Source: a virus
Taxonomy: Duplodnaviria > Heunggongvirae > Uroviricota > Caudoviricetes
Reading direction: 5' to 3' (one strand)
Virus record (IMG/VR): IMGVR_UViG_2541047944_000002
Span: 1 to 44,087 of that record
Length of the DNA stretch: 44,087 nucleotides
Shown: positions 1 to 44,087 of the stretch, piece by piece
Layout of the letters: the number at the start of each line of letters is the position of its first letter
Numbering within the stretch: the first letter of the stretch is position 1
Translations under genes and position numbers: made by a program
The notes under the pieces: generated by a model
Databases searched by the model: none
What the model was told of the DNA's origin: nothing
The model's input: the letters and a program-made list of their open reading frames with translations, nothing else

Positions 1-342
1 ATGATGAGAAAAAGTATTCTGGCGTTTCTGTTACTCACCAGTTCTGCAGCTGCGCTGGCGGCACCGCAGGTGATTACCGTCAGCCGTTTTGAAGTGGGTA
101 AAGACAAATGGGCGTTTAATCGCGAAGAGGTGATGCTGACTTGCCGACCGGGTAATGCTTTGTATGTCATTAACCCAAGTACCCTCGTGCAGTATCCTTT
201 AAACGATATCGCACAAAAGGAAGTTGCCAGTGGGAAGACTAAAGCCCAACCCATTTCGGTGATTCAGATTGATGATCCTAACAATCCCGGCGAAAAAATG
301 AGTCTGGCACCGTTTATAGAGCGAGCTGAAAAACTCTGTTAA
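1..342 (+). CDS. yebY: Host periplasmic protein YebY (DUF2511-like), full 113-aa ORF
   Basis: ORF with N-terminal signal peptide ([22 protein letters not shown]); sequence recalled from memory as E. coli YebY, the K-12 neighbour of pphA. No search run. Confidence 0.65.
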
Positions 343-371
343 TTACCTAAAATAGCCTTTTGATTTCCAAT

Positions 372-412
372 AAAAAACCGCCTCAGTTCTTTCACCAGAA
401 CGGGCGGTTTTT
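372..412. terminator. Putative bidirectional terminator downstream of yebY
   Basis: A-run, inverted repeat ccgcc...ggcgg, then T-run (aaaaccgcc-N20-ggcggttttt). The loop is long, so weak. Confidence 0.4.
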
Positions 413-571
413 AACATTTAAGCTGATGACCACCACGCTTTTTATTGACCATTTTGCACGCAAACTGGAAAACCTGGCGTCGTCATCTATTCTTAAAGAG
501 CAAGGCAACTAAGCCTGCATTAATGCCAACTTTTAGCGCACGGCTCTCTCCCAAGAGCCATTTCCCTGGAC

Positions 572-601
572 CGAATACAGGAATCGTATTCGGTCTTTTT
601 T
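572..601. other. attL core (left copy of att direct repeat), within a hairpin plus T-run
   Basis: cgaatacaggaatcgtattcggtcttttttt matches 42990..43019 at about 27 of 30 positions. Perfect 10-bp inverted repeat gaccgaatac / gtattcggtc followed by a T-run. Confidence 0.55.
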
Positions 602-733
602 TAATTGTATTTAAAATCAATTGGTTACAAACGTCTCCCCGAAATTCCCCGAAATTTACTCGAATTTCTGTATTCCGGTCTTTTTTGGTTATATCACAAC
701 CAAAATACATTTAACAATCCATTTACGTTAAAA

Positions 734-1810
734 TCAGAGCAGTAAGTACGTTTTTTCTCTCTCATCAAGATACATTTTTGTTGTCTTCTCCGATGTGTGG
801 CCAAGTAGACGTTGAGCAAATTCTTCCCCACATGTTTCTTTGTACAATCGTCCAGCCAGGCTTCTGATCTCGTGAAAAGTTGGTGGGTTTTCACTGAACT
901 GGATACCTGTTAATTTTCTAGCTGCGACAAATTTTTTTGTCAGGCCGTCCGGGTGAATGCTGCCGTCAGGGCTGTTTTTTCTAATTCCGGCACTGATTAG
1001 ATAATCCCCCCGACTTACCATGCGGCACCGTTCAACTACTGCACCAAGCCGTAAACCAGCGACCGGAAGGCTGAGTGACAGGGGGATAGCAATCATCATT
1101 CCTGTCTTAATTTGCCTGATGTGGAGACGATCATCATAAATATCACTGAACCGCATATTCGTTATGTCTTCGCGACGTTGTCCTGTTACAAGGGCTAAGT
1201 CCATAGCTAATGGGAACCATGCCGGAAGTTGATCTGCTGCCTCCCTGATGCAGTTGTATGTCTTTAGTTTCAGCCGTTCTCTTGTAACTACTATTTTCGG
1301 TGCTCTTGTTGGCGTTACTGGATTTTGAGATATACGCCCTTCAACAATGGCTTCGCGGAACATATCAGATAACACAGAACGCATTGATCCTGCCATCGTG
1401 TTTTTCCCTCCTTCAATCCACAAATCAAGAAACTCGGCAATATGGCGAGTGGTTATTTCTGTCAGTAAGATCTCTCCTAATTTTTCTTTTATTGTTTCCA
1501 GTTGATTTCCCCGAATTTTATAAGTGTTTCTGGACACTTTTCTCCTTATAAGAATCGTTTTGTAACGTTCAATCCAGTCTGCCATAGTAAATGAGTCGAA
1601 CCCTTTAAGTTTTTCAATTAAGGCAGCAGGAGAGTAGTTTTTGTATATATAATGATTTGCTTCAATTGCCTGTGCGATTGCATCTCTTCTTGAAATTTTA
1701 CCTAGTGTAAATTCTTCTTTCGTCAGAGGGTTGCGCCAGTAATATGCTTTGTCCCTCCTTCGATATGTTAAGTTCCTAGGCAAATTGGGATCGTATTTTT
1801 TCCGCTGCAT
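734..1810 (-). CDS. int: Tyrosine site-specific integrase (lambda Int family)
   Basis: 358-aa ORF at the prophage end; C-terminal region resembles lambda Int catalytic domain ([15 protein letters not shown] motif as recalled); adjacent to att repeat. Confidence 0.9.
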
Positions 1811-2063
1811 GTTTTAACTTCTCCAGTAACGGACTGTCTCTCCCTTGTCGCCCATTAGGCTGATGGTGTGTTATATCGGTATCAACCTTATTTGGGTTGA
1901 TATAGAAAGCCTCCGGAACCACCCTGTAACTCCTCCCGTGTAGTTCAGGTGCAGGATAAATGTTTCCATTCCTTGCCCATCGTCTCAGCGTTGATATTGA
2001 TGGTGGGTTATCCGGATATCTGAGTTTTCCCCACGTTTTGAGTGTCACAAGATTCATTGCCAT
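1776..2063 (-). CDS. xis: Excisionase-like small DNA-binding protein
   Basis: Small ORF immediately upstream of int and overlapping its start, the typical xis-int arrangement. Function inferred from position only. Confidence 0.5.
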   Translation of the reverse strand: MAMNLVTLKTWGKLRYPDNPPSISTLRRWARNGNIYPAPELHGRSYRVVPEAFYINPNKVDTDITHHQPNGRQGRDSPLLEKLKHAAEKIRSQFA

Positions 2064-2163
2064 ACCTCTTACGATATGACCGCCAGTAAATATACAGAAT
2101 ACTGGCGGGTGTGGTTGATTTTTAATAATCAGCTATGAAGTTCTAATTTGTATATAATGCAGC

Positions 2164-2352
2164 TCACGAGGACAGAAGTTTCTCGCAATTAAAATTTATC
2201 AGTTTTACTTTCTGCTCTCTGGAAACGCCTGCTTCTTTTTTCCCTGAGAGCATTTTTTCGCATTCTGATTTCGTTAATTTAGATTTTGAATATCTTGTCC
2301 AGTTAGTAGGTGTGCCACCTTCCTTTTCAATAGTGGCGGTAATTTTATACAT
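2164..2352 (-). CDS. Hypothetical protein, Rac YdaC-like (DUF1187)
   Basis: ORF with probable start at internal Met (MYKITATIEKEGG...); recalled similarity to Rac ydaC; synteny with lar. Confidence 0.45.
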   Translation of the reverse strand: MYKITATIEKEGGTPTNWTRYSKSKLTKSECEKMLSGKKEAGVSREQKVKLINFNCEKLLSS

Positions 2353-2539
2353 GAACACCTCCATTATTATTTCCAGTAGTTCGTTTATTCCATCTTGCAA
2401 GTGCTTCTTTTTCACTTCCACTATAGCCGGTTCGGGATTCGCACCCGTTACACTTCGCTCGGTAATATCCTGAAATGGCTTTCACCGTTACTGATGGACA
2501 ACCACAAAATGGACATGGTTTGACTTTTTCATACCGCAT
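2345..2539 (-). CDS. ralR: Restriction alleviation protein Lar/RalR family
   Basis: MRYEKVKPCPFCGCPSVTVKAISGYYRAKCNGCESRTGY...: Cys-rich Lar-family signature as recalled from Rac RalR. Confidence 0.7.
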   Translation of the reverse strand: MRYEKVKPCPFCGCPSVTVKAISGYYRAKCNGCESRTGYSGSEKEALARWNKRTTGNNNGGVHV

Positions 2540-2602
2540 TGTCTTTTCTCTCATAAAATAAAGTTTTGTTATGGCGGCGAGGCTACACCGCCATAGTAAA
2601 TA

Positions 2603-3655
2603 TCAGGAGCCGATATATTCTGGTTTCATATCTGTCAGTGTCGTTTTATACGCCTCATATAATTCTCCCAGATGTGGTCGTGCAGCATTCAGCGTATTTT
2701 CCAGAGCAGTAAATTTTTGTTCTGCTTCCGGATCACCTGATGAAGGCAGGTCATTTATCATCTTCTCAATACGGGCAATAGCATTGAGACGGTGATGACG
2801 CTGAACCACTTTTCCTTTAAGTTCCGTATAGAGAGCGCCAAGTGTATTTTTATGCTCTTCCACTTCCTGCCGAAGTGCTGTTGTTTCTCCGGTGCTTTGT
2901 GCCTGCTCAATACGTTCACGGAAAGCACTGATCCAGTTTTCCCCGACATCCTGCTCAATAATTGTTGTTTCACGTTCCGCACGGCAGGCGGATGTGTTTT
3001 TATGTTCCTGAACCGGATTAATGATTTTTTCCTGTGGTTCGTCCAGTTCGTCCCGGGTGTACACTCCAAGAATCACTTCAGGGCAATAAAGGCGCGCCCA
3101 GCGTTTCAGTGCCAGATAGGCAAGCTGCTGACGAGGATCATCGGCCCATAACGTTGAGTTACGTGTTCTGGCCTGCGCCAGAAGTAACTCCAGTACGCGT
3201 GGTTTGCTCTCTCCGCGTAGTGTTGCCTGGACGCGAACTCCGATCCCGTTTTCATCGACCAGCTTCCAGCCAGGTACACGATATTCTTTCCCTTTGTCGT
3301 TCTTCCTGATTTCAAATTTCCCGATAATTTTTTCCCACGGCCCGAACCAGTCATATTCAATACGCCCGGTTAACGGCCCACGAGTACTGATTACGGCATT
3401 AACCAGTTGCGCTTCATATCCGAGTACACCATTCACAACGAAAGTTTTCTGAGCTACTGCGTAAGGGTTCATTTGCCACTGCATCGCCTGCATGGTGATG
3501 GCCATGCAGTCTGATGGATTTCCCCGGAGGTGTTCCGGTACAGTAGCCATGCCGGAAGCCATTACCTGAGAAAACGTCTGAATTGCAGCCAGAGACTGAG
3601 GGCTGAAAACCGCAACATTAGAGTTAATATTTTCTTGTTGAGTTAATTCGTTCAT
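2603..3655 (-). CDS. recT: RecT/Bet-family single-strand annealing recombinase
   Basis: 350-aa ORF with GGAGG-type RBS, directly downstream of the recE-like exonuclease in Rac-like order. Family call from synteny plus general resemblance, not a verified alignment. Confidence 0.6.
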   Translation of the reverse strand: MNELTQQENINSNVAVFSPQSLAAIQTFSQVMASGMATVPEHLRGNPSDCMAITMQAMQWQMNPYAVAQKTFVVNGVLGYEAQLVNAVISTRGPLTGRIEYDWFGPWEKIIGKFEIRKNDKGKEYRVPGWKLVDENGIGVRVQATLRGESKPRVLELLLAQARTRNSTLWADDPRQQLAYLALKRWARLYCPEVILGVYTRDELDEPQEKIINPVQEHKNTSACRAERETTIIEQDVGENWISAFRERIEQAQSTGETTALRQEVEEHKNTLGALYTELKGKVVQRHHRLNAIARIEKMINDLPSSGDPEAEQKFTALENTLNAARPHLGELYEAYKTTLTDMKPEYIGS

Positions 3656-3666
3656 TGTGTCCTTCC

Positions 3667-6600
3667 TCAGATGCTCAGTGCTTCAAGACGACGAAGATCA
3701 AAGTCGTTTAATTCGTCGGTATAACTTTCGGTAATCGGTGCTGGCCAGTTGTTTGTCTCCAGCGCTTCGTTTATCTGGTGTAGCGTCCGGCGATATTCCT
3801 GTCGACCAAGTTCAAGGAGTTCCTGCGAGGCTTCCACGACTGCCACCCAGTGATAGCCAGCATCTTTGTTGACGAAGATCCAGAAAAATTTGTCCAGGTT
3901 TGCCACATCGCAATACATTGCGGCGCTGAGGTGATAATCACGCTCAATAATTTCACGGTGCAGGCGATCTTTAAGTCGTTCCTGCCGCACATAACCGAGG
4001 CTGACTGACTTCACGTCAGCGCAAATGCTTTCGTATGGCAGCCGGATTTCGATATCAGGACGGACCCTGATTTCCAGCCCGGTTTCTTCATCAAACCCGA
4101 AATAGCTGATTTCAGATTTGCGATCCGGGTGGTTGAGTAGCCTTGCTGCATCGGTATTGTTTTGCAGTGCCGCGTGAATATTTTTTGCCTGTTCATACAT
4201 ATCCGGACTGATAAACGTTTTCCCGGCGTTTTCTTCTTGCTGGCGTTTTTGCCAGTCCTCCAGTGTCACCAGTTCCGGGCGAATTTTCCGTGCGATTTCG
4301 GTTAATTGCTCTTTTGTGCCACTGATGTTGTAAGGCAAAGATTTAGCACGTTCTTTTTTTGCCAGTTCTGGATCTACAGTTTCAATTTGATCCAGAAGCT
4401 GCTCCCGTGCTCCACTGGTTTTCAACAGAGGAGGGAGGCTTGCGTTGTATTCTTTAATACAGGCTTTCATTGCTGATGCTGTGTGTTTTTCCCCCTCAGG
4501 AATACGCCGAAATTCCACCGGAAGCGAACCGTAAAGGATGCCTGTTTCTTCGGCCCCAGCACTTACAGACAGTGGCTGTATAAGAGTGCTGTTGTAGCTT
4601 TCGATCCACTCTTTCATCTGCTCTGGTGTCATCAGTGCTGGCAGACTGGCATTGTGTTTTTTAATGATGGCGATCAGTTCGTTAGAAGTAGTAACCACAT
4701 ATTCAGGAACCGGTACCGGAATGGCATATTCATCAGCGAATTTATCCGTTTCCAGAACATAGCTGTGAATGATCCGCCCACGCAGCAGTGCATCACTTTC
4801 CTCGTTCGGAATAGTTCCGGCAATGTGCCGCCCGTGGTAATACATCAGGCTGATACGGGCATCCTTCAGCATCGTGCTGCTTATTCCGTTGGCGGAGTGA
4901 TAAACCTCGTTCGGGAGGTTTTCATAGCGGCCTGGCTCGAAATATGACGGCCACATGATTTCAGTTGCTACAGGAGCTGACGCTTCGCCAGTTTCATCAC
5001 TGCAATTGCGATGCGGATCGCTGTCAGCATTCTCATTGTGCGGATGTTCAGCGCCTTCCATTTTCTCCGGCTCATTTTCCCGAACTTCAACCTGATTCTC
5101 GTCATCGAATGTTTCCTGATATGTTGCGTCGCCCATCACCGCACCACAGTCAGGGCAGTTATCCCCGCCAGACTGACCGCAGGCATTGCAAACTTTTTCC
5201 ACTTCCTGTTGCGCCACTGGTTCAGGCTGTTTCGTTTCTGGCTCGTTTTGTAACGCATTTGGGCTGTTTTGTTCCGCTTTCTGGTCGTTCTGTTCCGATT
5301 CTTGTTGGTTCTGGTTCACTGAATCGCGGGTTTCAATCCCCTTCACCCATTTCGGATCATTCGGGTCGCTAATCCCCTCAACAAATTCTCCGCGAGAGGC
5401 AGCCAGCAATTTGTCGGCATCGACAGGATTTTTGGGCGGAATGGTTTTCCGGGCTTCATGAAGTTCTGCCCGCAGTTTCTGATATTTCGCATCAACAGAA
5501 TTTACCTGTGACTGAGCATCCAGCGGCTGCGTGTCCTGATGATGTTCAGTTGCATCCGGTTCCACTGTTTCAGCCGTTGCCTGTTCATCTGCCATTGCGC
5601 AAGATGGTTGCGGTTTTTCTTCATCATCCTGTTTTTCTTCTTCTGTTACCCGCTGCGGCATCGGGGCAGAGGAGCGACCGCAGGCAATATCCACGATTTC
5701 CGGATCAGGGTTGGCATGATCGGTTTCAGTCAGTACTTTGTTCAGATATTCAGTGACGTGTGCGGGGATAACCTCGATCCCAATTGGTGCTTCTTTTACG
5801 GACGCAACCACGATGGCGCGGGAATAATCCAGCCCGCCAGGCATGGCGATGAATTTGTCGCGGAAAACAGAAAAGGGCGGTTTATTTTCAGCGATAATTT
5901 CCTCGACACGTTTAGCGTGTGCCGGATGAAGGTTATAAATGTCCACGTCCATTGAACGGGCCAGTACGCCAGTGGCTACATCGCGTGCCAGTGACGTCAG
6001 ATCGTGGACGAAACCTTCGCCGCGATCGGTGAGGTTCCCGCCGCCAGCATTAGCACCGGAAGCCGTGCGAGTGATGCGTGAAACACGATTTCCTTTCATC
6101 CACTCTTTTGTCAGCAGACCGCGATCGGTGTAGTCTGCGTCCAGGTATGCTTCGAAAAAAGCAGTCATCAGCCCCAGACTTGAATTGCCTGGATTAGGGA
6201 AAACTTTGTCAGTATCACGAACCAGTCTGTGAAGATCGCGAATCTCCAGCAGGTCGAGCAGGCTGGTTTTGTGGGAAACAGCCAGGGCAGTAACAGCTGG
6301 TAGTTCTTCAGCCCGTGCAATATGTAATGTCTGGAGTTCGTCGCGTGAAACGTGCGTTACCGGTTTTTCGCTGCCGTGTTGAGCAAGCCAGCGAATGGGC
6401 AGCTCTTGGCCAGAAATCGGGAGTAGCATATTCTCCTCAATCTCAGTCATGTCTTCGCCATTAACATTGGTATTGTCAGTGCTGGCTGGTTTGTCCTGCG
6501 CAGAGGATGAGGGCGCGATAAATACCATTGTGATGCCATCTTCCCCGCCTTTTTCGTAACGGTTGCAGAATTCCGTATCAAATACGCCTTCTGGTGGAAG

Positions 6601-6813
6601 GTCATCAACAACGGGCAAATTGACGCGAACAGGTTTTTTAAAGTCATCTTCATCGTAGCCAGCATCGTCAATCGCAACAGCACCACGGGAGATGGCAATG
6701 GATAATTTTTTCGCTTCAGCCCAGTAGAAACCGCCTTTAATACCGAGACGTTTTCTTACTTTGTCATTTTTTGCTTCGTAATACAGTGGGTAAACTTGTT
6801 TATCGGTGCTCAT
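3667..6813 (-). CDS. recE: Exodeoxyribonuclease VIII (RecE)-like, enlarged 1048-aa form
   Basis: Long ORF upstream of recT-like gene; C-terminal nuclease region and Rac-like context; contains acidic low-complexity stretches and a Cys-rich segment ([16 protein letters not shown]). Confidence 0.65.
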
Positions 6814-6883
6814 TGTTTTTTAACCTCAACTCAGATTAAAATTACTGCGAGTGATGAATAAATGTCCCAGGTTCTTCACTCAG

Positions 6884-6914
6884 GCCTGCACAGTGTGCAG
6901 GCTTTCTTTTTTTC
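6884..6914 (+). terminator. Plus-strand-oriented intrinsic terminator in the racC-recE intergenic region
   Basis: gcctgcaca-g-tgtgcaggc stem followed by tttcttttttt; the reverse complement lacks a U-run. Confidence 0.4.
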
Positions 6915-7188
6915 AGATTTCACCTTTTAATTTCATTGCAATCAGAGTTGCCAGAAATTCGGCTTTTTTTTCTGCTGGCAGATTCTTTCCTATGTGCACC
7001 AGACACATTTTTTTAACACCATCGTTAAGTGTTTTAACGTTGCCTGATGGACCGTCGATATCAACCACAGTGAATGGGGTTTCTTTATTTTCTGTCTTAA
7101 TCACGTAGCCAATACGCTTTCCTTCTAGGCTGACTTCGTGAACAATGTCATCAGTAGTAACAACAGTGGCTTCATAACTGGTAATCAT
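6913..7188 (-). CDS. RacC-like protein
   Basis: ORF beginning MITSYEATVV with AAGGAG RBS; recalled similarity to Rac racC; position upstream of recE. Confidence 0.5.
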   Translation of the reverse strand: MITSYEATVVTTDDIVHEVSLEGKRIGYVIKTENKETPFTVVDIDGPSGNVKTLNDGVKKMCLVHIGKNLPAEKKAEFLATLIAMKLKGEI

Positions 7189-7262
7189 GTTTTTCTCCTT
7201 AATTAAGGTTGAGCGAATCCCTGCCATTGCTGGCATAAATTCAGTTTCGGATAGTCAGTTAA

Positions 7263-7439
7263 TTAAAGTTCGTGTGCCATCTGGTCTTTTTCGGCACAGA
7301 TTTCACTACAATATTTTTTCATTTCCGTCGTTGGTATAACTCCACGCATGAAATGAAGTGGTCTTGTAATGATTTTGCTTTCTTCAATTTCTTTATTGCA
7401 AAGGTGATAAGCACATTTTATTTTCTTAGTCATTACCAT
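7263..7439 (-). CDS. Small zinc-binding protein, Rac YdaE-like (58 aa; below ORF-track cutoff)
   Basis: Found by manual translation: [21 protein letters not shown]...[15 protein letters not shown]; Cys pairs; sits between the racC-like and kilR-like genes as in Rac. Confidence 0.45.
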
Positions 7440-7654
7440 GACTCCGCCTTTACAGGTAAACCATCACGACCGAGGAAGACTTTAATCATGCAGTCAGAAA
7501 TGCATGTTTTTGTAGTCAGGCTACGAATATAAAGTTTTCGCTTTTTAATATTGTTTGCCGAGGCGATATATGTCCGACCTTCATGAAGAACATAATCGCC
7601 AGGGGTCACACACTGACGTGGTATTTCATCAGTTCCGAAGTGATGAGCAATCAT
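7433..7654 (-). CDS. kilR: KilR-like cell-division inhibitor
   Basis: 73-aa ORF from internal Met with GGAG RBS ([29 protein letters not shown]...); recalled as Rac KilR; kil position in the leftward early operon. Confidence 0.55.
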
Positions 7655-8051
7655 AATTATCTCCATTTTTACAAATGAATTTTGTCGATGCGGTGCCTGG
7701 TGCCTCCAGGTGACGTTAACCAGTTAACAATTAACGCCGGATAATCCACCCATAACACTGATGCTTTTAACTGTGCCGCGTGCGCTTAGCCGCATTCACC
7801 GCATCACAAAATTCACTTTAAAAAGGGCGGACATCAGCCGAACTTCAAGAAAAAAACTGATGCCGCCAGGACTACACACAGCAATGTCGTTATTTACAAC
7901 CGGAGGCGCACTCACACCATTTAAATTTAACAGACAAGACCGACTCTTTATGAATACCGGAAATGCGCCTTCGTGTTGTGCCCGGTTTTATTTCACCACC
8001 TCCGGGCTTTGGTGGTATCTTTACTGAAGTTCTCACACAACCAGTAAGGAA

Positions 8052-8348
8052 ATGAATATGCCAACGTATCTCGCCAGAGTAGAACTATATAATGCTGAGC
8101 CAGAGGATTACGAAGGGCTTCATAAATATATGCTCTCACTAGGATTCAGGAGAACGATCCCCCATGGAGATGGTTCGTATAATCAACTCCCGGACGGAAC
8201 TTATGTTTCCGAAAAGGGCGGTGATATTTATCAAATTCGCAGCCAGATATCTGACTATGCAGACCTACTATCCAGGTATCGCGCGTCTGTTTTTGTTTGC
8301 GAATTCAGTCAATGCGCATGGTATTTATACCCCGCCAAGACCCGGTGA
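8052..8348 (+). CDS. Hypothetical soluble protein at the sieB-equivalent locus
   Basis: 98-aa ORF with AAGGA RBS, opposite in orientation to the surrounding leftward operon, between kil and the repressor; no recognisable family. Confidence 0.5.
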   Translation: MNMPTYLARVELYNAEPEDYEGLHKYMLSLGFRRTIPHGDGSYNQLPDGTYVSEKGGDIYQIRSQISDYADLLSRYRASVFVCEFSQCAWYLYPAKTR

Positions 8349-8537
8349 ATATCCTGCACGGCCTTCTGCTTTGTAGAAGGCTTCTTCGCTATCATAATCG
8401 CCAGATTCCAGTGCTTCTTTAGCCAGCCAGATGCGTGCCCCTGTGCCTGCATTTGGCTCCAGTTGCTGGAGGCGTTTTGCATCTTCCAGGAGTAGAGCGA
8501 TAACGTGTTTTAATTCTGTCTCGTTCATTTTACTCAC
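8325..8537 (-). CDS. Hypothetical small protein (Rac YdaF-like position)
   Basis: Small ORF downstream of the repressor gene on the same strand; name by position only. Confidence 0.4.
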   Translation of the reverse strand: MSKMNETELKHVIALLLEDAKRLQQLEPNAGTGARIWLAKEALESGDYDSEEAFYKAEGRAGYSPGLGGV

Positions 8538-8748
8538 CTGAATGTCTTCCCAACCAACGACGTGCGCCAGCTTCGGTTTTAAACGTTTTGCTTTTGGTAT
8601 ACGTCATGGCGGTGAATGTGCCGTCCTGATTGGGAAACACGCCACATACCAGAGATTCGTTGTTGCCAAGATCGATAGTATCCATGTTGACCTCATTTCC
8701 CCTTAACGCCGGGTGGCGGAACGTTTTATCTACTGCGCTTTGTATCAA
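8530..8748 (-). CDS. Hypothetical small protein (Rac YdaG-like position)
   Basis: Small ORF overlapping the previous one by 8 nt on the same strand. Confidence 0.4.
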   Translation of the reverse strand: MIQSAVDKTFRHPALRGNEVNMDTIDLGNNESLVCGVFPNQDGTFTAMTYTKSKTFKTEAGARRWLGRHSGE

Positions 8749-8937
8749 TCAACAACTGCCGTCATGTTCGTATGCCTCAGGCTGGCTACTTAGCCCTGTT
8801 CAGTGGCTGGATAACTCGAGGTATTGTCCTGCCGTTCTCTGGTGGGGCGTTGTTTGGATATGCTTATTAAACACAATGCGTTTTCTTATGTCAACACGAA
8901 ATGTGTTTTGCGGTGAGTGTCATATGATGATGGTACA

Positions 8938-8963
8938 AAAAAGCCCGCTGATAGCGGGCTGAT
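8938..8963 (-). terminator. Intrinsic terminator downstream of the repressor gene
   Basis: Minus strand reads agcccgc-tatca-gcgggct followed by tttttt. Confidence 0.55.
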
Positions 8964-8990
8964 TGGCATATTACTGTGATAGCAAGATCA

Positions 8991-9410
8991 TTACTCCGGT
9001 GGGGGATTATCTTTAAGCCTGCCTCTCAAATATTTTTCTACATACTCATCGATTTCTTTTAGCCGGACTTCAAATAGCTCAATCATTCGTTGTTGTTCTG
9101 AGCCCGGTAGCTGGTTAAACAACTCAAGAAGTTTTCGTTGGGATTCATTTAACCACAATTCAGAAGATTCCTGTTCTCCAAAGAGGAGCTCAGGGGGAGA
9201 TATGCCAAGTGCCTTTCCCAATACGACAGCGTCATGCACTCCAACATTTCTGCTGCCCGCCTCATAGTTACCTATACGCGATTGCGTCCATCCGCAGATT
9301 TCAGCAAGTTTTCCTTGAGATAAACCAAGCTTCTGCCTGCGCTCTTTAAGACGCATTGCAATTTTGTCATTGAGCCTACTAGCGGCAATTTTTTCGTTTT
9401 CTTTTTCCAT
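8991..9410 (-). CDS. Phage repressor, HTH XRE family (cI/RacR-like)
   Basis: HTH motif (LGLSQGKLAEICGWTQSRIGNYE); divergent from a Cro-like gene across an operator-bearing intergenic region. Confidence 0.8.
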   Translation of the reverse strand: MEKENEKIAASRLNDKIAMRLKERRQKLGLSQGKLAEICGWTQSRIGNYEAGSRNVGVHDAVVLGKALGISPPELLFGEQESSELWLNESQRKLLELFNQLPGSEQQRMIELFEVRLKEIDEYVEKYLRGRLKDNPPPE

Positions 9411-9421
9411 TGCATCCTTGT

Positions 9422-9488
9422 ATCACGAATCGTGATTTACATAAAACACAAAACAGCTTGACCATATAACACAAGGTGTGTTTAAAAT
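9422..9488. promoter_or_regulatory. Immunity-region operators and rightward early promoter
   Basis: 15-bp perfect palindrome atcacgaatcgtgat (9422..9436); second palindrome aacacaa-g-gtgtgtt (9468..9482) overlapping a TTGACC (9458..9463) / TAAAAT promoter. Confidence 0.5.
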
Positions 9489-9506
9489 TGTCATCGGAGG
9501 TTTTCA

Positions 9507-9749
9507 ATGAACAAAATTTCAACATATCGAAAACAGCTTGGGTTGTCTCAAAGACAACTCGCTGTTCAGTTAGGGTGGATACAAAGCCGACTGGCAAATT
9601 ACGAAGCAAATTTTCGTACCCCAGGACTAGAGGAGTGCAGAAAAATTGTTTCTACCCTTAATCGGCTTGGCGCTCATTGTGGACTTGACGATGTATTCCC
9701 CCCAGACGGTAAGCATAGCGAAAACAGCATAGGAGCGGTTGATTCATGA
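9507..9749 (+). CDS. Cro-like HTH regulator (YdaS-like)
   Basis: HTH motif (LGLSQRQLAVQLGWIQSRLANYE); GGAGG RBS; divergent from repressor. Confidence 0.7.
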   Translation: MNKISTYRKQLGLSQRQLAVQLGWIQSRLANYEANFRTPGLEECRKIVSTLNRLGAHCGLDDVFPPDGKHSENSIGAVDS

Positions 9750-10168
9750 AAATCAGGCATGAGCACATCGAATCAGTGCTGTTAGCCCTGGCAGCCGAAA
9801 AAGGGCAGGCGTGGGTCGCTAACGCAATTACTGAAGAATATCTCCGCCAGGGGGGAGGTGAATTGTCTCTGACACCAGGCAAGGACTGGAACAATCAGCA
9901 GAATATCTATCACCGTTGGTTGAAAGGTGAAACGAAAGCGCAAAGGGAAAAAATTCAGAAACTGATCCCTGCGGTTCTGGCAATTCTTCCGCGCGAGCTG
10001 CGTCACCGACTCTGCATCTTCGATACCCTGGAACGCCGTGCATTACTGGCGGCGCAGGAAGCGTTGAGTACGGCAATTGATGCGCATGATGATGCAGTCC
10101 AGGCCGTTTACCGGAAAGCACATTTCAGCGGTGGTGGGTCGCCCGGCGATTCTGTCGTAGTGCATTGA
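9746..10168 (+). CDS. YdaT-like protein (cII-position regulator / putative toxin family)
   Basis: 140-aa ORF translationally coupled to the Cro-like gene (ATGA overlap); recalled similarity to Rac YdaT. Confidence 0.55.
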   Translation: MKIRHEHIESVLLALAAEKGQAWVANAITEEYLRQGGGELSLTPGKDWNNQQNIYHRWLKGETKAQREKIQKLIPAVLAILPRELRHRLCIFDTLERRALLAAQEALSTAIDAHDDAVQAVYRKAHFSGGGSPGDSVVVH

Positions 10169-10245
10169 TTGAAATTAATCGTGCCGGATTGTTTTGTTCG
10201 GTATCAGTTAAATGTAACGCTGTGAGCGTTACAAGGTGAAAACAA

Positions 10246-11034
10246 ATGGCTTCAAACTGGATAAAGCTCGAGGTTATTACGCCGGATAAGCCGGAAATAT
10301 TCAGGCTTGCTGAGATTCTGAATATTGATCCAGATGCCGCATTAGGGAAGGTTATTCGCTTCTGGGCATGGGCGGATCAACAAATGATAGACGGTAATGC
10401 AGATTGTAACGCTCGCGGCGTTACAAAAAGTGCAATAGACCGCATCACTTTTATGGCTGGTTTTGCTGATGCGTTAATTCAGGTTGGATGGCTGGTCGAA
10501 AATGACGGTGGGCTTTCTCTACCTAACTTTGAACGTCATAACGGAAAAAGCTCTAAAAAACGGGCGGTTACAAACGAGCGAGTTACAAAAATACGCGAAC
10601 TGAAACGAAAAGGTAACGCTGGCAGCGTTACACAAACGGATCAAAAAGCGTTACCAGAGGAAGAGGAAGAGGAAGATATAAATACTGATCTCCCCCTAAA
10701 TCCCCCTCGCCAAAAACGAGCGTCTAAAAAATTCGAGCCGGAGGCTATCGAGCTGCCTGACTGGTTGCCGGAAACACTCTGGCATGAGTGGGTTAAGTTC
10801 AGGCAGGCATTGCGAAAACCGATTCGAACGGAGCAGGGCGCTAACGGGGCGATACGGGAGCTGGAAAAATTCCGTCAGCAGGGTTTTACACCTGAGCAGG
10901 TGATTCGACACAGCATCGCCAATGAATACCAGGGCCTGTTCGCGCCGAAAGGTGTTCGGCCTGAGACGTTGCTCCGACAGGTTAACACTGTCTCGTTGCC
11001 GGACAGTGCGATCCCGCCAGGCTTCAGGGGGTAA
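10246..11034 (+). CDS. Replication initiator, lambda O-like / DUF1376 (YdaU-like)
   Basis: Position upstream of the DnaC-like loader; contains internal iteron repeats (see repeat feature). Confidence 0.6.
   Translation: MASNWIKLEVITPDKPEIFRLAEILNIDPDAALGKVIRFWAWADQQMIDGNADCNARGVTKSAIDRITFMAGFADALIQVGWLVENDGGLSLPNFERHNGKSSKKRAVTNERVTKIRELKRKGNAGSVTQTDQKALPEEEEEEDINTDLPLNPPRQKRASKKFEPEAIELPDWLPETLWHEWVKFRQALRKPIRTEQGANGAIRELEKFRQQGFTPEQVIRHSIANEYQGLFAPKGVRPETLLRQVNTVSLPDSAIPPGFRG
10405..10634. repeat. Putative replication origin iterons (GTAACGC-N5-GCGTTAC dyads and GTTACAAA repeats)
   Basis: tgtaacgctcgcggcgttaca (10405..10425), gttacaaa x2 (10567..10591), gtaacgctggcagcgttaca (10613..10632), plus one upstream copy at 10211..10231; followed by a GAA-rich then AT-rich stretch. 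Confidence 0.55.
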
Positions 11035-11040
11035 CGGACC

Positions 11041-11787
11041 ATGAAAAATATTGCGACAGGCGGCGTTCTGGAACGCATCCGCCGACTGACCCCGCCACAT
11101 GTAACCGCCCCATTCAGAACGGTAGCGGAGTGGCGCGAGTGGCAACTTGCTGAAGGCCAGAAACGTTGTGAGGAGATCAACCGTCAGAATCGTCAGTTGC
11201 GGGTGGAAAAAATTCTGAATCGTTCAGGCATCCAGCCGTTGCACCGTAAATGCTCATTTGCGAATTACCAGGTGCAGAACGACGGCCAGCGATACGCGTT
11301 AAGCCAGGCGAAATCCATCGCCGATGAACTGATGACCGGGTGTACAAATTTTGCGTTCAGCGGAAAACCTGGTACCGGGAAGAATCACTTAGCGGCAGCT
11401 ATCGGGAATCGCCTGCTGAAAGACGGTCAGACAGTGATTGTGGTTACCGTGGCTGATGTTATGAGCGCCCTGCACGCCAGCTATGACGACGGGCAGTCAG
11501 GCGAAAAATTTTTGCGGGAGCTGTGCGAAGTGGATCTGCTGGTTCTTGATGAAATTGGCATTCAGCGCGAGACGAAAAACGAGCAGGTGGTGCTGCACCA
11601 GATTGTTGATCGCCGGACAGCGTCGATGCGCAGCGTGGGGATGCTGACAAACCTGAACTATGAGGCCATGAAAACATTGCTCGGCGAGCGGATTATGGAT
11701 CGCATGACCATGAACGGCGGGCGATGGGTGAATTTTAACTGGGAGAGCTGGCGTCCGAATGTCGTCCAGCCAGGAATTGCGAAGTGA
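11041..11787 (+). CDS. DnaC-like helicase loader / IstB-like AAA+ ATPase (YdaV-like)
   Basis: Walker A ([15 protein letters not shown]) and Walker B (DLLVLDEIG) motifs; follows the initiator gene. Confidence 0.8.
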
Positions 11788-11809
11788 TTTTTACCGGGAG
11801 GAAATTTTA

Positions 11810-12571
11810 ATGGAGACTGTTTTTGACGCACTGAAAGCGATGGGAAAAGCCACGTCGGTAGAGCTGGCTGCGCGACTTGATATCAGTCGTGAAGAAGTAC
11901 TGAACGAGCTGTGGGAACTGAAAAAGGCTGGCTTCGTTGATAAAAGCGTATACACCTGGCGTGTGGCTGATAACAACGTTCAGCAGGAACAGCCAGCGCC
12001 AGAAGAACAGCCGGAAGAAACCACCACGGCGACAGTAGCGAAAATCTCAGAGTGCGATTTAACCGCGACGATTGAACAACGCGGACCACAAACGGCGGAT
12101 GAACTGGCTACGCTGTTCGGTACAACATCCCGCAAAGTGGCTTCAACGCTGGCAATGGCAATCAGCAAAGGTCGTCTGATTCGCGTAAATCAGGGCGGTA
12201 AATTTCGTTACTGCATACCGGGCGATAATTTACCAGCAGAGCCGAAAGCTGCATCGGTAGCGGAAACTGATGGTAAAGCCTTTCCTCAGCCTGCATGTGT
12301 TGCGTTACCAGTACAGGAGGCTGCAACACAGGAAGATATTAAAACAGAAACTGTGGCGGACATTGTGCAGTCGCTGCCATCGTTCACCGAAACGCGAGCG
12401 GATGACCTGATTTTACCATCGCTGCATATGGCAAACCGCGAACTGCGTCGGGCGAAAAGTCATGTCCAGAAGTGGGCGCGAGTCTGCGCCGCGCTGCGGG
12501 AGCTGAACAAGCACCGGGATATTGTTCGACAGATTACTGATTCTTCCCGCCGTGTTGTATCGGAAAAGTGA
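11810..12571 (+). CDS. Hypothetical protein with winged-helix-like repeats
   Basis: ORF from internal Met with GGGAGG RBS ([13 protein letters not shown]...); two related segments ([26 protein letters not shown] / [27 protein letters not shown]). Confidence 0.5.
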
Positions 12572-12586
12572 TTGCCGGAGGCACTT

Positions 12587-13009
12587 ATGGCAAAAGTATT
12601 TACACAAGAAGAGCGGGAAAAAATTAAAGGGCAGGTTGTTGAGCTAGTACGCCGGAGTGGGCGCGAGACGTTACGGCAACTGGAAGCCAAGACAGGTGCG
12701 ACAAGATATCTGATGAGCGTTCTCGCCAGAGAGCTTGTTGCCAGTGGCGATGTATATAACTCCGGCTACGGGTTATTCCCGTCAGAACAGGCTCGTAAGG
12801 ACTGGCAAAATGCCCGCAAAAAACTATCCAGGGCAAAGGTGAAGAAACCATCTGTGGTTGATCCTGACCTTATCTGGTCATTACCTGACGGAGAAATACG
12901 TCGCTACGACAGGAGTATGAACATAATCTGTCACGAGTGCCGGAAGAGTGAGGTTATGCAGCGTGTACTGGCTTTCTATCAGGGTAATTTTCAGGAGGCG
13001 GTACTGTGA
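12587..13009 (+). CDS. Hypothetical protein
   Basis: ORF with GGAGG RBS; no recognisable family. Confidence 0.5.
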   Translation: MAKVFTQEEREKIKGQVVELVRRSGRETLRQLEAKTGATRYLMSVLARELVASGDVYNSGYGLFPSEQARKDWQNARKKLSRAKVKKPSVVDPDLIWSLPDGEIRRYDRSMNIICHECRKSEVMQRVLAFYQGNFQEAVL

Positions 13010-13066
13010 GTGAAATTAGCTATCAGGCTTCAATTACCGCTGGCATTCGCATCAAAGGAGAGGAGC

Positions 13067-13423
13067 ATGGAAATAAAACCAGAAGATGAGTTAAGCAATA
13101 TCGTTTTATTTCCGGTAAAAGAGGATGACCCTCGTAATCAGGTTAATTTTCTTTATGAGCCATCGGAAAGACCATATTGCCATCACGCTTCTGTCCGGGT
13201 TGACGAAAAAGAGCGTCAGGTCCGCTGTAAAATCTGCGGTGCAGTTGTGGAGCCATTTGACTGGATGCTCTCTGTGGCGAAAAGAGAAACCAGACTGGCA
13301 GATGATGTAAGGCTATTGCGCCAGGAGGAACAGGAAAGACGGAAAAATATAGAAAAGTTAATTCAGATTGAGCGTAACGCGAAAGCGCGGATACGCAGGG
13401 TGACAAAATCCAGAACTGAATAA
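13067..13423 (+). CDS. Hypothetical protein with CxxC...CxxC zinc-ribbon-like motif
   Basis: ATG 5 nt after the conserved junction motif; CHHASVRV...CKICGAV. Confidence 0.5.
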   Translation: MEIKPEDELSNIVLFPVKEDDPRNQVNFLYEPSERPYCHHASVRVDEKERQVRCKICGAVVEPFDWMLSVAKRETRLADDVRLLRQEEQERRKNIEKLIQIERNAKARIRRVTKSRTE

Positions 13424-13518
13424 TTAAATTTAGCACTGTTAAAAATTCGATCCTTAACCGGAGGGATTTCTGCACCCTCAGAACATCAGGAGGCCGCCCG
13501 AAAGGGCGGTAACAAATA

Positions 13519-13995
13519 ATGCAAGAAATCAAAGAAAATATCAGGCAACAGCTTTACGGGTTTTATATTGCTTATGATTTGTGGCTGAAGAACGGGGCGA
13601 AACCCGGCGGAGTGTTTTCTCAAAATTATGGTTTATGCGCCAATCTTTTCGATTATCTCACATTAATTGGTACCCCCTGTGAGGCAGCGCTGGAGCAATT
13701 ACACGCTGATTTCAGAAGTGCCGGGCTGAATGAGGCGTTGCCGTTTAACGAGGGTAAAGAGCATTACCATGAAGAAAGAGGGCACAACATGTGCCATATG
13801 AATCCGGCACGAGTGGCGTGGGTCAGGGCGCAGACAGGGCAGCCAGCGCCGGAAGGACTGATTAAAGCGGTGCGTTTTTATGAGCAGGTAAAACGTGAGA
13901 ACCCGCCAGTCGAAACAGGAGCATGGAAAGACGCTGTTGACTGGGTGCTCAAAGAGGCTTGCCAGGCTGTAAACATTCGCATCAAAGGAGAGTGA
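13519..13995 (+). CDS. Hypothetical protein
   Basis: 158-aa ORF; unusual SD-hairpin-AUG leader; ends in IRIKGE encoded by the junction motif. Confidence 0.55.
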   Translation: MQEIKENIRQQLYGFYIAYDLWLKNGAKPGGVFSQNYGLCANLFDYLTLIGTPCEAALEQLHADFRSAGLNEALPFNEGKEHYHEERGHNMCHMNPARVAWVRAQTGQPAPEGLIKAVRFYEQVKRENPPVETGAWKDAVDWVLKEACQAVNIRIKGE

Positions 13996-13996
13996 G

Positions 13997-14489
13997 AATG
14001 CAAATTTCACCGGTTACTCTTCGTGTTGCGAAGGCGTTTATATCCAGACATCACCGACACAATAAACCCCCGGTGGGGCATAAATTCAGCATTGGTCTGA
14101 GAAATGATGCCGGAGAATTGATAGGTGTGGCGACAGCCGGTCGACCTGTTGCACGACATTTGGACGATGGATTAACGCTTGAAGTAAATCGCACATGTAC
14201 CACAGGAGAACGCAACGCTAACAGCGCGCTTTATGGTGCTGTCTGGCGGGCAGCAAAGGCTATGGGTTATCAACGTTGTATTACGTACACCCAGGCAGAT
14301 GAATCAGGAGCATCTCTTCGCGCAGCTGGTTTTGTTCGTGTGAAAGAGCTTCCTCCAAGAAAAAGCTGGGCGGAATCAAGCGTCGCCCTGCGGAGTAAAC
14401 GCGATCCGGTCGGAAACGGTGGTGTTCCTCGTGTGCTCTGGGAAATCAGGAGAATGAGTACCACTGGCATTCGCATCAAAGGAGAGTGA
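13997..14489 (+). CDS. Hypothetical protein, possibly GNAT-like acyltransferase fold
   Basis: ATG after junction motif; C-terminal half has a GNAT-like pattern (ALYGAVWRAAKAMGYQRCITYTQADESGASLRAAGFVRV). Weak, from memory. Confidence 0.45.
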
Positions 14490-14490
14490 T

Positions 14491-14754
14491 ATGGCAACTT
14501 TGACAAAAAAGGAACAGGCATGGTTGAGCGAATTACAGAACGTTCTTGATCGCTGCCCGTCACCGAAAAAAATTGGTTTTTACACCATTGGCGATAAAAA
14601 CATTTACCTGTATGACCTACGCCGCATGGATGAAATCATGGAGGCTCTTGATAATCGTTCGTCAATGGATTGGTGTGTTGCTGTCCATGATATGAATGCC
14701 GGATTTGAAGAAAAGATTTTGTTCCCCTCATCAGTTGAAAGCACTGCGGGTTAA
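14491..14754 (+). CDS. Hypothetical protein
   Basis: 87-aa ORF directly after the third junction-motif copy. Confidence 0.5.
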   Translation: MATLTKKEQAWLSELQNVLDRCPSPKKIGFYTIGDKNIYLYDLRRMDEIMEALDNRSSMDWCVAVHDMNAGFEEKILFPSSVESTAG

Positions 14755-14764
14755 GGAGTAACAC

Positions 14765-15589
14765 ATGACCAGTATTACCAAAGAACGTATTGAATTGTTC
14801 ATTAAAAATCCGCTTGAAAACGGGCTTGCCCGTGGCGAACAAATGGAACTGGCGCAGATTGCACTGGCCTCACTGGCAGCAGAGCCGGTGGCGTGGAAGG
14901 CAACCTTCACGCAAATTGACCATGAATATAATACGTTCACCGCTATGTATTCTGACAAAGCAGAAGTCGAACGGTGGGTGCGACTGCATAAAGTAGGTGA
15001 TTTTCGGGCAAAAATAACACCACTTTATGCATCATCGCCAGCGCTGGTAGTGCCTGATAAGTTGCCGCGTGAATACATAAGAGGTTGGCCTCTTGCGTAT
15101 AGTGATTATGCTGAAGGATGGAACGATTGCCGCGAAGCCATGCTTCAGTCAGGAAACTTTCGGGAAAACAAGGATTCGTCAACCAATAATTTTCGGGAAA
15201 TTTCGGAAACGTCAACCAACTCTCCGCTAATTCCTGGTGAAGTGTTGTCCGCAATCCGGGAGGTTGCCAGGATTCGTGCCGATTTCGATGATTTTGACGG
15301 TGACAGGCGAGGTGTTGGTGATTGTCTGGATGAGGCCGAGCAAGAGCTTATCGTTACCATTAACAAATATGCCAGTCAGTTGGCAGTAGAGCCGGTAGTA
15401 CCTGATGACGTTCTGGAACAGACAGTAGCGTCGCCAGTGCCAGGTAACCAGGTTAGCGAATTAACAATGTGGGTTAAGCGTCTGGCTCACTCCTTAAAGT
15501 ACGCCAATAGTTTAAGCAGCTTGCCTGATAAGGCGATGGAATATCTGAAGCAGAACGGGTTGGTAGGTGTGGAGGATATTTTACGATGA
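14765..15589 (+). CDS. Hypothetical protein
   Basis: 274-aa ORF with AAGGAG RBS; contains an internal imperfect tandem repeat (15158..15219). Confidence 0.55.
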   Translation: MTSITKERIELFIKNPLENGLARGEQMELAQIALASLAAEPVAWKATFTQIDHEYNTFTAMYSDKAEVERWVRLHKVGDFRAKITPLYASSPALVVPDKLPREYIRGWPLAYSDYAEGWNDCREAMLQSGNFRENKDSSTNNFREISETSTNSPLIPGEVLSAIREVARIRADFDDFDGDRRGVGDCLDEAEQELIVTINKYASQLAVEPVVPDDVLEQTVASPVPGNQVSELTMWVKRLAHSLKYANSLSSLPDKAMEYLKQNGLVGVEDILR

Positions 15590-15669
15590 CCTGGCCTGAA
15601 GCATTCGCAACGGTAGGAATGGTGATGGCGGTGGCGCTGGTGGTGTATTCGATTTGCCGCTGGGGATAA
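15586..15669 (+). CDS. Putative 27-aa hydrophobic peptide, translationally coupled
   Basis: ATGA overlap with the upstream stop; MTWPEAFATVGMVMAVALVVYSICRWG is one predicted transmembrane helix. Below ORF-track cutoff. Confidence 0.3.
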   Translation: MTWPEAFATVGMVMAVALVVYSICRWG

Positions 15670-15784
15670 AAACGGTTTGCGGGAAAAGGAGAGTTAAGTA
15701 GAATTGCTGCGGGTGCTTGAGGCTATCTGCCTCAGGCATGAACACCAAAAGGCAGATAGAGAAAAGCCCCAGTTAACATTACGC

Positions 15785-15850
15785 GTCCGGCAAGACGCTT
15801 AACATTAATCTGAGGCTCAATCTATGAACGGCAAATCTAGGTTAGCCTCT
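15785..15850 (-). ncRNA. sok: Putative Sok-like antisense RNA (approximate coordinates)
   Basis: Inferred from hok/mok organisation: antisense partner expected opposite the mok start/SD region; candidate minus-strand TTGCCT-17-TAACCT promoter just right of it. Not directly verifiable by eye. Confidence 0.3.
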
Positions 15851-16036
15851 TACGCGCCGAAAGGCAAGGAGAAGCAGGCTATGAAGCAGCAAAAGGCGAT
15901 GTTAGTCGCCCTGATCGTCATCTGTATTACCGTCATAGTGACGGCACTGGTAACGAGGAAAGACCTCTGCGAGGTACGAATCCGAACCGGCCAGACGGAG
16001 GTCGCTGTCTTCACAGCTTACGAACCTGAGGAGTAA
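15824..16036 (+). CDS. mok: Mok-like in-frame leader ORF of the hok locus
   Basis: 70-codon ORF sharing frame and stop with hok, as for mokC/hokC in K-12 (recalled). Confidence 0.5.
   Translation: MNGKSRLASYAPKGKEKQAMKQQKAMLVALIVICITVIVTALVTRKDLCEVRIRTGQTEVAVFTAYEPEE
15881..16036 (+). CDS. hok: Hok/Gef-family type I toxin
   Basis: MKQQKAMLVALIVICITVIVTALVTRKDLCEVRIRTGQTEVAVFTAYEPEE: 51 aa, single TM helix, near match to recalled HokC/Gef. Confidence 0.8.
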   Translation: MKQQKAMLVALIVICITVIVTALVTRKDLCEVRIRTGQTEVAVFTAYEPEE

Positions 16037-16106
16037 GAGACCCGGCGGGGGAGAAATCCCTCGCCACCTCTGATGTGTCAGGCATCCTCAACGCACCCGC
16101 ACTTAA

Positions 16107-16126
16107 CCCGCTTCGGCGGGTTTTTT
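16107..16126 (+). terminator. Intrinsic terminator of the hok transcript
   Basis: cccgc-ttcg-gcggg followed by tttttt. Confidence 0.6.
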
Positions 16127-16311
16127 GTTGCGCGCTGAATACGCAGGGTGAAAAATAACCATATATTTGATTATATACACAACAAAAAATAAAAGTCATT
16201 GCACCTGCACATTAAATAATCAAATATACGACGTGAAATAAATATTTTTCAGATTAATATTTTTGTCTCTATGTGGATATAACCGTTTGTACTTATAAAC
16301 CTGGAGGCATC

Positions 16312-16524
16312 GTGGAAAAAATAAAGAAACTATTTAGTAGCAAATATGCAGTCATACGTCGTGATGACCTGTCAGTTATAGTCGAAATGGATTACTTCCC
16401 TGAAACCAAAAAATCAATGATGTATCGTAATGGTCGAAAGGCAATTTTTTTACCGATGAGGGTAAGTGACATTATGGGAAATGATAAACTGCTGGATGAA
16501 TTGCGAGTCAGAGCATCCTGTTAG
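16312..16524 (+). CDS. Hypothetical small protein in an AT-rich island
   Basis: GTG start 5 nt after GGAGG; ~130 bp of AT-rich sequence upstream (16140..16270). Start codon uncertain. Confidence 0.4.
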   Translation: MEKIKKLFSSKYAVIRRDDLSVIVEMDYFPETKKSMMYRNGRKAIFLPMRVSDIMGNDKLLDELRVRASC

Positions 16525-16595
16525 TATTGGCATTAATTCTGGTATACTACATAACGGGCTGAACACCCATTCTACTGCGCCAGCGGAGAACTACG

Positions 16596-17195
16596 ATGGC
16601 GCATATACAACTGGTCAAACAAACCTCTTCTGGATTACTTCTCCCGGCGACGCCGGAGAGTTGCGATTTTTTGCATCAAATCAAAATAGGTGAGTGGATA
16701 CACGCGGACTTTAAGCGAGTGCGTAACTACGCGTTCCACAAGCGTTTTTTCAAACTCCTGCAACTGGGATTCGATTACTGGACTCCGAACGGTGGGGCGA
16801 TCACGCCTCGCGAACGAGAACTGGTGTCCGGTTTCGTTGAGTATCTGTGCGAATCAGTTGGTCGGGAACACACTCCAGCCCTGAGCGAAGCCGCAGAGCA
16901 ATATCTGAATGCCGTTGCGACACGCAGAACCCGGGATACGGCATTGCTAAAGTCGTTTGACGCTTTCCGCGAGTGGGTAACCATTCAGGCAGGATTTTAC
17001 ACCGAGCATATTTATCCTGATGGTAGTCGTGGGCGCAGGGCAAAATCTATCGCATTTGCGAATATGGACGAAACCGAGTTTCAGCAGGTTTATAAAGCCG
17101 TACTGAATGTGCTGTGGAACTGGATCCTGTTCCGTAAATTCTCCTCTCCGGAGGAAGTCGAAAATGTGGCCGCGCAGCTGCTGGAGTTTGCGTAA
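16596..17195 (+). CDS. YbcN-like protein (DUF1367)
   Basis: 199-aa ORF recalled as resembling DLP12 YbcN; conserved position upstream of Q in lambdoid prophages. Confidence 0.6.
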   Translation: MAHIQLVKQTSSGLLLPATPESCDFLHQIKIGEWIHADFKRVRNYAFHKRFFKLLQLGFDYWTPNGGAITPRERELVSGFVEYLCESVGREHTPALSEAAEQYLNAVATRRTRDTALLKSFDAFREWVTIQAGFYTEHIYPDGSRGRRAKSIAFANMDETEFQQVYKAVLNVLWNWILFRKFSSPEEVENVAAQLLEFA

Positions 17196-17485
17196 TGGTG
17201 GATTTACGTAAAGCGGCAAAAGGTCAGATGTGTACAGTCAGAATTCCTGGCTACTGCAATCACAATCCCGAAACGTCCGTGCTGGCGCATTACAGGCTGG
17301 CGGGGACGTGTGGAACAGCGACAAAACCACACGATATGCAGGCAGCGATTGCCTGCAGCTCATGCCACGATTTAATCGACGGGCGGGTAAAAACCAGCGA
17401 TTACACCAAAGAAGAATTACGCCTGATGCATGCAGAAGGTGTTTTTCGCACACAAGAAATCTGGAGAAAGGAAGGTTATTTATGA
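17195..17485 (+). CDS. YbcO-like putative nuclease (DUF1364)
   Basis: Cys/His-rich 96-aa ORF (CTVRIPGYCNHNPETSVLAHY...CSSCHD) recalled as resembling DLP12 YbcO. Confidence 0.6.
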   Translation: MVDLRKAAKGQMCTVRIPGYCNHNPETSVLAHYRLAGTCGTATKPHDMQAAIACSSCHDLIDGRVKTSDYTKEELRLMHAEGVFRTQEIWRKEGYL

Positions 17486-18036
17486 TTTACCCAACAAATA
17501 CAGGCAAAAGCGGGGAACACCTTCGTCTCACCACGCTGGAAAGTGTCTGGATTCAGGGAAAACTGCGCATGTGGGGGCGCTGGTCATATATTGGCGGCGG
17601 TAAGACGGGAAATATGTTTAACCAGTTGCTGACCTCTAAAAAGCTGACAAAAACGGCAATTAACGAGGCGCTCCGGAGGATGAAAAAAGCAGGTCTGGAC
17701 AAACCTGAACTTGAGGCTTTTTTGCGGGATATGATCAACGGCAAGCAAAAAACCTGGCTGGTGCATTGTACTGATGCAGAGGCGTTATGCATTGATCGGG
17801 TGATTAGTGAAGTGCTGGCAGAACACCCAGGATTGATTTGTATCCTCCGGCAACGATATGAAGGGAGAGGGATGACTAAGCGAAAAATGGCTGAATTGCT
17901 GAATGACGCACACCCTGAGTGGTGTTTCCGGACGTGCTGCAGTCGGGTAGATGTATGGCTAAATCTTGCTGAATATATGCTCTATCTGCCGATGCGTGAT
18001 GCATTCTCTTCCGGGGATCTAAAAACCGTTTGTTGA
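17482..18036 (+). CDS. Late-gene antiterminator Q
   Basis: ATG at 17482 (MIYPTNTGKSG...), ATGA overlap with ybcO-like stop; immediately followed by a strong promoter and short terminated leader. Confidence 0.6.
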   Translation: MIYPTNTGKSGEHLRLTTLESVWIQGKLRMWGRWSYIGGGKTGNMFNQLLTSKKLTKTAINEALRRMKKAGLDKPELEAFLRDMINGKQKTWLVHCTDAEALCIDRVISEVLAEHPGLICILRQRYEGRGMTKRKMAELLNDAHPEWCFRTCCSRVDVWLNLAEYMLYLPMRDAFSSGDLKTVC

Positions 18037-18062
18037 CTCAATCTGTTATCCGGGGCTATATT
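18033..18062 (+). promoter_or_regulatory. Late promoter PR-prime (TTGACT-18-TATATT) with qut-like leader
   Basis: -35 TTGACT overlaps the Q stop codon; -10 TATATT 18 bp downstream; two hairpins in the leader. Confidence 0.5.
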
Positions 18063-18124
18063 CCTCACGCGCCAGCAAAATCTGGCGTCGGGATTGGCGT
18101 CCCGGATGTTTACGGAGCGATATG

Positions 18125-18146
18125 AGACGCGCCCGCGTCTTTTTTC
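18125..18146 (+). terminator. tR-prime-like intrinsic terminator
   Basis: agacgcg-cc-cgcgtct followed by tttttt, about 65 nt downstream of the promoter. Confidence 0.55.
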
Positions 18147-18308
18147 ATATCGTTTGCACAGTCACATTCGCGATTTATGGCGGGCTGTGTGGGGGAGCCG
18201 AAAGGCTCGCCGGTTTCCGTACCCGGTTACGCCAACCCTGCACAGTTCGCCACCAGTTCGATTGGCGTCGTCGGTGGCGATAATTTCCAAATGTACGGAG
18301 TTATCGTT

Positions 18309-18866
18309 ATGACCACTCAAATCTCTGTTGAAACTCTCTCCCCGATCACCCATAACCAGATTCCTGTTATTACCACCGAACTTTTGGCGCAGCTTTACGG
18401 CACTGAGCCGGTGCGTATTCGCCAGAATCATCATGAGAACAAAGTACGCTTCGTTGAAGGGAAACACTTTTTCAAAGTTGTTGGTAATGACCTTAAAGAA
18501 TTGCGGGTCGCTTTAAACTACTCACAAAATCCAGTTTCACCCAAAGCCCGCTCCCTCATCCTCTGGACAGAACGAGGCGCAGCACGCCACGCCAAAATGC
18601 TCGAAACCGATCAGGCATGGGATGTGTTCGAAAAACTGGAAGACTGCTATTTCAGTCAAAAGGATCCGTCAACGCCAGTTTCATGCCAGAAAAGTTACGA
18701 CACGCGAGTTCTCTGTTATCAGAGAGGCGGTGTCACTGTTTCCACAATTCAGTTACGGGATGATGATATTGTTATTTCCCTTGAGTCATGGCTGGAACTG
18801 GCGAGAGCCAATGGTTGGTTTGTTGTTCGCAGAGATAAACTGGTGGAAAGGTTGATGCAGCTTTAA
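18309..18866 (+). CDS. ORF6N/Bro-N-like DNA-binding protein (antirepressor-like cargo gene)
   Basis: ATG at 18309 with GGAG RBS; family call from memory and uncertain; sits between tR-prime and the holin. Confidence 0.45.
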   Translation: MTTQISVETLSPITHNQIPVITTELLAQLYGTEPVRIRQNHHENKVRFVEGKHFFKVVGNDLKELRVALNYSQNPVSPKARSLILWTERGAARHAKMLETDQAWDVFEKLEDCYFSQKDPSTPVSCQKSYDTRVLCYQRGGVTVSTIQLRDDDIVISLESWLELARANGWFVVRRDKLVERLMQL

Positions 18867-18962
18867 AAAAGTTCTTGCATTTTTGCACATAAACTGCTTC
18901 AATTCCGGTACGCTTCGCAAAGCTGTATCGCGAGGCGAACCAAGCGCATGAACTTTACCAGA

Positions 18963-18987
18963 ACCCGCCATTGAGCGGGTTTTGTTG
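18963..18987 (+). terminator. Intrinsic terminator after the ORF6N-like gene
   Basis: acccgc-cattga-gcgggt followed by tttgttgttt. Confidence 0.55.
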
Positions 18988-19215
18988 TTTCTGACGGATA
19001 GAAAAATGAAATAGCTAAATAAAAAGAATGCATTGGATGCCATATATTGGCAACGTGACGACAGCGTTAATCTGGCCGGGCTCCAATTGCGACGTAGTGA
19101 GGGAGAGGAAGCGTAAAGCATCACTGAGTTACGGTTAGCACCCGGTTTAACGCGTAAGTGGCCTGATAAAGAGATAGTGCGCCGCGGCACTCACAGCGGC
19201 AACGATTAACTGACC

Positions 19216-19237
19216 TCGGCATTTGCCGGGGTTTTTT
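19216..19237 (+). terminator. Weak intrinsic terminator upstream of the lysis cassette
   Basis: Short stem cggc-attt-gccg then gggttttttatt. Confidence 0.35.
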
Positions 19238-19361
19238 ATTTAAGGCCGCAGACAGGCCCAATTAGTGCAACGCCTTTCCCCGTTTCCGCTCCTGGAATAT
19301 TCGGGGATTTTTTATTCCCTCAATTTGCACCCGCGATATGTGCGAGGTGAGAGATGATGAA

Positions 19362-19697
19362 ATGCCTCATAACCCAAATACTTGGCCGGACTGGCTGGAG
19401 TTGTTTCAGAGCTGGTGGCGTGGAGACACTCCGCTGGGCGCAGTGATTATGTCGATCGTTATGGCTGGTTTGCGCATCGCCTATTTTGGCGGTGATGGGG
19501 GCTGGAAACGAAAAACGCTTGAGATTTTGCTCTGTGGTGCCCTGACGCTGACCTTTGCATCCGCGCTTGAGTATGTCGGATGGCCTAAATCACTTTCTGT
19601 TGCCATTGGTGGTGGGGTGGGGCTGATTGGTGTTGATGCTATTCGTGGTGCGGCAATGAGGGTCATCGGTAACAAGTTCGGTGCCCATAAGGAGTAA
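19362..19697 (+). CDS. Holin (lambda S-like); possible dual start with in-frame ATG at 19338
   Basis: Multiple hydrophobic segments; RBS before ATG 19362; directly upstream of endolysin. Confidence 0.65.
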   Translation: MPHNPNTWPDWLELFQSWWRGDTPLGAVIMSIVMAGLRIAYFGGDGGWKRKTLEILLCGALTLTFASALEYVGWPKSLSVAIGGGVGLIGVDAIRGAAMRVIGNKFGAHKE

Positions 19698-19700
19698 TTA

Positions 19701-20177
19701 ATGCAGACACTTAATTCCCAGCGTAAAGCTTTCCTTGATATGGTGGCATGGTCAGAAGGAACAGATAACGGACGGCAGAAAACCAGAAATCACGGTTATG
19801 ATGTTATTGTCGGTGGCGAACTGTTCACTGATTACTCCGATCACCCCCGCAAACTTGTCACGCTAAATCCGAAACTCAAATCAACAGCCGCCGGACGTTA
19901 CCAGCTTCTTTCACGCTGGTGGGATGTCTATCGCAAGCAACTTGGTCTGAAAGATTTTTCTCCAGAAAGCCAGGATGCTGTAGCGCTGCAGCAGATTAAA
20001 GAGCGTGGCGCTTTACCGATGATTGACCGCGGCGATATTCGTCAGGCAATCGACCGTTGCAGCAATATCTGGGCTTCGTTGCCGGGCGCTGGTTACGGTC
20101 AGTATGAACATAGAATCGGTGACCTGATTGCCCGATTTAAAGAAGCTGGTGGGGTGGTAAATGAAGCTGAGATATAA
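19701..20177 (+). CDS. R: Endolysin, lambda R-type lytic transglycosylase
   Basis: NSQRKAFLDMVAWSEGTDNGRQKTRNHGYDVIVGGELFTDYSDHPRKLVTLNPKLKST... matches recalled lambda R almost throughout. Confidence 0.9.
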   Translation: MQTLNSQRKAFLDMVAWSEGTDNGRQKTRNHGYDVIVGGELFTDYSDHPRKLVTLNPKLKSTAAGRYQLLSRWWDVYRKQLGLKDFSPESQDAVALQQIKERGALPMIDRGDIRQAIDRCSNIWASLPGAGYGQYEHRIGDLIARFKEAGGVVNEAEI

Positions 20178-20553
20178 GCTGGTTATTGTTGCCTTCTTTG
20201 TTACCGTCATCGGTTCTTTTATCTGGTCTGCCGGGCATTACTACAGCAAATATCAGCACGAAAAGGAGCGCGCTGATGAGGCTGTACGAAATGCTGAATC
20301 TGCAACAGCCATTACCAGTAACGTCCTGCAATCACTGCAAATCATCAATACAGTTATAGAGGCTAACCAGCATGCAAAACAGCAGAGCGCACTGGAGTCA
20401 CAGAGAACCCAGGAAGATATCAAAGTGGCTGTTGCGGATGATGATTGCGCTGTTCGTGTTGTTCCTTCTGGCGCAGTTAAGCGGTTGCACGAATACGCGA
20501 ACGGTATACGTGTCGGTGCCGGTCATTCCGTTACCAGCAAGTCTGACGGCTGA
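20161..20553 (+). CDS. i-spanin (Rz-like)
   Basis: N-terminal TM helix then coiled-coil-like region; overlaps endolysin end; contains an out-of-frame lipoprotein ORF. Confidence 0.65.
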   Translation: MKLRYKLVIVAFFVTVIGSFIWSAGHYYSKYQHEKERADEAVRNAESATAITSNVLQSLQIINTVIEANQHAKQQSALESQRTQEDIKVAVADDDCAVRVVPSGAVKRLHEYANGIRVGAGHSVTSKSDG

Positions 20554-20716
20554 AACACCCCAGCCAGATTTACCCGACCCGTTTACGTGGGGAGCCAGCC
20601 TTAACCTGAATGTTGCGTTGTTGTCAGCGTTAGCACAGTGCAACAGGGATAAGGCTGATATCAGGACTTTTGAGAAAAACAGGGCAGCACAAACCAATGG
20701 CACGATTAAACGTTGA
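20438..20716 (+). CDS. o-spanin (Rz1-like lipoprotein), overlapped architecture
   Basis: MMIALFVLFLLAQLSGC lipobox signal peptide, Pro-rich mature region; starts inside Rz in another frame. Confidence 0.5.
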   Translation: MMIALFVLFLLAQLSGCTNTRTVYVSVPVIPLPASLTAETPQPDLPDPFTWGASLNLNVALLSALAQCNRDKADIRTFEKNRAAQTNGTIKR

Positions 20717-20882
20717 AGTTATCCCACCAGACAGCGAAACGATGAACGAGATTTTTGCAGAGATTGAACGTAAATATGCGCATCAGCCGATGACGCCAAA
20801 AGTTATCGATGAAATGCAACGCGAAGCGGCGCGCCTTGTAAGGCGAGTGACAAACACGAAGGTTACGTTTGTTCGGGACTGA
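20697..20882 (+). CDS. Hypothetical small protein
   Basis: ORF between lysis and terminase genes; weak RBS. Confidence 0.3.
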   Translation: MARLNVEVIPPDSETMNEIFAEIERKYAHQPMTPKVIDEMQREAARLVRRVTNTKVTFVRD

Positions 20883-20939
20883 CATTATCGAAGCTCCTTT
20901 GATAAGGGGCTTCGATAATGTCACTAAGAGGAAAAATTC

Positions 20940-21689
20940 ATGGCAAAACCGGACTGGGAGGCCATCGAATCGGCATACCGGGCCGGAGTCCTTAGCCTCC
21001 GTGATATAGGCGAGAAATACGGCGTTACAGAAGGGGCTATCAGGAAGAGGGCCAAAAAGCTTGGTTGGGTACGCAGTGGCGGTACGCAGGTTTGCAAAAA
21101 TGGTACGCAAAAAAGAAAAGTGCGTACCAGCAGAAAGCCTGCCATTACTGGCCTTACACAAAAAGGTACGCAACCAAAAACAGAACCTACACTGGATACG
21201 AAACCGATACGCGGAATGCGTACCGATCCCCCGACTAACCCATTCCAACCCGGTAACCAGCAGGCATTAAAACACGGTGGTTATGCCCGTCGCCTTCTGC
21301 TCAAAGATGAGGTGATAGAGGACGCTAAAGCGTTGACGCTCGAGGACGAATTATTTCGCCTTCGTGCTAACAACCTTGTCGCTGCAGAGAATATTGGTCG
21401 GTGGCTGGTGTCGCTGGAAGATGCTAATGGGGACCAGGAAAGGAAGATGCTGATGGAAAATATCAGCGCCGCCGAGAAAGCAATGATGCGCAATACAGTT
21501 CGTATTGAGTCCATCGTTGGCACGCTTGCGACGGTAGGAAAAATATTTGCTGATACAGCCTACCGCAAGGCCGCCACTGATAAGGTGTCTCTGGAGGCTG
21601 ATCGTCTTCGCCGTGATGCAGGTATTGATGATGGCAATGGAGAGCGTGACCTCAATGACTTCTACTCTGACATCCAAACCGACGCTTAA
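20940..21689 (+). CDS. Terminase small subunit
   Basis: N-terminal HTH-like segment (LSLRDIGEKYGVTEGAIRKRAKKLGW); directly upstream of large terminase; internal GTQ repeats from a repeated DNA octamer. Confidence 0.65.
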   Translation: MAKPDWEAIESAYRAGVLSLRDIGEKYGVTEGAIRKRAKKLGWVRSGGTQVCKNGTQKRKVRTSRKPAITGLTQKGTQPKTEPTLDTKPIRGMRTDPPTNPFQPGNQQALKHGGYARRLLLKDEVIEDAKALTLEDELFRLRANNLVAAENIGRWLVSLEDANGDQERKMLMENISAAEKAMMRNTVRIESIVGTLATVGKIFADTAYRKAATDKVSLEADRLRRDAGIDDGNGERDLNDFYSDIQTDA

Positions 21690-23058
21690 TCCGGCTTTAC
21701 GTAGTTTCTGGACTACGCGGGCACGTAACAAAGTGCTTTATGGTGGCCGGTCATCGTCAAAATCATGGGATGCCGCTGGCATTGCCATATTTCTGTCGAA
21801 TAAATACACCCTGCGTTTTTGTTGTGCCCGTCAGATCCAGAATAAAATCGAAGAGTCGGTTTATACCCTGCTCAAAATTCAGATAGACAGGTTTGGCCTG
21901 CGGCACCGTTTCCGGATTCTGAACAACAAAATCATTAACCGGGTTACTGGCTCGGAATTTGTTTTTTATGGATTATGGCGCAACATCGAAGAAATTAAAT
22001 CACTGGAGGGGATCGATGTGTTGTGGCTGGAAGAAGCCCACGCACTGACGGAATACCAGTGGAAAATTCTGGAGCCAACGATCCGTAAAGAGGGTTCGGA
22101 ATGCTGGTTCATATTCAACCCCGGACTTGTTACTGATTTCGTCTGGCGCAACTTCGTTGTTGATCCGCCCGAAGGCACTCTCATCCGCAAAATTAACTAT
22201 GACGAAAATCCGTTTCTGTCTGACACCATGCTTAAGGTTATCGACGCGGCGCGACGCCGTGATCCGGATGGTTTTAAACATGTGTATGAGGGCGTTCCGG
22301 AGTCTGATGATGATGCGGCAATCATCAAACTGTCCTGGATAGAAGCCGCAGTGGATGCGCACAAAACGTTAAATTTCGAACCCAGTGGAAGAAAGCGTAT
22401 TGGCTTTGACGTGGCTGACAGTGGTACAGATAAGTGCGCTAACGTTTACCGTCACGGATCCGTTGTTTTCTGGGCCGACGAATGGAAGGCCAAAGAAGAT
22501 GAATTACTGAAGAGCTGCCAGCGTACTTATCAGGCGGCGCTGGAGCGTGAAGCAGATATTGTTTACGACTCTATCGGTGTTGGTGCGTCTGCCGGTGCTA
22601 AATTCTCTGAAATTAACGCTGACCGGAAGAGCGAGAATGCATACGCGCGACGTGTGAATTACCAGAGGTTTAACGCTGGTGCTGGTGTGCATGAACCAGA
22701 TGACGAATACAACGGCATCCCCAACAAAGACTTTTTCGCAAATCTTAAGGCTCAGGCATGGTGGCTGGTGGCTGACCGTTTCAGAAATACGTTTAACGCC
22801 ATTAACAACGGAGAACAGTATCCTGTGGATGAGCTGATCAGCATAGATTCTCGTTGTCCGTTGCTTGAAAAGCTGAAACTGGAACTGACAACACCTCATC
22901 GCGATTTTGACCGTAACGGACGTGTGATGGTCGAAAGTAAAAAAGACCTCGCAAAACGCGAGATACCGTCACCAAACGTTGCTGACGCATTCATTATGGC
23001 CTTCGCGCCAATTGATACATCGCTGGATATCTGGGAACAGCTGGGGAGACAGGCCTGA
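21637..23058 (+). CDS. Terminase large subunit (start at 21637 or 21655)
   Basis: ATPase then nuclease architecture typical of TerL; position between TerS and portal. Confidence 0.8.
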   Translation: MESVTSMTSTLTSKPTLNPALRSFWTTRARNKVLYGGRSSSKSWDAAGIAIFLSNKYTLRFCCARQIQNKIEESVYTLLKIQIDRFGLRHRFRILNNKIINRVTGSEFVFYGLWRNIEEIKSLEGIDVLWLEEAHALTEYQWKILEPTIRKEGSECWFIFNPGLVTDFVWRNFVVDPPEGTLIRKINYDENPFLSDTMLKVIDAARRRDPDGFKHVYEGVPESDDDAAIIKLSWIEAAVDAHKTLNFEPSGRKRIGFDVADSGTDKCANVYRHGSVVFWADEWKAKEDELLKSCQRTYQAALEREADIVYDSIGVGASAGAKFSEINADRKSENAYARRVNYQRFNAGAGVHEPDDEYNGIPNKDFFANLKAQAWWLVADRFRNTFNAINNGEQYPVDELISIDSRCPLLEKLKLELTTPHRDFDRNGRVMVESKKDLAKREIPSPNVADAFIMAFAPIDTSLDIWEQLGRQA

Positions 23059-24524
23059 TGGCACGAAACAAACAAGCCCTGCGGCGAACTGCGCAGGCCA
23101 CAGCTGATGGTTATGAGAATTTTATTGCCCGCGTAGGGATGCAGACACCTAACCAGCACTCAGCATCCACCTACCGGGCTAATTTCACCAGTCGTAACCG
23201 CATGCTGGTGGAATGGTCCTATCGTTCATCCTGGATCATCGGCGAAGCGGTCGATGCTATCCCGGATGATATGACCCGCAAAGGCATTCGCATCACTTCG
23301 GAAATTGATGCAAAAGATCGTGGCATTCTCGAATCACAACTGGATGAGTTGCAAATCTGGGATGCGCTGAATGACGTGCTGAAATGGTCGCGCCTCTACG
23401 GCGGCGCGGTGGGTTTCATCATGATTGAGGGGCAGGCACCAATGACCCCGCTGCGACCCGAAACCATCGGTAAGGGCAAGTTTAAGGGGATTCTCCCGCT
23501 CGACCGCTGGATGATTGACCCGGTACTGACCCGCCGCATTAAAGATATGGGGCCGGACCTGGGTAAACCTGAGTTTTACGATGTGGTGACCACCGCAACG
23601 GGAATTCCTGCCTGGCGCATTCATCACAGTCGACTGATTCGCTTTGATGGCGTCACGCTGCCATTTCAGCAGAAGATGACCGAGAACGAATGGGGAATGT
23701 CGGTTGTGGAGCGTATCTGGGATCGTCTTACCGCGTTCGACAGCGCTACTGTCGGCGCGGCGCAGCTGGTCTACAAAGCGCATCTGCGCACCTACAGCGT
23801 GGAGAAGCTACGCGAGCTTATCGCACTTGGTGGTCCTGCGTATGAAGCGTTGCTGAAGAATATTGACCTGATTCGACAGTTCCAGAGCAATGAAGGCATG
23901 ACGCTCATGGACTCGCGGGATAAGTTTGAAACCCATCAGTACAGCTTCAGTGGTCTGGATGACATCCTTTCACAGTTTGCAGAACAGATTAGTGGCGCTG
24001 TTGGTATCCCACTGGTGCGGTTGTTCGGACAGTCCCCGAAGGGATTTTCTACCGGCGATGCAGACCTTGCCAACTATTACGACCGGGTAAGCTCGTTGCA
24101 GGAGAGGCGTTTACGTCTTCCGGTGCGGCGGATACTGGACATCATGCATCGTTCGGAACTTGGCAAGCCGCTCCCGGATGATTTCACGTTTGAGTTTAAC
24201 CCGCTCTGGCAAATGTCTGATGTCGATCGTTCAACGGTGGCGTTAAATACCACCAACGCAATCAGTACAGCGCTGGGTGATGGTCTGATGACACTGAAAG
24301 CCGCTATGACTGATTTGCGCGAAAATTCTGACGTAACCGGCATCGGGGCATCCATTACCGACGAGGACATAGAGAATGCCGAAGACGAAGCGCCGCCCGG
24401 CATCGGCGAACCTGATGACGAACCGCAGGAACCGTCAGGCGGAAATCCGGTATCGAACCAGTCTACGCAGGATAGCGCGGGCGGTCGGGGACATCGTAAA
24501 TGGTCGCTACGATGGTTCAAGTGA
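23058..24524 (+). CDS. Portal protein
   Basis: 488-aa ORF immediately after TerL, before head morphogenesis gene. Confidence 0.75.
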   Translation: MARNKQALRRTAQATADGYENFIARVGMQTPNQHSASTYRANFTSRNRMLVEWSYRSSWIIGEAVDAIPDDMTRKGIRITSEIDAKDRGILESQLDELQIWDALNDVLKWSRLYGGAVGFIMIEGQAPMTPLRPETIGKGKFKGILPLDRWMIDPVLTRRIKDMGPDLGKPEFYDVVTTATGIPAWRIHHSRLIRFDGVTLPFQQKMTENEWGMSVVERIWDRLTAFDSATVGAAQLVYKAHLRTYSVEKLRELIALGGPAYEALLKNIDLIRQFQSNEGMTLMDSRDKFETHQYSFSGLDDILSQFAEQISGAVGIPLVRLFGQSPKGFSTGDADLANYYDRVSSLQERRLRLPVRRILDIMHRSELGKPLPDDFTFEFNPLWQMSDVDRSTVALNTTNAISTALGDGLMTLKAAMTDLRENSDVTGIGASITDEDIENAEDEAPPGIGEPDDEPQEPSGGNPVSNQSTQDSAGGRGHRKWSLRWFK

Positions 24525-25149
24525 CAGTATCACGGAAATTATTGCGGCGCTGGAGCGCTACAGTGAAATCATAACCCCCTGGGCGACAAAGGTCGCGGAA
24601 AACTTTACTGCGGATCTAACCCGGCAGAACGAGAAAGTTTGGCGGCAACACAGCAAGAACATCAGTCGCGAGCTCCGCAATCTTGTGGAAAGCGCTCCTG
24701 TGGGCCAGGTGATGCAATCCATCATCGCCGAACAGGTCAAGTACATCAAATCGCTCCCCCTCGAGGCGGCTGACAGGGTGTACGACATCCAGAATCGGGC
24801 GACAGAAGCTGTTGTGACCGGCGGGAGAGCAGAACATTTTGCCAAAGAAATAGCCGCATCGGGTGATATAGCAAAGTCCAGAGCTGACCTGATTGCCCGT
24901 ACTGAACTTGGACGTGCAACCGGCGCGCTGGATCAGGCGCGTGCGCTGTCAATTGGTTCGAATGGTTATATCTGGCGTACAGCCGAAGATGGTGACGTCA
25001 GGCATTCTCATCGGGAAATGGAAGGTAAATTTGTCGAATGGGGCAAACCTCCAACGCTTGATGGCATGACCGGTCACGCTGGCGAGCTCCCGAATTGTCG
25101 CTGTTATAAAGAAATCGTTTTTCCCACTTCCCAATCTTATCCCGCCTGA
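24415..25149 (+). CDS. Head morphogenesis protein (Mu gpF / SPP1 gp7 family); start uncertain
   Basis: C-terminal region resembles this family; overlaps portal 3' end in another frame. Confidence 0.55.
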   Translation: MTNRRNRQAEIRYRTSLRRIARAVGDIVNGRYDGSSDSITEIIAALERYSEIITPWATKVAENFTADLTRQNEKVWRQHSKNISRELRNLVESAPVGQVMQSIIAEQVKYIKSLPLEAADRVYDIQNRATEAVVTGGRAEHFAKEIAASGDIAKSRADLIARTELGRATGALDQARALSIGSNGYIWRTAEDGDVRHSHREMEGKFVEWGKPPTLDGMTGHAGELPNCRCYKEIVFPTSQSYPA

Positions 25150-25163
25150 ATCGCAGGTAACCC

Positions 25164-26384
25164 ATGAAATATTTTTTCAATACCCGGCTGGGAGAAACCC
25201 GCTACCAGCTGGCTGACGGCTCGTTGCTGTGCAAAGACGTGCCGATAGGACGAACAGGTAAGCAGCTCTATGGTGCTGATGACCTGCCAAAACTGAAACC
25301 CGATAAGTTCGGTGAAATAGTCGTCACGCGTTCTCCTGAGCAGGTATTCCATCCGGCCACGCTTGCCTCATTCGAAGGGATGAGCATCACGATTCTGCAT
25401 CCTGAAGATGAAAACGGGAATGTGCGGCTGGTAAATCCCGAGAACTGGAAAGAGCTTGCTGTCGGGCACCTCCAGAATGTCCGGCGCGGGACGGGTGAGC
25501 AGTCTGATTTGATGCTGGTTGACCTTATCGTCAAAGACGAAAGCGCCATTCAGCTTATCGAAGATGGCCTGCGCGAAGTGTCGTGCGGCTATGACGCGGA
25601 GTATGAGCAGACCGAGCCAGGTAAAGCCGAGCAGGTCGATATTACCGGAAACCATGTGGCTCTTGTCCCTAAAGGCAGAGCCGGAAATCGTTGTGCAATT
25701 GGAGACAGAGACACAATGGCAAATCAAAAGAAAAGCTGGTGGACCCGCATGCGCACGGCCATCAAAACGGGTGACGCTGACACCATGAACGAACTGGTGG
25801 AGTCGGCTCCCGCATCGGTTACAGGAGATGAGGGGGATTTGCCGCAGGGCGTTAATCTCAACATCAACCTGTCCCCGCAGCAACCACTACCGGACAAAGC
25901 ACCAGAGATGGGTGGAGGTCCAACCGGCGACAGTGATGATGACCTCAAAACATTACTGAAAGCCCTGCTGGCTAAGCGGGAAGGAAATGCGACGGGCGAT
26001 AACGACAATAAGCCTGACGATAATCCGACCGGTGACGGCGAGGACGATGAAGAGGAAACCACGATTACTGGTGACTCAGCTTGGCGTGCCGAAGTTATCG
26101 TTCCGGGTATCGATCTCAGCCGTAAGATGAAACCGACCGCGTTCAAACGTGAGGTTCTGGCTTCTGCTGACAAAACGCTGGTTCGCCAGATCGTCGGTGA
26201 TGCGGATATCCGCAAATTGCCGAAACAATCGGTCGACATGGCGTTTAATGCCGTGTCTGAGATTGCCAAAGGGCGAAACACCCGCACCACCACCGGCGAT
26301 GCACAGCGCCTAAACATGGGCATGACCAGTATCGCTTCCCTGAACAAACAAAACGCTGAATTCTGGGCAAACCGTAAAGGGTAA
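25164..26384 (+). CDS. Putative prohead protease/scaffold protein
   Basis: Position between morphogenesis and capsid genes; acidic low-complexity middle region. Confidence 0.45.
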   Translation: MKYFFNTRLGETRYQLADGSLLCKDVPIGRTGKQLYGADDLPKLKPDKFGEIVVTRSPEQVFHPATLASFEGMSITILHPEDENGNVRLVNPENWKELAVGHLQNVRRGTGEQSDLMLVDLIVKDESAIQLIEDGLREVSCGYDAEYEQTEPGKAEQVDITGNHVALVPKGRAGNRCAIGDRDTMANQKKSWWTRMRTAIKTGDADTMNELVESAPASVTGDEGDLPQGVNLNINLSPQQPLPDKAPEMGGGPTGDSDDDLKTLLKALLAKREGNATGDNDNKPDDNPTGDGEDDEEETTITGDSAWRAEVIVPGIDLSRKMKPTAFKREVLASADKTLVRQIVGDADIRKLPKQSVDMAFNAVSEIAKGRNTRTTTGDAQRLNMGMTSIASLNKQNAEFWANRKG

Positions 26385-26387
26385 AAA

Positions 26388-26894
26388 ATGAATAATGTAT
26401 TTCTGTACCGGATGCCTGTTGGCATTGCCGGGGCTGTCTCTCGCCCGCAGGACTTAACCGTCGAACCGGTGGTCCTTAAATCCGATAACGCCTTCGCTGC
26501 CTATGGCCTGGCTGGTAAATACGATGATGACGGTTTTTTCGTGCCGCTGGCAGATGGTGATACCGCAGACAAGGTGAAGGGGATCTACGTGCGCCCTTAT
26601 CCGACCACGTCGCAGCCGGACATGGTTCGCCAGGTGGGAACAGGCAAGAACTTCCCGGGCGACGCCATGAAGCGTGGCTACGTGACTGTTAATCTCGGTT
26701 CTGATTTTGATGCCAGCACCATCAAAAAAGGCGACCCGGTATACGTTGTCGTCTCCACTGATGAATCCATCAAAGTGCCGCTGGGTGGATTCATGTCCAC
26801 GTCAGTCATTGGCAAAAATGTGGTGCTGACCAACGCTGAATTCACAGGTGCCGGTGATGCTGACGGCAATGCAGAAATTTCCTGGAAGATTTAA
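26388..26894 (+). CDS. Head structural protein (possible decoration or scaffold)
   Basis: Position immediately upstream of major capsid gene. Confidence 0.35.
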   Translation: MNNVFLYRMPVGIAGAVSRPQDLTVEPVVLKSDNAFAAYGLAGKYDDDGFFVPLADGDTADKVKGIYVRPYPTTSQPDMVRQVGTGKNFPGDAMKRGYVTVNLGSDFDASTIKKGDPVYVVVSTDESIKVPLGGFMSTSVIGKNVVLTNAEFTGAGDADGNAEISWKI

Positions 26895-26905
26895 GGAACA
26901 GACGA

Positions 26906-27847
26906 ATGATTACTTTTGATCAGGCAACCGTTGACAGCTCTGGTGCCTTTCTCATCGGGGAGCTGGAGCGACTCGACCAGACGCTGAACCTGCCACTGGT
27001 GGGGTACACCTGGACCCGCGATATTCAGTTGCGTGAAGATGTCTCTATCGCAGATGACATTTCCAGCTGGACGAATACCAGCTTCGCCGCTGCGGGTACT
27101 GGTGCAAATCCGAATGGCAAAAACTGGGTAGGCAAAGACTCAACCGCTATTGCTGGCGTGAACGTGGATATCGGCAAATCCGGTAACCCGCTGAACCTGT
27201 GGGGGATGGAACTTGGCTGGACGGTCATAGAATTGCAGGCTGCTCAGCAGGTCGGCCGCCCGATTGATACGCAGAAGTATGACGGTATGCAACTGAAATG
27301 GCAGATGGATAACGATGAACAGGTATATGTTGGCGATTCCGCATTAAACCTGAAAGGCCTTGTTACCCTGGACGGCGTGCCTGTCAACAACGCTGCCAAA
27401 ACGTGGGCAACCTCAACACCGGACGAAATCCGCGCAAGCATTAACCAGGTGCTGTCTGATGCGTGGGCCGCTTCCGGTTACTCTGTGGTTCCGCGTGATT
27501 TGCTGATCCCGCCTGAGCAGTTTGCTCTGTTGTCCAGCATCATCGTTTCATCTGCGGGTAACCAGTCCCTGTTGACGTACCTTCAGACCAACACCATCAG
27601 CTATCACCAGAACGGTGTTCCGCTGAATATCCGCGCGGTTAAATGGCTGAAAGGCCGTGGTGTGGGGAATAAGGATCGCATGGTTGCGTACACCAACGAT
27701 AAAAAATACGTCCGCTACCCGCTGGTTCCGCTTCAGAGCGTGCCGGTGCAGTATCGCGGTCTGTATCAGATCGTCACTTACTACGGCAAGCTGGGTGCAG
27801 TCGAGCCAGTGTACAAAGAAACCATTTCGTACGTTGATGGCATTTAA
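26906..27847 (+). CDS. Major capsid protein
   Basis: 313-aa ORF with strong RBS in canonical head-module position. Confidence 0.65.
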   Translation: MITFDQATVDSSGAFLIGELERLDQTLNLPLVGYTWTRDIQLREDVSIADDISSWTNTSFAAAGTGANPNGKNWVGKDSTAIAGVNVDIGKSGNPLNLWGMELGWTVIELQAAQQVGRPIDTQKYDGMQLKWQMDNDEQVYVGDSALNLKGLVTLDGVPVNNAAKTWATSTPDEIRASINQVLSDAWAASGYSVVPRDLLIPPEQFALLSSIIVSSAGNQSLLTYLQTNTISYHQNGVPLNIRAVKWLKGRGVGNKDRMVAYTNDKKYVRYPLVPLQSVPVQYRGLYQIVTYYGKLGAVEPVYKETISYVDGI

Positions 27848-27888
27848 CAGCCATATGGCCCCCTGGCGGGGCCATTAAGGATGACCTG

Positions 27889-28110
27889 ATGGCAAAAAAT
27901 AATGCAGTAATACACGTACATACCCCGTTTGTGCTCACGCTTCCCGACGGTTCGCGGCGCGAGTTTGTTAAAGGCCGTCATGCTGTGGAGGAAGACGTTG
28001 CCACGCACTGGTTCACTCGTGCGCACGCGGAAGTATCCGTTGGCAAAGCCACAGACGCGCGTAACGAGGTAAAAAATGCCAAAGAATCAAAGTCTGCCAG
28101 CGGTAAGTGA
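27889..28110 (+). CDS. Hypothetical small protein
   Basis: Short ORF between capsid and connector genes. Confidence 0.3.
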
Positions 28111-28483
28111 TTTTCGCCGCGACTTCCCGCAGTTTGCTGACCTTGCCAAATATCCCGAAGCGCAAATCCAGTTTCGTCTGAATCTGGCCGATGAACTGCT
28201 GAGCGAAAACGTCACCGGCAAAAAGTTGTTTCCGTACTTTGCCGGATTGTTCGTTGCGCACTACATGACGCTCTGGGCGGCAGACAGCAGAGCGATGCTG
28301 GCTGGTGGTCCGGGCGGTTCAACCAATGGTGTTCAGTCCTCAAAGTCCGTTGACAAGGTAAGCGTCAGCTATGACACCAGCGCGACGCTGAATCCTGATG
28401 CAGGTTTCTGGAATAACACCCGATATGGCGCTGAATTTTATCAGTTGATCACGATGTTCGGTGCAGGCGGTCGCCAGCTATGA
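28076..28483 (+). CDS. Head-tail connector/adaptor protein
   Basis: Gene order; GAGG RBS. Confidence 0.45.
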
Positions 28484-29034
28484 GTTTCAAAAGCGGTGTA
28501 ACAACGAGGGTGGATAACGCTAAGGCCATTCTGGATGCGCTCAGGTCGTTAACCAAAAAAGATGTGCTGGTCGGCATCCCTTCGGAAGACAGCGGGCGGG
28601 ATGATGTTTCGTTTGGTAATGCGGGCATTGGTTACCTCAACGAATACGGCTCACCAGAGCAGAACATCCCGCCACGACCTCACCTGGTCCCCGGCGTTAA
28701 ATCGGCAGAAGAGCAGACGGTGCCGCAGCTCAAAGCCGCGGCGCAGGCTGCTCTTGATGGTAATGCTGCGGGAGCAGAAAGCGCACTCAACCGTGCCGGA
28801 ACACTGGCCGCTAATGGCGTCAGGCGTTACATGACCATTACCGGCTTTACGCCGCTTGCTGACAGTACTGTTGAAGCCCGGGCTCGTCGGGGGCGCAAGG
28901 GGGCAACACTGGAACTTGCCCGGCGTGCTGCTGGCGAATCCCCGGGAACCGAACTGGCGAAACCATTAATTGACACCGGGCAATATCGCAGAGCGATTAC
29001 CCATGTTGTGAGGGATAAAAATGCCGACTCTTGA
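28480..29034 (+). CDS. Head-tail joining protein
   Basis: Gene order, translational coupling. Confidence 0.45.
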
Positions 29035-29410
29035 TGTAACAGATGTGCTTTTTGACCCCGATTTTTGCGACTTCAATTTGTGGGTAACACGCCGTGTGCA
29101 AACGGTGGATGAGGACGGGATCGGCAGCGACAGCGAAGTTAAAAAGCAGTTTGCCGGAGTCGTAACTGTTGATCGCTCTCTGGAAAACCGTCGTATGCAG
29201 GCCGGGCAGGTAATCAGTGGTGCAATTCTGATTGTGACGACTGAGCGACTGACGCAGGGACAGACTGGCCGTGATGCCGATATCGTGACGTATCAGGGCC
29301 GTGATTATCGTGTGACCTTCGTCGACCCGTATACAGCTTATGGGGCCGGATTCGTTCAGGCGCATTGTGAGTTGATGCCGTTTGATGGGGGAACTCCGGT
29401 TGAGCAATAA
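29021..29410 (+). CDS. Head closure / tail completion protein
   Basis: Gene order. Confidence 0.45.
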   Translation: MPTLDVTDVLFDPDFCDFNLWVTRRVQTVDEDGIGSDSEVKKQFAGVVTVDRSLENRRMQAGQVISGAILIVTTERLTQGQTGRDADIVTYQGRDYRVTFVDPYTAYGAGFVQAHCELMPFDGGTPVEQ

Positions 29411-29948
29411 CACCAGTACAGAGCGCGGATGGTTAATACCAACCAGTGGCGATCCGGATTATGACGAAGCGCTCGACAGGCTGTTAAGCCAGTGGATGCG
29501 TAACGTTTCCGGTCTGTCTGCCGGGATGGTTCGCCCGCGCTGGCAGAAAGAGCAGCCGCCACTGCTACCGGTTGAAACGAACTGGTGTGCGTTTGGGGTT
29601 ATCGGATGGTCAGGTGATGACAGTCCGGCATTCACCAGACAGACCGATGATGGCTCTCAGCTCTGGCGGCATGAAACGATTGAGTGTATGGCTTCGTTTT
29701 ATGGACCGGCGGGGATGGTGTATGCGTCCCGGTTTCGTGACGGTATATCAGTGCCGCAGAACAATGCAGCACTGAATGCGCTGGGGCTGTCTCTTGGCGA
29801 TTACACAGGTCTGACTCCCTTCCCTGAACTTATTAATCAGCAATGGGTCCGCCGCTACGATATGACGGTACGCCTGCGCCGGAAGGTTGTGCGCGAGTAC
29901 GGTATTAAATCGCTGGTGGAAGCACCAGTCATCTTTTTCGGAGATTAA
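29385..29948 (+). CDS. Tail completion/neck protein; start uncertain
   Basis: Gene order upstream of sheath. Confidence 0.45.
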   Translation: MGELRLSNNTSTERGWLIPTSGDPDYDEALDRLLSQWMRNVSGLSAGMVRPRWQKEQPPLLPVETNWCAFGVIGWSGDDSPAFTRQTDDGSQLWRHETIECMASFYGPAGMVYASRFRDGISVPQNNAALNALGLSLGDYTGLTPFPELINQQWVRRYDMTVRLRRKVVREYGIKSLVEAPVIFFGD

Positions 29949-29951
29949 GCT

Positions 29952-31097
29952 ATGGCACAGGGCTTGCCTGTATCAAACGTTGTTAATGTTGATGTGATCA
30001 TGTCGCCGCGTGCAGCATCAGGGCGAAATTTTGGTGCATTACTCATTCTCGGCCCGTCCACAATCATTCCGGTAAGTGAGCGCATTCGTCGTTATTCTGC
30101 CGCGGAAGATATTGGAAAAGATTTTGGCGTGGAATCACCAGAATATAAAGCTGCGCAGGTGTTTTTCTCACAATCACCGAAACCTCAGGAGGTTTTTGTT
30201 GGTCGTTGGGTGAAAACGAAGGGAGACAGCGAACAGGCCACGCCTGAGACGCTGGAGCAGGCTGTGAATGCCATGCTTGATTATACTTCATGGTATGGGC
30301 TGGGGATTGCAGACGATGCAGATATTCCGGATGCAGACTGGCTGAAAGTGGCTGCGGCGATCGAATCCTCTTCTGTAAGCCGTATTCTGGCGATTACGAC
30401 AAGCGATGAGAAATGCCTGCAGACTGCATCCAGAGATGATTTGGCATCAAAACTGAAAACCGCCGGATATTCACGCAGTTTTATTCAGTATTCATCGGGT
30501 AATAAATACGCTGCGTTATCTGCATTTGGCCGGGCATTCACGGTTAATTTCAATGGCAGTAATACCGCGATTACGCTCAAGTTTAAGCAGGAGCCGGGTG
30601 TCGGGTATGAAACACTGACAGTCAGCCAGGCATCGGCACTTGATGCAAAAAACTGCAATGTATTTGTGTACTACCAGAATGATACGGCTATCCTCCAGCA
30701 GGGAGTGATGGCTAACGGCGATTTCTTTGATGAACGCCACGGCCTGGACTGGTTACAGAATTATGTGCAGACCAACCTCTATAACCTGCTTTATACCAGC
30801 ACCACGAAAGTTCCCCAGACTGAAGCCGGTATTACCCGACTGTTATCAAATGTTGAAAAATCACTGGATCAGGCCGTTCAGAATGGACTGATTGCTCCGG
30901 GCGTATGGAACGGGGGCGACCTTGGTCAGTTGTCATCAGGTGACACGCTGCCCAAAGGTTATTACGTATACGCCCAGCCGCTGGATGAACAGGCACAATC
31001 AGAACGTGAAGCCCGTAAGGCTCCGGTGATTCAGGCTGCAATAAAACTTGCAGGCGCGGTTCATTACGCTGACGTACAGATTAACGTTGTTCGCTAA
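29952..31097 (+). CDS. Contractile tail sheath protein
   Basis: 381-aa ORF followed by tube, chaperone and tape measure genes (myovirus order). Confidence 0.7.
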
Positions 31098-31107
31098 GGG
31101 GAAGTGA

Positions 31108-31548
31108 ATGTCTACCTATTCTTTTATGGATGTCACTGCGACGCTGACCGGGCCGACCGGTTCGATTGACCTCGGGTACGGTTCGGCAAGTTCTGAAGAG
31201 GGGATTGTGGTTGCGATGGGCGGTCCTAAAAACACCATGACCATCGGTGCTGATGGTGAAGTGATGCACAGCCTCCATGCAGATAAAAGCGGGACGATTA
31301 CCGTTAACCTTCTGAAGACATCACCGACAAATAAAAAATTGTCGCTGGCGTATAACGCACAGAGCCAGTCTTCTGCCACATGGGGGAATAACGTTATCGT
31401 GATCCGCAACAAAGTCAGCGGCGACATCATCACGGCACGCAGTGTTGCGTTCCAGAAACAACCGGATAACGCCAACGCTAAAACCGGTAATACGATGCCG
31501 TGGGTGTTTGACTGCGGCAAGATTGACCAGGTTCTCGGGGAGTTTTAA
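31108..31548 (+). CDS. Tail tube protein
   Basis: 146-aa ORF immediately after sheath. Confidence 0.65.
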   Translation: MSTYSFMDVTATLTGPTGSIDLGYGSASSEEGIVVAMGGPKNTMTIGADGEVMHSLHADKSGTITVNLLKTSPTNKKLSLAYNAQSQSSATWGNNVIVIRNKVSGDIITARSVAFQKQPDNANAKTGNTMPWVFDCGKIDQVLGEF

Positions 31549-31551
31549 TAC

Positions 31552-32004
31552 ATGGAATTCGAAATCAAAGGCGTGAAATATCGCGTGGCAAAACTCAGCG
31601 TTTTTGACCAGCTGAAAGTGACCCGCAAACTTCTGCCGGTACTGGCGGGAATGATGTCAGATTTCGGGAGCATTCGCTCCCGTTTGCCTGCTGACGGCAA
31701 AATCGACACCGTGAAATTCGAGCAGTTAAAACCGGTGTTTGAAACCATGCTCCCGCGTATCGCTGAGGAACTGTCTTCCCTGACCGAAGATGACACCGAT
31801 GCGATTATTCATCCCTGTCTTGCGGTGGTGTCGCGGCGTCATATGGACGGATGGGTGCCGGTATTTACCCGGGGCGAACTGATGTTTGATGATATTGACC
31901 TGCTGGTCATGCTTCATCTGGTGGCGCGGGTGGTCGCCGATTCGCTGGGAAATTTTTTGCCTACACCCCTTACCAGCACGACGCAGAGCCTGCAACAGGG
32001 CTGA
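31552..32004 (+). CDS. Tail assembly chaperone (short form)
   Basis: Between tube and tape measure; contains slippery heptamer near its 3' end. Confidence 0.55.
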   Translation: MEFEIKGVKYRVAKLSVFDQLKVTRKLLPVLAGMMSDFGSIRSRLPADGKIDTVKFEQLKPVFETMLPRIAEELSSLTEDDTDAIIHPCLAVVSRRHMDGWVPVFTRGELMFDDIDLLVMLHLVARVVADSLGNFLPTPLTSTTQSLQQG

Positions 32005-32192
32005 CGTTTAACAGCCTGCCGGACGGGCTGTCCTACCTTCTCAATCCGGTTGACGCCGGGTTAATTCCTTATACAGCACTTAAAGATGGCTCTGTCGATT
32101 TGTACGACATTGCTCTTTTGAATGACCATCTGGCGGTAAAAGCGGATAACCAGCGGCGCATTGAGAAATGGAGAGAGGATAATGAACGCTGA
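31953..32192 (+). CDS. -1 frameshift extension of tail assembly chaperone
   Basis: T-TTT-TTG heptamer at 31953..31959 in zero frame; -1 frame stays open for 77 codons, exactly spanning the otherwise gene-free 157-bp gap to the tape measure gene. Confidence 0.45.
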   Translation, partial: FFAYTPYQHDAEPATGLTFNSLPDGLSYLLNPVDAGLIPYTALKDGSVDLYDIALLNDHLAVKADNQRRIEKWREDNER

Positions 32193-34188
32193 AACTATTA
32201 AAGATTTCCTCGTCTCGCTTGGCTTCAGTGTGGATGATGCAGGAGCGAAAAAGTTCGGTTCTGTCCTCGCCGGTACAACTGCAAATGTCATCAAAATGGG
32301 GCTGGCTGTTGAAGGAGCTGCGCTGTCCGTGGTGGTCTTCACGGCTAAGATCGCCTCTGGTCTGGATAATCTTTACTGGGCGTCACAGCGCACCGGCGCG
32401 ACAGTCCAGGGAATTCAGTCTATTGGCTATGCGGTTTCGCAGGTTGGCGGCAGTGTGGACGCTGCGCGATCTTCTCTGGAAAGCCTCTCCCGGTTTATTC
32501 GTAACAATCCCGGAGCAGAAGGCTTTCTGAATCGCCTGGGCGTACAGACCCGTGATGCCAGCGGTAACATGCGTGACATGGCTGCTATCTTTACGGGCGT
32601 TGGACAGAAACTCAGCAGCATGCCGTATTACCGGGCTAACCAGTATGCGCAGATGCTGGGCATTGACGAAAATACCCTGATGGCTATGCGTCGCGGAGTG
32701 GGGCAGTTCAGCGCTCAGTATTCAGAAATGGTGAAAGCGATCGGATTTAATGCCGATCAGGCTGCCTTATCGTCAAACCGGTTTATGACCTCGCTGAAAT
32801 CGCTCGGTGAAATGGCCGGGATGGCGCGGGACAAAATCGGATCGAATCTTGCGGACGGACTGGCGGGGCAGATTGATAACCTGCGCAAAAAGATAATTGA
32901 AAATTTTCCCAAAATTGAAGTCACCATCACAAAGGTCATAAAGGGGATCCTCTGGCTGGGTGAGATAGTCGGGCGGGTTGCATTTCGGATAGTCGATGGT
33001 GTCGGAGATATCATCGAGTGGTGGGGGAAACTGGATGCCGAAACGAAAACCCTGATAGAGGTTATCGGCGGTCTGGTTGTCGCCATGCGGATACTTAACT
33101 CTACTTTCTGGATGTCACCTATAGGGCTGATTACTGGTCTGATCGTGGCTCTCGGTCTCTTGTGGGAAGACTACAAAACATGGAAAGAAGGCGGTAACAG
33201 CCTTATCGACTGGGAAAAATGGCAACCGGCAATAGATAAAGCGAAGGATGCGATCACCTGGCTTCGTGATCACCTTCTGGAACTAAAAGATGGTGTTGGC
33301 GGCTGGCAAAATGCACTGGAAATCCTCGGTACATTCATCGCGGGTGTCTGGGTATCCAGGGTTCTGGGGGCTTTCGGAAAAATATCAGGTTTACCGATCC
33401 CACCCTGGCTTAAATTGTGGGCGCTTTACGCGGGCTATATTGTTAGTGACAGAGAAAATATTGCCGATAGCGCAAAATCTTCACTGAGGTATACGAAGCG
33501 AATTATCGGCGACACGCTGGCTGCTATTGGTATAAAAACAGATATCGGACGCAGGGATGTCAGTGAGGTCCGTGAATGGCCTGCGTGGATGGACTGGTTG
33601 CACGGGGGACCCGGTAAAGTTATCCGGCAGGGACAGAGTAACGGTGTAGTGCATGGCTCCAACGTCCAGCCCGACATCCCCGGCGGCGGCACTCTTGCTG
33701 ATCGCAACAATAACCCCGGGAACATTCGCCCGGTGAGCGGTAAAGGGTTCCGGTTTTTCGAATCAGCGCTTGAGGGCTGGGAGGCGATGAAAAACCAGCT
33801 CATGCGTTACTTTACCGGGAAAACAACCGGACGGGCATTACAGACTATTCAGGATATTGTCAGTACCTGGGCCCCGGCAGGTGATAACAACGATCCGAAA
33901 AAGTATGCACAGGATGTTGCGAAATGGATGGGAGTATCACCGAATGCAATATTGAATCTTACAGATCCCCGGACTATGGGAGCATTGATGCAGTCGATGG
34001 CGCGCAAAGAAGGTTATTCAAACTGGAACAGCCCGCTGGCGTATCAGGCCGCCGCTGGCAGCCTTAACCAGCAGACTGTTATAAATGTTCATGGAGTTAA
34101 CAACCCTCAGGAGGCGGCTAATCTGATTGCTGACAAGCAGGGGGCTGTAAATGCCAGGGCGGTACAGCAATTGAAAGGGCCTGCGTGA
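32182..34188 (+). CDS. Tail tape measure protein
   Basis: Long ORF after chaperone; hydrophobic central segments; ATG at 32182. Confidence 0.75.
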   Translation: MNAETIKDFLVSLGFSVDDAGAKKFGSVLAGTTANVIKMGLAVEGAALSVVVFTAKIASGLDNLYWASQRTGATVQGIQSIGYAVSQVGGSVDAARSSLESLSRFIRNNPGAEGFLNRLGVQTRDASGNMRDMAAIFTGVGQKLSSMPYYRANQYAQMLGIDENTLMAMRRGVGQFSAQYSEMVKAIGFNADQAALSSNRFMTSLKSLGEMAGMARDKIGSNLADGLAGQIDNLRKKIIENFPKIEVTITKVIKGILWLGEIVGRVAFRIVDGVGDIIEWWGKLDAETKTLIEVIGGLVVAMRILNSTFWMSPIGLITGLIVALGLLWEDYKTWKEGGNSLIDWEKWQPAIDKAKDAITWLRDHLLELKDGVGGWQNALEILGTFIAGVWVSRVLGAFGKISGLPIPPWLKLWALYAGYIVSDRENIADSAKSSLRYTKRIIGDTLAAIGIKTDIGRRDVSEVREWPAWMDWLHGGPGKVIRQGQSNGVVHGSNVQPDIPGGGTLADRNNNPGNIRPVSGKGFRFFESALEGWEAMKNQLMRYFTGKTTGRALQTIQDIVSTWAPAGDNNDPKKYAQDVAKWMGVSPNAILNLTDPRTMGALMQSMARKEGYSNWNSPLAYQAAAGSLNQQTVINVHGVNNPQEAANLIADKQGAVNARAVQQLKGPA

Positions 34189-34838
34189 TGGACTTTTTAT
34201 CTGTTTTACTGCAGCAGCGAACCCGCTCAATAGGAATCATTATTCCTGATGTGGTTATTACCGAAAAGCACACTGACGCCCTGGAAATTACGGAACATCC
34301 GGTTGAACAGCCCACGAATGCTGGTGCCAGTGGTGAGGGCGCTGGTTACATATCAGAACACGCATTCAGGCGCCCTTCTGAGGTTGTGATGGAAACCGGT
34401 TTTTCCGGAGGCGGATCGCTGCTTGATTTTGCCAGTAACCTGACTGCTACCAGTTTACTGGGGCTGAGCCCGAAAGAACTGTATCAGGAACTGCTTAACC
34501 TGCAGCGGAATCGTATTCCTTTCGATGTGACAACCGGCAAGCGTATTTACAACAATATGTTGATAAAAACGCTGGAGGTCACGACCGATAAGAGTAGTGA
34601 AAATGTGCTTCTGGCGACACTTACCCTCAGGGAAGTAATTATTACCTCCACGCAGTCAGTCAGGGTTGCCCCGAAAAACAATATGACCGAGGGAGTCGGA
34701 ACGTCTGCTGTGCAGAATACAGGCACCAAAACAACGGTGCCGCCGAATAATTCCATTCTGAAATCGCTGCCACAGATGGCGCAAGAAGGTATCTCCACTG
34801 TTGATGGGTATTTGAGCAATTTATTTCTGGGAAGGTGA
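34185..34838 (+). CDS. Tail/baseplate assembly protein
   Basis: Gene order. Confidence 0.45.
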   Translation: MMDFLSVLLQQRTRSIGIIIPDVVITEKHTDALEITEHPVEQPTNAGASGEGAGYISEHAFRRPSEVVMETGFSGGGSLLDFASNLTATSLLGLSPKELYQELLNLQRNRIPFDVTTGKRIYNNMLIKTLEVTTDKSSENVLLATLTLREVIITSTQSVRVAPKNNMTEGVGTSAVQNTGTKTTVPPNNSILKSLPQMAQEGISTVDGYLSNLFLGR

Positions 34839-34841
34839 TTC

Positions 34842-35144
34842 ATGGAAGCCGTAGAAATCCCACTGGTTGCTGACAATCAGACTTTTGCCACCACAATTAA
34901 CGGTTCGGTTTATCACCTGTCTGTCATCTGGCGAGGCGAGTACTGGGTTCTGGATCTTGCTGACAGCAATGGCTCCGCCATTATATCAGGTATACCGATG
35001 ATTACGGGGGCTGACCTGCTGGCACAGTATCGATATATGGATCTGGGTTTTTCTCTGGTGGTGCTCTGCGACGTGGCAGGGCAGGAGAATCCGACGCAAT
35101 TCGATCTTGGAACGCTCTCACACCTCTATGTTTTCACGGAGTAA
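34842..35144 (+). CDS. Tail protein
   Basis: Gene order. Confidence 0.4.
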   Translation: MEAVEIPLVADNQTFATTINGSVYHLSVIWRGEYWVLDLADSNGSAIISGIPMITGADLLAQYRYMDLGFSLVVLCDVAGQENPTQFDLGTLSHLYVFTE

Positions 35145-35146
35145 CA

Positions 35147-36181
35147 ATGTCGAAAAACTGGATGCGTCACTTTGAATTATTGCTTGTTGATGATAAGGGC
35201 GACGGGATAAAAATTTCTGAGCTTAAAGTCACTTTCAATATTCAGAAAATGCCTGCGACCATATTCAATGGATTCGTTGGGAATTTTAAGGTTTATAACC
35301 TGTCCCCTACCACTCAGAACCGGATTATGCAGAAGGAGTTTTCGCGTATACAGGTTATTGCCGGATACAAGGGGCAACCGGATGCAGCAGGTAATTATCC
35401 TGATGAAAACGTTGGTATGATATTCAATGGAGATATCCGTTTTACTGTCACTGGTAAAGATAATGCCACAGACAGTTGGATCATGTTGCAGTGTATTGAC
35501 AGCTGGGAAGGCCATCTGAATGCAAGTGTGAAAACCACAGTGGCAGCTGGCTGGAAGTACAGCGATCTTTTCAGTCTGGGTATGAAATCATTCGAACCAT
35601 ATGGCATCGAATCCGGCGCAGTTCCTGACATGCCGGAAACGGTATTTCCCCGAGGGCGCGTTGTTTATCAAAACACATCAAGGTTGATGAATCATATCGC
35701 AGGGCAGTGTAAAGCTAACTGGTGGTATGAAAATAATCTGGTAAATATTGTTCCTGAAGATAAATATATTGGTGTTGCTACGGTGTTGAATGCTAACACC
35801 GGGCTTATCGGTATGCCACAGCAGACGATGGGAGCTGGCGTAAATGTCAGATGCCTGATTAATCCAAATATTAAGCTCGGTGGGCTTATTCGTCTGGATC
35901 AGGCATCTGTATACCGTGCCTCTTTGAGTAATGACCAGGTAGCGAAATCGCCAGCACGACTGGATGAGTCTGAAAGCGACGGTAATCTCTACGTTAACGG
36001 TCTGCCAGGCATGTCACAGCCTGCCAGCATTAATACTGACGGTGATTACATTGTGGGCAGCATTGATTATACTGGCGACACCCGAGGGCAGGCGTGGTAT
36101 ATGGACCTGCTTTGCCTGGCTAAAGGTGGCAAAGAACTATTGGCAAAAGGCACTTTGGACAAAGTCGGAGATGTAGAGTGA
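35147..36181 (+). CDS. Baseplate hub-like protein (Mu gpP-like position)
   Basis: Gene order. Confidence 0.45.
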   Translation: MSKNWMRHFELLLVDDKGDGIKISELKVTFNIQKMPATIFNGFVGNFKVYNLSPTTQNRIMQKEFSRIQVIAGYKGQPDAAGNYPDENVGMIFNGDIRFTVTGKDNATDSWIMLQCIDSWEGHLNASVKTTVAAGWKYSDLFSLGMKSFEPYGIESGAVPDMPETVFPRGRVVYQNTSRLMNHIAGQCKANWWYENNLVNIVPEDKYIGVATVLNANTGLIGMPQQTMGAGVNVRCLINPNIKLGGLIRLDQASVYRASLSNDQVAKSPARLDESESDGNLYVNGLPGMSQPASINTDGDYIVGSIDYTGDTRGQAWYMDLLCLAKGGKELLAKGTLDKVGDVE

Positions 36182-36513
36182 AAAAAGTATTTTTTTGTTT
36201 ATTCTTGGCCCTGCCGTTAACAGTTTCGGCGGCAACGCAGTGCGGACCATTCCGCTTTGATGCTGGTAATGATGGCCTCATGCACATCAATGGTCAAAAG
36301 CCAGAAACACAAAAAATGACCTTTTTGAAACAAAAAGACGATTTCGATAATGTCATGATGCAATGGATGTTACCTGATCCTAATACTGGACGTTGGTTAG
36401 GTATGGACTACATCAAACGAAACAAAAAAGCGATCCTCAACGTTGAAGTTATCCGCAAAAATATGGACGAGCCTCGGGAGTTCTGGACGTATGATTGCCG
36501 GAAGGTGAAGTGA
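36178..36513 (+). CDS. Secreted hypothetical protein inside tail cluster
   Basis: GTG start overlapping upstream stop (GTGA); signal peptide MKKVFFCLFLALPLTVSA-ATQC; two Cys; no structural role evident. Confidence 0.5.
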   Translation: MKKVFFCLFLALPLTVSAATQCGPFRFDAGNDGLMHINGQKPETQKMTFLKQKDDFDNVMMQWMLPDPNTGRWLGMDYIKRNKKAILNVEVIRKNMDEPREFWTYDCRKVK

Positions 36514-36585
36514 ATTACATTGGCGTCCAGCTTCTGCAGAACAGCATGGATGCGCCGAAAATCATCGGTTCCTTTCCATGCAAAA

Positions 36586-36620
36586 AGATTGTTGATTAAT
36601 CACCCGTAATTATAATGTGA
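36586..36620 (+). promoter_or_regulatory. Sigma70-type promoter TTGTTG-16-TATAAT for the 36653 gene
   Basis: gattgttgattaatcacccgtaattataat: near-consensus -10 with 16-bp spacing, about 30 nt upstream of the ATG. Confidence 0.45.
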
Positions 36621-36652
36621 TACTTCTACTTTCACGATAAGGAATTTGTCGC

Positions 36653-36892
36653 ATGTTCGGATTTGATAAATTAATAACTCCAAAAATCATCAACGTTCTG
36701 TATGGCATCACAATGTTACTTCTGGTTGTTGCCGCCATTATAACGTTTGTTAATGGGAAGGCTGCTGGCGCTTTAGTGCTTTTGTTATGTGCTGTATTTT
36801 GCCGAATATTCTTTGAGTGCATCATGGTTTCATTTAAAAACAATGAGTATCTTCGCCGAATAGCTGAAGCGTTAGAAGCAAACAAGCAGTAA
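36653..36892 (+). CDS. Small two-TM membrane protein inside tail cluster
   Basis: Two hydrophobic helices (ITMLLLVVAAIITFV; ALVLLLCAVFCRIFFECIMV); own promoter and terminator. Confidence 0.55.
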   Translation: MFGFDKLITPKIINVLYGITMLLLVVAAIITFVNGKAAGALVLLLCAVFCRIFFECIMVSFKNNEYLRRIAEALEANKQ

Positions 36893-36910
36893 TGAAACTT
36901 CAATAATGAA

Positions 36911-36932
36911 CCCGCCACCCGGCGGGTTTTTT
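36911..36932 (+). terminator. Intrinsic terminator after the 36653 gene
   Basis: cccgcc-accc-ggcggg followed by tttttt. Confidence 0.6.
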
Positions 36933-36951
36933 ACTTTCTGGAGACATATGA

Positions 36952-37704
36952 ATGCCCGTTTCTTTAAGCGCTCAACTTGGTAGCAAAGAACAGGCCGATG
37001 TAAGACTTGCTGGCTCTGTCATGTCGGCGCTGCGTGTTTCTATGCCCGGCATCGTCCAGTCATTTGATCCGGACACGGTAACAGTGGTTGTTCAACCTGC
37101 GATTAAAGGCTATGAGCCGGACTCAAATGGAATCAACCAGTCGACGACATTACCCCTGCTGGTGGATGTGCCAGTGGTATTTCCGCGCGGCGGAGGCTGT
37201 ACGTTGACTTTTCCGGTAAAAGCCGGTGATGAATGTTTGGTGATTTTTGCCGATCGTTGTATTGATTTCTGGTGGCAGAGCGGCGGGATACAGGAGCCTG
37301 TCGATGACAGAATGCATGATTTATCGGATGCGTTTTGTATTGTCGGTCCCCAGTCGCAGGCAAGGAAGATTAGCGGTATTAATACCAGTGCCACACAGTT
37401 GCGTAGTGATGACGGCAGCACCTATTTTGAGCTTAATCCTGATACCAGGAAAATTAAAATTGTCGCTCCGGGGGGGCTTGATGTGGTTGCCCCCCTGGCT
37501 GATTTTTCTGAGAAAGTAACCATTCATGGCCTGTTAACCTGGATGGGGGGCATGGTGGGGTCTGTTGTTTCTGGTGTGGCTTCAAAAATCACTGGTGCTG
37601 TTGAGTTTTTGGGTAGCGTGAATGCTAACGGCAAGCCAATCGATGATACGCACACTCATGGCGGTGTTCAGTGCGGTGGAAGCAATACCGATGGGGTAAA
37701 CTGA
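36952..37704 (+). CDS. Baseplate spike/assembly protein (P2 gpV / Mu gp45-like)
   Basis: Position and size in the Mu-like baseplate block. Confidence 0.55.
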   Translation: MPVSLSAQLGSKEQADVRLAGSVMSALRVSMPGIVQSFDPDTVTVVVQPAIKGYEPDSNGINQSTTLPLLVDVPVVFPRGGGCTLTFPVKAGDECLVIFADRCIDFWWQSGGIQEPVDDRMHDLSDAFCIVGPQSQARKISGINTSATQLRSDDGSTYFELNPDTRKIKIVAPGGLDVVAPLADFSEKVTIHGLLTWMGGMVGSVVSGVASKITGAVEFLGSVNANGKPIDDTHTHGGVQCGGSNTDGVN

Positions 37705-38057
37705 TGCGATACAGACGTGAAGACGCCGATGGCGATTACACCTTTGGCAGCGGTGATGACACCTGGCTGATTAACTCACCGGAGGCCGTGGCGCAGGCGG
37801 TAAAAACGCGATTCGAATTGTGGTATGGGCAATGGTTTCTCGACACCACCGAGGGGACTCCGTGGATCCAGTCCGTACTCGGTAAGCAGAAGCCGGAAAC
37901 CTACAACCTGGCGATCCGTAAGCGCATCCTCGAAACGCGGGGCGTTAAATCAATCCTCTCTTTCAATACGACGGTGGATACCACGACCCGACGTGTCATG
38001 TTTTCCGCTGAAATCGACACTCTCTATGGAATAACGACTGTTACATCGGAGGCGTAA
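37704..38057 (+). CDS. Baseplate protein (P2 gpW / Mu gp46-like)
   Basis: ATGA-coupled small ORF before the J-like gene. Confidence 0.5.
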   Translation: MRYRREDADGDYTFGSGDDTWLINSPEAVAQAVKTRFELWYGQWFLDTTEGTPWIQSVLGKQKPETYNLAIRKRILETRGVKSILSFNTTVDTTTRRVMFSAEIDTLYGITTVTSEA

Positions 38058-39256
38058 TGGCTCTGAACCTTGATTCTCTCGGTTTATCTGCAAAGGTAAC
38101 CGCGGAGGGGATCAGTGCGCCTGATTATCAGACGATACTCAGCACCCTGATTAGCTATTTTCAGCAGATTTATGGTAGTGATGCCTACCTCGAACCGGAC
38201 AGTAAAGACGGTCAGATGGTGGCTCTGATGGCGCTGGCGATTCATGATGCCAATAATATGGCGATAACTGTCTACAACTGTTTTTCACCAGCAACCGGCT
38301 ATGGGGCCGCACTGACCAGTAACGTGAAAATAAATGGTATTTCACGTAAAGGCGCGACGAATTCTACGGTTGATTTGCTTCTTACAGGAACTGCCGGAAC
38401 AACCATCATTAATGGCAGCGTGAAAGACAGTAATAATGTGATATGGCGTTTGCCTGCTTCAGTGGTGGTCGGCGTGGATGGTACAGTGATGGTGACCGCA
38501 ACATGTTCCGTCAGTGGTGCAGTGGCGGCGCTGGCTGGAACTATCACTGAAATTAATACGCCAACCCGTGGCTGGGTTTCGGTAACCAATCCTGCTGTAG
38601 CTACTGTAGGCACTCCAGCAGAAACTGATGCGGAGTTACGTATCCGCCAGTCGCAAAGTGTTGCGTTGCCATCAATAACCCCATTTGAAGCACTGGATGG
38701 TGCTGTTTCTAATGTTACCGGTGTAACCCGCCACAAACTCTATGAAAACGATACTGGTTCGGAGGACGGTAACGGGTTACCGCCACACTCTGTTGCTGTA
38801 ATTGTGGATGGCGGTGATGTGACGGATATTGCTCAGGCTATCAGAGGGAATAAAGGCCAGGGGACAGCCACTCACGGTACAACATCCGTTATGGTTCCGG
38901 ATAAATACGGCAATCCCCATGTAATCAAGTTCTCGCGTTCCAGTGATGTACCTGTTTATGCCCGGATCAAATTAAAAGTTTTTACGGGTTATACCTCACA
39001 GATAGGGCAGCAGATCCAGCAGGCTATTTCCGACTATATCAATAGTCTGACGATTGGTGATTCGGTCCTTTTAAGTCGCATTTACTCACCGGCGAATCTT
39101 GGCGTGGTGAGTGGCGGGAATGCACGCTATTACGATATTCAGGAACTGACGATTGGGAAATCCCCGGGGGCTTTGTCGTCATCAAACATTGATATCAGAT
39201 ACAACGAATCTGCGTCCTGTACCCCGGAAAATATCGTTATAACGGTGGAGTCATGA
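38057..39256 (+). CDS. Baseplate J-like protein (Mu gp47-like)
   Basis: 399-aa ORF in canonical order. Confidence 0.6.
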   Translation: MALNLDSLGLSAKVTAEGISAPDYQTILSTLISYFQQIYGSDAYLEPDSKDGQMVALMALAIHDANNMAITVYNCFSPATGYGAALTSNVKINGISRKGATNSTVDLLLTGTAGTTIINGSVKDSNNVIWRLPASVVVGVDGTVMVTATCSVSGAVAALAGTITEINTPTRGWVSVTNPAVATVGTPAETDAELRIRQSQSVALPSITPFEALDGAVSNVTGVTRHKLYENDTGSEDGNGLPPHSVAVIVDGGDVTDIAQAIRGNKGQGTATHGTTSVMVPDKYGNPHVIKFSRSSDVPVYARIKLKVFTGYTSQIGQQIQQAISDYINSLTIGDSVLLSRIYSPANLGVVSGGNARYYDIQELTIGKSPGALSSSNIDIRYNESASCTPENIVITVES

Positions 39257-39933
39257 GCAAATACACCGAACTAATCACGAACTACCACGCCACCAAACCT
39301 AAATTTCTTGCGCATGTTGATCTGATGACCCAGCCACTTATTGATGTTGCGGCTGCCACCAGAGGGCTGATTACTGCATTTGATATTGACTCTGCGGTTG
39401 GTGTGCAACTTGACATTCTGGGATTGTGGATCGGACGTAGCCGTGTTGTCAGCCAGCCTATCTCAGGTGTCTATTTCAGCTGGGATACCGACGGGCTTGG
39501 ATATGATCAGGGGGTATGGCAGGGGCCATATGATCCTGATTCTGGATACATGTATCTCAGCGATGAAACTTATCGTGTCATTCTTAAAGCGAAGATTGCG
39601 ATTAATAACTGGGACGGACGGAATGATTCGCTTCCGGCAATTCTTGACGCGGCAACAGCAGGATCCGGGCTGCGAATGCAGATTGTCGATAACCAGGACA
39701 TGACGATATCGGTCTGGGTCTTTCCTGATACTGATATTTCAGATGTATCGCGTGAGTTAATTGCTGCAATTAAACAGGGATATCTCACAGTAAAAGCCGC
39801 CGGTGTGTGGGCAGGTGGCATTGAAACACCTTCGGTGGAAACCCCATCGGAAGGTTCAAAATTTTTTGGTTTTGATATGGATAACGAATTCATCAGTGGT
39901 TTTGATGTAGGGGCATGGGGAGTATTACTCTGA
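39253..39933 (+). CDS. Tail protein (P2 gpI / Mu gp48-like)
   Basis: Gene order directly upstream of the fibre gene. Confidence 0.5.
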
Positions 39934-40604
39934 TGGCAAAAAATGACTTTAAAGCATTCGCAACGGGTAAAAATGCCAATGTTATGTCGCAGGAGGAATG
40001 GGAAGCGTTGCCTGCGCTTTTATCCGGATTTACAGCAGGGAAAGCATCCAGTGCGCAAGTCAATAAGGTTATTCGGCAGGCCAGCTTTATTGCTGCAGCT
40101 CTGGCCCAGTTTGTAAGTGACAAAACGCAACGGGATGTGCTTGATAATGGTGATCTGCCCGGTTTTGTTGAATTGCTGGGATCGGGGTTTGCTGTTGAAT
40201 ACCTGAGCCGCAAAAATCCGTTTGGCGATATCAAATCGGACGGCACAGTGAAAACGGCTCTCGAAAACCTTGGTTTGGGAGAAGCGGCAAAACGGAATGT
40301 GGGAACTGGGGAAAATCAGATACCTGATATGTCATCATATGCATCAGGTTCAGGCTGGCGAAAAATGCCAGATGGTTCAATTGAACAGTGGGGACGAATT
40401 AGTTTTCCTAGTGAACACGGGCCTGTATCCGCCAATGTTTCATTCCCGATTCCATTTACACAGACACCGGGCATTGTAATTGTGTGCGATGGTGGTTTCG
40501 GGGGCGGGAATATGTGGGGGGCGACTAACTGGAGCACTACCGGCTTCATAGCTCACTGCAATTATGGTCTTGAAGGTGGTGCGTTTTTCGCTAAGGGCTG
40601 GTAA
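39933..40604 (+). CDS. Tail fibre protein: constant N-terminus plus variable C-terminus (current orientation)
   Basis: Contains crossover site at 40258..40283; Gly-rich C-terminus; followed by a tail fibre assembly gene. Confidence 0.65.
40258..40283. other. Left 26-bp invertase crossover site (gix/pix-like) inside the fibre gene
   Basis: ctctcgaaaaccttggtttgggagaa; 20 of 26 match the reverse complement of the right site, 14 contiguous identical. Confidence 0.55.
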
Positions 40605-41047
40605 TGATGAAATATCTGTACGTAAACAACCTGGCATATCCTTACGAACTTCAGTCTCTTTATGTTGAAAAAGGTGAGTGGCCTGAAGAAAAAGGTGTTG
40701 ATATAGACGAAGTAATTTTCAGGGAATATTTCTATGATACACCACCAGAAGGAAAATACAGATGTGTCGGAGAAGATGGACTGCCTGCATGGGTAGATAT
40801 TCCTCCACCAACACGTGAAGAACAAATTGCATCAGCCGAAACTAAAAAGCAGCAATTGATTAATCAGGCCAACGAATACATCAACAGTAAACAATGGCCA
40901 GGTAAAGCATCAATTGGTCGTCTGAAAGGTGAGGAACTGGCGCAATATAATTTGTGGCTGGATTATCTGGACGCACTGGAAATGGTCGATACTTCCAGTG
41001 CGCCAGATATTGAATGGCCTACGCCTCCGGCAGTTCAGGCCAGATGA
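40604..41047 (+). CDS. Tail fibre assembly protein (Tfa / Mu U-like)
   Basis: 147-aa ORF after fibre gene; conserved C-terminal motif shared with the convergent minus-strand paralogue (DYLDALEMVDTSSAPDIEWP vs DYIDAVTATDTSTAPDVIWP). Confidence 0.65.
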   Translation: MMKYLYVNNLAYPYELQSLYVEKGEWPEEKGVDIDEVIFREYFYDTPPEGKYRCVGEDGLPAWVDIPPPTREEQIASAETKKQQLINQANEYINSKQWPGKASIGRLKGEELAQYNLWLDYLDALEMVDTSSAPDIEWPTPPAVQAR

Positions 41048-41612
41048 CATCCGGCGCGGTGCTCGTATCTGTTGCCGTCACCGCGTCAATGTAATCAAGC
41101 ACGGCGTTAAGCCGGGTGGTTTCTGCCTGAGTCAGTTTCCGTCCGGCCTGTAATTTCAGCTGAATCAGACTGATGGAAGCCATTGCAGCATCAATCAGTG
41201 ACTGGCGCTGTGCTTCTGCCGCTTCTACTGCGGCACCGTGTTGTGCCTCAGAATCTGTCACCCATTTCTCACCATCCCATTTATCATATGGCGTTAACGG
41301 TGAAAGCGTGACATAACCGTTTTTGATGGCACCGATATAATCCACTGTAACAGCAGCACCATTTTCAATTGAGTAAACAGTCTCATTGCGATGGTCTTCT
41401 TCATGGCTCCATCCCTTACCTGTAAATACTGCCACTCTTCCCGGAATGTTTTCGCCCGGGTCAATACCAGTGGAACAGGCGGGCATACTTACGCCAGTAT
41501 TAATATATTCATCAGACCAGCCCGTATACTCAGATGTTTCAGCATCATAATAAAAACAACGCATATCGCCCGGCACTGTAGCCAGCCCATTTTCATCAAA
41601 AACAGGTTTCAT
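41019..41612 (-). CDS. Alternative tail fibre assembly protein (Tfa-prime)
   Basis: Convergent paralogue of the Tfa gene within the invertible segment. Confidence 0.65.
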   Translation of the reverse strand: MKPVFDENGLATVPGDMRCFYYDAETSEYTGWSDEYINTGVSMPACSTGIDPGENIPGRVAVFTGKGWSHEEDHRNETVYSIENGAAVTVDYIGAIKNGYVTLSPLTPYDKWDGEKWVTDSEAQHGAAVEAAEAQRQSLIDAAMASISLIQLKLQAGRKLTQAETTRLNAVLDYIDAVTATDTSTAPDVIWPELPEA

Positions 41613-42109
41613 TATTTAGCCCTCACCAGAAAGTTAAATGCAATATTTCGCGGTCTGACAGCAACAAAATTCACACCATCACCCACAGAGTTACTGGTGA
41701 AATTAAATCGTGAAAATCCTGGCTGATTTCCGGCGATACCATCATGAAAGTTAATTGCGTGGCCCGCACCATCGCCTATATTCCCGGCAAACTGAGAAAA
41801 GTTTGTAGCTGCCTGCCAGCTTAATAATTCGCGACCACCGTCTGCACCTCGCCCGTCATCCCAGATACGAATGAAATCACCGCGGGCTTCAGGTAATACC
41901 AGCGAAGGAAACACTTTCGCCAGCACAGGATAATCAGTGGCAGAGAATTTCGCGCCGTTGAACTTCAAAAACACCATACTGGACCAACTGTCGATGACAG
42001 AATTTGGCATTGCAGCGGACGGCCAGAAGAACGGAACGCCAATAGCTGGAGCACCTTCTCCCAAACCAACGTTTAAGAAAATGCAGAGGTAACAGCTAAC
42101 TGGCATCAT
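41612..42109 (-). CDS. Alternative tail fibre variable C-terminal segment (promoterless in this orientation)
   Basis: Reads through the right crossover site in frame (…FLNVGLGEG…, compare …LENLGLGEA… in the expressed fibre); Gly-rich like the expressed C-terminus. Confidence 0.6.
   Translation of the reverse strand: MMPVSCYLCIFLNVGLGEGAPAIGVPFFWPSAAMPNSVIDSWSSMVFLKFNGAKFSATDYPVLAKVFPSLVLPEARGDFIRIWDDGRGADGGRELLSWQAATNFSQFAGNIGDGAGHAINFHDGIAGNQPGFSRFNFTSNSVGDGVNFVAVRPRNIAFNFLVRAK
42056..42081. other. Right 26-bp invertase crossover site (gix/pix-like)
   Basis: ttctcccaaaccaacgtttaagaaaa, imperfect dyad, resembles recalled hix/gix consensus; 55 bp upstream of the invertase gene. Confidence 0.6.
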
Positions 42110-42136
42110 CCCCGGTTTTTATTCAGGGGGATAATC

Positions 42137-42691
42137 ATGCTTATTGGCTATGTACGCGTGTCAACAAATGACCAGAACACCGATTTGCAACGTAATGCAC
42201 TGAACTGCGCGGGATGTGAGCGGATTTTTGAGGATAAAATCAGTGGCACTAAGTCCGACAGACCGGGGCTGAAAAAACTGCTCAGGACATTATCGGCAGG
42301 TGACACTCTGGTTGTCTGGAAGCTGGATCGGCTGGGGCGTAGTATGCGACATCTGGTCATTCTGGTTGAGGAGTTGCGCGAACGAGGCATCAACTTTCGT
42401 AGTCTGACTGATTCAATTGATACCAGCACACCAATGGGACGCTTTTTTTTCCATGTGATGGGTGCCCTGGCTGAAATGGAACGTGAACTGATTGTTGAAC
42501 GAACAAAAGCAGGACTGGAAGCTGCTCGCGCACAGGGACGAATTGGTGGACGACGTCCCAAACTTACACCAGAACAATGGGCACAGGCCGGACGACTAAT
42601 TGCATCAGGAGCTCCTCGCCAGAAGGTGGCGATTATCTATGATGTTGGTGTGTCAACTTTGTATAAGAGGTTTCCGGTCGGAGATAAATGA
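42137..42691 (+). CDS. pin: Serine DNA invertase, Pin/Gin/Hin/Cin family
   Basis: MLIGYVRVSTNDQNTDLQ... with catalytic Ser in the VRVS motif; C-terminal HTH; adjacent to invertible segment. Confidence 0.9.
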   Translation: MLIGYVRVSTNDQNTDLQRNALNCAGCERIFEDKISGTKSDRPGLKKLLRTLSAGDTLVVWKLDRLGRSMRHLVILVEELRERGINFRSLTDSIDTSTPMGRFFFHVMGALAEMERELIVERTKAGLEAARAQGRIGGRRPKLTPEQWAQAGRLIASGAPRQKVAIIYDVGVSTLYKRFPVGDK

Positions 42692-42989
42692 AACCGTAGC
42701 ACGTCGTATGCAAGAACGTGCCACGGCTGGCTGATGGACGTTCGATAGCGCGAGTTTGAATGAAAATCAGCCGGAGATGATTTTACATAATTGCTACGGA
42801 ATTATTCAATACAGGAATTGCTTGTGTCTGCATGGATTGACCTGAAATAGTCCCGAAAATTTCTCTAAAAAACCCGAAAAAAATGGTAACTAATTGAATG
42901 TATTAATATGTAATGGTACGTGTTAGGGATTAAAAGATGAGCATGAATTTATTTAACGCATTGATTCTAAAAATTTTGTTGCTTGTTGA

Positions 42990-43019
42990 CGAAAACAGGA
43001 ATCGTGTTCGGTCTCTTTT
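42990..43019. other. attR core (right copy of att direct repeat)
   Basis: cgaaaacaggaatcgtgttcggtctcttttt; matches 572..601 at about 27 of 30 positions. Confidence 0.5.
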
Positions 43020-43154
43020 TATCTGTTAAAAGCCAGAAGCATTCCCTTCGCTGACTTTATAGTCAACCATAACACACACTCTACTGTCTGAGTCCAGCGT
43101 TTTTTAACATTCTTGTTAAGATTATGTGATCTTTAGCGCGGGAGGAAAATATTG

Positions 43155-43811
43155 ATGAAACAGCCTGCGCCCGTTTATCAGAGAATTGCGGGTCATCAAT
43201 GGCGACATATCTGGCTTTCAGGCGATATACACGGTTGTCTTGAGCAGTTGCGCCGCAAATTATGGCATTGTCGTTTTGATCCGTGGCGAGATTTACTTAT
43301 CTCAGTGGGAGACGTTATCGATCGTGGGCCGCAAAGTTTACGTTGCCTGCAGTTACTGGAACAACATTGGGTTCGTGCGGTAAGAGGCAATCATGAACAG
43401 ATGGCGATGGATGCGCTGGCATCCCGGCAGATGTCTTTATGGTTGATAAATGGCGGCGACTGGTTTATTGCGCTGGCAGATAATCAACAGAAACAAGCGA
43501 AAACGGCGCTGGAAAAATGTCAGCATTTGCCCTTTATTCTTGAATTACACAGTCGCACCGGCAAACATGTTATTGCTCATGCCGATTATCCAGATGATGT
43601 CTATGAATGGCAAAAGGACGTCGATTTGCATCAGGTCTTGTGGAGCCGCTCGCGATTAGGTGAACGCCAAAAAGGGCAGGGAATTGCAGGTGCTGATCAT
43701 TTCTGGTTTGGTCATACACCTTTGCGCCATCGCGTGGATATTGGCAACCTGCATTATATTGATACCGGTGCTGTCTTTGGGGGAGAACTGACTCTTGTGC
43801 AATTGCAATAA
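43155..43811 (+). CDS. pphA: Host serine/threonine protein phosphatase 1 (PphA/PrpA)
   Basis: Metallophosphatase motifs (GDIHG, GDVIDRG, GNHE); sequence recalled as E. coli PphA; GGGAGG RBS. Confidence 0.85.
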   Translation: MKQPAPVYQRIAGHQWRHIWLSGDIHGCLEQLRRKLWHCRFDPWRDLLISVGDVIDRGPQSLRCLQLLEQHWVRAVRGNHEQMAMDALASRQMSLWLINGGDWFIALADNQQKQAKTALEKCQHLPFILELHSRTGKHVIAHADYPDDVYEWQKDVDLHQVLWSRSRLGERQKGQGIAGADHFWFGHTPLRHRVDIGNLHYIDTGAVFGGELTLVQLQ

Positions 43812-44087
43812 TTAAAAATCACCGTATTCCTGTGCAGGTCGCCAGAAACCATCTATAAAATCCTCAATCGGAAAACAACCGCCATGGCGGATCCGTTGAT
43901 CGCTCATAGAATAAAGACACTGCTGTTCCGTGTTGTAGACATCCACAACAATATCTTCACAACCGCCATCCAGGTAGCAAACAAAAAGTACCAGCGCGAA
44001 CATTTCATCCCCGAAGTGTGGTGCCGTACCGTTAAGTTTAGGAGAGATTTTACAACGGGGGAATAACCAGGACAAATAACCCGCCAT
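43812..44087 (-). CDS. Host hypothetical protein (YebW-like by position); may be cut by window end
   Basis: ORF convergent with pphA; its ATG is the last three bases of the window, so the N-terminus may be incomplete. Name by K-12 synteny only. Confidence 0.35.
   Translation of the reverse strand: MAGYLSWLFPRCKISPKLNGTAPHFGDEMFALVLFVCYLDGGCEDIVVDVYNTEQQCLYSMSDQRIRHGGCFPIEDFIDGFWRPAQEYGDF

Follow-up and report, generated by a model that had tools for sequence, protein, structure and literature searches.

The window, the whole stretch of 44,087 nucleotides analysed here, carries the host gene yebY at its left end and pphA at its right end, parted by 42,418 bp of phage DNA as counted repeat to repeat (Table 1). 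The mechanical ORF of pphA opens at a TTG at 43152, and the RefSeq homologues are 657 nt long. The preliminary description held that the two genes are normally adjacent and have been split by 42 kb of phage DNA, and genome comparison bears this out: the uninterrupted yebY-pphA flank composite was matched in 5191 of 5426 complete E. coli genomes, where the genes are neighbours, and the same sdsR-site junction as in the window is present in 228 of the 5426. It also called the site intergenic. The element does lie between both genes, but the region is not simply intergenic, being occupied by the small RNA (sRNA) gene sdsR (ryeB) and its antisense sRNA ryeA (sraC), both identified by Rfam.

The hairpin previously described as terminator-like is the real Rho-independent terminator of sdsR, as indicated by Rfam, the terminator scan and folding. 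It consists of a stem (568-578/586-596), a 7-nt loop (579-585) and a T-run (T7, 596-602). In attL the stem has 11 pairs, of which the inner 10 are perfect Watson-Crick pairs, matching the perfect 10-bp hairpin followed by a T-run noted earlier for the left repeat copy. The predicted folding energy is -15.8 kcal/mol (z -3.9); the right repeat copy, at attR, gave no hairpin on folding (z -0.1). Comparison with the empty site assigns the last ~15 nt of sdsR (588-602) to the phage. The junction at attL restores an sdsR gene of full length, matching all 100 positions of the SdsR model, with a terminator that folds like that of the empty site. The attB terminator has the same predicted stability as that of attL (-15.8 kcal/mol each), so any improvement of termination by the phage would have to come from its longer T-run. 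As seen directly in the sequence, the ryeA body lies at attL and the ryeA promoter at attR. Primers for a published ryeA promoter mutation (PMC6610125) match the window at ~43050-43120, on the attR side, and the stranded promoter now points into the phage P arm. The full ryeA body probably extends down to a terminator near 372-410; RyeA 3' ends have been reported at +261 to +270 (PMC6610125).

The intervening DNA had been taken for a prophage, in agreement with its int and xis genes, Rac-like early region and complete myovirus late region. The early genes include ralR/RalA, recT, recE, kilR, a repressor gene, ydaT and hokD/sok, as annotated by RefSeq in the near-identical prophage of strain PEC422. 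PHROG matches cover RecE, RecT, the repressor, terminase, portal, major head protein, sheath and tape measure, and the Rfam matches within the prophage are RalA and sok. Inverted repeats at 40265-40284 and 42055-42074 bracket the tail-fibre segment.

The integrase (Int) is full-length, with arm-binding, core-binding and catalytic domains. It matches the lambda Int structure 5j0n over residues 8-353 (E 3e-72) and is 39-41.5% identical to the lambda/HK022 integrases (41.5% to HK022 Int). The catalytic domain was detected as PF00589 (E 8.7e-17), and the alignment with 5j0n shows conserved TGQRr, KTG, FHEIRSL, LLGHTS and MY blocks, those that hold the catalytic residues (R, K, H-x-x-R, H and Y) of lambda Int. 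The arm-binding domain PF09003 scored 29.7 bits (cut-off 22), and residues 8-59 match 1kjk, the structure of the lambda N-domain on its own (E 3.5e-4). The xis ORF overlaps the int start.

Table 1. Features of the window, in order of position
Feature	Position	Strand	Basis or remark
yebY, left host flank	1-342	+	ORF of 113 aa, Pfam DUF2511; RefSeq match is YebY family protein
ryeA (sraC) antisense sRNA, body	462-606	-	Rfam RF00101, 180 bits
sdsR (ryeB) sRNA gene, complete	503-602	+	Rfam RF00111, 118.1 bits (gathering score 38), model positions 1-100 of 100
SdsR Rho-independent terminator	568-602	+	Terminator scan, fold, Rfam structure line
attL imperfect repeat (B-O-P')	572-608	.	Repeat search; three-way alignment with empty site
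Exchange block ACAGGAATCGT in attL	577-587	.	Bounded by host T576 and phage A588
Prophage DNA	588-42994	.	Rac-like early region and myovirus late genes
IHF-consensus site AATCAATTGGTTA (H'-like)	615-627	+	Perfect match to WATCAANNNNTTR; +33 to +45 from core centre
Three tandem 10-bp units, CCCCGAAATT / CCCCGAAATT / TACTCGAATT	637-666	+	Candidate P'1-P'3; +55 to +84
Degenerate second copy of core right half, GTATTCCGGTCTTTTTT	671-690	+	Conserved in both Int clades
int, lambda-family tyrosine integrase, 358 aa	734-1810	-	Pfam PF00589, PF22022, PF09003
xis, excisionase	1776-2063	-	Pfam PF07825 Exc, E 6.5e-14; RefSeq 'excisionase' in homologous prophage
pinE-type DNA invertase, last phage gene before attR	42137-42691	+	Pfam Resolvase and HTH_7
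Candidate P-arm arm-type site 1, CCCGAAAATT	42852-42861	+	-148 to -139; YYCGAAAW in both clades
Candidate P-arm arm-type site 2, CCCGAAAAAA	42873-42882	+	-127 to -118
IHF-like site ATTCAATTAGTTA	42887-42899	-	One mismatch to consensus; block conserved in both clades
attR imperfect repeat (P-O-B')	42990-43026	.	Repeat search; attL/attB/attR alignment; exchange block 42995-43005
ryeA promoter and first ~55-60 nt of RyeA, stranded at attR	43006-43120	-	Published primers match
pphA, right host flank	43155-43811	+	Pfam Metallophos; RefSeq pphA

The repeats at the two junctions are identical at 32 of 37 positions, with 3 mismatches in the first 31 bp and 5 over 37, much as in the earlier account of a ~30-bp repeat with about three mismatches. 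The best match in 30 shuffles of both junction zones was 24/37. The exchange block was placed by setting attL and attR against the empty site and against a free phage genome in which attP is contiguous. In the attL/attB/attR alignment the left junction is host through 587 and phage from 588; at the right junction the phage runs through 42994, and the sequence from 42995 rightwards is identical to the empty site. Judged by this comparison, strand exchange is placed inside an 11-bp block, ACAGGAATCGT, common to attP and attB. The block corresponds to the 7-nt loop of the terminator extended by 2 bp on either side, and it lies inside sdsR in keeping with a hot spot defined by the last ~23 bp of ryeB/sdsR. 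All mismatches between the repeats fall outside it. The empty site contains the proposed core, and the reconstructed attP is contiguous, with an identical core, in the sequenced phage genome PP818812.1, as expected if the repeats are attL and attR; the IMG/VR locus L013 is likewise in the attP configuration. Of 68 independent attL sequences, ~66 show the same partition into a host T and a phage A at the borders of the block, as do the attR sequences carrying an E. coli right flank. Two attL variants depart from it, L006 with G where 588 would be A and L060 with A where 576 would be T; they could reflect polymorphism of attP or attB, or exchange at another point.

The four att sites attB, attP, attL and attR were observed directly, as were the limits of the exchange, the families to which Int and Xis belong, the conservation of the sites and the prevalence of the junction. 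We are highly confident that a 42,418-bp temperate phage integrated into the 3' end of sdsR (ryeB) by lambda-type site-specific recombination. The phage attP closely copies the distal half of that gene's terminator (CGAAAAC-AGGAATC-GTATTCGGTCTTTTTTT), and exchange with attB took place inside the common block. In the mechanism we propose, the terminator loop AGGAATC (579-585) is the predicted 7-bp overlap, its flanking stem arms (consensus CGAAnAC on each side) would be inverted core-type Int sites, and the exact cleavage positions within the block are likewise predicted. Int would be heterobivalent, its N-terminal domain binding three tandem CYCGAAWTT units in the P' arm (+55 to +84) and two related P-arm sites at about -148 and -127, and IHF would bind the IHF-consensus sites that separate the arms from the core. 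At attL the phage half rebuilds sdsR to its full length, giving it a perfect stem and lengthening its T-run; ryeA is split from its own promoter, left behind at attR, and pphA is moved 42 kb from the sdsR promoter, its reported source of read-through.

The repeats on which this arrangement of arms is built, ccccgaaatt (637-646 and 647-656) and cccgaaaa (42852-42859 and 42873-42880), lie exactly where the preliminary description put them, and their suggested role as candidate arm-type sites gains support from the arm-binding domain of Int and from conservation in diverged relatives. The window has 3 occurrences of the motif CCCGAAAWWT where 0.59 would be expected, a number reached by 4 shuffles in 100; this 10-mer count by itself is a weak argument, and the case for the repeats comes from conservation, not from counts. 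In a clade whose Int is ~74% identical, the P' units are kept as CCTCGAAATT / CCTCGAAATT / TCCTCGAATT, unlike the spacer that separates them from the IHF site on their left, which diverges. Both in this clade and in Salmonella phage ZC-S1_prp, little change is seen in the arm units and at the IHF-consensus positions, and the stretches between core, IHF site and arm units diverge. Within the H'-like IHF-consensus site of relatives, ATCAA is invariant, NNNN varies and TT is nearly invariant, one locus having TTT in place of the GTT of the others. The IHF-like site on the P side reads ATTCAACCAGTTA in five loci of the E. coli clade (L013, L081, L099, L113 and L115), differing only at N positions. 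Evidence for the P-arm candidates is weaker than for the P' arm. Most E. coli relatives carry CTCGAAAAA at site 2. Loci of the Salmonella-type clade have in its stead a nearby site, CCGAATT in some and CAGAATT in others, and site 2 shows no column-by-column conservation between clades. The predicted layout of three P' units and two P sites, with IHF-consensus sites between, is that of lambda attP, in which we take the 3 + 2 sites to be P'1-P'3 and P1/P2, mirrored here at +55 to +84 and at -148 and -127.

The insertion and core could be as described and the CCCGAAA-type repeats nevertheless be something other than integrase arm-type sites, for example sites for another protein such as Xis, Fis or some regulator of the phage, additional core-type sites, or sequence conserved on other grounds, as in the 3' untranslated region of the int transcript. 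The marginal excess of the 10-mer and the second P-arm copy, out of register between clades, would fit such a reading, as would the CCGAA that the candidate units share with the core half-site, given which core-type recognition of the units is conceivable. It is harder to reconcile with the lambda-type arm-binding domain of Int, with three units held at exact 10-bp spacing over ~26% integrase divergence as the IHF-to-unit spacer changes, and with a number and distances that presumably mirror those of lambda. We therefore consider it rather doubtful and prefer the assignment as arm-type sites.

The majority of E. coli prophages are defective to some degree, and this one might be as well, locked in with att repeats that are relics and with excision and particles lost. 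Signs of decay are found among its kin: two genes are frameshifted in the closely related copy of PEC422, and among the relatives L018 is without a P' arm and L005 has a decayed attL. Against this, int, xis, both att sites and both arms are uninterrupted in the window, as are the head, tail, lysis and replication ORFs that were checked, the same int and attP are found in a deposited phage genome, and L013 is in the attP configuration, all of which makes a defective element unlikely. A Mu-like target-site duplication, suggested by tail and baseplate genes similar to those of transposable myoviruses, with the contractile tail and the Pin/Gin-type invertible fibre segment known from Mu and related myoviruses, or a chance repeat, has a negligible probability and is ruled out by repeats that are 37 bp long and imperfect, one copy pre-existing in empty host sites and the other contiguous in a free phage genome, by lambda-type int and xis with no transposase gene seen by Pfam in the window ORFs, and by shuffles that never exceed 24/37.

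Integration at sdsR is correct and ordinary, as the ryeA/ryeB locus is a published phage attachment hot spot. The accessible text of the relevant reports has PhiW104 attaching within the last 23 bp of ryeB in Salmonella (Balbontin 2008; PMC7380047, PMC3603311, PMC3333887), its insertion lowering ryeA transcription and raising that of ryeB (Balbontin 2008, J Bacteriol 190:4075; PMC7380047). As far as that text goes, our element shares with PhiW104 the host locus and sub-site, with the core in the last ~23-26 bp of ryeB/sdsR and internal to ryeA, and the rebuilding of the sRNA 3' end by phage DNA with replacement of the 5' part of ryeA. It differs in its host, E. coli, and its right flank, pphA, so that insertion also uncouples pphA, and in its mosaic body of Rac-like early and myovirus late genes, PhiW104 being known from its published description. 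Phage ZC-S1_prp has the same core and an integrase with 73% identity across the 72% of the protein that aligns. Another sRNA gene reported to be targeted by phages is ryeE in E. coli.

Likeness to lambda and HK022 extends to an Int homologous over its full length including the arm-binding domain, an excisionase of the lambda Exc family, int adjoining the P' arm, 3 + 2 candidate arm sites in an attP of about -150 to +85, and IHF-consensus sites placed between these arms and the core. Core and arms differ in sequence, attP and attB are identical only within the 11-bp block, and attB lies in an sRNA terminator hairpin, whereas that of lambda lies between gal and bio. Phages using a tRNA anticodon stem-loop take the stem arms as core-type sites and the loop as overlap. 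Our element resembles such tRNA/tmRNA stem-loop phages and islands in its symmetric stem and 7-nt loop as core; as in those phages, it brings a copy of the gene's 3' end, and the RNA gene stays intact. Its target is instead a regulatory sRNA overlapped by an antisense sRNA, and restoring sdsR thus disrupts the partner on the other strand. With Rac the element shares ralR/RalA, recT, recE, kilR, a ydaT-family gene and ydaU/V/W-like replication genes, at 90-92% DNA identity between its early region and Rac-type phage records. It is not the Rac prophage itself: it sits in sdsR between yebY and pphA, Rac of E. coli K-12 sits at ttcA, and the integration modules therefore differ. The late genes specify a contractile tail, and only the early genes are Rac-like.

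For the host RNAs, these junctions suggest that SdsR would remain intact, that RyeA would lose its promoter and that pphA would be cut off from the sdsR promoter, from which pphA mRNA is reported to come by read-through (PMC6610125). The change in the RyeA/RyeB circuit was shown for Salmonella in 2008, according to the accessible text (Balbontin; PMC7380047); no report of an effect of sdsR-site insertion on pphA was found in the searchable literature. Lysogeny at sdsR in ~4% of sequenced E. coli might amount to a regulatory conversion of the sigma-S stress circuit with pphA uncoupled, a tentative idea that we would not favour at present. If it holds, the antisense antagonist RyeA would be removed and transcriptional interference on sdsR relieved, pphA would lie downstream of the phage late/pin operon, and lysogens and non-lysogens would differ in SdsR-dependent phenotypes and in pphA expression. 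With its presence in 228 of 5426 complete genomes, the prophage family may thus alter a sigma-S-dependent sRNA circuit. The main value of the analysis lies in annotation, with attL, attR, attP and attB drawn to the base and a so-called intergenic hairpin recognised as a functional sRNA terminator. A modest biological point is that restoration of sdsR necessarily breaks ryeA; in E. coli, insertion also parts pphA from the promoter reported to drive it.

The degenerate second copy of the core right half, between the P' units and int, is not convincing as a terminator (fold z -0.7). It could be a secondary recombination element or a termination element; in one IMG/VR prophage (L018), a deletion runs exactly between the core right half and this second copy.

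A composite of the two host flanks was compared with 5426 complete E. coli genomes, and it is uninterrupted in 5191 of them, where yebY and pphA adjoin. When the phage portions of attR and attL are joined, the resulting attP is found as one stretch in the deposited phage genome PP818812.1 (95.8% identity over 1.5 kb, with identical core and P' arm sites), and the same attP is present in an IMG/VR locus (L013). Both results uphold the earlier reading of the 42,418-bp insert as a prophage between these host genes, flanked by att repeats. The repeats (572-608 and 42990-43026) form one family with 32/37 identities, compared with at most 24/37 in 30 shuffles of both junction zones. Since attP is contiguous in PP818812.1 and recurs in L013, they are a classical attL/attR pair. 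A target-site duplication or a chance resemblance is ruled out by the alignment of attL, attR and empty site, by the contiguous attP and by the shuffles. No tRNA or tmRNA gene was found at the junctions. Direct sequence reading, together with repeat and fold analysis, bore out the positions that the preliminary description had assigned to yebY, pphA, the repeats, the hairpin and the CCCGAAA-type repeats. PP818812.1 is titled 'Actinobacillus phage vB_Apl-pPE4'; its attP matches the E. coli sdsR terminator, its Rac-like genes are ~95% identical to those of E. coli prophages, and the Actinobacillus host label looks doubtful.

Features of the prophage, its junctions and the host flanks
Feature	Position in window	Position from loop centre	Strand	Basis or content
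yebY	1-342			left host flank
sdsR (ryeB)	503-602		+	full-length Rfam match at 118 bits (gathering score 38)
ryeA (sraC)	606-462		-	Rfam match, 180 bits
Hairpin in left repeat copy	stem 568-578/586-596, loop 579-585, then T7			fold and terminator scan
ccccgaaatt, two copies	637-656			read directly from sequence
cccgaaaa, two copies	42852-42859 and 42873-42880			read directly from sequence
Candidate IHF sites, both arms				consensus WATCAANNNNTTR, predicted from sequence
IHF		+33 to +45
Three units		+55 to +84
Two units		-148 to -139, -127 to -118
int	734-1810		-	Pfam catalytic, central and lambda arm-binding domains
xis	1776-2063			overlaps int; Pfam lambda-type excisionase
Early region, Rac-like				ralR with RalA RNA, recT, recE, kilR, repressor, ydaT, replication genes, hokD/sok
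Late region				lysis genes, terminase, portal, major head protein, tail sheath, tape measure, baseplate, tail fibres, Pin invertase
pphA	43155-43811			right host flank

To locate the exchange point, attL and attR were aligned with the empty site of ATCC 11775. attL follows the host sequence to 587 and differs from 588 onward; attR differs from the host to 42994 and follows it from 42995 onward. Because the host/phage switch falls at these two points, strand exchange is placed by the alignment inside an 11-bp block, ACAGGAATCGT (577-587 in attL, 42995-43005 in attR). The attB sequence is CGAATACAGGAATCGTGTTCGGTCTCTTTTTATCTGT and that of attP is CGAAAACAGGAATCGTATTCGGTCTTTTTTTAATTGT; after excision at the mapped block, the rejoined attB and attP would read CCGAATACAGGAATCGTGTTCGG and GTTGACGAAAACAGGAATCGTATTCGG, respectively. 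A K-12 terminator primer also reads GAATCGTGTT (PMC6610125), which makes G the host and A the phage allele at the position of 588. Of 68 independent attL junctions, ~66 have the host T to the left and the phage A to the right, the two exceptions being L006 and L060, and the same host/phage partition holds in those attR junctions whose right flank is from E. coli. The loop contains none of the mismatches between attL and attR, so the refuting condition set in the preliminary description does not apply. In Shigella flexneri SFBU1023 (L005), several bases of attL and the sdsR terminator are substituted or deleted (CCATTTCCTGGACCCAATACAGGAATCATGTTGGTC) beside a 95%-identical integrase, which reflects either a decayed junction or an assembly error.

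The hairpin, previously described as terminator-like, is the genuine Rho-independent terminator of SdsR, because Rfam places a full-length sdsR on the plus strand and ryeA on the minus strand at this position. The insertion thus interrupts a locus with sRNA genes on both strands and is not simply intergenic. The left-copy hairpin has a predicted energy of -15.8 kcal/mol (z -3.9), and the right repeat copy gave no fold when tested for a hairpin. A588, which puts U-A for U-G at the stem base, was considered as a stabiliser of the terminator and rejected, the predicted energy being identical (-15.8 kcal/mol). The 5' end of the SraC_RyeA Rfam consensus, AAUUAAAAAAAGACCG, equals the phage-derived attL sequence (596-606, minus strand), unlike the E. 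coli attB at the same stretch (CAGATAAAAAGAGACCG in the empty site L001). Lysogen junctions, or species with natively phage-like sequence, may be among the members of the family alignment.

Residues 8-353 of Int align to lambda Int structures (E 3e-72), and the blocks holding the lambda Int catalytic residues are conserved in this alignment. Int shares 41.5% identity with HK022 Int and 39% with the 434 and HK97 integrases. The exchange block comprises the 7-nt terminator loop AGGAATC and 2 bp on each side, and the stem arms yield inverted half-sites, CGAAAAC and CGAATAC in attP and CGAATAC and CGAACAC in attB. We propose that the loop would serve as the 7-bp overlap region and the stem arms as core-type Int sites. 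Such an arrangement, with the overlap in the loop and half-sites in the arms, is known for integrases targeting tRNA stem-loops, which the proposed organization at sdsR resembles.

The P' arm was compared among the window, its E. coli relatives, a clade with ~74% Int identity (L064-L066) and Salmonella phage ZC-S1_prp. An integrase scan of genome contigs returned two close relatives only, and IMG/VR scans widened the comparison. The core and T-run are almost invariant, followed by a variable spacer, AATCAA-NNNN-TTR, a second variable spacer and three units at exact 10-bp spacing. AATCAA-NNNN-TTR corresponds to the IHF consensus, with ATCAA invariant, TT nearly invariant and the N positions variable. 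In the window the three units are CCCCGAAATT / CCCCGAAATT / TACTCGAATT, and in the ~74% clade they are CCTCGAAATT / CCTCGAAATT / TCCTCGAATT. On the P arm, the site at 42852-42861 retains YYCGAAAW in both clades, and that at 42873-42882 is CTCGAAAAA in most E. coli relatives, its place being taken in the Salmonella-type clade by a nearby CCGAATT or CAGAATT, depending on the locus. The IHF-like block at 42887-42899 is conserved, several loci differing at N positions alone. The arm and IHF positions match the lambda attP layout. This layout and the arm-binding domain of Int support the suggestion in the preliminary description that the CCCGAAA-type repeats are putative integrase arm-type sites; the case is built on conservation because over-representation of the motif in the window is marginal by simple count.

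After the third arm unit, at 671-690, the right half of the att core is repeated in degenerate form (GTATTCCGGTCTTTTTT; compare 586-602), and this second copy is conserved even in the clade with 74%-identity integrase. In one IMG/VR prophage (L018), the stretch from one half-core copy to the other is cleanly deleted, and the entire P' arm with it. The second copy (659-690) was unreported by the terminator scan, and a confident call as a tandem terminator was rejected, its fold being no better than shuffles (z -0.7).

Among the 5426 complete E. coli genomes, 228 carry the sdsR::int-xis junction, and dozens of prophage predictions in IMG/VR have it too. Salmonella PhiW104 attaches in the last 23 bp of ryeB and alters transcription of ryeA and ryeB (Balbontin et al. 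2008, as summarised in PMC7380047), and a Citrobacter prophage was named after its target RyeB in an island catalogue (PMC10111431). The event type and the insertion site are therefore already known; such insertions are ordinary and well understood, and the hot spot is published. The original observation is confirmed and its interpretation supported and sharpened; loose ends are limited to the putative rewiring of pphA regulation and to the second half-core copy with its conservation. Two IMG/VR loci (L102 and L108) combine a P arm of the E. coli clade with a P' arm of the Salmonella clade, the two meeting at the core; behind them comes a truncated integrase fragment (residues 193-358, 54% identity). 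They look like prophages integrated beside an older remnant at the same site.

In the lysogen, sdsR would stay full-length, with its last ~15 nt and a longer T-run derived from phage DNA and with unchanged predicted hairpin stability. The ryeA promoter (~43050-43120, located by published mutagenesis primers) lies on the attR side and the ryeA body at attL. The promoter would now be aimed into the phage P arm, and RyeA should be largely lost as an SdsR antagonist. A search of the P' arm for a phage promoter able to transcribe the orphaned ryeA body gave none on the minus strand. Most pphA transcription is reported to come from the sdsR promoter by read-through (PMC6610125). The two are 42 kb apart in the lysogen, with phage DNA between them, and pphA would now lie downstream of the rightward phage late and pin genes. 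No report linking prophages at the sdsR site to pphA was found in the searchable literature. pphA matches phage NinI-like Ser/Thr phosphatases (PHROG 246, E 2.6e-87), and its neighbour yebW, in the stretch 43812-44087, is annotated as YdfD/YebW family. The conserved attB right flank may be the fossil of an older phage insertion at the hot spot.

Gene content was taken from PHROG matches and from a near-identical prophage that occupies this site in strain PEC422 and is annotated in RefSeq, and the window ORFs that were checked are uninterrupted. Rfam matches to c4-a1b1, isrK and C4 antisense RNA (18056-18866) are placed immediately before an anti-repressor ORF (18177-18866) and extend into it, a region that resembles the P1 immI or the Gifsy-1 IsrK/AnrP module. 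A Pin-type invertible tail-fibre segment lies within 39915-42691, with the invertase gene at 42137-42691 and 20-bp inverted repeats (40265-40284 and 42055-42074) around minus-strand genes for alternative fibres and their assembly. The prophage also carries two type I toxin-antitoxin RNAs (2168-2346 and 15711-15886), RalA, the antitoxin of RalR (219.6 bits), and sok, the hokD partner in the homologous annotated prophage.

Follow-up and report, generated by a model that had tools for sequence, protein, structure and literature searches.

The Salmonella phage SEN34 (Brunovirus) has a lambda-like genome and, by electron microscopy, a contractile tail (PMC5261728), and SfV, as well as SfI and e14, is a lambdoid phage with a Mu-type tail, a kind of chimera long known (PMC3636060). 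vB_EcoM-611R5 (611R5 below) is a predicted prophage rather than an isolated virion (bioRxiv 10.1101/2022.06.29.498070), and its record includes host genes. We compared the window, i.e., the whole 44,087-nucleotide stretch of DNA analysed here, with seven reference phages at the protein and nucleotide levels: its one-way nucleotide similarity is 39% to 611R5 and 26.6% to SEN34, in both cases far below the 70% genus threshold for whole-genome similarity, 18.3% to Rac-SA53, 3.9% to SfV, 1.4% to lambda and 1.1% to Mu. The element it contains is very probably an ordinary mosaic E. coli prophage: one apparently intact temperate phage of lambdoid layout, with at least six separately inherited modules (Table 1). 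The Pfam and PHROG assignments are in accord with the module origins given by these comparisons. A first-pass annotation had described a chimeric genome in which a Rac-like early region is joined to a Mu-like head/tail module; the mosaic and its Rac-like early region stand, the Mu-like module does not.

SEN34 and 611R5 have the lambdoid layout and the same portal-to-baseplate module as the window, and differ from it in the early region (Rac-type in the window, lambda O/P-type in SEN34, DNA polymerase/helicase-type in 611R5), in TerL, and in integrase and att site; SEN34, in addition, is without the invertible fibre cassette. The presence of the same late module behind three early regions supports a modular origin. 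Rac-SA53 carries the early genes from ydaC to YbcO in the window's order, and differs in att site (ttcA, as against sdsR in the window), integrase, repressor/cro, initiator/loader, accessory genes, lysis genes and the entire virion module. SfV, like the window, combines a lambdoid early region with a contractile tail, while its head is HK97-type.

Table 1. Features of the prophage and its flanks, in window coordinates
Feature	Position	Strand	Evidence or remark
SraC/RyeA, antisense to sdsR/ryeB	462-606	-	Rfam SraC, 180 bits
sdsR/ryeB small-RNA gene	503-602	+	Rfam SdsR, 118 bits
attL core	577-602		last 26 nt of sdsR/ryeB
Integrase	734-1810	-	Pfam Phage_integrase and lambda arm-binding domain
Excisionase	1776-2063	-	
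Early-left block, Rac-type: ydaC(DUF1187), ralR, recT, recE, racC, ydaE, kilR	2164-7666	-	
RalA antitoxin RNA, with ralR	2168-2346	+	Rfam, 220 bits
HTH repressor	8991-9410	-	Pfam HTH_3 (immunity region 8991-10168)
Cro-like HTH	9507-9749	+	Pfam HTH_3 (immunity region 8991-10168)
YdaT	9746-10168	+	93% identical to Rac-SA53
Replication initiator	10246-11034	+	PHROG 2509 replication initiation protein
DnaC/IstB-like loader	11041-11787	+	Pfam IstB_IS21
YdaW/DUF1627	11759-12571	+	
DUF977	12572-13009	+	
Accessory genes	13010-16524	+	
Mom-like protein	13998-14489	+	PHROG 1384 Mom-like, E 4e-42
hok/sok	15711-16036	+	Rfam sok, 113 bits
nin-like DUF1367 and YbcO, then Q-like antiterminator	16596-18036	+	Pfam
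Q-like antiterminator	17482-18036	+	Pfam DUF1133; PHROG 753 "Q-like", E 4e-80
isrK/C4-type RNA element and ORF6N antirepressor	18056-18866	+	between Q-like gene and lysis genes
Lysis cassette: holin, endolysin, overlapping Rz/Rz1 (LysC-type) spanins	19338-20716	+	
Stem-loop, 20 bp	20880-20923	+	17 nt upstream of terS start codon
terS	20940-21689	+	
TerL, PBSX/Terminase_3-type	21655-23058	+	Pfam Terminase_3, PHROG 370
Head and neck module	23058-29948	+	Pfam, PHROGs
Tail: DUF3383 sheath, KPP10_Orf10-type tube, assembly chaperone, tape measure	29952-34188	+	Pfam
Baseplate	34185-39933	+	Pfam, PHROGs, PDB, PGAP names in PEC422
Tail-fibre gene with invertible 1.8-kb segment	39915-42109	.	inverted repeat
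Serine invertase, Gin/Pin family	42137-42691	+	Pfam Resolvase and HTH_7
attR core	42995-43020	+	displaced original sdsR 3' end

Element boundaries and integration module

A single complete prophage of ~42.4 kb (577-43020) lies in the window, inserted at the 3' end of sdsR/ryeB between yebY and pphA; the literature already describes a phage att site at the ryeB 3' end (PMC7380047). The cores form a direct repeat, ACAGGAATCGTATTCGGTCTTTTTTT at 577-602 and ACAGGAATCGTGTTCGGTCTCTTTTT at 42995-43020. The empty site, rebuilt by joining 300-576 to 42995-43300, has a contiguous match of 100% identity in several genomes, E. coli Nissle 1917 among them, and is uninterrupted in 5191 of 5426 genomes; one att pair together with this match defines the boundaries of a single element. 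Both att sites and the int/xis genes (734-2063) fall outside the span first annotated, 2164-42691. In the protein comparison the integrase matches lambda Int at 39% identity (E 9e-76) and nothing in Rac-SA53; the int/xis module is lambda-Int-like, not Rac IntR-like.

Early region

In Rac-SA53 the left part runs ydaC(DUF1187)-ralR-recT-recE-racC-ydaE-kilR and continues after kilR with ydaT, ydaW, DUF977, hok/sok, DUF1367 and YbcO. The early region of the window is colinear with it in seven blocks of 85-94% nucleotide identity, bearing out the Rac gene order that had been proposed: the early-left block is 63-97% identical in protein and 86-92% in DNA, and YdaW/DUF1627 and DUF977 are 91-92% identical. 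Repressor and cro have no match in Rac-SA53 (the comparison being with Rac-SA53, not with K-12 RacR/YdaS), and the same holds for initiator and loader. The repressor, 36% identical to a SEN34 protein, has no self-cleavage domain recognisable by Pfam. PADLOC identified no defence families in the accessory region. A Rac-type early region also precedes other late modules, in Rac-SA53 and in the vB_EcoS-666R9 group.

Antitermination, lysis and packaging genes

The antiterminator had been called lambda-type, a label that we withdraw: the protein is DUF1133/PHROG 753 "Q-like" without a match to lambda Q, the Pfam Phage_antitermQ match falls below the cut-off, and identity to the Q of Rac-SA53 is only 42%. 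We infer its Q function from family name and position only. A promoter-like site lies just after the gene (18033-18062), the isrK/C4-type element is matched by the Rfam families c4-a1b1, isrK and C4, and the ORF6N protein is an anti-repressor by PHROG 2379 (E 7e-94). The lysis genes, on the other hand, were rightly described as lambda-type, with a holin of the lambda S family (PF05106; Pfam Phage_holin_3_1), an endolysin 88% identical in amino acids to lambda R, and Rz and Rz1 (Pfam LysC) 84% and 72% identical to those of SfV; the stretch 19327-20643 is 89% identical to SfV in nucleotides.

The terminase DNA is 83% identical to Klebsiella prophages, the similarity starting at 20882-20905, and TerL shares only 36% identity with its counterparts in SEN34 and 611R5. 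The terminase pair (20940-23058) is a separate mosaic module, and its family suggests that packaging is probably headful. Breaks in the homology to relatives lie at 20643, 20882-20905, 20979 and 22968-23029, and these turn the single seam once placed between the spanin and terminase genes into one of at least four breakpoints.

Virion module and fibre cassette

The late genes are ordered terS-TerL-portal-MuF domain protein-protease/scaffold-cement-capsid-neck-sheath-tube-chaperone-tape measure-baseplate-spike-gp25-like-J-wedge-fibre-Tfa-Tfa'-fibre'-invertase. The head and neck comprise the portal (Phage_portal_3/DUF1073), MuF-domain protein, DUF2213 protease/scaffold, cement protein, major capsid (PF09950), DUF4054, Neck1, adaptor and neck terminator, 93-100% identical in amino acids to 611R5 and 69-96% to SEN34, and the baseplate a Dit-like protein, a Pam3-gp18-type plug, an E217-gp41-type hub, small ORFs including a DUF4282 insert, the spike, a gp25-like sheath initiator, baseplate J and a DUF2612 wedge. 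The head/tail module is 98% identical in nucleotides to 611R5 (~98% from 22968 to ~40284, except for a diverged stretch at ~33.4-37.1 kb) and 74-82% to SEN34, which matches 27 of the 29 structural proteins of the window at 47-96% amino acid identity. These matches point to a SEN34-type (Brunovirus-like) virion module with a contractile tail.

Further links, from Pfam and PDB, lead to simple myoviruses with solved structures: Pam3, E217 (Pbunavirus) and XM1. The cement protein matches E217 gp24, Pam3 gp6 and XM1 gp53, the capsid PDB entry 8hdt, the sheath PDB 7kh1 gp6 (E 9e-41) and the Pam3 sheath (E 7e-24), the plug Pam3 gp18 and the hub E217 gp41, and the wedge is linked as well. The links to E217 come through Pfam family names, and those to XM1 in part through PDB entries, 7kh1 and 8env being among the entries of this group. 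The relationship is distant (E 1e-5 to 1e-41), and these phages have other hosts and are not lambdoid prophages.

At the right end, the fibre-Tfa inversion cassette with a Gin-like invertase was annotated correctly: the crossover sites are inverted (40265-40284 and 42055-42074), sharing the core AAACC-NN-GGTTT with Mu gix, and the invertase is 79% identical in amino acids to Mu Gin. Two alternative C-terminal parts of the fibre and two Tfa chaperones are encoded within the invertible segment. Since the fibres are in frame in either orientation (229 and 270 aa) and the segment lies in the opposite orientation in 611R5, the inversion is real.

Alternative explanations

The first-pass annotation derived the head/tail module from a Mu-like phage, with one seam between it and the Rac-like lambdoid early region, and there are features that recall Mu: late genes in the same functional order, the Phage_Mu_F domain protein, a baseplate J 27% identical to Mu gp47 (over 41-46%, E ~2e-4), the Gin-type invertase with its invertible fibre/Tfa segment and gix-like sites, and the Mom-like protein of the early region. 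Function by function the order is indeed that of Mu, but simple contractile-tail phages usually have it, and so it does not indicate Mu ancestry; Gin/Pin cassettes are not Mu-specific, being found also in e14, P1 and many non-Mu prophages; and the window, unlike Mu, is without a transposase. When all window proteins were searched against Mu, and 24 Mu late proteins against the window, by tblastn, the only links were baseplate J/gp47, the invertase and a spanin fragment, and 22 of the 24 Mu proteins found no match, whereas the same test on SfV as positive control recovered nine Mu tail and baseplate proteins, its sheath, hub, spike and wedge matching Mu at 27-41% identity. All major virion proteins of Mu belong to other families than those of the window (portal, protease/scaffold, capsid, sheath, tube, hub, spike and wedge differ in Pfam), leaving only Phage_Mu_F and Baseplate_J, both widespread, in common, and the nucleotide similarity to Mu lies wholly in the invertase. 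The baseplate set, annotated as "V/W/J/I-like", is so by function only, and tblastn against P2 found none of it. Nor do the structural proteins match lambdoid siphoviruses, the result that had been named as speaking against a Mu-like module; they match a third lineage, that of SEN34 and 611R5. Likeness to Mu is limited to the invertase, the gene order common to simple contractile-tail phages, and the MuF and baseplate-J domains, which are widespread; the Mu-derived module, to which we give almost no credence, is already refuted as far as sequences and families go. By "not Mu-like" we mean that Mu is no nearer to the module than other myoviruses are; all contractile tails, that of Mu included, are related at the fold level.

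A chimera could also be one in appearance only, if the window contained two elements, side by side or one inside the other, or were misassembled. The rise in G+C content between the early region (~41-50%) and the head genes (49-56%) and the several sharp homology breakpoints clustered at ~20.6-23.0 kb would fit; we nevertheless find this extremely improbable, given a single integrase, a single att pair whose flanks rejoin exactly to an empty site, a complete and non-redundant lambdoid gene set ordered as in the SEN34 virion genome (PMC5261728), and the recurrence of the same junctions in 38-47 independent complete genomes. Unlikely, but much less so, is a mosaic prophage as described that is defective, i.e., cryptic like K-12 Rac and producing no particles. 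Rac-type prophages are often cryptic, close relatives are frameshifted (two early genes in PEC422, a split hub gene in 611R5), and the repressor without a recognisable self-cleavage domain points the same way; against it, every expected gene from int to invertase is uninterrupted and of the length found in SEN34 or 611R5, both att cores are present, and the antirepressor gene could drive induction.

The two halves, Rac-type early and SEN34-type late, are present to at least 80% in 21 and 24 complete E. coli genomes, and both are contiguous in at least four; the two junctions occur in 38 and 47. With the same halves or junctions in ~20-45 of 5426 complete E. coli genomes, the combination is established in nature.

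Proposed organisation and expression

The apparently intact mosaic prophage that we favour begins with a lambda-Int-type integration module targeting the 3' end of sdsR/ryeB and a Rac-type early-left recombination and kil block. Next comes a non-Rac-SA53 immunity/replication core, set among nin-like genes and the Rac-type ydaT and ydaW and closed by the DUF1133 Q-like antiterminator, then a lambda/SfV-type lysis cassette, a PBSX-type terminase pair common to Klebsiella prophages, and a SEN34-type module of head, contractile tail and simple baseplate, with the Gin/Pin-controlled invertible fibre cassette at its end. Going by the known biology of these protein families, the Q-like protein would allow RNA polymerase from the promoter after its gene to read through the isrK/C4-antirepressor insert, and then to transcribe the lysis genes and the conserved stem-loop before reaching the packaging and virion genes. 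The virions would probably be SEN34-like myoviruses, and Pin-mediated inversion may switch between two fibre tips and, with them, between host ranges.

A conserved stem-loop at the lysis/packaging boundary

The only fresh item of this analysis is an RNA stem-loop family at the lysis/packaging join, which has no Rfam match. A 13-bp perfect hairpin had been noticed here; it is real, but the actual stem is larger, with arms at 20880-20899 and 20904-20923 that form 15 perfect pairs, one G.U and four more pairs, folding as RNA at -33.8 kcal/mol (z = -7.3). It belongs to a widespread, conserved, covarying and strand-specific family located between lysis and packaging genes: 99.2% of cells are paired, a level reached by 0 of 500 shuffles, and this value of the + strand compares with 87.9% for the - strand.

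The head and tail module

The window is an E. coli chromosomal segment carrying one prophage (ORF listing, composition, similarity searches), and this prophage is a real but ordinary mosaic lambdoid one, the virion module of which was mislabelled Mu-like. The structural genes do follow Mu in functional order, as the first-pass annotation had it; the homology fails, with only two Pfam domains common to the window and Mu, Phage_Mu_F (PF04233, E = 9.5e-18) and Baseplate_J (PF04865, E = 6e-16). Neither discriminates, as both are widespread outside Mu-like phages. All the major families differ.

Pfam families of the structural proteins in the window and in Mu
Protein	Window	Mu
Portal	Phage_portal_3	Portal_Mu (PF06074)
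Protease/scaffold	DUF2213	Mu-like_Pro (PF10123)
Major capsid	PF09950	Mu-like_gpT (PF10124)
Sheath	DUF3383	Phage_sheath_1
Tube	KPP10_Orf10	Tail_tube (PF10618)
Hub	E217_GP41	GpP/Gp44 domains
Spike	different N-domain	Phage_Mu_Gp45
Wedge	DUF2612	Phage_Mu_Gp48

The searches agree with this picture. A tblastn search of Mu DNA with all window proteins matched baseplate J at 27% over 41% (E = 2e-4), the invertase at 79% and, beyond these, only a spanin fragment; in the reverse tblastn 24 Mu late proteins matched the window only through gp47 and Gin. The Mu portal, protease and major head protein had no tblastn match to the window in either direction, and the baseplate proteins gp44, gp45, gp46 and gp48 had no match there either, gp47 being the sole Mu tail/baseplate match. 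The same Mu queries matched nine proteins in SfV, a lambdoid Shigella phage with a genuine Mu-type tail (gp38, sheath L, N, hub P, gp45, gp46, gp47, gp48 and U), so the test is able to detect a Mu-type tail where one is present. Against P2, window proteins gave no structural tblastn matches. Descent of the tail from Mu or P2 is thus ruled out by the two-way tblastn with its SfV control together with the Pfam comparison. Nor does any window protein match the Mu early region with transposase A/B; a tyrosine integrase and att sites are found instead. In practice, a Gin-type invertase together with gene order is insufficient ground for labelling a tail module “Mu-like”.

The true relatives lie elsewhere. 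Over 22968–33414 and 37149–40284, the module is ~98% identical in nucleotide sequence to 611R5 (predicted E. coli prophage vB_EcoM-611R5), and it is 74–82% identical to the Salmonella phage SEN34, 27 of the 29 structural proteins matching at 47–96% amino acid identity with their order kept. The cement protein, capsid, sheath, plug, hub and wedge are tied by PDB and Pfam to Pam3, E217 and the phage of 7kh1, which we take to be XM1. SEN34 belongs to the genus Brunovirus; its genome is lambda-like, and EM showed it to have Myoviridae morphology (PMC5261728). Measured one way, the prophage has a nucleotide similarity of 39% to 611R5, 26.6% to SEN34, 18.3% to the Rac phage Rac-SA53, 3.9% to SfV, 1.4% to lambda, 1.1% to Mu and 0.3% to P2. 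In ICTV practice, the genus threshold is ≥70% whole-genome nucleotide similarity; the virion module is common to the window and Brunovirus, but the one-way similarity to SEN34 falls below that value.

Two observations concern the 611R5 record (L004, ON470588.1): its hub gene is present as two ORFs (31266–32330), and it ends in host genes (40486–42739), among them that for tRNA adenosine deaminase. Both features fit a predicted prophage better than a virion genome. In the window, a low-G+C stretch of the baseplate cluster (36514–36951, ~43%) holds a small DUF4282 membrane-protein gene that, by comparison with SEN34 and 611R5, from which it is absent, looks like an inserted accessory gene.

The invertible fibre cassette

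The fibre–Tfa inversion cassette with a Gin-like invertase was correctly recognised. Its inverted 20-nt crossover sites are 95% matched and have the core AAACC-NN-GGTTT in common with Mu gix. The fibre has 229 aa in the present orientation, in silico inversion yields an in-frame fibre of 270 aa with a different tip, and each tip has a separate Tfa chaperone gene. The invertase combines Resolvase with HTH_7 (a C-terminal HTH) and is 79% identical to Gin; two marks of the Gin/Hin/Cin/Pin systems, a small serine recombinase and inverted sites flanking alternative fibre/Tfa genes, are therefore found here. In 611R5, the DNA between the crossover sites lies in the opposite orientation with colinear flanks, which is direct evidence of inversion of the segment.

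Insertion site and early region

Coordinates of features in the window
Feature	Position	Strand	Remarks
yebY	1–342		left flank
SraC/RyeA small RNA	462–606	−	Rfam
SdsR/RyeB small RNA	503–602	+	Rfam; convergent pair with SraC/RyeA
Direct repeat	577–602, 42995–43020		26 nt, two mismatches
Integrase/excisionase	734–2063		
RalR/RalA	2168–2554		type I toxin–antitoxin locus
39-nt repeats	13035–13073, 13965–14003, 14459–14497		CATTCGCATCAAAGGAGAG...ATG
Mom-like protein	13998–14489		PHROG 1384, E = 4e-42; Pfam Mom under cut-off
hok/sok with mok	15711–16036		type I toxin–antitoxin locus
Q-like protein	17482–18036		DUF1133 / PHROG 753 “anti-termination protein Q-like”
Promoter-like site	18033–18062		directly after Q-like gene
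isrK/C4-type RNA element and ORF6N antirepressor	18056–18866		Rfam c4-a1b1, isrK, C4; PHROG
Hairpin arms	20880–20899, 20904–20923	+	20-bp stem
terS	20940–21689		
DUF4282 gene	36653–36892		
Crossover sites	40265–40284, 42055–42074		inverted, 20 nt
pphA	43152–43811		right flank

The stretches 300–576 and 42995–43300, when fused, are 100% identical to contiguous sequence in E. coli Nissle 1917, ATCC 11775 and others, and of 5426 complete genomes, 5191 have this empty-site sequence without interruption. Together with the direct repeat, the empty-site match places the element at ~577–43020 (42,444 nt), within the 3′ end of sdsR. The interval originally assigned to it, 2164–42691, leaves out the integrase/excisionase and both att sites. 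Salmonella phage PhiW104 is known to attach at the same sdsR site (Balbontin 2008, per PMC7380047). Insertion at the sdsR/ryeB 3′ end, antisense to sraC/ryeA, replaces the sequence adjoining the 5′ part of ryeA; in Salmonella PhiW104 lysogens, such replacement is reported to change ryeA/ryeB expression (PMC7380047). A tRNA scan of the window found no tRNA genes.

From 2114 to 17892, seven colinear blocks are 85–94% identical in nucleotide sequence to Rac-SA53, and ydaC/DUF1187, RalR, RecT, RecE, RacC, YdaE, KilR, YdaT, YdaW, DUF977, Mok/Hok, DUF1367 and YbcO match it at 63–97% amino acid identity with their order kept. The early genes accordingly follow the Rac order, as first proposed, with recET, ralR/RalA, kilR, ydaT and ydaW colinear. 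RalA antitoxin RNA and sok were detected with Rfam, and the region includes two type I toxin–antitoxin loci. The repressor, Cro-like protein, replication initiator, DnaC-like loader and accessory genes at 13010–15600 have no match in Rac-SA53, and the window immunity genes have none among the dicA/dicC-type immunity genes of that phage, the only Rac phage compared. Judged by these matches, the early region is itself patchy. Unlike in Rac, the IntR integrase and the ttcA insertion are absent: the window integrase, 39% identical to lambda Int, has no Rac-SA53 match and inserts in sdsR. The lambdoid order of int–xis, recombination, immunity, replication, nin, Q, lysis, packaging, head and tail is present, with divergent early operons. 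Run on the early ORFs that lack annotation, PADLOC found nothing.

The Rac-type early-right region also encodes a Mom-like DNA modification protein, which has no tblastn match to Mu mom. The three copies of the 39-nt repeat place a ribosome-binding site and start codon ahead of successive small accessory genes, and may be linkers for gene-cassette exchange. Separately, GenBank PP818812.1, “Actinobacillus phage vB_Apl-pPE4”, is 95% identical in nucleotide sequence to the Rac-type early region over ~8 kb; its host attribution looks doubtful.

The Q-position protein is not of lambda type, contrary to the initial assignment: it belongs to DUF1133/PHROG 753, its Pfam Phage_antitermQ match is under the cut-off, and it matches Rac-SA53 Q at 42% identity but lambda Q not at all. 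Since lambdoid phages have at least five unrelated Q types (PMC8022706), we regard it as a Q analogue. At the start of the late operon, the 18033–18866 insert resembles Gifsy-1 isrK / P1 immI. The lysis genes, on the other hand, were rightly called lambda-type: the holin falls in the family of lambda S, the endolysin has 88% identity with lambda R, and the overlapping Rz/Rz1 are 84% / 72% identical to the SfV pair, in a cassette with 89% nucleotide identity to SfV (19327–20643).

Module boundaries

The single seam placed between the spanin and terminase genes gives way to several homology breakpoints. SfV homology stops at 20643; many E. coli prophages have 20450–20979 in common and are divergent beyond; Klebsiella prophages have only the terminase pair in common, at 83% nucleotide identity, starting at 20882–20905 and ending at ~23053; 611R5/SEN34 homology begins at 22968; and other E. 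coli prophages reach the same portal gene at 23004–23029, behind other terminases. TerL is just 36% identical to SEN34 and 611R5 TerL, which, with breakpoints on either side, makes the terminase pair a module of its own.

SEN34, 611R5 and the window each have a different early region ahead of the same late module, and the Rac-type early region lies ahead of other late modules (Rac-SA53 and the vB_EcoS-666R9 group). Among complete genomes, 21 and 24 hold ≥80% of the respective halves, at least four have both halves contiguous at the same locus, and 38 and 47 have the two junctions. The window's combination of early and late regions is established in nature. The genome is indeed chimeric, a mosaic of separately matched modules in which a Rac-type early region joins another late module. 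Lambdoid mosaicism has been known for decades, and the mosaic finding itself matters little: lambdoid contractile-tail genomes are published (SfV/SfI, SEN34), and the same prophage is in dozens of E. coli genomes.

The boundary hairpin

The useful residue is the stem-loop between the lysis genes and terS, which may be the sole element here that is new. It had been noted as a perfect 13-bp hairpin at the seam; the hairpin is there, with a longer stem comprising 15 perfect pairs, one G.U and four more pairs; the folding energy of the RNA is −33.8 kcal/mol (z = −7.3). It ends 17 nt ahead of the terS start codon.

The pattern CATTACAG-N17-25-CGATAATGWC matches at least 120 viral contigs, and 77 of the 81 matches examined fold alike, with a 5-bp outer stem (CAUUA/UAAUG), usually a 2 × 2 internal loop, and an inner stem of 9–11 bp that varies, with about 35 different sequences, yet stays paired. 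As the search pattern left the inner stem unconstrained, its covariation is an unbiased test. Pairs were counted in an alignment of 26 distinct ungapped hairpins of equal length (A3); a MAFFT alignment of 15 terS-upstream sequences (A2), not structure-consistent, was excluded. In A3, the paired share of cells is 99.2%. Shuffles give 90.2%, none of the 500 being as high as the real set, and sliding the partners gives 34–48%; double changes occur at five pairs. The late-operon sense strand is 99.2% paired and the other strand 87.9%, a strand-specificity arising through G.U pairs that indicates an RNA structure.

In the late transcript, the hairpin usually precedes the first packaging gene by ~17 nt. 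An endolysin or Rz homologue is found within 3 kb upstream at 41 of 49 loci, and TerL, of five different types, 0.6–1.8 kb downstream at 26 of 44. Prophages sharing the same terS have hairpins with different inner-stem sequences, and the 611R5 hairpin precedes an unrelated terS. With the lysis cassette on one side and any of at least five unrelated types of terminase on the other, the hairpin moves with the module boundary and not with either neighbour.

An intrinsic terminator is a reading we reject, as no T-run follows the hairpin on either strand and the terminator scan does not list it. A DNA palindrome or protein operator is disfavoured by the covarying inner stem and the strand-specific G.U pairs, and a pac-like site tied to one terminase type by the occurrence of the hairpin ahead of at least five TerL types and an HNH gene. 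Rfam gave no hairpin match at the gathering threshold, a permissive search yielding chance-level miRNA matches (E ≥ 0.3), and a literature search for a hairpin upstream of terS turned up nothing specific. We believe it a serious possibility, if just short of probable, that the hairpin is a copy of a functional RNA element, as yet undescribed, carried by enterobacterial temperate phages.

Inter-genic hairpins of T7 serve as RNase III-type sites, and by analogy our best guess is that the hairpin serves as a signal for RNA processing or stability, for example as a site of this type. Processing there would uncouple the lysis mRNA from the morphogenesis mRNA, and the hairpin may also act as a conserved recombination boundary, a landing pad for module exchange. 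Conserved “linker” sequences have long been proposed as mediators of module swapping; if it is a functional RNA, the hairpin would be a concrete case of these as well as a new cis-element of phage late operons. Finally, the internal loop is closed in the window by CA>UC on the 5′ arm and at another hairpin locus, L017, by GA>UG on the 3′ arm, a pattern that either templated quasi-palindrome correction or selection for pairing would be expected to produce.

Follow-up and report, generated by a model that had tools for sequence, protein, structure and literature searches.

A candidate replication origin within the initiator gene of a Rac-like Escherichia coli prophage

We identified positions 10214-10708 of a viral sequence as the candidate origin from which a Rac-like E. 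coli prophage would replicate, embedded in the prophage's own initiator-coding sequence. Sequence comparison leads us to put the probability of this reading at roughly 70%. The window, by which we mean the whole stretch of DNA analyzed, comprises 44,087 bases. The repeat elements in the candidate region occur far more often than chance predicts, show nucleotide-level conservation that does not depend on the encoded protein, and co-vary with the N-terminal domain of the initiator (N-domain).

RESULTS

Palindromes and half-sites cluster in and before the initiator gene

The palindrome GTAACGC-N5-GCGTTAC is found exactly three times in the window, once upstream of the initiator gene (UP) and twice within it (S1 and S2; Table 1). 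Chance predicts 0.06 copies, and none of 100 dinucleotide-preserving shuffles contained three or more. A fourth copy is absent from the window even when two mismatches are allowed. The 7-mer GCGTTAC is present 15 times in the window against 4.3 expected, with 7 of the 15 falling inside 10214-10654. No other patch of the window is as dense in GTTAC/GTAAC pentamers as this interval, which contains nine, the average per 460 bp being 1.08. UP ends 1 nt before an AAGGTGA ribosome-binding site and 14 nt before the ATG at 10246, while S1 is accompanied by a degenerate additional left arm, GTAATGC, at 10394-10400. The position occupied by the degenerate half-site GAGTTAC is a perfect GCGTTAC in four enteric relatives.

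The first-pass annotation had described at least four dyad or repeat copies within 250 bp, one upstream of the gene and the rest inside it, followed by GAA-rich and AT-rich sequence. The repeats are real, but they consist of three exact dyads plus one exact and two degenerate half-sites. The 250-bp figure fits the stretch from the second dyad to the last half-site (10406-10654); the full dyads, spaced by 192 and 207 bp, span 418 bp and form no tight tandem array. The division into one upstream and two intragenic dyads is borne out by the position of the ATG, and the sequence after the repeats is as described, with an uninterrupted 21-nt all-purine run, AGAGGAAGAGGAAGAGGAAGA, followed by TATAAATACTGAT.

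We also considered the dyads as transcription terminators and rejected this: no plus-strand dyad is followed by a T-run, and a terminator-like score was obtained for S2 alone, on the minus strand.

Table 1. Positions of the candidate origin elements and neighboring genes in the window
Feature	Position	Strand	Description
racR-like repressor	8991-9410	minus	Immunity/early control; block 8991-10168 has Pfam HTH_3, YdaT_toxin and phrog_163
Promoter-like site	9488-9517		One weak consensus match in promoter scan
ydaS/cro-like	9507-9749	plus	Immunity/early control
ydaT/cII-like	9746-10168	plus	Immunity/early control
Upstream dyad UP	10214-10232		GTAACGC-tgtga-GCGTTAC, exact match; ydaT-initiator intergenic space
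Replication initiator gene	10246-11034	plus	262 aa; phrog_2509 'replication initiation protein', E=1.5e-89
Intragenic dyad S1	10406-10424		GTAACGC-tcgcg-GCGTTAC, exact match; codes C54-T60
Degenerate direct half-sites	10565-10586	plus	CGGTTAC at 10565-10571, GAGTTAC at 10580-10586
Intragenic dyad S2	10613-10631		GTAACGC-tggca-GCGTTAC, exact match; codes G123-T129, start of disordered linker
Half-site GCGTTACC	10648-10655	plus	Abuts purine tract; exact GCGTTAC at 10648-10654; codes A135-L136-P137
Polypurine tract AGAGGAAGAGGAAGAGGAAGA	10656-10676	plus (coding, non-template)	Proposed unwinding/loading element; codes E138 to D144
AT-rich patch, then C-rich stretch	10677-10708		TATAAATACTGAT at 10677-10689, CTCCCCCTAAATCCCCCTC at 10690-10708
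YdaV, DnaC-like helicase loader	11041-11787	plus	IstB_IS21, 5e-20; phrog_50 'DnaC-like helicase loader', 1.8e-85

The initiator family and its gene neighborhood

The initiator matches its PHROG family over its full length (residues 1-262 against profile positions 1-277 of 277). AlphaFold2 modeling divides the protein into an N-domain (aa 1 to ~122), a disordered linker (~123-165), and a DnaT-like C-terminal domain (~170-262). The N-domain, which we predict to be the origin-specificity domain, is modeled confidently for aa 10-100; the residues encoded by S1 fall in a low-confidence loop within it (pLDDT <50 at aa 50-56). S2, the half-sites, and the purine tract together code for aa 107-144, and residues 125-163, between the two confidently modeled domains, have pLDDT <50.

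Database searches returned little for the N-terminal part. The initiator had no Pfam family match even at E up to 5, no match in a profile search of PDB sequences, and no detectable similarity to lambda O by BLASTP (E=1.5), nor did it match Pfam Phage_rep_O. A Foldseek search of the N-domain model against the PDB gave nothing below E=0.86, some of the weak matches being winged-helix regulators such as the MarR family; as neither this search nor the PDB-sequence profile search offers support, we do not claim a winged-helix fold. The C-terminal domain, of ~90 residues, aligns with that of DnaT (2ru8, E=3.6e-5; 9zbt, E=1.4e-4), and relatives such as TL-2011b carry Pfam DnaT PF17948; the initiator scores 16.2 bits against a cutoff of 201 for the NCBIfam DnaT equivalog. 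Over its C-terminal 124 aa it shares 81% identity with K-12 YdaU (E=4e-73), and a protein search with the C-domain recovered near-identical fragments only.

The surrounding module (racR-ydaS-ydaT-initiator-ydaV(DnaC-like)-ydaW) has the same order as in K-12 Rac. YdaV, the presumed partner of the initiator, also matches NF009043 at 8e-154, over its cutoff. Rightward transcription from the promoter-like site upstream would traverse the proposed origin. In other phyla, the gene directly downstream encodes a DnaB-type helicase or an IstB/DnaC-type or lambda-P-type loader at 7 of 10 loci checked, the remaining three having a downstream gene without an assigned family; one homologue locus, PAN70, has DnaC plus DnaB. 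Upstream regulators vary among lineages, and the sole constant partner of the repeats is the N-domain. The GC skew is lowest at ~9-10 kb, at the switch between the divergently transcribed genes, and was set aside as uninformative about the origin.

Full-length relatives of the initiator are present in 679 of 5,426 complete E. coli genomes, and the family is represented on 519 or more viral contigs in IMG/VR. Cultured phages that carry it infect Escherichia, Enterobacter, Klebsiella, Xanthomonas, Xylella, Pseudomonas, Ralstonia, and Vibrio.

Nucleotide-level conservation of the repeats among homologues

Homologues ranging taxonomically from Enterobacterales to the Planctomycetota and Verrucomicrobiota, at identities of only 35-55%, have both intragenic dyads in the same places. 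Of 51 homologues examined, 48 retain the S1 site (+136 to +160 from the ATG) and 47 the S2 site (+334 to +412). UP is the least conserved dyad: a copy of its type lies at -32 to -76 from the ATG in eight enteric relatives, is partial in a few Verrucomicrobiota, and is absent from most other lineages. Some Verrucomicrobiota homologues (six loci) have degenerate or missing sites and no purine tract.

In 50 homologues with <80% amino-acid identity, third codon positions inside the arms scarcely vary (GGT, 0.88 T; AAC, 0.98 C; xGC, 0.94 C; GTT, 0.84 T), compared with 0.3-0.6 for third positions outside the arms and 0.30-0.46 for other invariant glycines. Moreover, S2 is read in all three frames, as xNAxxVT at 35 loci, VTxxAL at 7, and SRxxRD at 5. 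These comparisons point to selection acting on the DNA of the repeats rather than on the encoded protein. Helical phasing of S1 and S2 (204-221 bp apart; mean resultant length 0.40) was rejected as evidence in view of the narrow range and the relatedness of the sequences.

A half-site abutting a purine tract comes after S2 in nearly all homologues. Enterics have the tract as (GAGGAA)n; its form in most lineages is (GAGAA)n. Within 80 nt 3' of S2, the longest purine run is 21 nt at the median, and the background at the same loci averages 5.9. The AT content 20-60 nt after S2 is 0.11-0.19 over the average of the own locus (mean of 47 loci). The tract-encoded peptide changes from acidic (EEEEEED) here to mixed charge (REEKRRE) elsewhere, and the purine-only character is retained. 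The tract is only ~57% A+T and is no classic AT-rich unwinding element, which counts against the origin reading. The AT-rich/C-rich stretch beyond it is resembled by GATC-C5-8-TAAAT-C5-7 in K-12 ydaU, and C-runs are also found at several distant loci.

Specificity variants and module exchange

In a clade of five loci, one of them from Pseudomonas nitroreducens, S1 and S2 both read GTCACGC..GCGTGAC, and the half-site reads GCGTGACC. The change in the left arm alters the protein (N to H); its mirror image on the right arm, GTT to GTG, is synonymous. One or two evolutionary events may be all that underlies this covariation, and a search for the corresponding specificity residues yielded substitutions that are clade-wide only and confounded by phylogeny. 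In epsilon15, whose N-domain is 32% identical, the repeats are GTCCGC/GCGGAC and the same purine tract adjoins them. K-12 YdaU has its C-domain in common with the window protein, but its N-domain is DUF1376 (2.7e-26), and ydaU contains repeats of its own in the corresponding place, with rTGTTCAA present five times and once more in inverted orientation. DNA similarity between the window and K-12 Rac begins only at ~10777; E. coli PEC399 matches the window at 100% identity over 10100-11100. Relative to K-12 YdaU, N-domain and repeats have been exchanged together.

The tract was also used as a query in its own right. The pattern ACC-N-AGAGAAGAGAAGAGAAG recovered 120 viral contigs, with the present N-domain upstream in 103 and GCGTTACC as the 8-mer preceding the tract in 82. 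Several of the other 17 fall in other PHROG 'replication' families with different repeat arrays, some spaced 10-11 nt. Direct repeats, three or four at 10-11 nt spacing, are likewise seen in some relatives.

DISCUSSION

A proposed mechanism and its closest parallels

We infer an active origin at which the initiator would bind the repeats, the duplex would open at the purine/AT tract, and the DnaT-like domain would take part in helicase loading. N-domain dimers may bind the three palindromes (core TAACG/CGTTA), and further initiator subunits may occupy the direct half-sites at 10565-10655, placing the nucleoprotein complex directly against the 21-nt purine tract and AT-rich patch, the likely place of duplex opening. 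Rightward transcription from the early promoter may assist opening: the transcript corresponds to the purine-rich strand, and hybrids of purine RNA with pyrimidine DNA are exceptionally stable. The DnaT-like C-domain would then hold single-stranded DNA and recruit host DnaB via the phage DnaC-like loader YdaV. UP and S1, each ~200 bp from its neighbor, are probably auxiliary, acting through looping, wrapping, or expression feedback.

Location of the origin within the initiator gene is the textbook arrangement of phage lambda. The candidate origin resembles ori-lambda in this respect, the elements in both cases lying in the linker that joins the N-domain, known or predicted to be origin-specific, to a loader-engaging C-domain. 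Other likenesses are the dyad symmetry of the known or proposed binding sites; an AT-rich tract with purine asymmetry 3' of the repeats, with 18 purines in lambda and 21 here; a loader gene immediately downstream; transcription of the region from an early rightward promoter; and exchange of N-domain and repeats as a unit between relatives. The two differ in architecture, however. Lambda has four tandem annotated 18-bp iterons within 85 bp (435-519 of locus L153) in the O linker, whereas here three 19-bp palindromes lie 192 and 207 bp apart and are joined by three half-sites. The loader is also DnaC-type rather than P, and the C-domain is DnaT-like. The earlier suggestion of a probable replication origin in the gene is supported: each line of comparative evidence computed here fits a cis-acting element that co-evolves with the initiator N-domain and is placed as the origin is in lambda. 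Its description of the gene as O-like, and of the region as a parallel to lambda ori in gene O, applies to position and logic; it does not extend to the protein, which has no detectable similarity to lambda O, or to the arrangement of widely spaced palindromes plus half-sites in place of four tandem iterons.

Several other systems share parts of this anatomy. K-12 Rac has the same order of racR, ydaS, ydaT, initiator, ydaV, and ydaW, with mid-gene repeats followed by an A-rich tract and GATC-Cn-TAAAT-Cn; it differs in its DUF1376 N-domain and rTGTTCAA repeats. K-12 Rac carries oriJ, described as an active origin (PMC3945230). Data on oriJ would not carry over directly, since the N-domain and repeats are different. 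Plasmid Rep systems (pPS10, F, P1, pSC101) similarly combine a dimer-type inverted repeat beside the initiator gene with direct half-sites adjoining the opening region, but here the sites are within coding sequence, and PDB profile and Foldseek searches revealed no similarity to Rep winged-helix proteins. Likeness to E. coli DnaT (primosomal protein I) is confined to the C-terminal ~90 residues; the N-terminal part is unrelated, and the window protein is phage-encoded and predicted to be origin-specific. At oriC, a double-strand site, the DnaA-box, abuts a short-period repeat carried on one strand, the DnaA-trio, where opening begins. The half-site followed by the GAGAA pentamer repeat may be analogous, although the present initiator is not AAA+ and the repeat period is 5 or 6 rather than 3.

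Alternative explanations for the repeats

The palindromes could instead be operators only, through which the initiator or another regulator limits initiator-ydaV expression as a roadblock or autorepressor, with the true origin elsewhere. Their 7-N5-7 form suits dimeric regulators and is typical of operators, UP sits directly before the initiator ribosome-binding site, the dyads are ~200 bp apart, and inverted repeats serve autorepression by plasmid Rep proteins. We nonetheless regard a purely regulatory function as unlikely. The promoter scan found no promoter-like site near any dyad, the two universally conserved copies are intragenic while the upstream copy is the least conserved, and the fusion of a half-site to a purine/AT-rich tract, which crosses phyla and is common to other initiator families, would have no role in an operator. 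Regulation by the repeats is in any case compatible with an origin role. A function in RNA, with the dyads folding into hairpins in the initiator mRNA and governing its translation, stability, or processing, is very unlikely in our estimation, even though the predicted folds reach -11, -15.9, and -10.9 kcal/mol (z-scores -2.6 to -3.8), 90.6% of cells are paired at S1 in columns picked independently of the motif, and an A-U to C-G change is compensatory. Beyond pairing, all three copies have the same stem sequence, and it is also the same across phyla; most changes at arm positions 1 and 7 lack compensation; the unpaired half-site co-varies with the dyads; and direct, non-palindromic arrays occupy the same place in other lineages. 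Rfam has no family at the dyads, its sole match in 9000-12000 being a chance-level tmRNA elsewhere. The spacer pair T..A versus T..G does not discriminate between the RNA and DNA readings.

Clustered repeats bound by a cognate protein would also fit parS or pac, and the array might be some other cis site (partition/centromere-like, packaging, or recombination) that travels with the replication module. This we likewise consider very unlikely: wherever the downstream gene is identifiable, the array is in an initiator-family gene directly before a helicase or loader gene, neither a partition nor a terminase gene is adjacent to the repeats, and the anatomy mirrors ori-lambda. Hardly credible is the proposal that the repeats reflect a mere conserved protein motif or chance. 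GNAxxVT and ALPEEE do appear as conserved columns in protein alignments, but this would not account for the fixed synonymous positions, the conservation of S2 in three frames coding unrelated peptides, or the non-coding copy upstream of the gene. The purine-only property of the tract persists while the charge of its peptide varies, and three dyads where 0.06 are expected argue against chance.

A possible opening module shared by phage initiators

Returning to the origin reading, we tentatively raise the possibility, which we hold to be doubtful at present, that a half-site plus (GAGAA)n/(GAGGAA)n tract constitutes a general, previously unrecognized opening module used by many phage initiator families with differing repeat specificities. 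The purine strand might offer a periodic single-strand track for an oligomerizing DnaT-like (or equivalent) C-domain, and/or the tract might be the seat of a transcription-formed R-loop. A purine-only tract is free of stop codons in any sense frame, and a 5-nt repeat gives the same charged peptide in each frame, so such a module can be embedded in a gene. If this were true, the tract module would be a phage counterpart of the DnaA-box/DnaA-trio unwinding system, and the origin would dictate part of the initiator's amino-acid sequence (GNAxxVT, ALPREEKRRE) over at least five phyla.

Implications for the initiator family

A description of an origin element in this initiator family was not found in the searchable literature on oriJ, ydaU/ydaV, DnaT-like proteins, and non-lambdoid Stx replication regions. 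The family is common, yet no Pfam model matches it, and no structure has been solved for a relative of its N-domain. Our analysis provides a testable site map for it, composed of the putative binding consensus GTAACGCT-N3-AGCGTTAC and a conserved candidate opening tract, and the GTCAC variant and the GTCCGC of epsilon15 offer natural differences in specificity. The array is also a clean case of overlapping codes, in which a DNA element fixes synonymous sites, and even protein motifs, of its host gene. The map could be used in the annotation of prophage origins and for plasmids dependent on a phage initiator. Prophages deleted in this region, such as L118, may have lost the ability to replicate, and the site map could explain why.

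Inverted repeats within a putative replication initiator gene

Three exact copies of the dyad GTAACGC-N5-GCGTTAC occur in the 44,087-base window: one upstream of the initiator gene (UP) and two inside it (S1 and S2; see table). No further copy was found in the window with up to two mismatches permitted; shuffles give a chance expectation of 0.06 copies, and none of 100 contained three. GCGTTAC alone is present 15 times versus 4.3 expected, with 7 of the 15 falling within 10214-10654, and the dyad region is the densest GTTAC/GTAAC patch of the window (9 per 460 bp versus a mean of 1.08). A weaker second cluster, without a full dyad, lies within late genes at 38300-38900 (6 per 460 bp). The repeats claimed by the first-pass annotation were confirmed as these dyads plus half-sites; downstream of the half-site at 10648 come a C, an unbroken 21-nt purine run, TATAAATACTGAT and then CTCCCCCTAAATCCCCCTC. 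Their description as an array holds for 10565-10655, the only array-like stretch, but not for the full dyads, which are spaced 192 and 207 bp apart and form no compact tandem array. From 10520 to 10720 the + strand shows strong A enrichment. In minus-strand orientation, S2 together with the CTTTTCGTTT that follows has a terminator-like score and could halt antisense transcription into the initiator N-domain. Cumulative GC skew reaches its minimum at about 9-10 kb (window 8000-10000), which is no independent evidence for an origin because gene orientation also changes there from leftward to rightward.

The 262-aa product matches phrog_2509 ("replication initiation protein") from end to end (E=1.5e-89); a Pfam search with it matched no family, and comparison with lambda O gave no similarity (E=1.5). 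Over the C-terminal 124 residues it shares 81% identity with K-12 YdaU, and the E. coli DnaT C-domain (2ru8, E=3.6e-5; 9zbt, E=1.4e-4) aligns to the region from about residue 170 to 262. The N-terminal part is unrelated to that of K-12 YdaU, which is DUF1376. Neither Foldseek against the PDB (no E-value below 0.86) nor a profile search of PDB sequences yielded a fold for the N-domain. DNA similarity to K-12 starts only at about window 10777; for a second YdaU type it starts at about 10673, near the end of the purine tract. In the AlphaFold2 model, aa 10-100 form a confident N-domain whose loop at aa 50-56 is poorly modelled; then come a long basic helix (aa 102-123), a second poorly modelled stretch (aa 125-163) and a helical C-domain. 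S1 codes for aa 54-60, overlapping the loop; S2, the half-site and the purine tract code for aa 123-144, in the linker.

Window 8991-12571 holds six genes ordered as in K-12 Rac. The DNA there shares 95.5% identity with phages vB_EcoS-666R9, 673R7 and 613R10 and 93.4% with the record "Escherichia phage Rac"; of 5,426 complete E. coli genomes, 679 carry a full-length relative. A 667-bp segment matching 9507-10168 (ydaS/ydaT) is 95.8% identical in phage record vB_Apl-pPE4 (PP818812) of Actinobacillus pleuropneumoniae, an unexpected host for near-identity to E. coli DNA. The downstream neighbor of the initiator homologue is a helicase or loader in 7 of 10 distant loci checked: a DnaB-type helicase in Novipirellula, Pseudohongiella and Coralloluteibacterium, an IstB/DnaC-type ATPase in a Phycisphaerales MAG and Pusillimonas, and a lambda-P-type loader in Pseudomonas nitroreducens and Alloalcanivorax. 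The downstream gene of the other three matched no family. In PAN70, DnaC and then DnaB follow the homologue. A helicase or loader gene directly 3' reproduces the position of O relative to P in lambda.

Features of the initiator region and of comparison loci (window positions unless a locus is named)
Feature	Position	Strand	Remarks
racR-like repressor		minus	First of six genes
ydaS/cro-like gene			Second of six, after the racR-like repressor
ydaT/cII-like gene			Third of six, before the initiator gene
262-aa initiator protein	10246-11034	plus	
YdaV	11041-11787		DnaC-like ATPase
YdaW			DUF1627; last of six genes
Dyad UP	10214-10232		Upstream of the initiator gene
Dyad S1	10406-10424		Intragenic
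Dyad S2	10613-10631		Intragenic
Degenerate half-site CGGTTAC	10565-10571		
Degenerate half-site GAGTTAC	10580-10586		
Extra exact half-site	10648-10654		
Purine run	10656-10676		21 nt
Salmonella phage epsilon15 (L149) repeat sets	1555-1600 and 1834-1905		Second set, then (GAGAA)n tract, GATATTAAA, C-runs
Other-family contigs L159, L188, L198, L236, L201, L210, L250			Putative initiators; own direct repeats (arrays) right before ACC-(N)-AGAGAAGAGAAG tract

Conservation acts on the DNA

We compared N-domain homologues from 64 loci (one genome per species), the best 80 of at least 519 viral contigs, and cultured phages. Homologues only 35-55% identical in protein keep the same 7+7 nt arms at +136 to +160 and +334 to +412 from the ATG, while the 5-nt spacer varies freely. 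They come from Enterobacterales, Phycisphaerales, Verrucomicrobiota, Burkholderiales, Xanthomonadales, Pseudomonadales, Ignavibacteriae, Thermoanaerobaculia and Planctomycetota (Stieleria, Novipirellula, Roseiconus, Pirellulaceae); in some Verrucomicrobiota homologues the sites are degenerate or absent.

In codon-aligned homologues (50, all under 80% amino-acid identity), the third codon positions of the arms show near-fixation (GGT, T at 0.88; AAC, C at 0.98; xGC, C at 0.94; GTT, T at 0.84), versus 0.3-0.6 typically and 0.30-0.46 at four other invariant glycines. S2 is read in all three frames depending on clade (xNAxxVT in 35 loci, VTxxAL in 7, SRxxRD in 5), the S1-to-S2 distance is frequently not a multiple of three, and the enteric clade has a third, non-coding copy outside the gene. 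Synonymous fixation, the three reading frames and the non-coding copy therefore place the constraint in the nucleic acid. At S1, in protein-alignment columns picked without regard to the motif, 90.6% of cells pair, and pair 3/17 is the only one with frequent two-sided change (A-T in 40 sequences, C-G in 6). Three site tables built from best matches to the consensus in positional windows lean towards the motif; the synonymous-position and motif-blind pairing tests are free of that bias.

The conserved sequence extends beyond S2. A purine run of a length that at most 3% of same-locus control windows reach lies within 80 nt 3' of S2 at 43 of 47 loci (median 21 nt versus a background mean of 5.9), and AT content 20-60 nt after S2 lies 0.11-0.19 above the locus average. 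The consensus of this region is GTAACGCTGnnAGCGTTACA, 4-16 nt, then GCGTTACC(T)AGAGAAGAGAAGAGAAGAGAAGA, with GAGAA pentamers repeated in the tract of most lineages and GAGGAA units in that of enterics. Its peptide is acidic here (ALPEEEEEED) and mixed in charge elsewhere (ALPREEKRRE) while the DNA stays purine-only, so it is the DNA that is kept and not a protein property. Such a tract is tolerable within a gene, since a purine-only coding strand cannot form a stop codon in any sense frame and a 5-nt repeat gives the identical cyclic peptide from every frame. Enteric relatives carry additional arms and half-sites directly before the tract, and some viral contigs have three to five arms per 60 nt.

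The 43 bp at 10642-10684 (half-site, purine tract and start of the AT-rich patch) are 93% identical in vB_EcoP_ZX5, HEMP4, Phi05_2388 B and Phi05_1387 B, whose initiator N-domains are 69.5% identical and which share no other nucleotide-level similarity with the region; the match is consistent with either a conserved origin core or a recombination joint. A C5-TAAAT-C5-like element (coding for PLNPP) follows the AT-rich patch at 10690-10708 and in K-12 ydaU (L001 1909-1930); Pseudohongiella, Coralloluteibacterium, PAN70 and epsilon15 show a looser version in which 3-5 nt separate two C-runs. The element could be either an origin part or a protein motif. Two IMG/VR contigs altered at about +370 to +450 from the initiator ATG, one with a deletion from mid-S2 to past the tract (L118) and one diverging completely right after S2 (L138), may represent prophages in which the origin core has been lost.

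Repeats change in concert with the N-domain

Five loci (L034, L053, L060, L062, L063; Rhodanobacteraceae, Paraburkholderia, Pseudomonadaceae) form a clade with GTCACGC-N5-GCGTGAC at both S1 and S2. The left-arm change replaces Asn with His, the right-arm change (GTT to GTG) is synonymous, and the half-site adjoining the purine tract is likewise changed, to GCGTGACC. A Rhodospirillaceae MAG (L032) has GTCACGC..GCGTGAC at S1, yet its protein groups with the GTAAC clade, which may reflect a second, independent event; overall, the switch may represent only one or two events. Epsilon15, with an N-domain 32% identical, has no GTAACGC dyads and instead carries GTCCGC-N5-GTCCGC-N7-GCGGAC-N5-GCGGA(C/T) twice, the second set adjoining the same CAGAGAAGAGAAGAGAAGAGAAGATATTAAACCCC stretch. 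K-12 ydaU, with a different N-domain, has five rTGTTCAA copies plus an inverted one (TGTTTGAACAT) mid-gene, at +352 to +458 from the ATG, the same relative place as in the window. The last four of the five start 33, 33 and 12 nt apart, and an A-rich tract and GATC-Cn-TAAAT-Cn (GATCCCCCCCCTAAATCCCCCCC) come after. This region (L001 1750-1930) is a likely candidate for the core of oriJ, the origin of the Rac prophage. Repeats and N-domain thus move and change together, as a protein and its cognate site would, and the N-domain is the only constant candidate binding protein because upstream regulators differ among lineages.

Scanning IMG/VR for ACC-N-AGAGAAGAGAAGAGAAG returned at least 120 contigs. 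Among the 120 matches listed, 103 have the N-domain of this initiator family at most 700 nt upstream, and the 8-mer preceding the tract is GCGTTACC in 82. Several of the remaining 17 listed carry complete genes with unrelated N-terminal parts belonging to other PHROG families, either annotated as replication or replication-initiation proteins (26426, 16167, 3729, 2447, 1408) or of unknown function (28809). The clearest of their arrays consist of three or four units spaced 10-11 nt apart: CCGTACGAA three times (10 nt; L198), GCGTCACGCGA three times (11 nt; L201) and TGTAACGCCA four times (L210). GTCCGC/GCGGAC sets also occur. A variable, family-specific array joined to a constant purine tract therefore recurs across initiator families.

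A candidate origin and its predicted mechanism

The proposal that this region is a replication origin inside the initiator gene is supported by nucleotide-level conservation, N-domain co-variation and replication context, and we give it a probability of roughly 0.7. A protein motif or chance is excluded by the 0.06 dyads expected, the fixed synonymous positions and the three reading frames of S2. Against the palindromes being operators only, a promoter scan found no promoter near them, the upstream copy is the least conserved, and the purine tract would be left without a role. Folding predictions of -11 to -16 kcal/mol are compatible with mRNA hairpins, but the stem sequence itself is kept beyond what pairing demands, arm-end changes mostly lack compensation, the half-site co-varies despite being unpaired, and direct repeats are found in other lineages. 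Context also argues against another kind of cis site.

Given that the elements exist, recur beyond chance, are conserved as DNA and co-vary with the N-domain, origin function could proceed as follows. N-domain dimers would bind the palindromes and single subunits the half-sites, and the resulting complex would open the purine and AT-rich tract beside it. Next, the DnaT-like C-domain would grip single-stranded DNA and bring DnaB via YdaV, with UP and S1 as auxiliary sites for looping or expression feedback. More speculatively, an R-loop could aid opening, because transcription yields the purine strand as RNA, and hybrids of purine RNA with pyrimidine DNA have unusual stability. This step would echo transcriptional activation at ori-lambda and DnaT-dependent initiation at R-loops in E. 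coli.

Lambda has its four annotated iterons inside O (435-519 of L153); AT-rich DNA containing 18 consecutive purines on the coding strand comes next. Both systems have linker sites in the initiator gene, a purine-asymmetric tract and a loader gene, all transcribed rightward from an early promoter; they differ in protein family, loader type, the DnaT-like C-domain and the widely spaced palindromes with half-sites. The initiator family is widespread and apparently unstudied, and its proposed origin-in-initiator-gene layout is known in kind but new in this variant: a DNA signature conserved across phyla, with a purine-tract core common to other initiator families.

Follow-up and report, generated by a model that had tools for sequence, protein, structure and literature searches.

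The stretch from 12587 to 15669 of this prophage raises the question of whether its genes form a single undescribed module, as had been proposed in a preliminary description of the sequence, or are separate acquisitions lying side by side. The window analysed is positions 1 to 44,087 of the IMG/VR virus record IMGVR_UViG_2541047944_000002, and the element hosting the block is a Rac-like lambdoid E. coli prophage, a setting read from the genomic context and from the annotation of a 98%-identical prophage. Upstream, the block is bordered by the replication genes (YdaU-like, DnaC-like and DUF1627) and downstream by hok, which supports the location given in the preliminary description, equivalent to the lambda ren/nin position.

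ORF calling on the window gives seven co-directional ORFs on the + strand which fill the stretch. The intergenic gaps are, in block order, 57, 95, 2, 1 and 10 nt, followed by a 4-nt ATGA overlap, and the description of the seven genes as tightly packed and mostly translationally coupled is therefore correct. It also holds that the block ends in a coupled, hydrophobic 27-aa ORF followed by a hok/sok locus. A site scan found no promoter-like site on the + strand before 15264 and no terminator-like site on that strand with at least four G-C pairs before the hok terminator at 16105.

Features of the block and of the adjoining hok/sok locus (positions in the window; SD, Shine-Dalgarno)
Feature	Position	Strand	Details
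ORF 1, DUF977 / LygF, Ren-like	12587-13009	+	140 aa; first gene after the replication genes
Motif copy 1	13035-13073 (core 13045-13062)	+	in the 57-nt spacer; SD for the 13067 gene
ORF 2, phrog_1621 protein	13067-13423	+	118 aa; phrog_1621 E 1.1e-55
GC-rich hairpin CCGCCC-GAAA-GGGCGG	13493-13510	+	within the 95-nt spacer; no T-run after it
ORF 3, chimeric protein	13519-13995	+	158 aa; N-terminus phrog_6418/2510; C-terminus (~90-157) phrog_660
Motif copy 2	13975-13992	+	codes IRIKGE, then TGA 13993-13995; SD for ATG 13998
ORF 4, XF1762-family GNAT	13998-14489	+	163 aa; pI 10.9; NF045478, phrog_1384, AF2/Foldseek
Motif copy 3	14469-14486	+	codes IRIKGE, then TGA 14487-14489; SD for ATG 14491
ORF 5, acidic protein	14491-14754	+	87 aa; pI 4.8; phrog_1714
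ORF 6, chimeric 'Eaa protein'	14765-15589	+	274 aa; N-terminus phrog_5117; middle phrog_14306 (DUF551-like); C-terminus phrog_660/924
ORF 7, hydrophobic ORF MTWPEAFATVGMVMAVALVVYSICRWG	15586-15669	+	27 aa; GRAVY +1.18; ATGA overlap with the upstream gene
hok/mok/sok type I toxin-antitoxin	15711-16122	+	mok 15824-16036; hok 15881-16036; terminator 16105-16122

The distribution of the genes does not bear out a single module. Among 5,426 complete E. coli genomes the six larger genes are present, in block order, in 3964, 1679, 20, 154, 978 and 10 genomes, against seven for the entire block (96-98% identity); these counts were made by megablast, which detects copies from about 85% identity upwards and misses diverged alleles, so that the independence of the genes is somewhat overstated. 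The figures of 20 and 10 refer to full-length copies of the 13519 and 14765 genes, which occur partially in 763 and 1884 genomes, respectively. The 13067 gene adjoins DUF977 in 1098 of its 1679 genomes, and the 14491 gene is mostly found without XF1762. None of the 298 matching phage records covers 80% or more of the block, the 121 viral loci found by motif match (see below) carry many different gene combinations, and both strain 203740 and Intestinirhabdus have the XF1762 gene within a different array. Where the block is homologous to other phages, the homology stops at the edges of the cassettes. The preliminary description had suggested checking whether the block is present or absent as a unit among related prophages, and its members do not go together. 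Its statement that the genes belong to no recognisable family proved wrong as well, since DUF977 (108 bits) and XF1762 (205 bits) are matched and all six larger proteins have PHROG matches. Judged from such profile matches the label 'undescribed' does not fit: all but the 27-aa ORF have a name in Pfam, NCBIfam, PHROG or GenBank (DUF977/Ren-like, phrog_1621, XF1762/'Mom-like' GNAT, phrog_1714 and 'Eaa protein'). No match to the defence HMMs of PADLOC-DB v2 was found at E <=0.01 for any of the seven proteins.

The 12587 protein matches Pfam DUF977 (PF06163) over positions 1-134 of 134 (E 3.8e-31, 108.4 bits, cutoff 22.1) and phrog_142, 'Ren-like exclusion protein' (E 1.6e-47), and the gene order corresponds to lambda O-P-ren, with the gene in the same place after the replication genes. 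BLASTP with lambda Ren (96 aa, against 140 aa here) aligns only the 22 C-terminal residues (55% identity, E 1e-6), in which both proteins carry the motif N-(I/L)-x-x-x-EC-R-(K/Q)-S-x-x-M-(Q/K)-RVLA-x-Y. Unlike lambda ren, which lies just 3' of P, the 12587 gene is separated from the DnaC-like loader by the DUF1627 gene, whose protein is the only one with PADLOC matches, weak and of the generic wHTH type. These likenesses suggest that the 12587 product is of the Ren type; resistance to Rex exclusion, the function of Ren, is putative for the DUF977 family. In the 118-aa protein encoded by the following gene, what remains of the zinc ribbon proposed earlier is a putative zinc-binding knuckle pair (C38-H39-H40 ... 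C54-x2-C57) with a basic/acidic helical tail, while the match to Zn_Ribbon_TF (21.5 bits) is under the cutoff of 29, and no relative was found in the PDB. In the spacer downstream of this gene, the RNA of 13415-13530 folds with -30.2 kcal/mol (z -2.85), and 38 homology right ends fall at 13510-13520, by the hairpin, which on the position of these ends delimits the 13067 cassette on the right.

Two of the larger proteins are chimeric. In the 158-aa protein, which ends in the Ead-type sequence ...NIRIKGE, homology stops within the ORF at 13840-13850 (22 HSPs), and in a 317-aa relative the same N-terminal part is fused to a DUF551-type C-terminus. In the Eaa gene there is a 33-nt tandem duplication (15155-15219), and an LA(A/V)EPV linker occurs twice (14874-14889 and 15381-15396), with 30 homology right ends lying at its first copy, between 14870 and 14890; PGAP splits the intact 274-aa ORF into pseudogene fragments. 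The 87-aa protein, situated between the XF1762 and Eaa genes, has an invariant CPSP..K.G..T motif.

The junctions between the genes are marked by an 18-bp sequence, ATTCGCATCAAAGGAGAG, of which the 44-kb window contains exactly three copies, starting at 13045, 13975 and 14469, each just 5' of a start codon. The chance expectation is 0.05 copies and three copies were reached in none of 100 shuffles, which confirms the motif of about 20 bp noticed earlier at three junctions; two of the three copies share 23 bp. The sequence is composed of a ATTCGCATC part and of AAGGAG, the ribosome-binding part, which lies 7-8 nt ahead of the next start codon as a Shine-Dalgarno sequence. It corresponds to the last 18-23 nt of Ead/Ea22-type genes, coding for ...G-I-R-I-K-G-E, usually with the stop codon directly after it. 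Around copy 1 a remnant ORF of 27 aa (13006-13089) reads ..ITAGIRIKGE.., and by this reading frame the copy is what is left of an upstream gene that ended in ...AGIRIKGE. Homology with other loci begins or ends at all three copies, with 19 HSPs having left ends at 13030-13040, 16 having right ends at 13960-13990 and 15 having left ends at 14460-14480, in total 50 ends; further ends fall on the second short linker, LAAEPV. An exact-match scan found the motif in more than 120 viral contigs, which is a lower bound, and the 129 occurrences listed join at least 13 protein clusters on the upstream side to at least 15 on the downstream side, giving 43 combinations, Pfam Ead_Ea22 being the commonest family 5' of the motif among the viral occurrences listed. 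Loci picked by exact match are a biased sample, and therefore conservation beyond the needs of the peptide and the Shine-Dalgarno sequence cannot be read from them. The same sequence thus stands between different gene pairs, with homology breakpoints coinciding with it, and on this comparison the motif is a conserved gene-boundary sequence between many unrelated genes and not the marker of a common module.

We consider it likely that 12587-15669 is an accessory array of independently acquired single-gene and sub-gene cassettes in a Rac-like early rightward operon, and not a co-evolved module. The block is a known kind of mosaic accessory region, and the variable, non-core cargo ascribed to it in the preliminary description is supported. 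The boundary sequence would let any gene landing 3' of it be translated via termination-reinitiation coupling, and would also offer a short shared target for homologous recombination by host RecA or phage RecET/Red, so that lambdoid phages, whether co-infecting or resident, could exchange cassettes while keeping them in register. Such exchange would have left its scars in the IRIKGE tails of the XF1762 and 158-aa proteins and in the orphan remnant that precedes the 13067 gene. Recombination at the motif is deduced from the positions of the breakpoints. As the cargo would be read through from the early promoter, it may be expected to act not in the lysogen but during lytic growth or induction. 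That conserved boundary sequences in lambdoid mosaics serve as targets of recombination is an established idea (Susskind & Botstein 1978; Clark et al. 2001, as cited in PMC3233612). Like other lambdoid mosaic regions (modular theory; HK620; lambda ren-nin; P22 ea/nin), the block lies directly after the replication genes, consists of small, non-core, co-directional and tightly packed genes, and has its module edges at gene or domain boundaries, with a short junction sequence common to unrelated neighbours. It differs from the lambda nin region in that NinB to NinI are all absent from the block itself, the cargo being of the Ead/Ea22/Eaa/DUF551 type. In lambda and P22 cargo of this type is found mainly in the early-left region. 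As a 'module' the block is unimportant, being a typical mosaic accessory stretch; the boundary sequence, an Ead/Ea22-type 3' end plus Shine-Dalgarno sequence coincident with breakpoints, is a clean and quantifiable example of a plug-in socket, and bears on the debate on linker-targeted versus illegitimate recombination in phage mosaicism.

The tight packing, common direction and partial coupling of the genes, in a region known for accessory cargo, could also be those of one co-functional operon encoding a new system, for defence or anti-defence, in which the members work jointly, and the seven genomes with the entire block at 96-98% identity may be quoted in its favour. We give this very little credence, given the wildly different prevalences of the members and the rarity of the block, the finding of the same genes in other arrays beside other neighbours, the two chimeric members with breakpoints inside the ORF, the zero PADLOC matches and the lack of an internal promoter for expression in the lysogen. 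The identity among the seven genomes fits recent common descent, and may also reflect selection for the combination; independent assortment may leave room for functional interaction between some neighbours. Instead of a recombination linker, the motif could mainly be a regulatory RNA element, bound by an RNase or by a regulator of translation, that coordinates the expression of the genes following it. Its nucleotides are identical at three junctions with differing flanks, they include the ribosome-binding site, and near-variants have non-synonymous changes as frequently as synonymous ones, so that the peptide is changed in about as many cases as it is kept; this hints at a constraint on the nucleic acid rather than on the peptide. 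Yet there is no Rfam match to the motif, at least 15 unrelated gene families lie 3' of it in many phages, and the coincidence of breakpoints with the motif is predicted by the linker model and not by a pure regulator-site model. A mainly regulatory role therefore appears highly unlikely, although linker and regulatory roles are not mutually exclusive.

Within the array of cassettes the main interest lies in the 13998 gene. The GNAT-like pattern noticed in its product was borne out and sharpened by a match to NF045478 (XF1762) over positions 2-130 of 143 (E 5e-61, 204.7 bits, cutoff 50), and XF1762 is also the RefSeq name of a 98%-identical orthologue. The protein matches phrog_1384 (E 4.4e-42), the PHROG which includes Mu Mom, covering positions 21-159 of the 245 of this profile (Mom, 7-218). 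The Mom-type class is defined by Pfam PF25680 and Silva et al. 2026; with 22.4 bits the 13998 protein is under the Pfam gathering cutoff of 27.1, while 28 of 40 XF1762 relatives match Pfam Mom at E <=0.01 (best 1.4e-7) and no other family is matched. Structure prediction gave a confident GNAT fold (AF2, pLDDT 89.8) nearest to Mu Mom, the top Foldseek match in the PDB being 8bv8 (Mom S124A; E 1.4e-7, TM 0.69-0.71, no other hit having a higher TM). Compared directly, the protein and Mu Mom have negligible sequence similarity. The residues H58, R111 and S124 of Mom have the equivalents H19, R65 and S76; R65 is aligned to the essential R111 by both BLASTP and hhalign, and S76 to the essential S124 by hhalign, in a remote alignment of low probability against a single-sequence template. 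Among the 40 relatives R65 is invariant and S76 at least 90% conserved. Both proteins are very basic and have an RN-x-x-S loop in place of the usual acetyl-CoA pyrophosphate-binding motif.

There are also differences from Mom. The 163-aa protein is shorter than Mom (231-241 aa), and the HTH-like insertion of Mom (residues 175-209, beta6-beta7) is replaced in the model by a low-confidence 26-residue loop (119-144; pLDDT 62-66, two 3-residue helical turns). By-eye alignment, outside the stretch aligned by hhalign, places an invariant R20 at Mom Y59, a residue required for Mom activity, and S103, a variable S/P/T position, at the essential Mom R151. Mu Mom has the regulator Com, whereas the XF1762 locus is without a Com-like regulator. 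On profile matches and model the XF1762 protein is a compact Mom relative lacking the HTH-like insertion, and its 11-aa terminal tail, ..STTGIRIKGE, reads as acquired from the boundary sequence. The family is large, with 3313 clusters at 50% identity across phyla including Actinomycetota, whose members are 50-60% identical to those of E. coli prophages; no conserved neighbour was found in 80 XF1762 loci, the top neighbour cluster being present in 27. Mu Mom is a GNAT which moves glycine from Gly-tRNA(Gly) to N6 of adenine in double-stranded DNA, leading to restriction evasion, and deletion of its HTH-like insertion abolishes activity (PMC13219725). We infer that the XF1762 product, basic and related to Mom, is a GNAT moving an acyl or aminoacyl group to nucleic acid, plausibly with an anti-restriction role. 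One may speculate that the family, made up of compact and very basic Mom relatives without the HTH-like insertion, is a further widespread class, next to Mom, of enzymes that modify nucleic acids in dependence on acyl or aminoacyl groups (from tRNA), present here as a swappable cassette which would mark phage DNA or host RNA/DNA in lytic growth and so evade restriction or another defence; we hold this to be unlikely. Modification of DNA by Mom via charged tRNA has recently been shown, and a minimal relative could define the parts needed for such chemistry.

The XF1762 and 87-aa genes could be read as a two-gene functional unit, either a Mom-like enzyme with a cofactor, specificity factor or regulator, or a GNAT toxin with its antidote. 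They are coupled by a 1-nt gap (TGAtATG), the 87-aa gene is present in all nine XF1762-bearing viral loci of the motif-matched sample, strain 203740 has the pair too, within an array which otherwise differs, and the basic GNAT has an acidic partner. Mu Mom is toxic and depends on a regulator of its own, Com, which is annotated as a translational regulator of Mom. Against this, only 84 of the 154 E. coli genomes with XF1762 have the two genes side by side, even though they are the tightest pair of the block, and most of the 978 genomes with the 87-aa gene are without XF1762. The 87-aa family is confined to Enterobacterales (140 clusters) whereas XF1762 spans phyla, the downstream gene is a different one in Intestinirhabdus, and the boundary motif and homology breakpoints lie between the two genes. 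In known GNAT toxin systems, moreover, the antitoxin gene is upstream. We regard a two-gene unit as unlikely. The obligate, conserved adjacent antidote gene of GNAT toxin-antitoxin pairs of the TacT/AtaT type is not seen here, the 87-aa gene being a neighbour in 84 of 154 E. coli genomes and absent beside relatives in other genera and phyla.

The last ORF of the block has all 27 aa in 29 of 32 related loci, with conservative substitutions, and its ATGA overlap is retained across seven different upstream contexts; profile searches of Pfam, PHROG and NCBIfam gave no family match. It probably encodes a real small membrane peptide travelling with a conserved Eaa-type C-terminal segment, judging from this conservation, and such a conserved ORF is usually omitted from genome annotation. 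The module containing it has its left homology edge at 15520, and that of hok starts at 15660. The flanking locus is a genuine hok/sok locus, hok matching Pfam HOK_GEF (E 5.8e-24) and Rfam sok matching at 15711-15886 (112.8 bits). With homology edges of its own, at 15660 and 16120, hok/sok is a cassette separate from the block, and the 27-aa peptide lies outside it.

The window represents an E. coli prophage of the lambdoid, Rac-like type. Both the block and the DNA flanking it align to E. coli chromosomes with 96-98% identity, and there the RefSeq annotation gives the order recE, kilR, repressor/cro-like, YdaT, YdaU, ATP-binding (DnaC-like) protein, DUF1627, DUF977 and so on, followed after the block by hokD, DUF1367, DUF1364, DUF1133 and the lysis genes. 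Rfam matches in the window are RalA, RyeA/SdsR, sok and isrK/C4, and proteins 100% identical to the 158-aa and 274-aa proteins are found in E. coli UMEA 3585-1.

The anatomy given in the preliminary description is real: seven packed ORFs, three junctions carrying the same motif, and hok/mok/sok directly after the block. Successive intergenic gaps are 57, 95, 2, 1 and 10 nt, and the last junction is a 4-nt ATGA overlap. In a simple scan of the plus strand there was no promoter-like site before 15264, nor a terminator-like site with at least four G-C pairs until the hok terminator at 16105-16122, so that the block appears to be read through as a whole from the early promoter. A GC-rich hairpin, CCGCCC GAAA GGGCGG (13493-13510), which has no T-run, lies 9 nt before the start codon at 13519; it may serve RNA stability or be a processing site.

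ORFs of the block (from the ORF list and the sequence; window positions) and their occurrence among 5,426 complete E. coli genomes, by megablast with coverage of at least 80%
Feature	Length	Position	Strand	Genomes	Partial
DUF977 (gene 1)	140 aa	12587-13009	+	3964	
118-aa gene (gene 2)	118 aa	13067-13423	+	1679	
158-aa gene (gene 3)	158 aa	13519-13995	+	20	763
XF1762 (gene 4)	163 aa	13998-14489	+	154	
87-aa gene (gene 5)	87 aa	14491-14754	+	978	
274-aa gene (gene 6)	274 aa	14765-15589	+	10	1884
27-aa ORF	27 aa	15586-15669	+		
Whole block		12587-15669	+	7	

The genes had been described as having no recognisable family, which is wrong, since genes 1-5 match Pfam, NCBIfam or PHROG families and gene 6 is named 'Eaa protein' in GenBank. 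Gene 1 matches Pfam DUF977 (108 bits) and phrog_142, a 'Ren-like exclusion protein'; it has a C-terminal motif in common with lambda Ren and occupies the same position as lambda ren. Gene 2 belongs to phrog_1621. The zinc ribbon suggested for it is present as a C-H-H...CxxC pattern, but the likeness is weak (21.5 bits; cutoff 29). Gene 3 is chimeric, matching phrog_6418/2510 in its N-terminal part and phrog_660 in its C-terminal part. Gene 4 belongs to NCBIfam XF1762 (205 bits; cutoff 50) and to phrog_1384, 'Mom-like DNA modification protein', and gene 5 to phrog_1714. Gene 6 is a three-part chimera of phrog_5117, phrog_14306 and phrog_660/924. Although its ORF is intact, PGAP annotates two pseudogene fragments in its place, one called a hypothetical protein and the other a DUF551 protein, probably because the gene is composed of pieces from different families. 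Within it a repeat search detected a 33-nt tandem duplication at 15155-15219; Tandem Repeats Finder reported nothing on the block. The 27-aa ORF matched no family, PADLOC defence-system profiles matched none of the block proteins, and PDB sequence searches with the 118-, 158-, 87-, 274- and 163-aa proteins gave no significant match. In the literature no papers were found for XF1762, and nothing functional for LygF or DUF977.

The proposal that the block is one undescribed module was not borne out by its distribution, the single genes being found in 3964 down to 10 genomes against 7 for the whole block. Coverage of 80% of the block was reached by none of the 298 matching phage records. Among relatives it is not present or absent as a unit, and even neighbouring pairs are loose: of 154 genomes with XF1762, 84 have the 87-aa gene next to it, and of 1679 with the 118-aa gene, 1098 have DUF977 next to it. 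Strain 203740 carries XF1762 together with the 87-aa gene in another array, behind DUF7167 and other small genes, and in Intestinirhabdus alba an XF1762 protein of 85% identity is preceded by an Ead-like gene ending in ..GIGKGE and followed by a different gene. By these comparisons the block is no new module; it is an accessory array of mosaic build, of a kind already known.

Nor do the shared junctions mark a module. The motif, ATTCGCATCAAAGGAGAG, composed of a ATTCGCATC part plus a Shine-Dalgarno sequence, occurs in exactly three copies in the 44 kb (at 13045, 13975 and 14469; chance expectation 0.05). Every copy ends 4-5 nt before an ATG, and two of them read I-R-I-K-G-E then TGA in the frame of the upstream gene. 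An exact-match scan of IMG/VR, which gives a biased sample of loci, returned at least 120 contigs. For 129 occurrences both flanking ORFs, the one that ends in the motif and the one that begins behind it, were extracted and clustered at a 35% identity threshold and 60% coverage, leaving out the shared tail. Among the matches listed there were 43 different pairings between at least 13 clusters upstream and at least 15 downstream. Pfam Ead_Ea22 was the commonest upstream family among them; the genes downstream included the 118-aa gene, the 87-aa gene, a ClpX-zinc-finger protein and several families without a Pfam match. In 25 cases of the same listed matches the 118-aa gene is directly preceded, as at 13045, by a short remnant ORF that contains the motif, seemingly a scar left where an upstream gene was lost. 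Judged by this variety of partners, the shared motif is a hallmark of mosaicism and not of common function. Cassettes seen behind the motif in other phages (IMG/VR locus L064) include a 251-aa ORF (MIHYHGGPITPD...) and a 171-aa ORF with no Pfam match, and a protein of 107 aa carrying a C4 zinc finger of the ClpX type.

Breakpoints were mapped as the ends of megablast HSPs between window positions 11000-17500 and the viral loci. These ends cluster on the three motif copies (13030-40, 13960-90 and 14460-80), at 12570 and 13000 (the edges of DUF977), at 13510-20, just after the GC hairpin, at 13840-50 within gene 3, at 14870-90, which is the LAAEPV sequence with a second copy at 15381, and also at 15520, 15660 and 16120. 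In 38 comparisons the 118-aa cassette ends on its right side at the hairpin. Mosaic boundaries thus fall on the motif and on a small number of further short conserved stretches, of which some lie within ORFs. Another short linker, TGGCAG(C/T)AGAGCCGGT, encoding LA(A/V)EPV, is found twice within the 274-aa ORF, at 14874-14889 and 15381-15396. On its first copy fall 30 right ends of homology with other phages, so that recombination boundaries are also placed at domain junctions within ORFs. Such a pattern is expected under the 'conserved boundary sequence' model of how lambdoid phages become mosaic (Susskind & Botstein 1978; Clark et al. 2001; both as summarised in PMC3233612).

The motif supplies a correctly spaced AAGGAG for the start codon, and the stop comes 1-2 nt ahead of the following ATG; whichever cassette is inserted behind the motif would be set up for translational coupling. 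In the best-supported mechanism for the array, read-through of the early operon would express whichever cassettes are present, the boundary sequences would provide both translational coupling and microhomology for recombination, and cassettes would be swapped one by one between lambdoid phages.

Of the whole block, only the XF1762 protein, a compact Mom-like enzyme, deserves to be followed up by experiment. Its family is large (5663 clusters at 90% identity, 3313 at 50%), and relatives of 50-60% identity occur in Amycolatopsis, Streptomyces and other Actinomycetota (loci L126-L203, match at about 4001-4435), an unusually high identity for a cross-phylum comparison with an E. coli prophage. Over forty diverse members R20, P50, R65, G90 and G104 are invariant, and H19, H21, the G48-R49-P50 motif, R53, E62, N73, S76, Y91, E102, W124 and W148 nearly so. 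The hint of a GNAT pattern in the preliminary description was confirmed by an AlphaFold model built with the forty-member alignment (pLDDT 89.8), which has GNAT topology and as best PDB match the crystal structure of Mu Mom (8bv8, TM 0.69-0.71); many ordinary acetyltransferases score just behind.

Mu Mom and the XF1762 protein fall in the same PHROG, Mom covering profile positions 7-218 and the XF1762 protein 21-159 only. Pfam Mom is the only Pfam family matched by the relatives (28 of 40), the XF1762 protein itself being below the gathering cutoff. Direct comparison with Mu Mom gives a BLASTP E of 0.25, 2.6 bits for the XF1762 profile against Mom and an hhalign probability of 1.8%, so that the link rests on the Pfam and PHROG profiles and the structure. 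Mom modifies adenine in dsDNA at N6 with glycine taken from Gly-tRNA(Gly); its R111, S124 and R151 are essential, H58, Y59, W48, Y159 and W181 important, and the HTH-like insertion at residues 175-209 indispensable (Silva et al. 2026, PMC13219725). In BLASTP and hhalign alignments R65 of the XF1762 protein aligns with R111, S76 with S124 and H19 with H58. By eye, an RN-x-x-S loop in place of the canonical acetyl-CoA-binding motif is common to both proteins, and W124 may correspond to W181. Y59 and R151 are not conserved, and where Mom has its insertion the model shows a loop of 26 residues with low confidence. With a pI of 10.9 the protein is very basic. We conclude that it is a predicted nucleic-acid-directed GNAT related to Mom, and not Mom in the strict sense. 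Around 80 relatives in other genomes no universal partner gene was found among conserved neighbours, in a search made noisy by spurious ORFs in high-GC DNA; about 15 of the 80 loci have an N6_N4_Mtase-like (DNA-methylase-like) ORF 0.6-1.5 kb away on the upstream side.

The 87-aa protein is restricted to Enterobacterales (140 clusters, all named 'hypothetical') and has the invariant signature CPSP.K.G..T...YD.R; its model is confident (pLDDT 82.7) and gave no fold match in the structure search.

The 27-aa ORF is probably a genuine small membrane peptide, as suggested by its conservation: of 32 related loci, 29 have it intact with 27 codons; it keeps its ATGA overlap across seven different upstream contexts and shows conservative, hydrophobic substitutions (e.g. 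MNWPEAFTAVGVAIAVAFILYSLFRWG). The segment in which it moves also holds the conserved last ~23 codons of Eaa-type genes and has its left edge at 15520. The ORF is not part of the hok locus, whose left homology edge is at 15660, and its clustering with 121-aa DUF551 proteins is an artefact, the sequences having nothing in common. PGAP leaves it unannotated in the 98%-identical prophage of E. coli CE0021a, and few GenBank genomes annotate it.

Further Rfam matches lie outside the block. The RalA sRNA at 2168-2346 (219.6 bits) is the antitoxin of the Rac RalR/RalA type I system. Near the left end of the window, at 462-606, the overlapping convergent sRNAs SraC/RyeA (minus strand) and SdsR/RyeB (plus strand) may mark host DNA adjoining the prophage end. 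Upstream of the late region, at 18056-18257, are isrK, a C4 antisense RNA and a1/b1 target elements, which form the antisense control module of the P1/P7 type that occurs in some Stx and lambdoid prophages. In the closest genome, NZ_CP119006.1, the match comes in two pieces spanning 3864 bp against a query of 3701 bp, which indicates an indel of ~163 bp; judging from annotated coordinates, it sits between the 27-aa ORF and hok, at about 15670-15880 of the window.

Follow-up and report, generated by a model that had tools for sequence, protein, structure and literature searches.

The window, the whole stretch of DNA analyzed here (44,087 nucleotides), is a Rac-like lambdoid prophage of E. coli. 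It encodes its own annealing recombination genes and carries an array of gene cassettes in which three junctions share one short sequence block. The genes and features referred to below are as follows (SD, Shine-Dalgarno sequence).

734-1810: lambda-type Int, the sole integrase in the window, 11 kb from the block
2603-3655, minus strand: RecT (gene identity), the prophage's single-strand-annealing recombination system
3667-6813, minus strand: RecE/exonuclease VIII (gene identity), partner of RecT
12587..13009, plus strand: DUF977/LygF (Ren-like) gene, left neighbor of copy 1
13006..13089, plus strand: putative relic "mini-ea22" ORF of 27 codons (VSEISYQASITAGIRIKGEEHGNKTRR, then stop), in a frame different from both neighbors
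13036..13069, plus strand: junction block copy 1, ACCGCTGG-CATTCGCATCAAAGGAGAG-GAGCATG, no stop codon, SD for ATG 13067
13067..13423, plus strand: zinc-ribbon protein gene (phrog_1621), the cassette 3′ of copy 1, downstream cluster D0
13519..13995, plus strand: 158-aa gene without a Pfam hit, ending in copy 2
13972..14000, plus strand: junction block copy 2, AA-CATTCGCATCAAAGGAGAG-TGAGAATG, NIRIKGE-stop of the 158-aa gene, SD for ATG 13998
13998..14489, plus strand: Mom-like/XF1762-family gene (163 aa), a single-gene cassette between copies 2 and 3
14460..14493, plus strand: junction block copy 3, ACCACTGG-CATTCGCATCAAAGGAGAG-TGATATG, TTGIRIKGE-stop of the Mom-like gene, SD for ATG 14491
14491..14754, plus strand: 87-aa gene (phrog_1714), the cassette 3′ of copy 3
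14765..15589, plus strand: 274-aa mosaic gene, end of the cassette array

Three copies of the block in the window

A scan of the window for the 19-mer CATTCGCATCAAAGGAGAG found exactly three copies, all on the plus strand (13044-13062, 13974-13992, and 14468-14486), where 0.01 matches are expected by chance (100 shuffles); allowing up to three mismatches added no further match in the window. The longer strings reported in an earlier note on this DNA, a 23-mer at 13040-13062 and 14464-14486 and a 21-mer at 13972-13992, are correct. Copies 1 and 3 have 27 nt in common with one mismatch (13036-13062 and 14460-14486), copies 2 and 3 are identical over 22 nt, the TGA included, and exact repeats within the window are only 22 to 23 nt long. 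That each copy ends 4 to 5 nt before an ATG holds for all three (4 nt to 13067, 5 nt to 13998, and 4 nt to 14491), except that the second start had been given as 13997. Two copies encode IRIKGE and a stop, as the note had it (…NIRIKGE-stop of ORF 13519-13995 in copy 2; …TGIRIKGE-stop of ORF 13998-14489 in copy 3).

Copy 1 sits in a 57-nt spacer between the stop of the DUF977/LygF gene (13009) and ATG 13067. It is indeed out of frame with both neighbors but is not frameless, as it is in frame with the mini-ea22 ORF (13006-13089), in which the two conserved ends of ead/ea22-like genes, VSEISYQA at the 5′ start and AGIRIKGE at the 3′ end, are joined. This ORF begins with a GTG that shares bases with the TGA stop of its upstream neighbor (GTGA), and it extends 8 codons into the next gene; many non-synonymous variants in relatives suggest that it is a relic and not a selected peptide. 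A longer zinc-ribbon ORF from GTG 13010, which would have copy 1 translated in the third frame, is unlikely to mark the real start, because behind another upstream gene that frame has a stop and no start codon. The left and right context of copy 1 recurs in 20 IMG/VR junctions (upstream cluster U1 with downstream cluster D0).

The motif joins the 3′ end of the ea22 gene of phage lambda (…AGIRIKGE-stop) to an SD and the stop/start of the next gene. The full block spans ∼31-37 bp, (CGC)GCCGCTGG-CATTCGCATCAAAGGAGAG-TGA(T/G)ATG, with the form (gcc)GCTGG-CATTCGCATCAAAGGAGAG-TGA(t/g)ATG at IMG/VR junctions; it is made up of the last 8 to 11 codons of ead/ea22-type genes, followed by the SD and the stop/start overlap of the following gene. 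The three upstream ORFs of the window lack the Ead_Ea22 coiled-coil segment (…LALLDERERNQQYIKRRDQENEDIALTVGKL…); elsewhere 11 of 15 upstream clusters possess it, and lambda ea22 itself ends in the motif. The block therefore comes from this family without being limited to it. Over its last ∼50 residues the 158-aa protein matches one Ead/Ea22-like variant (U11) in the C-terminal domain. The Mom-like protein ends in 11 residues (MSTTGIRIKGE) that are missing from homologs outside enteric lambdoid phages: alignments with homologs from Pectobacterium, Mycobacterium, and other phages end at residue 149 to 152 of 163, and since the gene is not of the Ea22 family, its tail has been grafted on. The N terminus of the 274-aa protein (MTSITKERIELF...) belongs to a family found directly behind the motif elsewhere (downstream clusters D4 and D17).

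Recent tandem duplication of a gene end would be another source of such copies, and is ruled out. Identity between the copies is confined to 22 to 27 nt, and BLASTP between the proteins upstream of copies 2 and 3 finds the tail only (E=0.2 over 19 residues); as these proteins are alike in the tail alone and otherwise unrelated, no gene end was duplicated in tandem. The module-junction reading of the earlier note, which had named flanking protein homology in advance as the sign of duplication, survives this comparison.

Flanks, breakpoints, and distribution

Our main IMG/VR sample comprises 114 junctions picked by an exact match to the 19-mer, so it cannot gauge how well the motif is conserved. 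In all 114 the motif stands at the same place relative to the start codon. By homology the flanks sort into 15 upstream and 19 downstream clusters, unrelated to one another, which occur in 48 combinations; 40 complete “rectangles” (U1D1, U1D2, U2D1, and U2D2 all present) were counted, and some flank pairs are strongly linked, U1 being found with D0 only. With one representative per flank cluster, conservation is 80 to 94% in GCTGG and at six of the seven TGAnATG positions and near random beyond. Pairwise homology breaks 1 to 13 nt from the core on the 5′ side and mostly 0 to 10 nt from it on the 3′ side. BLAST alignment ends likewise cluster at the copies in the window (25 starts at copy 1, 25 ends at copy 2, and 80 starts at copy 3).

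Individual loci carry insertion or deletion joints in the block. Locus L173 follows the window collinearly between 10857 and 13062 and again from 14461 on, the two alignments overlapping by 26 nt in the motif, a structure that exchange between copies 1 and 3 would be expected to leave. Seven further loci (L187, L199, L227, L232, L234, L238, and L239) have the left flank typical of copy 2, a single motif, and the 87-aa gene; the Mom-like gene is missing.

A sample of 79 loci was chosen solely for the 87-aa gene, not for the motif. Upstream of this gene the core is present with 0 to 1 mismatch in 65 of the 79 loci, behind 11 non-homologous upstream flank groups (15 groups over all 79). Copies of the gene resemble each other no less behind different upstream genes (median identity 96.2%, with 99 pairs 100% identical) than behind the same one (97.0%). 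Another sequence, …NPYKEN-stop, is used at 13 of the 79 junctions; the 5′ half of the block is thus not obligatory. Lambda and Kapi1 have the same cassettes in their leftward early operon, the window and phage 689R5 after the replication genes. The earlier note had asked whether the motif marks mosaic breakpoints and whether relatives carry alternative genes attached to it. Both are borne out, with homology breaking at the block edges, indel joints inside the block, and unrelated flanks in the 48 combinations, as a module-junction recombination sequence would have them.

Among 5426 complete E. coli genomes, 3010 carry the block; its E. coli occurrences number 6,344, with as many as 11 in one genome. 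Lambda, HK022, Stx, P22-like, and P1-like phages have it too. Absence from related phages, which the note had set against its own reading, is therefore not the case: the motif is abundant there. A broad taxonomic spread is rejected. Contigs of very diverse “species” match the 19-mer (46 in all), mostly through contamination: ∼35 come from phage lambda (their ea22 flanks are identical, and three measure ∼48.4-48.5 kb), and four are chance matches with unrelated flanks, ∼4 being expected in 596 Gb. The real hosts are Escherichia, Shigella, Shimwellia, and two gut MAG contigs, with Salmonella added through the phage collection. For the P22-type block, a second allele in Salmonella phages, an exact search gave four loci only, with three different downstream starts, too few for flank analysis.

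Explanations for the block

Flank reassortment, breakpoints at the block, indel joints within it, and the lack of linkage across it are observed. We consider it probable (roughly 0.7) that the block is a short homology patch for recombination that joins, inserts, or deletes cassettes, its 3′ half being also translational and its 5′ half an old Ea22 tail. Because it ends many unrelated genes and precedes many unrelated genes, it can act as such a patch. Perfect homology would allow different cassettes to be joined between co-resident phages and prophages, and recombination between direct copies in one genome would insert or delete the cassettes between them. Likely enzymes would be annealases of phage origin (RecET, Red, or Erf-type) or RecA of the host; going by PMC3945230, the prophage's own RecT/RecE is a candidate for exchange where homology is short. 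The 3′ half would also be retained for its translational job, providing the SD and coupling for the downstream gene, and the 5′ half would be an old C-terminal tail of Ea22 carried along with the block. Minimal pairing lengths are 23-27 bp for Red-beta and 31-34 bp for RecA (PMC3945230), and a minimal homology of ∼30 bp has also been given (PMC2327257); the block common to junctions, at 22-40 nt, fits the Red-beta and RecA values, the window's 22-23-nt exact repeats being at the lower limit. From these comparisons of sequence we infer that the patterns arose through homologous recombination at the block and not through selection alone, and the choice of recombinase likewise. As a counterpoint, the pattern could partly be one of rare illegitimate joins that kept the downstream ribosome-binding region, followed by vertical spread.

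The block might instead be primarily a translation element (SD, spacing, stop/start coupling, and perhaps an unstructured ribosome-landing region) at which recombination is incidental. A purine-rich complement of the anti-SD was looked for 5-9 nt ahead of the start codon and found: AAGGAG precedes the ATG by 6 nt in copy 3 and 7 nt in copy 2, and copy 1 carries GGAGAGGAGC ahead of its ATG. In copy 3, as in the majority of the 19 downstream clusters, the core runs on into TGAnATG; a stop also lies near the downstream start in copy 2 (TGAGAATG), and copy 1 has none, its mini-ea22 ORF entering the next gene. The block covers roughly −34 to +3 relative to the start codon, the alternative junctions ahead of the same 87-aa gene retain AAGGA...TGATATG, and the P22 version differs mainly by A/G changes that preserve the purine run (AAGGGGGAATGAGCATG). 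All the same, the 5′ half (GCTGGCATTCGCATC) is missing where the same 87-aa gene follows the alternative junction (…AATCCGTATAAGGAAAACTGATATG; 13 of 79 loci), which means that the gene can do without this half; lambda keeps the block though no start codon comes after it (TGAGATCGG); no RNA fold is common to the three copies (z = +1.33, −0.45, and +0.15 against shuffles); and translation alone leaves identical third-codon positions across unrelated upstream genes unexplained. We therefore think this reading unlikely, and the shared translational element that the note had offered as its other possibility stands for the 3′ half only (AAGGAG, then TGAnATG), not for the 5′ half.

Selection on the peptide would be a further cause of conservation: (A)GIRIKGE may be a functional protein tag (partner-binding, degradation, or assembly) selected in every carrier, with nucleotide identity stemming from recent common descent. 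All Ea22 proteins compared by Dydecka et al. (2020, PMC7093339) end in (K/R)GE, “significance unknown”; this ending supports a tag, as does the tail in 33 of 37 distinct Ead/Ea22-like 3′ ends of loci, a partly biased sample. P22 EaD ends in AGIKVKGE-stop encoded by ATC AAG GTT AAG GGG GAA, with conservative R-to-K and I-to-V changes. Set against the block tail, four of its codons differ synonymously and two conservatively, a sign of some selection on the peptide or the purine-rich RNA and not of recombinational homogenization alone. Conservation at the nucleotide level, another claim of the note, is accordingly right in part and not purely nucleotide; the P22 ending with its other codons also makes the tail and the purine-rich end old features of the Ead/Ea22 family. 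The tag nonetheless seems quite improbable. Copy 1 and ∼30 relatives lie in the 27-codon ORF, the remaining residues of which vary freely; in the E. coli pool, non-conservative variants (R to G, G to D) are the commonest and synonymous ones are rare; and the tail sits on a Mom-like enzyme whose homologs elsewhere lack it. [quoted passage not shown] Because the KGE codons (AAR GGN GAR) double as the SD, conservation of the “+GE” ending has an RNA-level explanation. The tripeptide reported for Ea22 (PMC7093339) is the same feature as the block, seen at the protein level; here the tail is placed in a 31-37-nt block in which KGE is the downstream gene's SD and which also ends non-Ea22 genes and the mini-ea22 ORF. 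The block thereby offers an explanation for a C terminus that was previously unexplained. As for a dedicated site-specific system (integron-like, homing-type capture, or an RNA-processing enzyme) acting on the block in place of general homologous recombination, the arrangement is cassette-like, with direct copies bracketing single genes that are present or absent in relatives and as many as 11 copies per E. coli genome. Yet neither an inverted repeat nor a hairpin is present in the block, no dedicated recombinase or nuclease consistently adjoins it (the only integrase, Int at 734-1810, is 11 kb off), and the extent of the common block varies by pair (1-13 nt for 5′ breaks, mostly 0-10 nt for 3′ breaks), as expected if exchange occurs anywhere in the common homology and not at one fixed site. 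We regard such a system as highly improbable.

A structured RNA element or known RNA family is likewise rejected, as the fold energies of the three copies cannot be told from those of shuffles and no Rfam match lies at the motif; the search (Rfam 15, 12500-16500, E<=1) gave matches only at 15711-16126. Those matches are sok, a sub-threshold isrK, and near-chance ceN48 and rsmX (E∼0.45). A terminator-like stem is present at 14018-14034, 18 nt inside the gene after copy 2.

Related systems and meaning

Conserved linkers were proposed decades ago as a route to phage mosaicism. For lambdoid phages such “boundary sequences” go back to Susskind & Botstein 1978 and to Clark et al. 2001 (HK620), who give seven, both as cited in PMC3029335. 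As the linker passages of PMC3029335 describe them, they resemble the block in being short, conserved, and located at gene or module boundaries with alternative non-homologous flanks, and in having been proposed as a recombination focus. The block has the same position at junctions, alternative flanks, breakpoints at its edges, and sufficient length for recombination; going by that description, it is a member of this known kind and no new mechanism. It differs in being part coding (the last 8 to 11 codons) and part ribosome-binding site, in occurring several times per genome, in separating single accessory genes rather than large functional modules, and in being found also in P1-like phages. 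The same passages have linkers undetectable at most mosaic boundaries (PMC3029335), which favored illegitimate recombination plus selection as the main route. The block is an unusually clean and abundant positive case, present in more than half of complete E. coli genomes, in which the sequence directly displays reassorted flanks, exact indel joints, and lost linkage. For the exo-xis/ea accessory region, which in Stx phages has an influence on the choice between lysis and lysogeny, it provides a concrete substrate on which to test homology-driven exchange of cassettes. Searches of the literature on the IRIKGE tail, and on ea22 with mosaicism, boundaries, or recombination, turned up no account of the block as a junction.

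Promoter-early stem-loops (PeSLs) of T4-type phages (Arbiol et al. 2010, PMC2839356; Comeau et al. 2014, PMC4122927) are likewise small expression signals between non-essential genes in plastic regions, where they supply homology for shuffling, insertion, deletion, and replacement. A PeSL, however, is a promoter plus a terminator stem-loop, whereas the block combines a gene end with a ribosome-binding site and shows no significant RNA fold; a PeSL-type cassette was rejected, since no sigma-70 promoter-like or terminator-like site lies on any of the three copies. Integron attC sites are also repeated elements between single-gene cassettes, but they are imperfect palindromes served by a dedicated integrase, and the block has neither symmetry nor a dedicated recombinase. 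An attC or other site-specific site is rejected on the same grounds, there being no significant fold and no integrase but the prophage Int.

More tentatively, and with some doubt on our part, the ea22-type 5′ start (GTGAGCGAAATTAACTATCAGGCAC…) and the 3′ block might together form a selected, integrase-free exchange platform, their annealase-sized “homology arms” serving to capture and swap accessory genes and to move them between operons and between lambda-like, P22-like, and P1-like phages. The widespread mini-ea22 would then be an empty docking site, and direct copies would recombine to set free circles of one gene each, like those from PeSLs in T4-type phages.

In polymorphic toxin loci, conserved motifs such as the VENN motif of CdiA and the Rhs core ends bracket variable C-terminal modules, and conserved sequence beside the variable domain permits swaps by homologous recombination. 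Ea22-like genes are built similarly, a conserved coiled-coil segment and the 3′ block bracketing a variable C-terminal domain, but without toxin/immunity logic and with the block at the extreme gene end, running into the start of the next gene. “Ead/Ea22-like” labels in annotation call for caution, as C-terminal similarity may stem from a grafted tail of ∼10 codons.

Motif copies in the accessory gene run

The window is a Rac-like lambdoid prophage, and the run of small accessory genes at 13067-15589 is the location of all three copies of the 19-mer core motif, CATTCGCATCAAAGGAGAG.

Features of the prophage (window coordinates; strand, where given; feature)
734-1810, minus, integrase
2603-3655, minus, RecT
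3667-6813, minus, RecE / exonuclease VIII
8991-9410, minus, HTH repressor-like gene
9746-10168, YdaT
11041-11787, DnaC-like loader
11759-12571, DUF1627 / YdaW
12587-13009, DUF977 / LygF
13067-13423, zinc-ribbon protein (phrog_1621)
13519-13995, 158-aa protein
13998-14489, Mom-like / XF1762 protein
14491-14754, 87-aa protein (phrog_1714)
14765-15589, 274-aa mosaic protein
15711-16036, hok/sok
16596-17195, DUF1367

The core occurs exactly three times on the plus strand, at 13044, 13974 and 14468 (copies 1, 2 and 3), the chance expectation from shuffles being 0.01 matches; no fourth copy was found in the window with up to three mismatches permitted. Copies 1 and 3 have 27 nt in common with one mismatch, and copies 2 and 3 are identical over 22 nt, TGA included. 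The longer motif strings and coordinates of the earlier note agree with the window, as do two of the start codons it placed after them (13067 and 14491); the third, put at 13997, is at 13998. It was also right that two copies encode the C terminus of the upstream gene, as copy 2 ends the 13519-13995 gene (…VNIRIKGE-stop) and copy 3 the 13998-14489 gene (…TTGIRIKGE-stop).

A 27-codon ORF (13006-13089) reads through copy 1 in frame; its GTG shares bases with the TGA of the LygF-like gene on its left. In codons 1 through 8 (VSEISYQA) it carries the 5' start conserved in ead/ea22-like genes, GTGAGCGAAATTAACTATCAGGCAC, which makes copy 1 a "mini-ea22," with both gene ends present and the body absent. 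The mini-ea22 was found in ~30 loci; given the free variation of its residues, we read it as a relic.

The 5' sequence GTGAGCGAAATTAACTATCAGGCAC (VSEINYQAL) is conserved at window position 13006-13030 and in L045, L004, L170, L011 and other retrieved loci; in full-length ead/ea22-like genes many different sequences stand before and after it, and by comparison of these loci it looks like a second junction block. In P22 (L250, L06296.1), GenBank annotates a 26-bp repeat, CAGCCCAATGAGCAACATCGACAAAC, at the starts of eaD and eaF (4170-4195 and 4526-4551), different from GTGAGCGAAATTAACTATCAGGCAC in sequence and the same in position. Four E. coli and Shigella loci (L129, L135, L151 and L154) have ATG (ctgtgaATGaaattagc) where window position 13010 has GTG, which extends the zinc-ribbon ORF by 19 N-terminal codons; the extension would read copy 1 in a third frame (…LPLAFASKERS-MEIK…).

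The hok/sok toxin-antitoxin locus lies directly 3' of the cassette array (Rfam sok match at 15711-15886, 112.8 bits; Hok/Gef-family ORF at 15824-16036). At 16045-16126 there is a match to the Hfq-binding sRNA isrK (30.5 bits, under the gathering score of 50; E = 6.5e-4), and its 3' end is a terminator-like hairpin (16105-16122). The 274-aa ORF contains a 33-nt tandem repeat (15155-15219, 78% identity) encoding NFRENKDSSTN and NFREISETSTN. A CCGCCC-GAAA-GGGCGG hairpin at 13494-13509, with no T-run after it, sits between AGGAGG and the ATG at 13519 (region 13487-13521).

Reassortment of flanks and breakpoints

An exact-match scan of IMG/VR retrieved at least 120 loci, and the 114 junctions with sufficient flank were used. 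Among the matches listed, these fall into at least 15 upstream and at least 19 downstream clusters of mutually non-homologous flanks, in at least 48 combinations and at least 40 complete rectangles (two upstream and two downstream clusters in all four pairings). With one representative per cluster, high conservation among these matches is confined to (gcc)GCTGG, the core and TGA(t/g)ATG; beyond them, on both sides, it is at background level. Where pairs have just one flank in common, homology stops 1-13 nt 5' and mostly 0-10 nt 3' of the core; the common block is therefore 22-40 nt.

Upstream ORFs among the matches listed are mostly Ead/Ea22-like mosaics with a common coiled-coil segment and differing N- and C-terminal domains, all terminating in (A)AGIRIKGE. 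The Mom-like protein is outside this family; its homologs in Pectobacterium, Mycobacterium, Burkholderia and other phages align no further than residue 112-152 of 163, so the last 11 residues are a graft.

A motif-independent sample comprised 79 loci found solely via the 87-aa protein, encoded by the cassette after copy 3. The core (0-1 mismatch) lies directly upstream of the 87-aa gene in 65 of them, behind 11 non-homologous upstream flank groups (15 groups in all); 13 have another junction, …NPYKEN-stop, and one retains just the AAAGGAGAGTGAT end. Median identity of the 87-aa gene is 96.2% for copies behind different upstream genes and 97.0% behind the same gene, and in 99 pairs with different upstream genes the two copies show no difference over 264 nt. 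Given this equal similarity, linkage is lost across the block on a time scale of a few percent divergence.

One locus, L173, aligns collinearly with the window as far as 13062 and resumes at 14461, the two alignments overlapping by 26 nt in the motif; it is the window minus the three genes that copies 1 and 3 enclose. In seven loci a single motif stands between a copy-2-type left flank and the 87-aa gene, and the Mom-like gene is missing. When all fetched loci are aligned to the window, alignment ends pile up at the three motif copies.

In related loci, alignment ends also cluster at ~13500-13540 and at ~13840, inside the 158-aa gene at the start of an Ea22-variant C-terminal domain; both are putative additional mosaic breakpoints without the motif.

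Origin in ea22 and spread

In lambda, ea22 ends with the motif (…HMMSDAGIRIKGE-stop), placing it at the ea22/ea8.5 junction of the exo-xis region. A 37-nt block consensus is present in 3010 of 5426 complete E. coli genomes at 6344 places (median 2 and maximum 11 per genome; 407 on plasmids), mostly under "ead/Ea22-like family protein" annotations, and in 375 phage records, including lambda, HK022, HK633, Stx phages and Salmonella phages. The block also occurs in the P1-like phages P7, D6 and SJ46, accompanied by Ead-like genes there and on ~97-kb plasmids (e.g., L249, NZ_CP009051.1 84197-84233); lambdoid and P1-type elements therefore have a cassette pool in common. The P7 block (L255, AF503408.1 88982-89018) is at upf88.3/upf89.0, downstream of the C1 operator annotated Op(hea).

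A taxonomic scan for the 19-mer (one genome per species) returned many contigs of unrelated "species," almost all of them phage lambda DNA with identical flanks. Identical ea22 flanks are found in ~35 assemblies of unrelated bacteria (among loci L121-L166), e.g., Streptococcus equinus ATCC 9812, Prevotella pallens, several Streptomyces and Piscirickettsia salmonis; three contigs, from Shewanella canadensis and two Pseudomonas assemblies, are ~48.4-48.5 kb. Such lambda DNA is most likely contamination or spike-in. "Campylobacter phage CJLB-4" (MW057783.1, 48,361 bp) matches lambda with 100% identity across the 619 nt compared.

Translation, peptide tail and recombination

The block might be kept for translation of the next gene. 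Its 3' half clearly appears functional as a predicted Shine-Dalgarno (SD) sequence, a strong one, with stop/start coupling, and an altered form survives at the alternative junctions; however, the downstream gene can do without the 5' half, and lambda keeps the block without a start codon after it. Neither a common RNA fold nor an Rfam match was found for the three copies, nor a promoter or terminator on the copies themselves. A general peptide function of the C-terminal tail is likewise argued against. The P22 EaD end, AGIKVKGE-stop, has four synonymous and two conservative differences, which makes the tail, or else its purine-rich RNA, old and constrained to some degree, but common variants in the E. 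coli pool are non-conservative changes (R to G, G to D), and both a relic and a grafted enzyme carry the tail. We also take it to lie outside the fold of the lambda Ea22 C-terminal domain, whose listed secondary-structure elements end in a helix before it (PMC10834534). The Ea22 "+GE" motif, reported as unexplained (PMC7093339), is most simply the SD sequence of the next gene read as protein, because K-G-E is encoded by AAR-GGN-GAR.

From the overall pattern we infer that the block would serve general recombination as a patch of homology. The cassettes that follow the replication genes in this prophage and phage 689R5 are located in the leftward early operon in lambda and Kapi1. Lambda encodes Red, this prophage RecT and RecE, and Kapi1 RecT. 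[quoted passage not shown]

Short conserved boundary sequences as recombination foci are an established idea for lambdoid phages (Susskind & Botstein 1978; Clark et al. 2001, as cited in PMC3029335), and such sequences are not findable at most boundaries (PMC3029335). The idea behind the block is therefore already known, and it is not a new mechanism; no description of the block as a junction was found in the literature searched. Its closest functional analogue, which works similarly, is the promoter-early stem-loop (PeSL) of T4-type phages (PMC2839356); the block is not a PeSL, since it lacks both promoter and terminator. It is widespread and well documented, and can be tested directly.

Related junction variants in L176, L192 and other loci keep both block edges and differ in the middle, as in CGCGCCGCT-ATGCTTCAGGGG-AAAGGAGAGTGAT (…AAMLQGKGE-stop) and GCCGCTGGCATCAAGGAGGAGTCTGAGTGA (…AAGIKEESE-stop).

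Follow-up and report, generated by a model that had tools for sequence, protein, structure and literature searches.

A candidate split ribosome-binding site on a conserved intergenic cassette of Rac-like lambdoid prophages

In the 44,087-nt stretch of viral DNA analysed here, referred to as the window (IMG/VR record IMGVR_UViG_2541047944_000002), a Shine-Dalgarno (SD) sequence is directly followed by a short GC hairpin, and the two together form the 3' end of a conserved intergenic cassette of about 97 nt (13415-13511). The cassette lies in the early-right operon of a Rac-like lambdoid prophage, past the replication genes. It begins with the last two codons and the stop codon of the upstream gene, the final ACT GAA TAA of the gene at 13010..13423 already belonging to it. 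The features of the locus, with the evidence for each, are as follows.

13010..13423, plus strand: upstream gene encoding a Zn-ribbon-like hypothetical protein, phrog_1621 (ORF list, Pfam and PHROGs scans)
13415..13449, plus strand: AT-rich 5' part of the cassette (kept after at least four unrelated long upstream families)
13451..13456, plus strand: UCCUUA, anti-SD-like element 1, which mimics the 16S rRNA 3' end (RNAalifold and single-sequence MFE folds)
13460..13465, plus strand: GGAGGG, an SD-like sequence further upstream that is not followed by a usable start codon (16S-tail duplex, cofold)
13475..13479, plus strand: CCCUC, anti-SD-like element 2 (predicted pairing and low diversity)
13488..13493, plus strand: Shine-Dalgarno sequence AGGAGG (GGAG core invariant in 119/119 cassettes)
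13494..13509, plus strand: hairpin of 6 bp, all G-C, with the GNRA tetraloop GAAA (folding and 119-copy comparison)
13510..13518, plus strand: spacer UAACAAAUA, 9 nt, A/U-rich, unstructured and without an SD (folding and comparison of spacers)
13519..13995, plus strand: downstream gene of 158 aa, phrog_26213/6418/2510 (ORF list, PGAP start, PHROGs profile)

The sequence read bore out all coordinates of the initial annotation, namely AGGAGG, the 6-bp stem with its GAAA loop, the ATG at 13519 and the 25-nt spacing. On the plus strand, the SD at 13488-13493 has its GGAG core at 13489-13492, and the hairpin consists of the 5' arm CCGCCC (13494-13499), the loop (13500-13503) and the 3' arm GGGCGG (13504-13509); a seventh base pair, between G13493 and U13510, is possible. 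The spacer TAACAAATA leads to the ATG at 13519-13521, and the mosaic junction to the downstream gene falls within this spacer. Read along the strand, the SD is 25 nt from the ATG, a distance that shrinks to 9 nt with the 16-nt hairpin looped out. Translation might, as the initial annotation cautioned, begin at a different codon, but no alternative start codon exists for the 158-aa gene. ATG 13519 is the first start past an in-frame TAA (13510-13512), it opens the ORF 13519-13995, and PGAP, the NCBI annotation pipeline, places the start of this gene identically in CE0021a, a genome of 99.8% identity. The encoded protein has a C-terminus common to Ead/DUF551-type proteins, and its PHROGs profile alignment begins at residue 6.

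At the other end of the cassette, four unrelated upstream gene families terminate in frame at one shared GAA TAA, and the 5' part is also present in contexts with only short upstream ORFs. The sequence TGAATAATTAA (13417-13427) holds stop codons in each of the three frames. We rejected this as a functional signal because all long upstream genes use only the TAA at 13421-13423, suggesting that the three-frame stop is probably incidental. A leader peptide or small ORF within the cassette was discarded on sequence inspection, which found no ATG, GTG or TTG in 13450-13509; frames opened from ATT or CTG enter the variable spacers, and their stops are inconsistent across variants. A sigma-70 promoter in the AT-rich part was dismissed as well, the scan giving no match and the candidate -10 not being kept among variants, and an IHF site, judged by eye, was set aside since the consensus fits one variant only.

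The initial annotation treated the hairpin and SD as a feature of one gene. Our searches reveal that they are instead a portable unit within a widespread intergenic cassette. Of 5426 complete E. coli genomes, 2636 carry the 68-nt cassette core; its 4667 occurrences, as many as 7 of them in a single genome, are mostly at least 95% identical. The cassette is also present in more than 119 IMG/VR viral contigs and in the true phages mEp460 and Rac-SA53, and is carried by Shigella and Citrobacter. At least four unrelated gene families lie upstream of it and at least seven downstream, the latter comprising a 60-aa MRKFK protein, two DUF4014 types, an Ead-like protein, the 158-aa gene, a Q-like antiterminator and a 43-aa ORF. 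Whenever a gene is present downstream, it starts with an ATG or GTG 6-11 nt past the hairpin, and the spacer sequences differ between families. The folded spacing before the other genes is 6, 7, 8, 9 or 11 nt, and the linear distance from SD to start ranges across the family from 22 to 27 nt. None of these spacers carries an SD, except that of the Q-like gene (TGGAGATAATA, with GGAG). In DUF4014 and Ead-like homologues without the hairpin, a canonical SD precedes the start by 5-8 nt, as in GGGAGTGATATG, AAGGAGAGTGATGTG and TAAGGAGTAACACATG.

A minimal unit of 26 nt, composed of TC(A/G)GGAGG, the hairpin and TA, is found with no 5' cassette attached. The stop of a 55-aa gene precedes it by 4 nt, and the full cassette follows about 1.06 kb further downstream on the same contigs; in this minimal context GGGAGG appears as an SD variant. 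At loci L145, L171 and L219 (the last in Citrobacter), a convergent inserted gene pair (moron) adjoins the hairpin and no start codon comes after it, indicating that the hairpin can be kept where no downstream gene is present. The same operon contains another conserved type of junction, ATCAAAGGAGAGTGAnATG. In about 2 Mb of related prophage DNA, no other recurrent SD-hairpin-ATG units with different stems were detected.

Perfect 6-bp GC stems with a tetraloop are not rare in themselves, the window having 4 per strand against about 2.2 expected, on both strands. The combination of a strong SD just 5' of the hairpin, an ATG 4-12 nt after it and an ORF of 50 aa or more is rare: among 100 first-order Markov simulations of the window, only 3 produced it, with a mean of 0.04. 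The exact 22-mer occurs once in the window. A genome-contig scan with the 22-nt core pattern gave no match, and a second scan found the cassette only in Shigella, Citrobacter and one contaminant-like contig. Of the other 10 matches of the second scan, one lay in frame within coding sequence of a WOR-3 MAG (L222) and nine were longer stems from unrelated phyla, about eight of which precede a T-run, as in intrinsic terminators. Three twister-P5 ribozymes matched by the hairpin anchor are unrelated. The strongest argument against chance is conservation.

To count variation in the SD and stem we used 119 cassette copies ascertained on a different segment, a sample that is unbiased for the SD-hairpin part. 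The GGAG core is invariant in all 119, while its flanking positions vary (AGGAGA, CGGAGG, AGGAGT). The hairpin is fully paired, counting G-U, in 111 copies (93%) and mismatched in the other 8, and 96% of stem cells are paired. The 5' arm accounts for 43 minor alleles and the 3' arm for 6. The 5'-arm C-to-U changes, which keep G-U pairs in the plus-strand RNA, reach frequencies of 13-17%, and disruptive 3'-arm changes stay at or below 2%. The common 5'-arm changes, C to T in DNA, would leave A-C mismatches on the minus strand, on which ground we rejected a minus-strand function; a minus-strand ORF at 13143-13532 overlaps the variable flanks. Stem diversity (pi 0.057) is about as high as that of synonymous sites (0.052), and the stem nevertheless stays paired. 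One haplotype shows a compensatory G-C to A-U change, and the loop changes from GAAA to GGCA, both GNRA. Diversity differs greatly along the cassette: the core at 13450-13474 has a pi of 0.008, lower than at first and second codon positions in the neighbouring gene, CCCUC at 13475-13479 has 0.017, the adjacent 13480-13487 has 0.092, and the AT-rich part at 13415..13449, with 0.033, is more variable than the core. Covariation in the stem is not significant, the observed score being reached in 221 of 500 shuffles. We attribute this to the youth of the family, whose copies are about 94% identical, and in so young a family conservation could partly reflect recent spread by recombination.

This last point bears directly on the view that the cassette is a recombination linker only, that is, shared DNA homology for module exchange in which the SD-hairpin-ATG geometry is inherited and has no special role in translation. 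Both flanks are indeed mosaic and carry different genes, the 3' end of the hairpin is the exact point where breakpoints gather (the moron insertion included), copies are 95-100% identical, covariation falls short of significance, and the second junction type ATCAAAGGAGAGTGAnATG shows a general reuse of junction sequences. However, a linker alone does not account for such uneven conservation, in which GGAG, CCCUC and the 3' arm are nearly invariant whereas 13480-13487, the T/C site at 13469 and the AT-rich linker vary. Neither does it explain why stem changes are biased to those that keep G-U pairs in the plus-strand RNA, nor why the 26-nt minimal unit occurs alone. Moreover, the spacers differ in sequence yet remain 6-11 nt long, suggesting repeated selection on spacing rather than descent. 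We thus consider it unlikely that the cassette is a linker and nothing else; a linker role is, in any case, compatible with a split ribosome-binding site.

Folding predictions agree with the anatomy in the hairpin itself and add a complication upstream of it. The hairpin alone has a predicted dG of -12.4 kcal/mol and an ensemble probability of about 1.0, and in a 137-nt context its pair probability is still at least 0.99. The spacer is predicted to be open, with an unpaired probability of 0.58 at 13510 and of about 1.0 at the remaining eight positions. Of the start codon, the A is predicted unpaired, and the U and G are largely paired upstream (unpaired probabilities of 0.25 and 0.00). With the full cassette included, folding predicts about 80% pairing of the SD with the upstream CCUC; the CCUC:GAGG pair probabilities are 0.56-0.82, and the resulting 4-bp helix, stacked on the hairpin, would hold the SD. 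UCCUUA at 13451-13456 could, according to the predicted folds, pair with AGGA of the SD or with GGAGGGAU. The GGAGGG at 13460-13465 forms a predicted duplex of -12.2 kcal/mol with the 16S tail, can also pair with CCCUC at 13475-13479, and is preferred by the anti-SD over the real SD in the full-cassette cofold. It may serve as a decoy or as a standby site. For the minimal context, the predicted position of the 16S tail is on the SD, directly beside the intact hairpin. The regulatory switch that the initial annotation had offered as an option draws its support from these predictions, chiefly the sequestered state of the SD.

Such predictions may also be read in favour of an SD-independent start, in which ribosomal protein S1 binds the A/U-rich unstructured start region, the hairpin insulates it, and AGGAGG is irrelevant or a mere distant standby site. 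According to the folds, the spacer and the A of the start codon are open, the SD is largely sequestered once the full cassette is present, and the 16S tail favours the upstream GGAGGG. In addition, the absence of local structure is reported to be capable of sufficing for initiation (PMC3121790). An A/U-rich unstructured spacer could on its own permit a start that does not depend on an SD. Against this, the GGAG that abuts the hairpin is invariant in every one of the 119 copies and is retained in the minimal unit, which lacks everything else in the cassette. Without the hairpin, these genes have canonical SDs, and the 6-11 nt window past the hairpin is what an SD-dependent mechanism predicts. 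An SD-independent start seems to us quite unlikely.

Another possibility is that the hairpin acts mainly at the level of the transcript, either by causing pausing or termination or by stopping 3' exonucleases where the replication-gene segment ends, with the nearby SD being incidental. The persistence of the hairpin before a convergent gene pair with no start codon would fit such an element, as would the finding that an identical 21-mer is the 5' half of ordinary intrinsic terminators in unrelated phyla. However, no U-tract follows the hairpin on either strand (GGGCGGTAACAAATAATG) and the terminator scan gave no match at the site; the GGAGG:CCTCY pairing and the T-run of the unrelated terminators are absent here, and the invariant SD core and fixed start distance would be left unexplained. 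An intrinsic terminator proper was rejected, the hairpin continuing into TAACAAATAATG on the plus strand and CCTCCTGATG on the minus strand, with neither a U-tract nor a scan match. We judge an RNA 3'-end, stability or transcription element to be very unlikely.

Even more improbable, in our view, is a binding site for a protein or other factor, such as a nut/boxB-like antitermination hairpin, a translational-repressor site or a CsrA site, in which the GNRA loop and GGA would be recognised. The GNRA loop is retained through the double change from GAAA to GGCA, and three GGA motifs are present; UCCUUAAC also resembles the core of rrn boxA. Yet this boxA-like sequence is 35 nt upstream of the hairpin and not about 8-13 nt, the GGA motifs lie outside hairpin loops, and there is no known binding protein. 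The boxA consensus YGCTCTTWA is absent near the hairpin, its four matches in the window being elsewhere, and the nearest (13755-13763) is on the minus strand and downstream of the hairpin. The locus is also far from the pR/pL-proximal nut positions. A lambdoid nut site was discarded accordingly, with no YGCTCTTWA on the plus strand upstream of the hairpin and a position past the replication genes. Rfam covariance models, twister included, gave no family match, with none at gathering score and, even at E-values up to 10, only noise of at most 16.7 bits.

Taken together, the locus has an SD more than 15 nt upstream of the start, a stem-loop between the two, a folded spacing within 5-11 nt and no alternative SD or start, all of which are features of a split site. 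We therefore propose, as a reasonably likely reading, that AGGAGG and the hairpin constitute a split (accommodated) ribosome-binding site on the early-right polycistronic mRNA of this Rac-like lambdoid prophage, one that is probably real and functional. The GNRA-capped GC hairpin would fold essentially always and loop out 16 nt, so that the AUG would lie about 6-11 nt (9 nt here) from the SD:anti-SD duplex and no longer 22-27 nt away, allowing the 30S subunit to start the downstream gene, which itself has no SD. From anatomy, distribution, conservation, spacing constraint and thermodynamics we infer that the ribosome uses AGGAGG and needs the hairpin to do so, and that SD/anti-SD pairing may have a regulatory effect. 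UCCU at 13451-13454, CCUC at 13476-13479 and the decoy GGAGGG at 13460-13465 probably keep the SD in weak 4-bp helices, which would damp or condition initiation in the full cassette. At the same time, the cassette would work as a homologous linker where unrelated genes have been exchanged. The looping model of T4 gene 38, which the initial annotation had invoked, gains support from the invariant GGAG, the paired stems, the fixed spacing and the SDs of hairpin-free homologues, but finds none in covariation.

A more ambitious reading, which we regard as rather doubtful, is that the whole cassette of about 97 nt is a mobile gene-junction module made of a stop codon, an auto-inhibited ribosome-binding site and a hairpin-bridged SD, serving both as a conditional switch and as a shuffling linker. 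Its auto-inhibition would consist of the decoy SD and two 16S 3'-end mimics that hold the real SD. The switch would be temperature-, standby- or factor-dependent and would serve the first gene past the replication module. The linker would drive gene shuffling in prophages of about half of all E. coli.

SD sites bridged by a hairpin have so far been a textbook curiosity, described to our knowledge for essentially two T4 genes. If functional as proposed, the cassette would be by far the most widespread natural example, its copies numbering in the thousands and reaching about half of complete E. coli genomes, and would indicate that a hairpin-bridged SD can act as a portable part before unrelated genes. 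Such sites would matter for gene-start prediction, where spacing-based SD models would rate these starts as SD-less, and would give insight into how lambdoid mosaic junctions keep newly joined genes expressed. For synthetic biology, the unit would offer a compact natural insulator ribosome-binding site. The arrangement of SD and anti-SD mimics is a testable candidate for translational control of genes past the prophage replication module.

A full-text literature search found no paper containing the hairpin sequence; a paper on EHEC prophage sRNAs concerns sRNAs at a different site, downstream of PR'. Several known systems nevertheless share individual features with the cassette. Like the boxB of lambda nut, it presents a short GC stem with a GNRA-type loop on an early phage transcript. 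However, its loop is a true tetraloop and not a pentaloop, no boxA is found at the proper distance, and the hairpin lies past the replication genes, abutting an SD and a start codon. Intrinsic terminators of unrelated bacteria contain the identical sequence GGAGGCCGCCCGAAAGGGCGG, but theirs is a longer stem with GGAGG:CCTCY followed by a T-run, where the cassette has an ATG instead. With SD-sequestering elements, such as RNA thermometers of the ROSE and fourU types and the inhibitory TIR structures of T4 e, soc and 49, the cassette shares the predicted weak helices of UCCU and CCUC with the SD. It differs in having no conserved thermometer architecture or Rfam match, and in the minimal unit, which lacks the predicted pairings.

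The modular theory of lambdoid phages reportedly goes back to Susskind and Botstein, and mosaic boundaries have been described in HK97, HK022 and HK620. As in those linkers, a short conserved sequence marks a gene boundary with unrelated genes on both sides and breakpoints at gene ends. Most of the lambdoid junctions described, as far as we know, have no conserved linker. The cassette differs in being a complete structured intergenic region of about 97 nt, whose internal conservation points to a function at the RNA level.

Split ribosome-binding sites as such are already known from T4, and the prophage cassette would add another. In genes 38 and 25 an intervening structure reduces the spacing, from 22 to 5 nt and from 27 to 11 nt respectively, and disrupting this structure lowers translation (Nivinskas et al. 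1999; Malys & Nivinskas 2009, as reviewed in PMC3014915). The resemblance is close: in T4 and in the cassette family alike, 22-27 nt separate the SD from the AUG and accommodate an entire stable stem-loop of about 16-17 nt, the folded spacing is 5-11 nt (25 to 9 nt here, and 22-27 to 6-11 nt in the cassette family), and the stem is shared by close relatives, in the cassette mostly in paired form but with no significant covariation. The sequences are unrelated, however, and the hosts of the element differ, temperate lambdoid prophages of E. coli here and T-even phages there. The cassette also has an upstream arrangement of SD and anti-SD mimics attached. Finally, in contrast to the T4 sites, each tied to one junction, it is portable, standing before at least seven unrelated genes in thousands of prophages.

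The site lies directly upstream of a 158-aa gene and was read from the sequence as follows, with the ORF taken from the ORF list:

13488-13493, + strand: Shine-Dalgarno (SD) AGGAGG
13494-99, + strand: hairpin 5' arm CCGCCC
13500-03, + strand: hairpin loop GAAA
13504-09, + strand: hairpin 3' arm GGGCGG
13510-18, + strand: spacer TAACAAATA
13519-21, + strand: start codon ATG
13519-13995, + strand: 158-aa ORF

The SD, hairpin and ATG described in the initial annotation match the sequence exactly. The feature is real, but it was seen too narrowly, as it belongs to a portable unit that is very widespread. The ATG at 13519 is the first start past an in-frame TAA (13510-12), the NCBI PGAP call agrees with it in CE0021a, a genome 99.8% identical to the window, and a PHROG profile alignment to the 158-aa protein begins at residue 6. 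No other plausible start codon or SD for this gene is present in the sequence. Folding gives the hairpin alone a dG of -12.4 kcal/mol and a probability of about 1 within a 137-nt context. Hairpins of 6 GC base pairs with a tetraloop are not rare as such within the window; the combination of strong SD and hairpin with an ATG 4-12 nt further on and an ORF turned up in only 3 of 100 Markov simulations of it. A second loose match at 37298-37320, among tail and baseplate genes, has AGGAG, a 5-bp stem (CCTGT/ACAGA) with a 3-nt loop, and an ATG 5 nt after the stem followed by a 67-aa ORF; no recurrence of it was seen in related loci, and it is probably spurious.

BLAST alignments with other prophages extend from the upstream gene's stop codon to the start codon downstream. 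The conserved cassette spans 13415-13511, from CTGAATAATTAA, which is the end of the upstream gene (last two codons and stop), to GGGCGGTA. A 68-nt core (13448-13515) is found in 2636 of 5426 complete E. coli genomes, at 4667 places and up to 7 per genome, with at least 95% identity in 2498 of 2650 records. Beyond these genomes, over 119 IMG/VR contigs per anchor have it, as do cultured phages, mEp460 and Rac-SA53 among them; in species-representative genomes it was found only in Shigella, Citrobacter and one E. coli-like contig. Its 5' edge, TGAATAATTAA (13417-13427), carries stops in all three frames. At least four unrelated long upstream genes share the in-frame end GAA-TAA, and all four of these families use the TAA at 13421-23, after GAA (Glu), which places the junction inside the last two codons. 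Downstream of the cassette, at least seven unrelated gene families are found:

60-aa MRKFK protein (DUF7167)
DUF4014, two types
Ead/DUF551-like
158-aa gene of the window
Q-like antiterminator
43-aa ORF

Such exchange of genes at both edges is what a pure recombination linker would show, a reading that we regard as unlikely. About 35 instances of TC(A/G)GGAGG-CCGCCCGAAAGGGCGG-TA lack the 5' two-thirds of the cassette and lie between a 55-aa gene, whose TAA is 4 nt upstream, and a DUF4014 gene, whose start is 6 nt downstream; several contigs (L016, L036, L060 and L065) carry this minimal unit and a full cassette about 1.06 kb downstream. Thus, the SD and hairpin move as a pair, independently of the remainder. 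Degenerate cassettes, with GGATGG replacing GGAGGG (13460-65), occur in decayed prophages with many IS1, IS3 and IS5 elements, such as in strain AH21 (L001, 2501-2598), similar 4.7-Mb genomes and Shigella flexneri (L218). In AH21 the MRKFK gene after the cassette has an internal stop, and the GGATGG change would fit relaxed selection on this SD-like element after gene death.

The prophage that makes up the window is of the Rac-like lambdoid type and is integrated at the ryeA/sdsR locus, with yebY on one side and pphA on the other. Rfam matches in it, which include RalA, sok and isrK/C4, are:

462-606: SraC/RyeA and SdsR/RyeB, insertion-locus markers
2168-2346: RalA antitoxin RNA, beside ralR
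15711-16036: sok RNA, with a hok-family ORF at 15824-16036
18056-18257: isrK and C4-antisense/a1b1 cluster, upstream of the late region

The gene order, taken from the near-identical genome, is int, xis, ralR, recT, recE, kilR, repressor, cro-like, ydaT, ydaU, ydaV-like, DUF1627, DUF977 and a Zn-ribbon gene, then this site, followed by the 158-aa gene, XF1762/Mom-like and further genes, hokD, nin-like genes, Q-like, lysis and structural genes. This order puts the site within the early-right polycistronic operon, with the replication module before it and the nin-like region after it. The same operon holds a second conserved junction type (13975-14000 and 14469-14493), where two consecutive genes end in ...IRIKGE* with the sequence CATTCGCATCAAAGGAGAGTGA(n)ATG. 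In ...ATCAAAGGAGAGTGAnATG the SD AAGGAG is embedded in the last codons of the preceding gene, with 0-2 nt separating the stop from the next ATG. This junction also precedes hairpin-less DUF4014 homologues, and it fits the idea of a reuse of translation-initiation junctions as recombination joints by these prophages.

Across all gene families the hairpin lies 6, 7, 8, 9 or 11 nt from the start, with differing spacers (TAAGAA, TAGTTAA, TAGTGAA, AACAGATA, TAACAAATA, TAATGAAAA and TGGAGATAATA), and only TGGAGATAATA, preceding the Q-like gene, contains an SD. DUF4014 and Ead-like homologues without the hairpin have an ordinary SD 5-8 nt from the start, for example AAATGGGAGTGATATG, AAAGGAGAGTGATGTG and TAAGGAGTAACACATG. 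An SD-independent start, which would suit spacers of this kind, seems quite unlikely to us; in 119 cassettes retrieved by an anchor at 13451-68, a choice that left SD and hairpin free of ascertainment, the core GGAG shows no change (119/119) and only its flanks vary (AGGAGA 15, CGGAGG 3, AGGAGT 2). With G-U counted, the hairpin is fully paired in 111 of the 119. Minor-allele counts by position are 0, 0, 6, 20, 1 and 16 in the 5' arm and 2, 0, 0, 2, 2 and 0 in the 3' arm. The commonest stem variants are C-to-U (CCGUCC, CCGCCU and CCGUCU), which still pair as G-U in the + strand RNA and would leave A-C mismatches on the other strand. Among 47 contigs with the same upstream gene, diversity in the stem matches that of synonymous sites (pi 0.057 versus 0.052) with pairing kept, and the 5' core (13450-74) has a pi of 0.008, below the 0.014 of codon positions 1 and 2. 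The loop varies from GAAA to GGCA, both GNRA, and one haplotype carries a compensated G-C to A-U change (CCACCC/GGGTGG) beside uncompensated relatives.

The evidence for translation has limits. Stems carry a mismatch in 8 of the 119 copies. Covariation is not significant, the observed score being reached by 221 of 500 shuffles with a double change in one pair only, owing to copies that share about 94% identity; this identity may come in part from recent spread by recombination. In L145, L171 and Citrobacter L219, two convergent genes ('moron') are inserted directly 3' of the hairpin, without a start codon after it. The moron (L145 about 11918-12762, L171 about 8611-10094, L219 of Citrobacter braakii 696-1250) lies exactly at the hairpin 3' end and replaces the downstream gene with one for a 184-aa AT-rich membrane protein (MNKINVLGVII...); the second convergent ORF is in L145 and L171. 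The loop is AAAA in the E. coli-like L145 and L171, and GAAA is kept in L219.

The hairpin could also be an RNA-end or termination element. The same 21-mer in unrelated phyla lies inside a longer stem, mostly followed by a T-run as in intrinsic terminators, but here an intrinsic terminator is ruled out by the lack of a U-tract, and we hold this explanation to be very unlikely. It might also be a factor-binding site; a motif search of the window ruled out a nut site, and this possibility is the most improbable that we considered. An Rfam search ruled out membership of any Rfam family. Kinship with twister ribozymes that have the same stem sequence was also ruled out. The hairpin anchor retrieved three unrelated gut-phage contigs with type-P5 twister matches (RF02684, 46-58 bits): in L194 the CGCCC-GAAA-GGGCG stem lies within the match at 2210-2264, with a second copy about 290 nt away (2499-2555), and in L186 (7392-7446, - strand) and L195 (5741-5809, - strand) the matches lie elsewhere on the contig.

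The 5' core of the cassette adds a predicted layer of structure around the SD:

13451-56: UCCUUA, identical to the 16S rRNA 3' end
13460-65: GGAGGG
13475-79: CCCUC

Folding predictions place the functional SD mostly in a 4-bp helix. Its partner is either CCUC (13476-79), in a helix that stacks on the hairpin and has P 0.56-0.82 within the 137-nt context, or UCCU (13451-54), with GAGGG:CCCUC nested within (RNAalifold consensus and 77-nt MFE, z -2.7). Freeing the SD is predicted to cost about 3-5.6 kcal/mol. CCCUC is conserved (pi 0.017) and the intervening 13480-87 is variable (pi 0.092) in the unbiased sample. In a cofold of the cassette the free anti-SD is predicted to favour the upstream GGAGGG. 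The minimal unit lacks the UCCU and CCUC partners, and in a cofold of the minimal context with the 16S 3' tail the predicted SD:anti-SD duplex adjoins the intact hairpin. These models suggest that the cassette may be an auto-inhibited or standby-type initiation region.

We consider it reasonably probable that the site, portable and very widespread among E. coli prophages, is a split ribosome-binding site bridged by its hairpin. Structure stability and conservation, the spacing, and the lack of another SD are what the analysis shows. We infer that ribosomes actually use this SD and that the hairpin is required. On the early-right mRNA, the GNRA-capped hairpin would fold co-transcriptionally, the SD:anti-SD duplex would form flush with its base, and the A/U-rich unstructured spacer of 6-11 nt would then set the AUG in the P site. 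The cassette may double as a shared linker between prophages, and we propose that genes recombined in behind it would thus be expressed at once.

A full-text literature search for the hairpin sequence returned no paper. The likeness to phage T4 gene 38 raised in the initial annotation holds for geometry. In T4, an intervening structure shortens the distance from SD to AUG in gene 38 (22 to 5 nt) and in gene 25 (27 to 11 nt); mutations that destabilise it reduce initiation in both genes, and close T-even phages have kept the gene 25 stem (PMC3014915). As judged from sequence, the prophage site has all the defining features of a split ribosome-binding site that sequence can test, the mutational and phylogenetic criteria apart, and its unit would loop out 16 nt on folding and shorten the spacing from 22-27 to 6-11 nt, the same geometry as in T4 genes 38 and 25.
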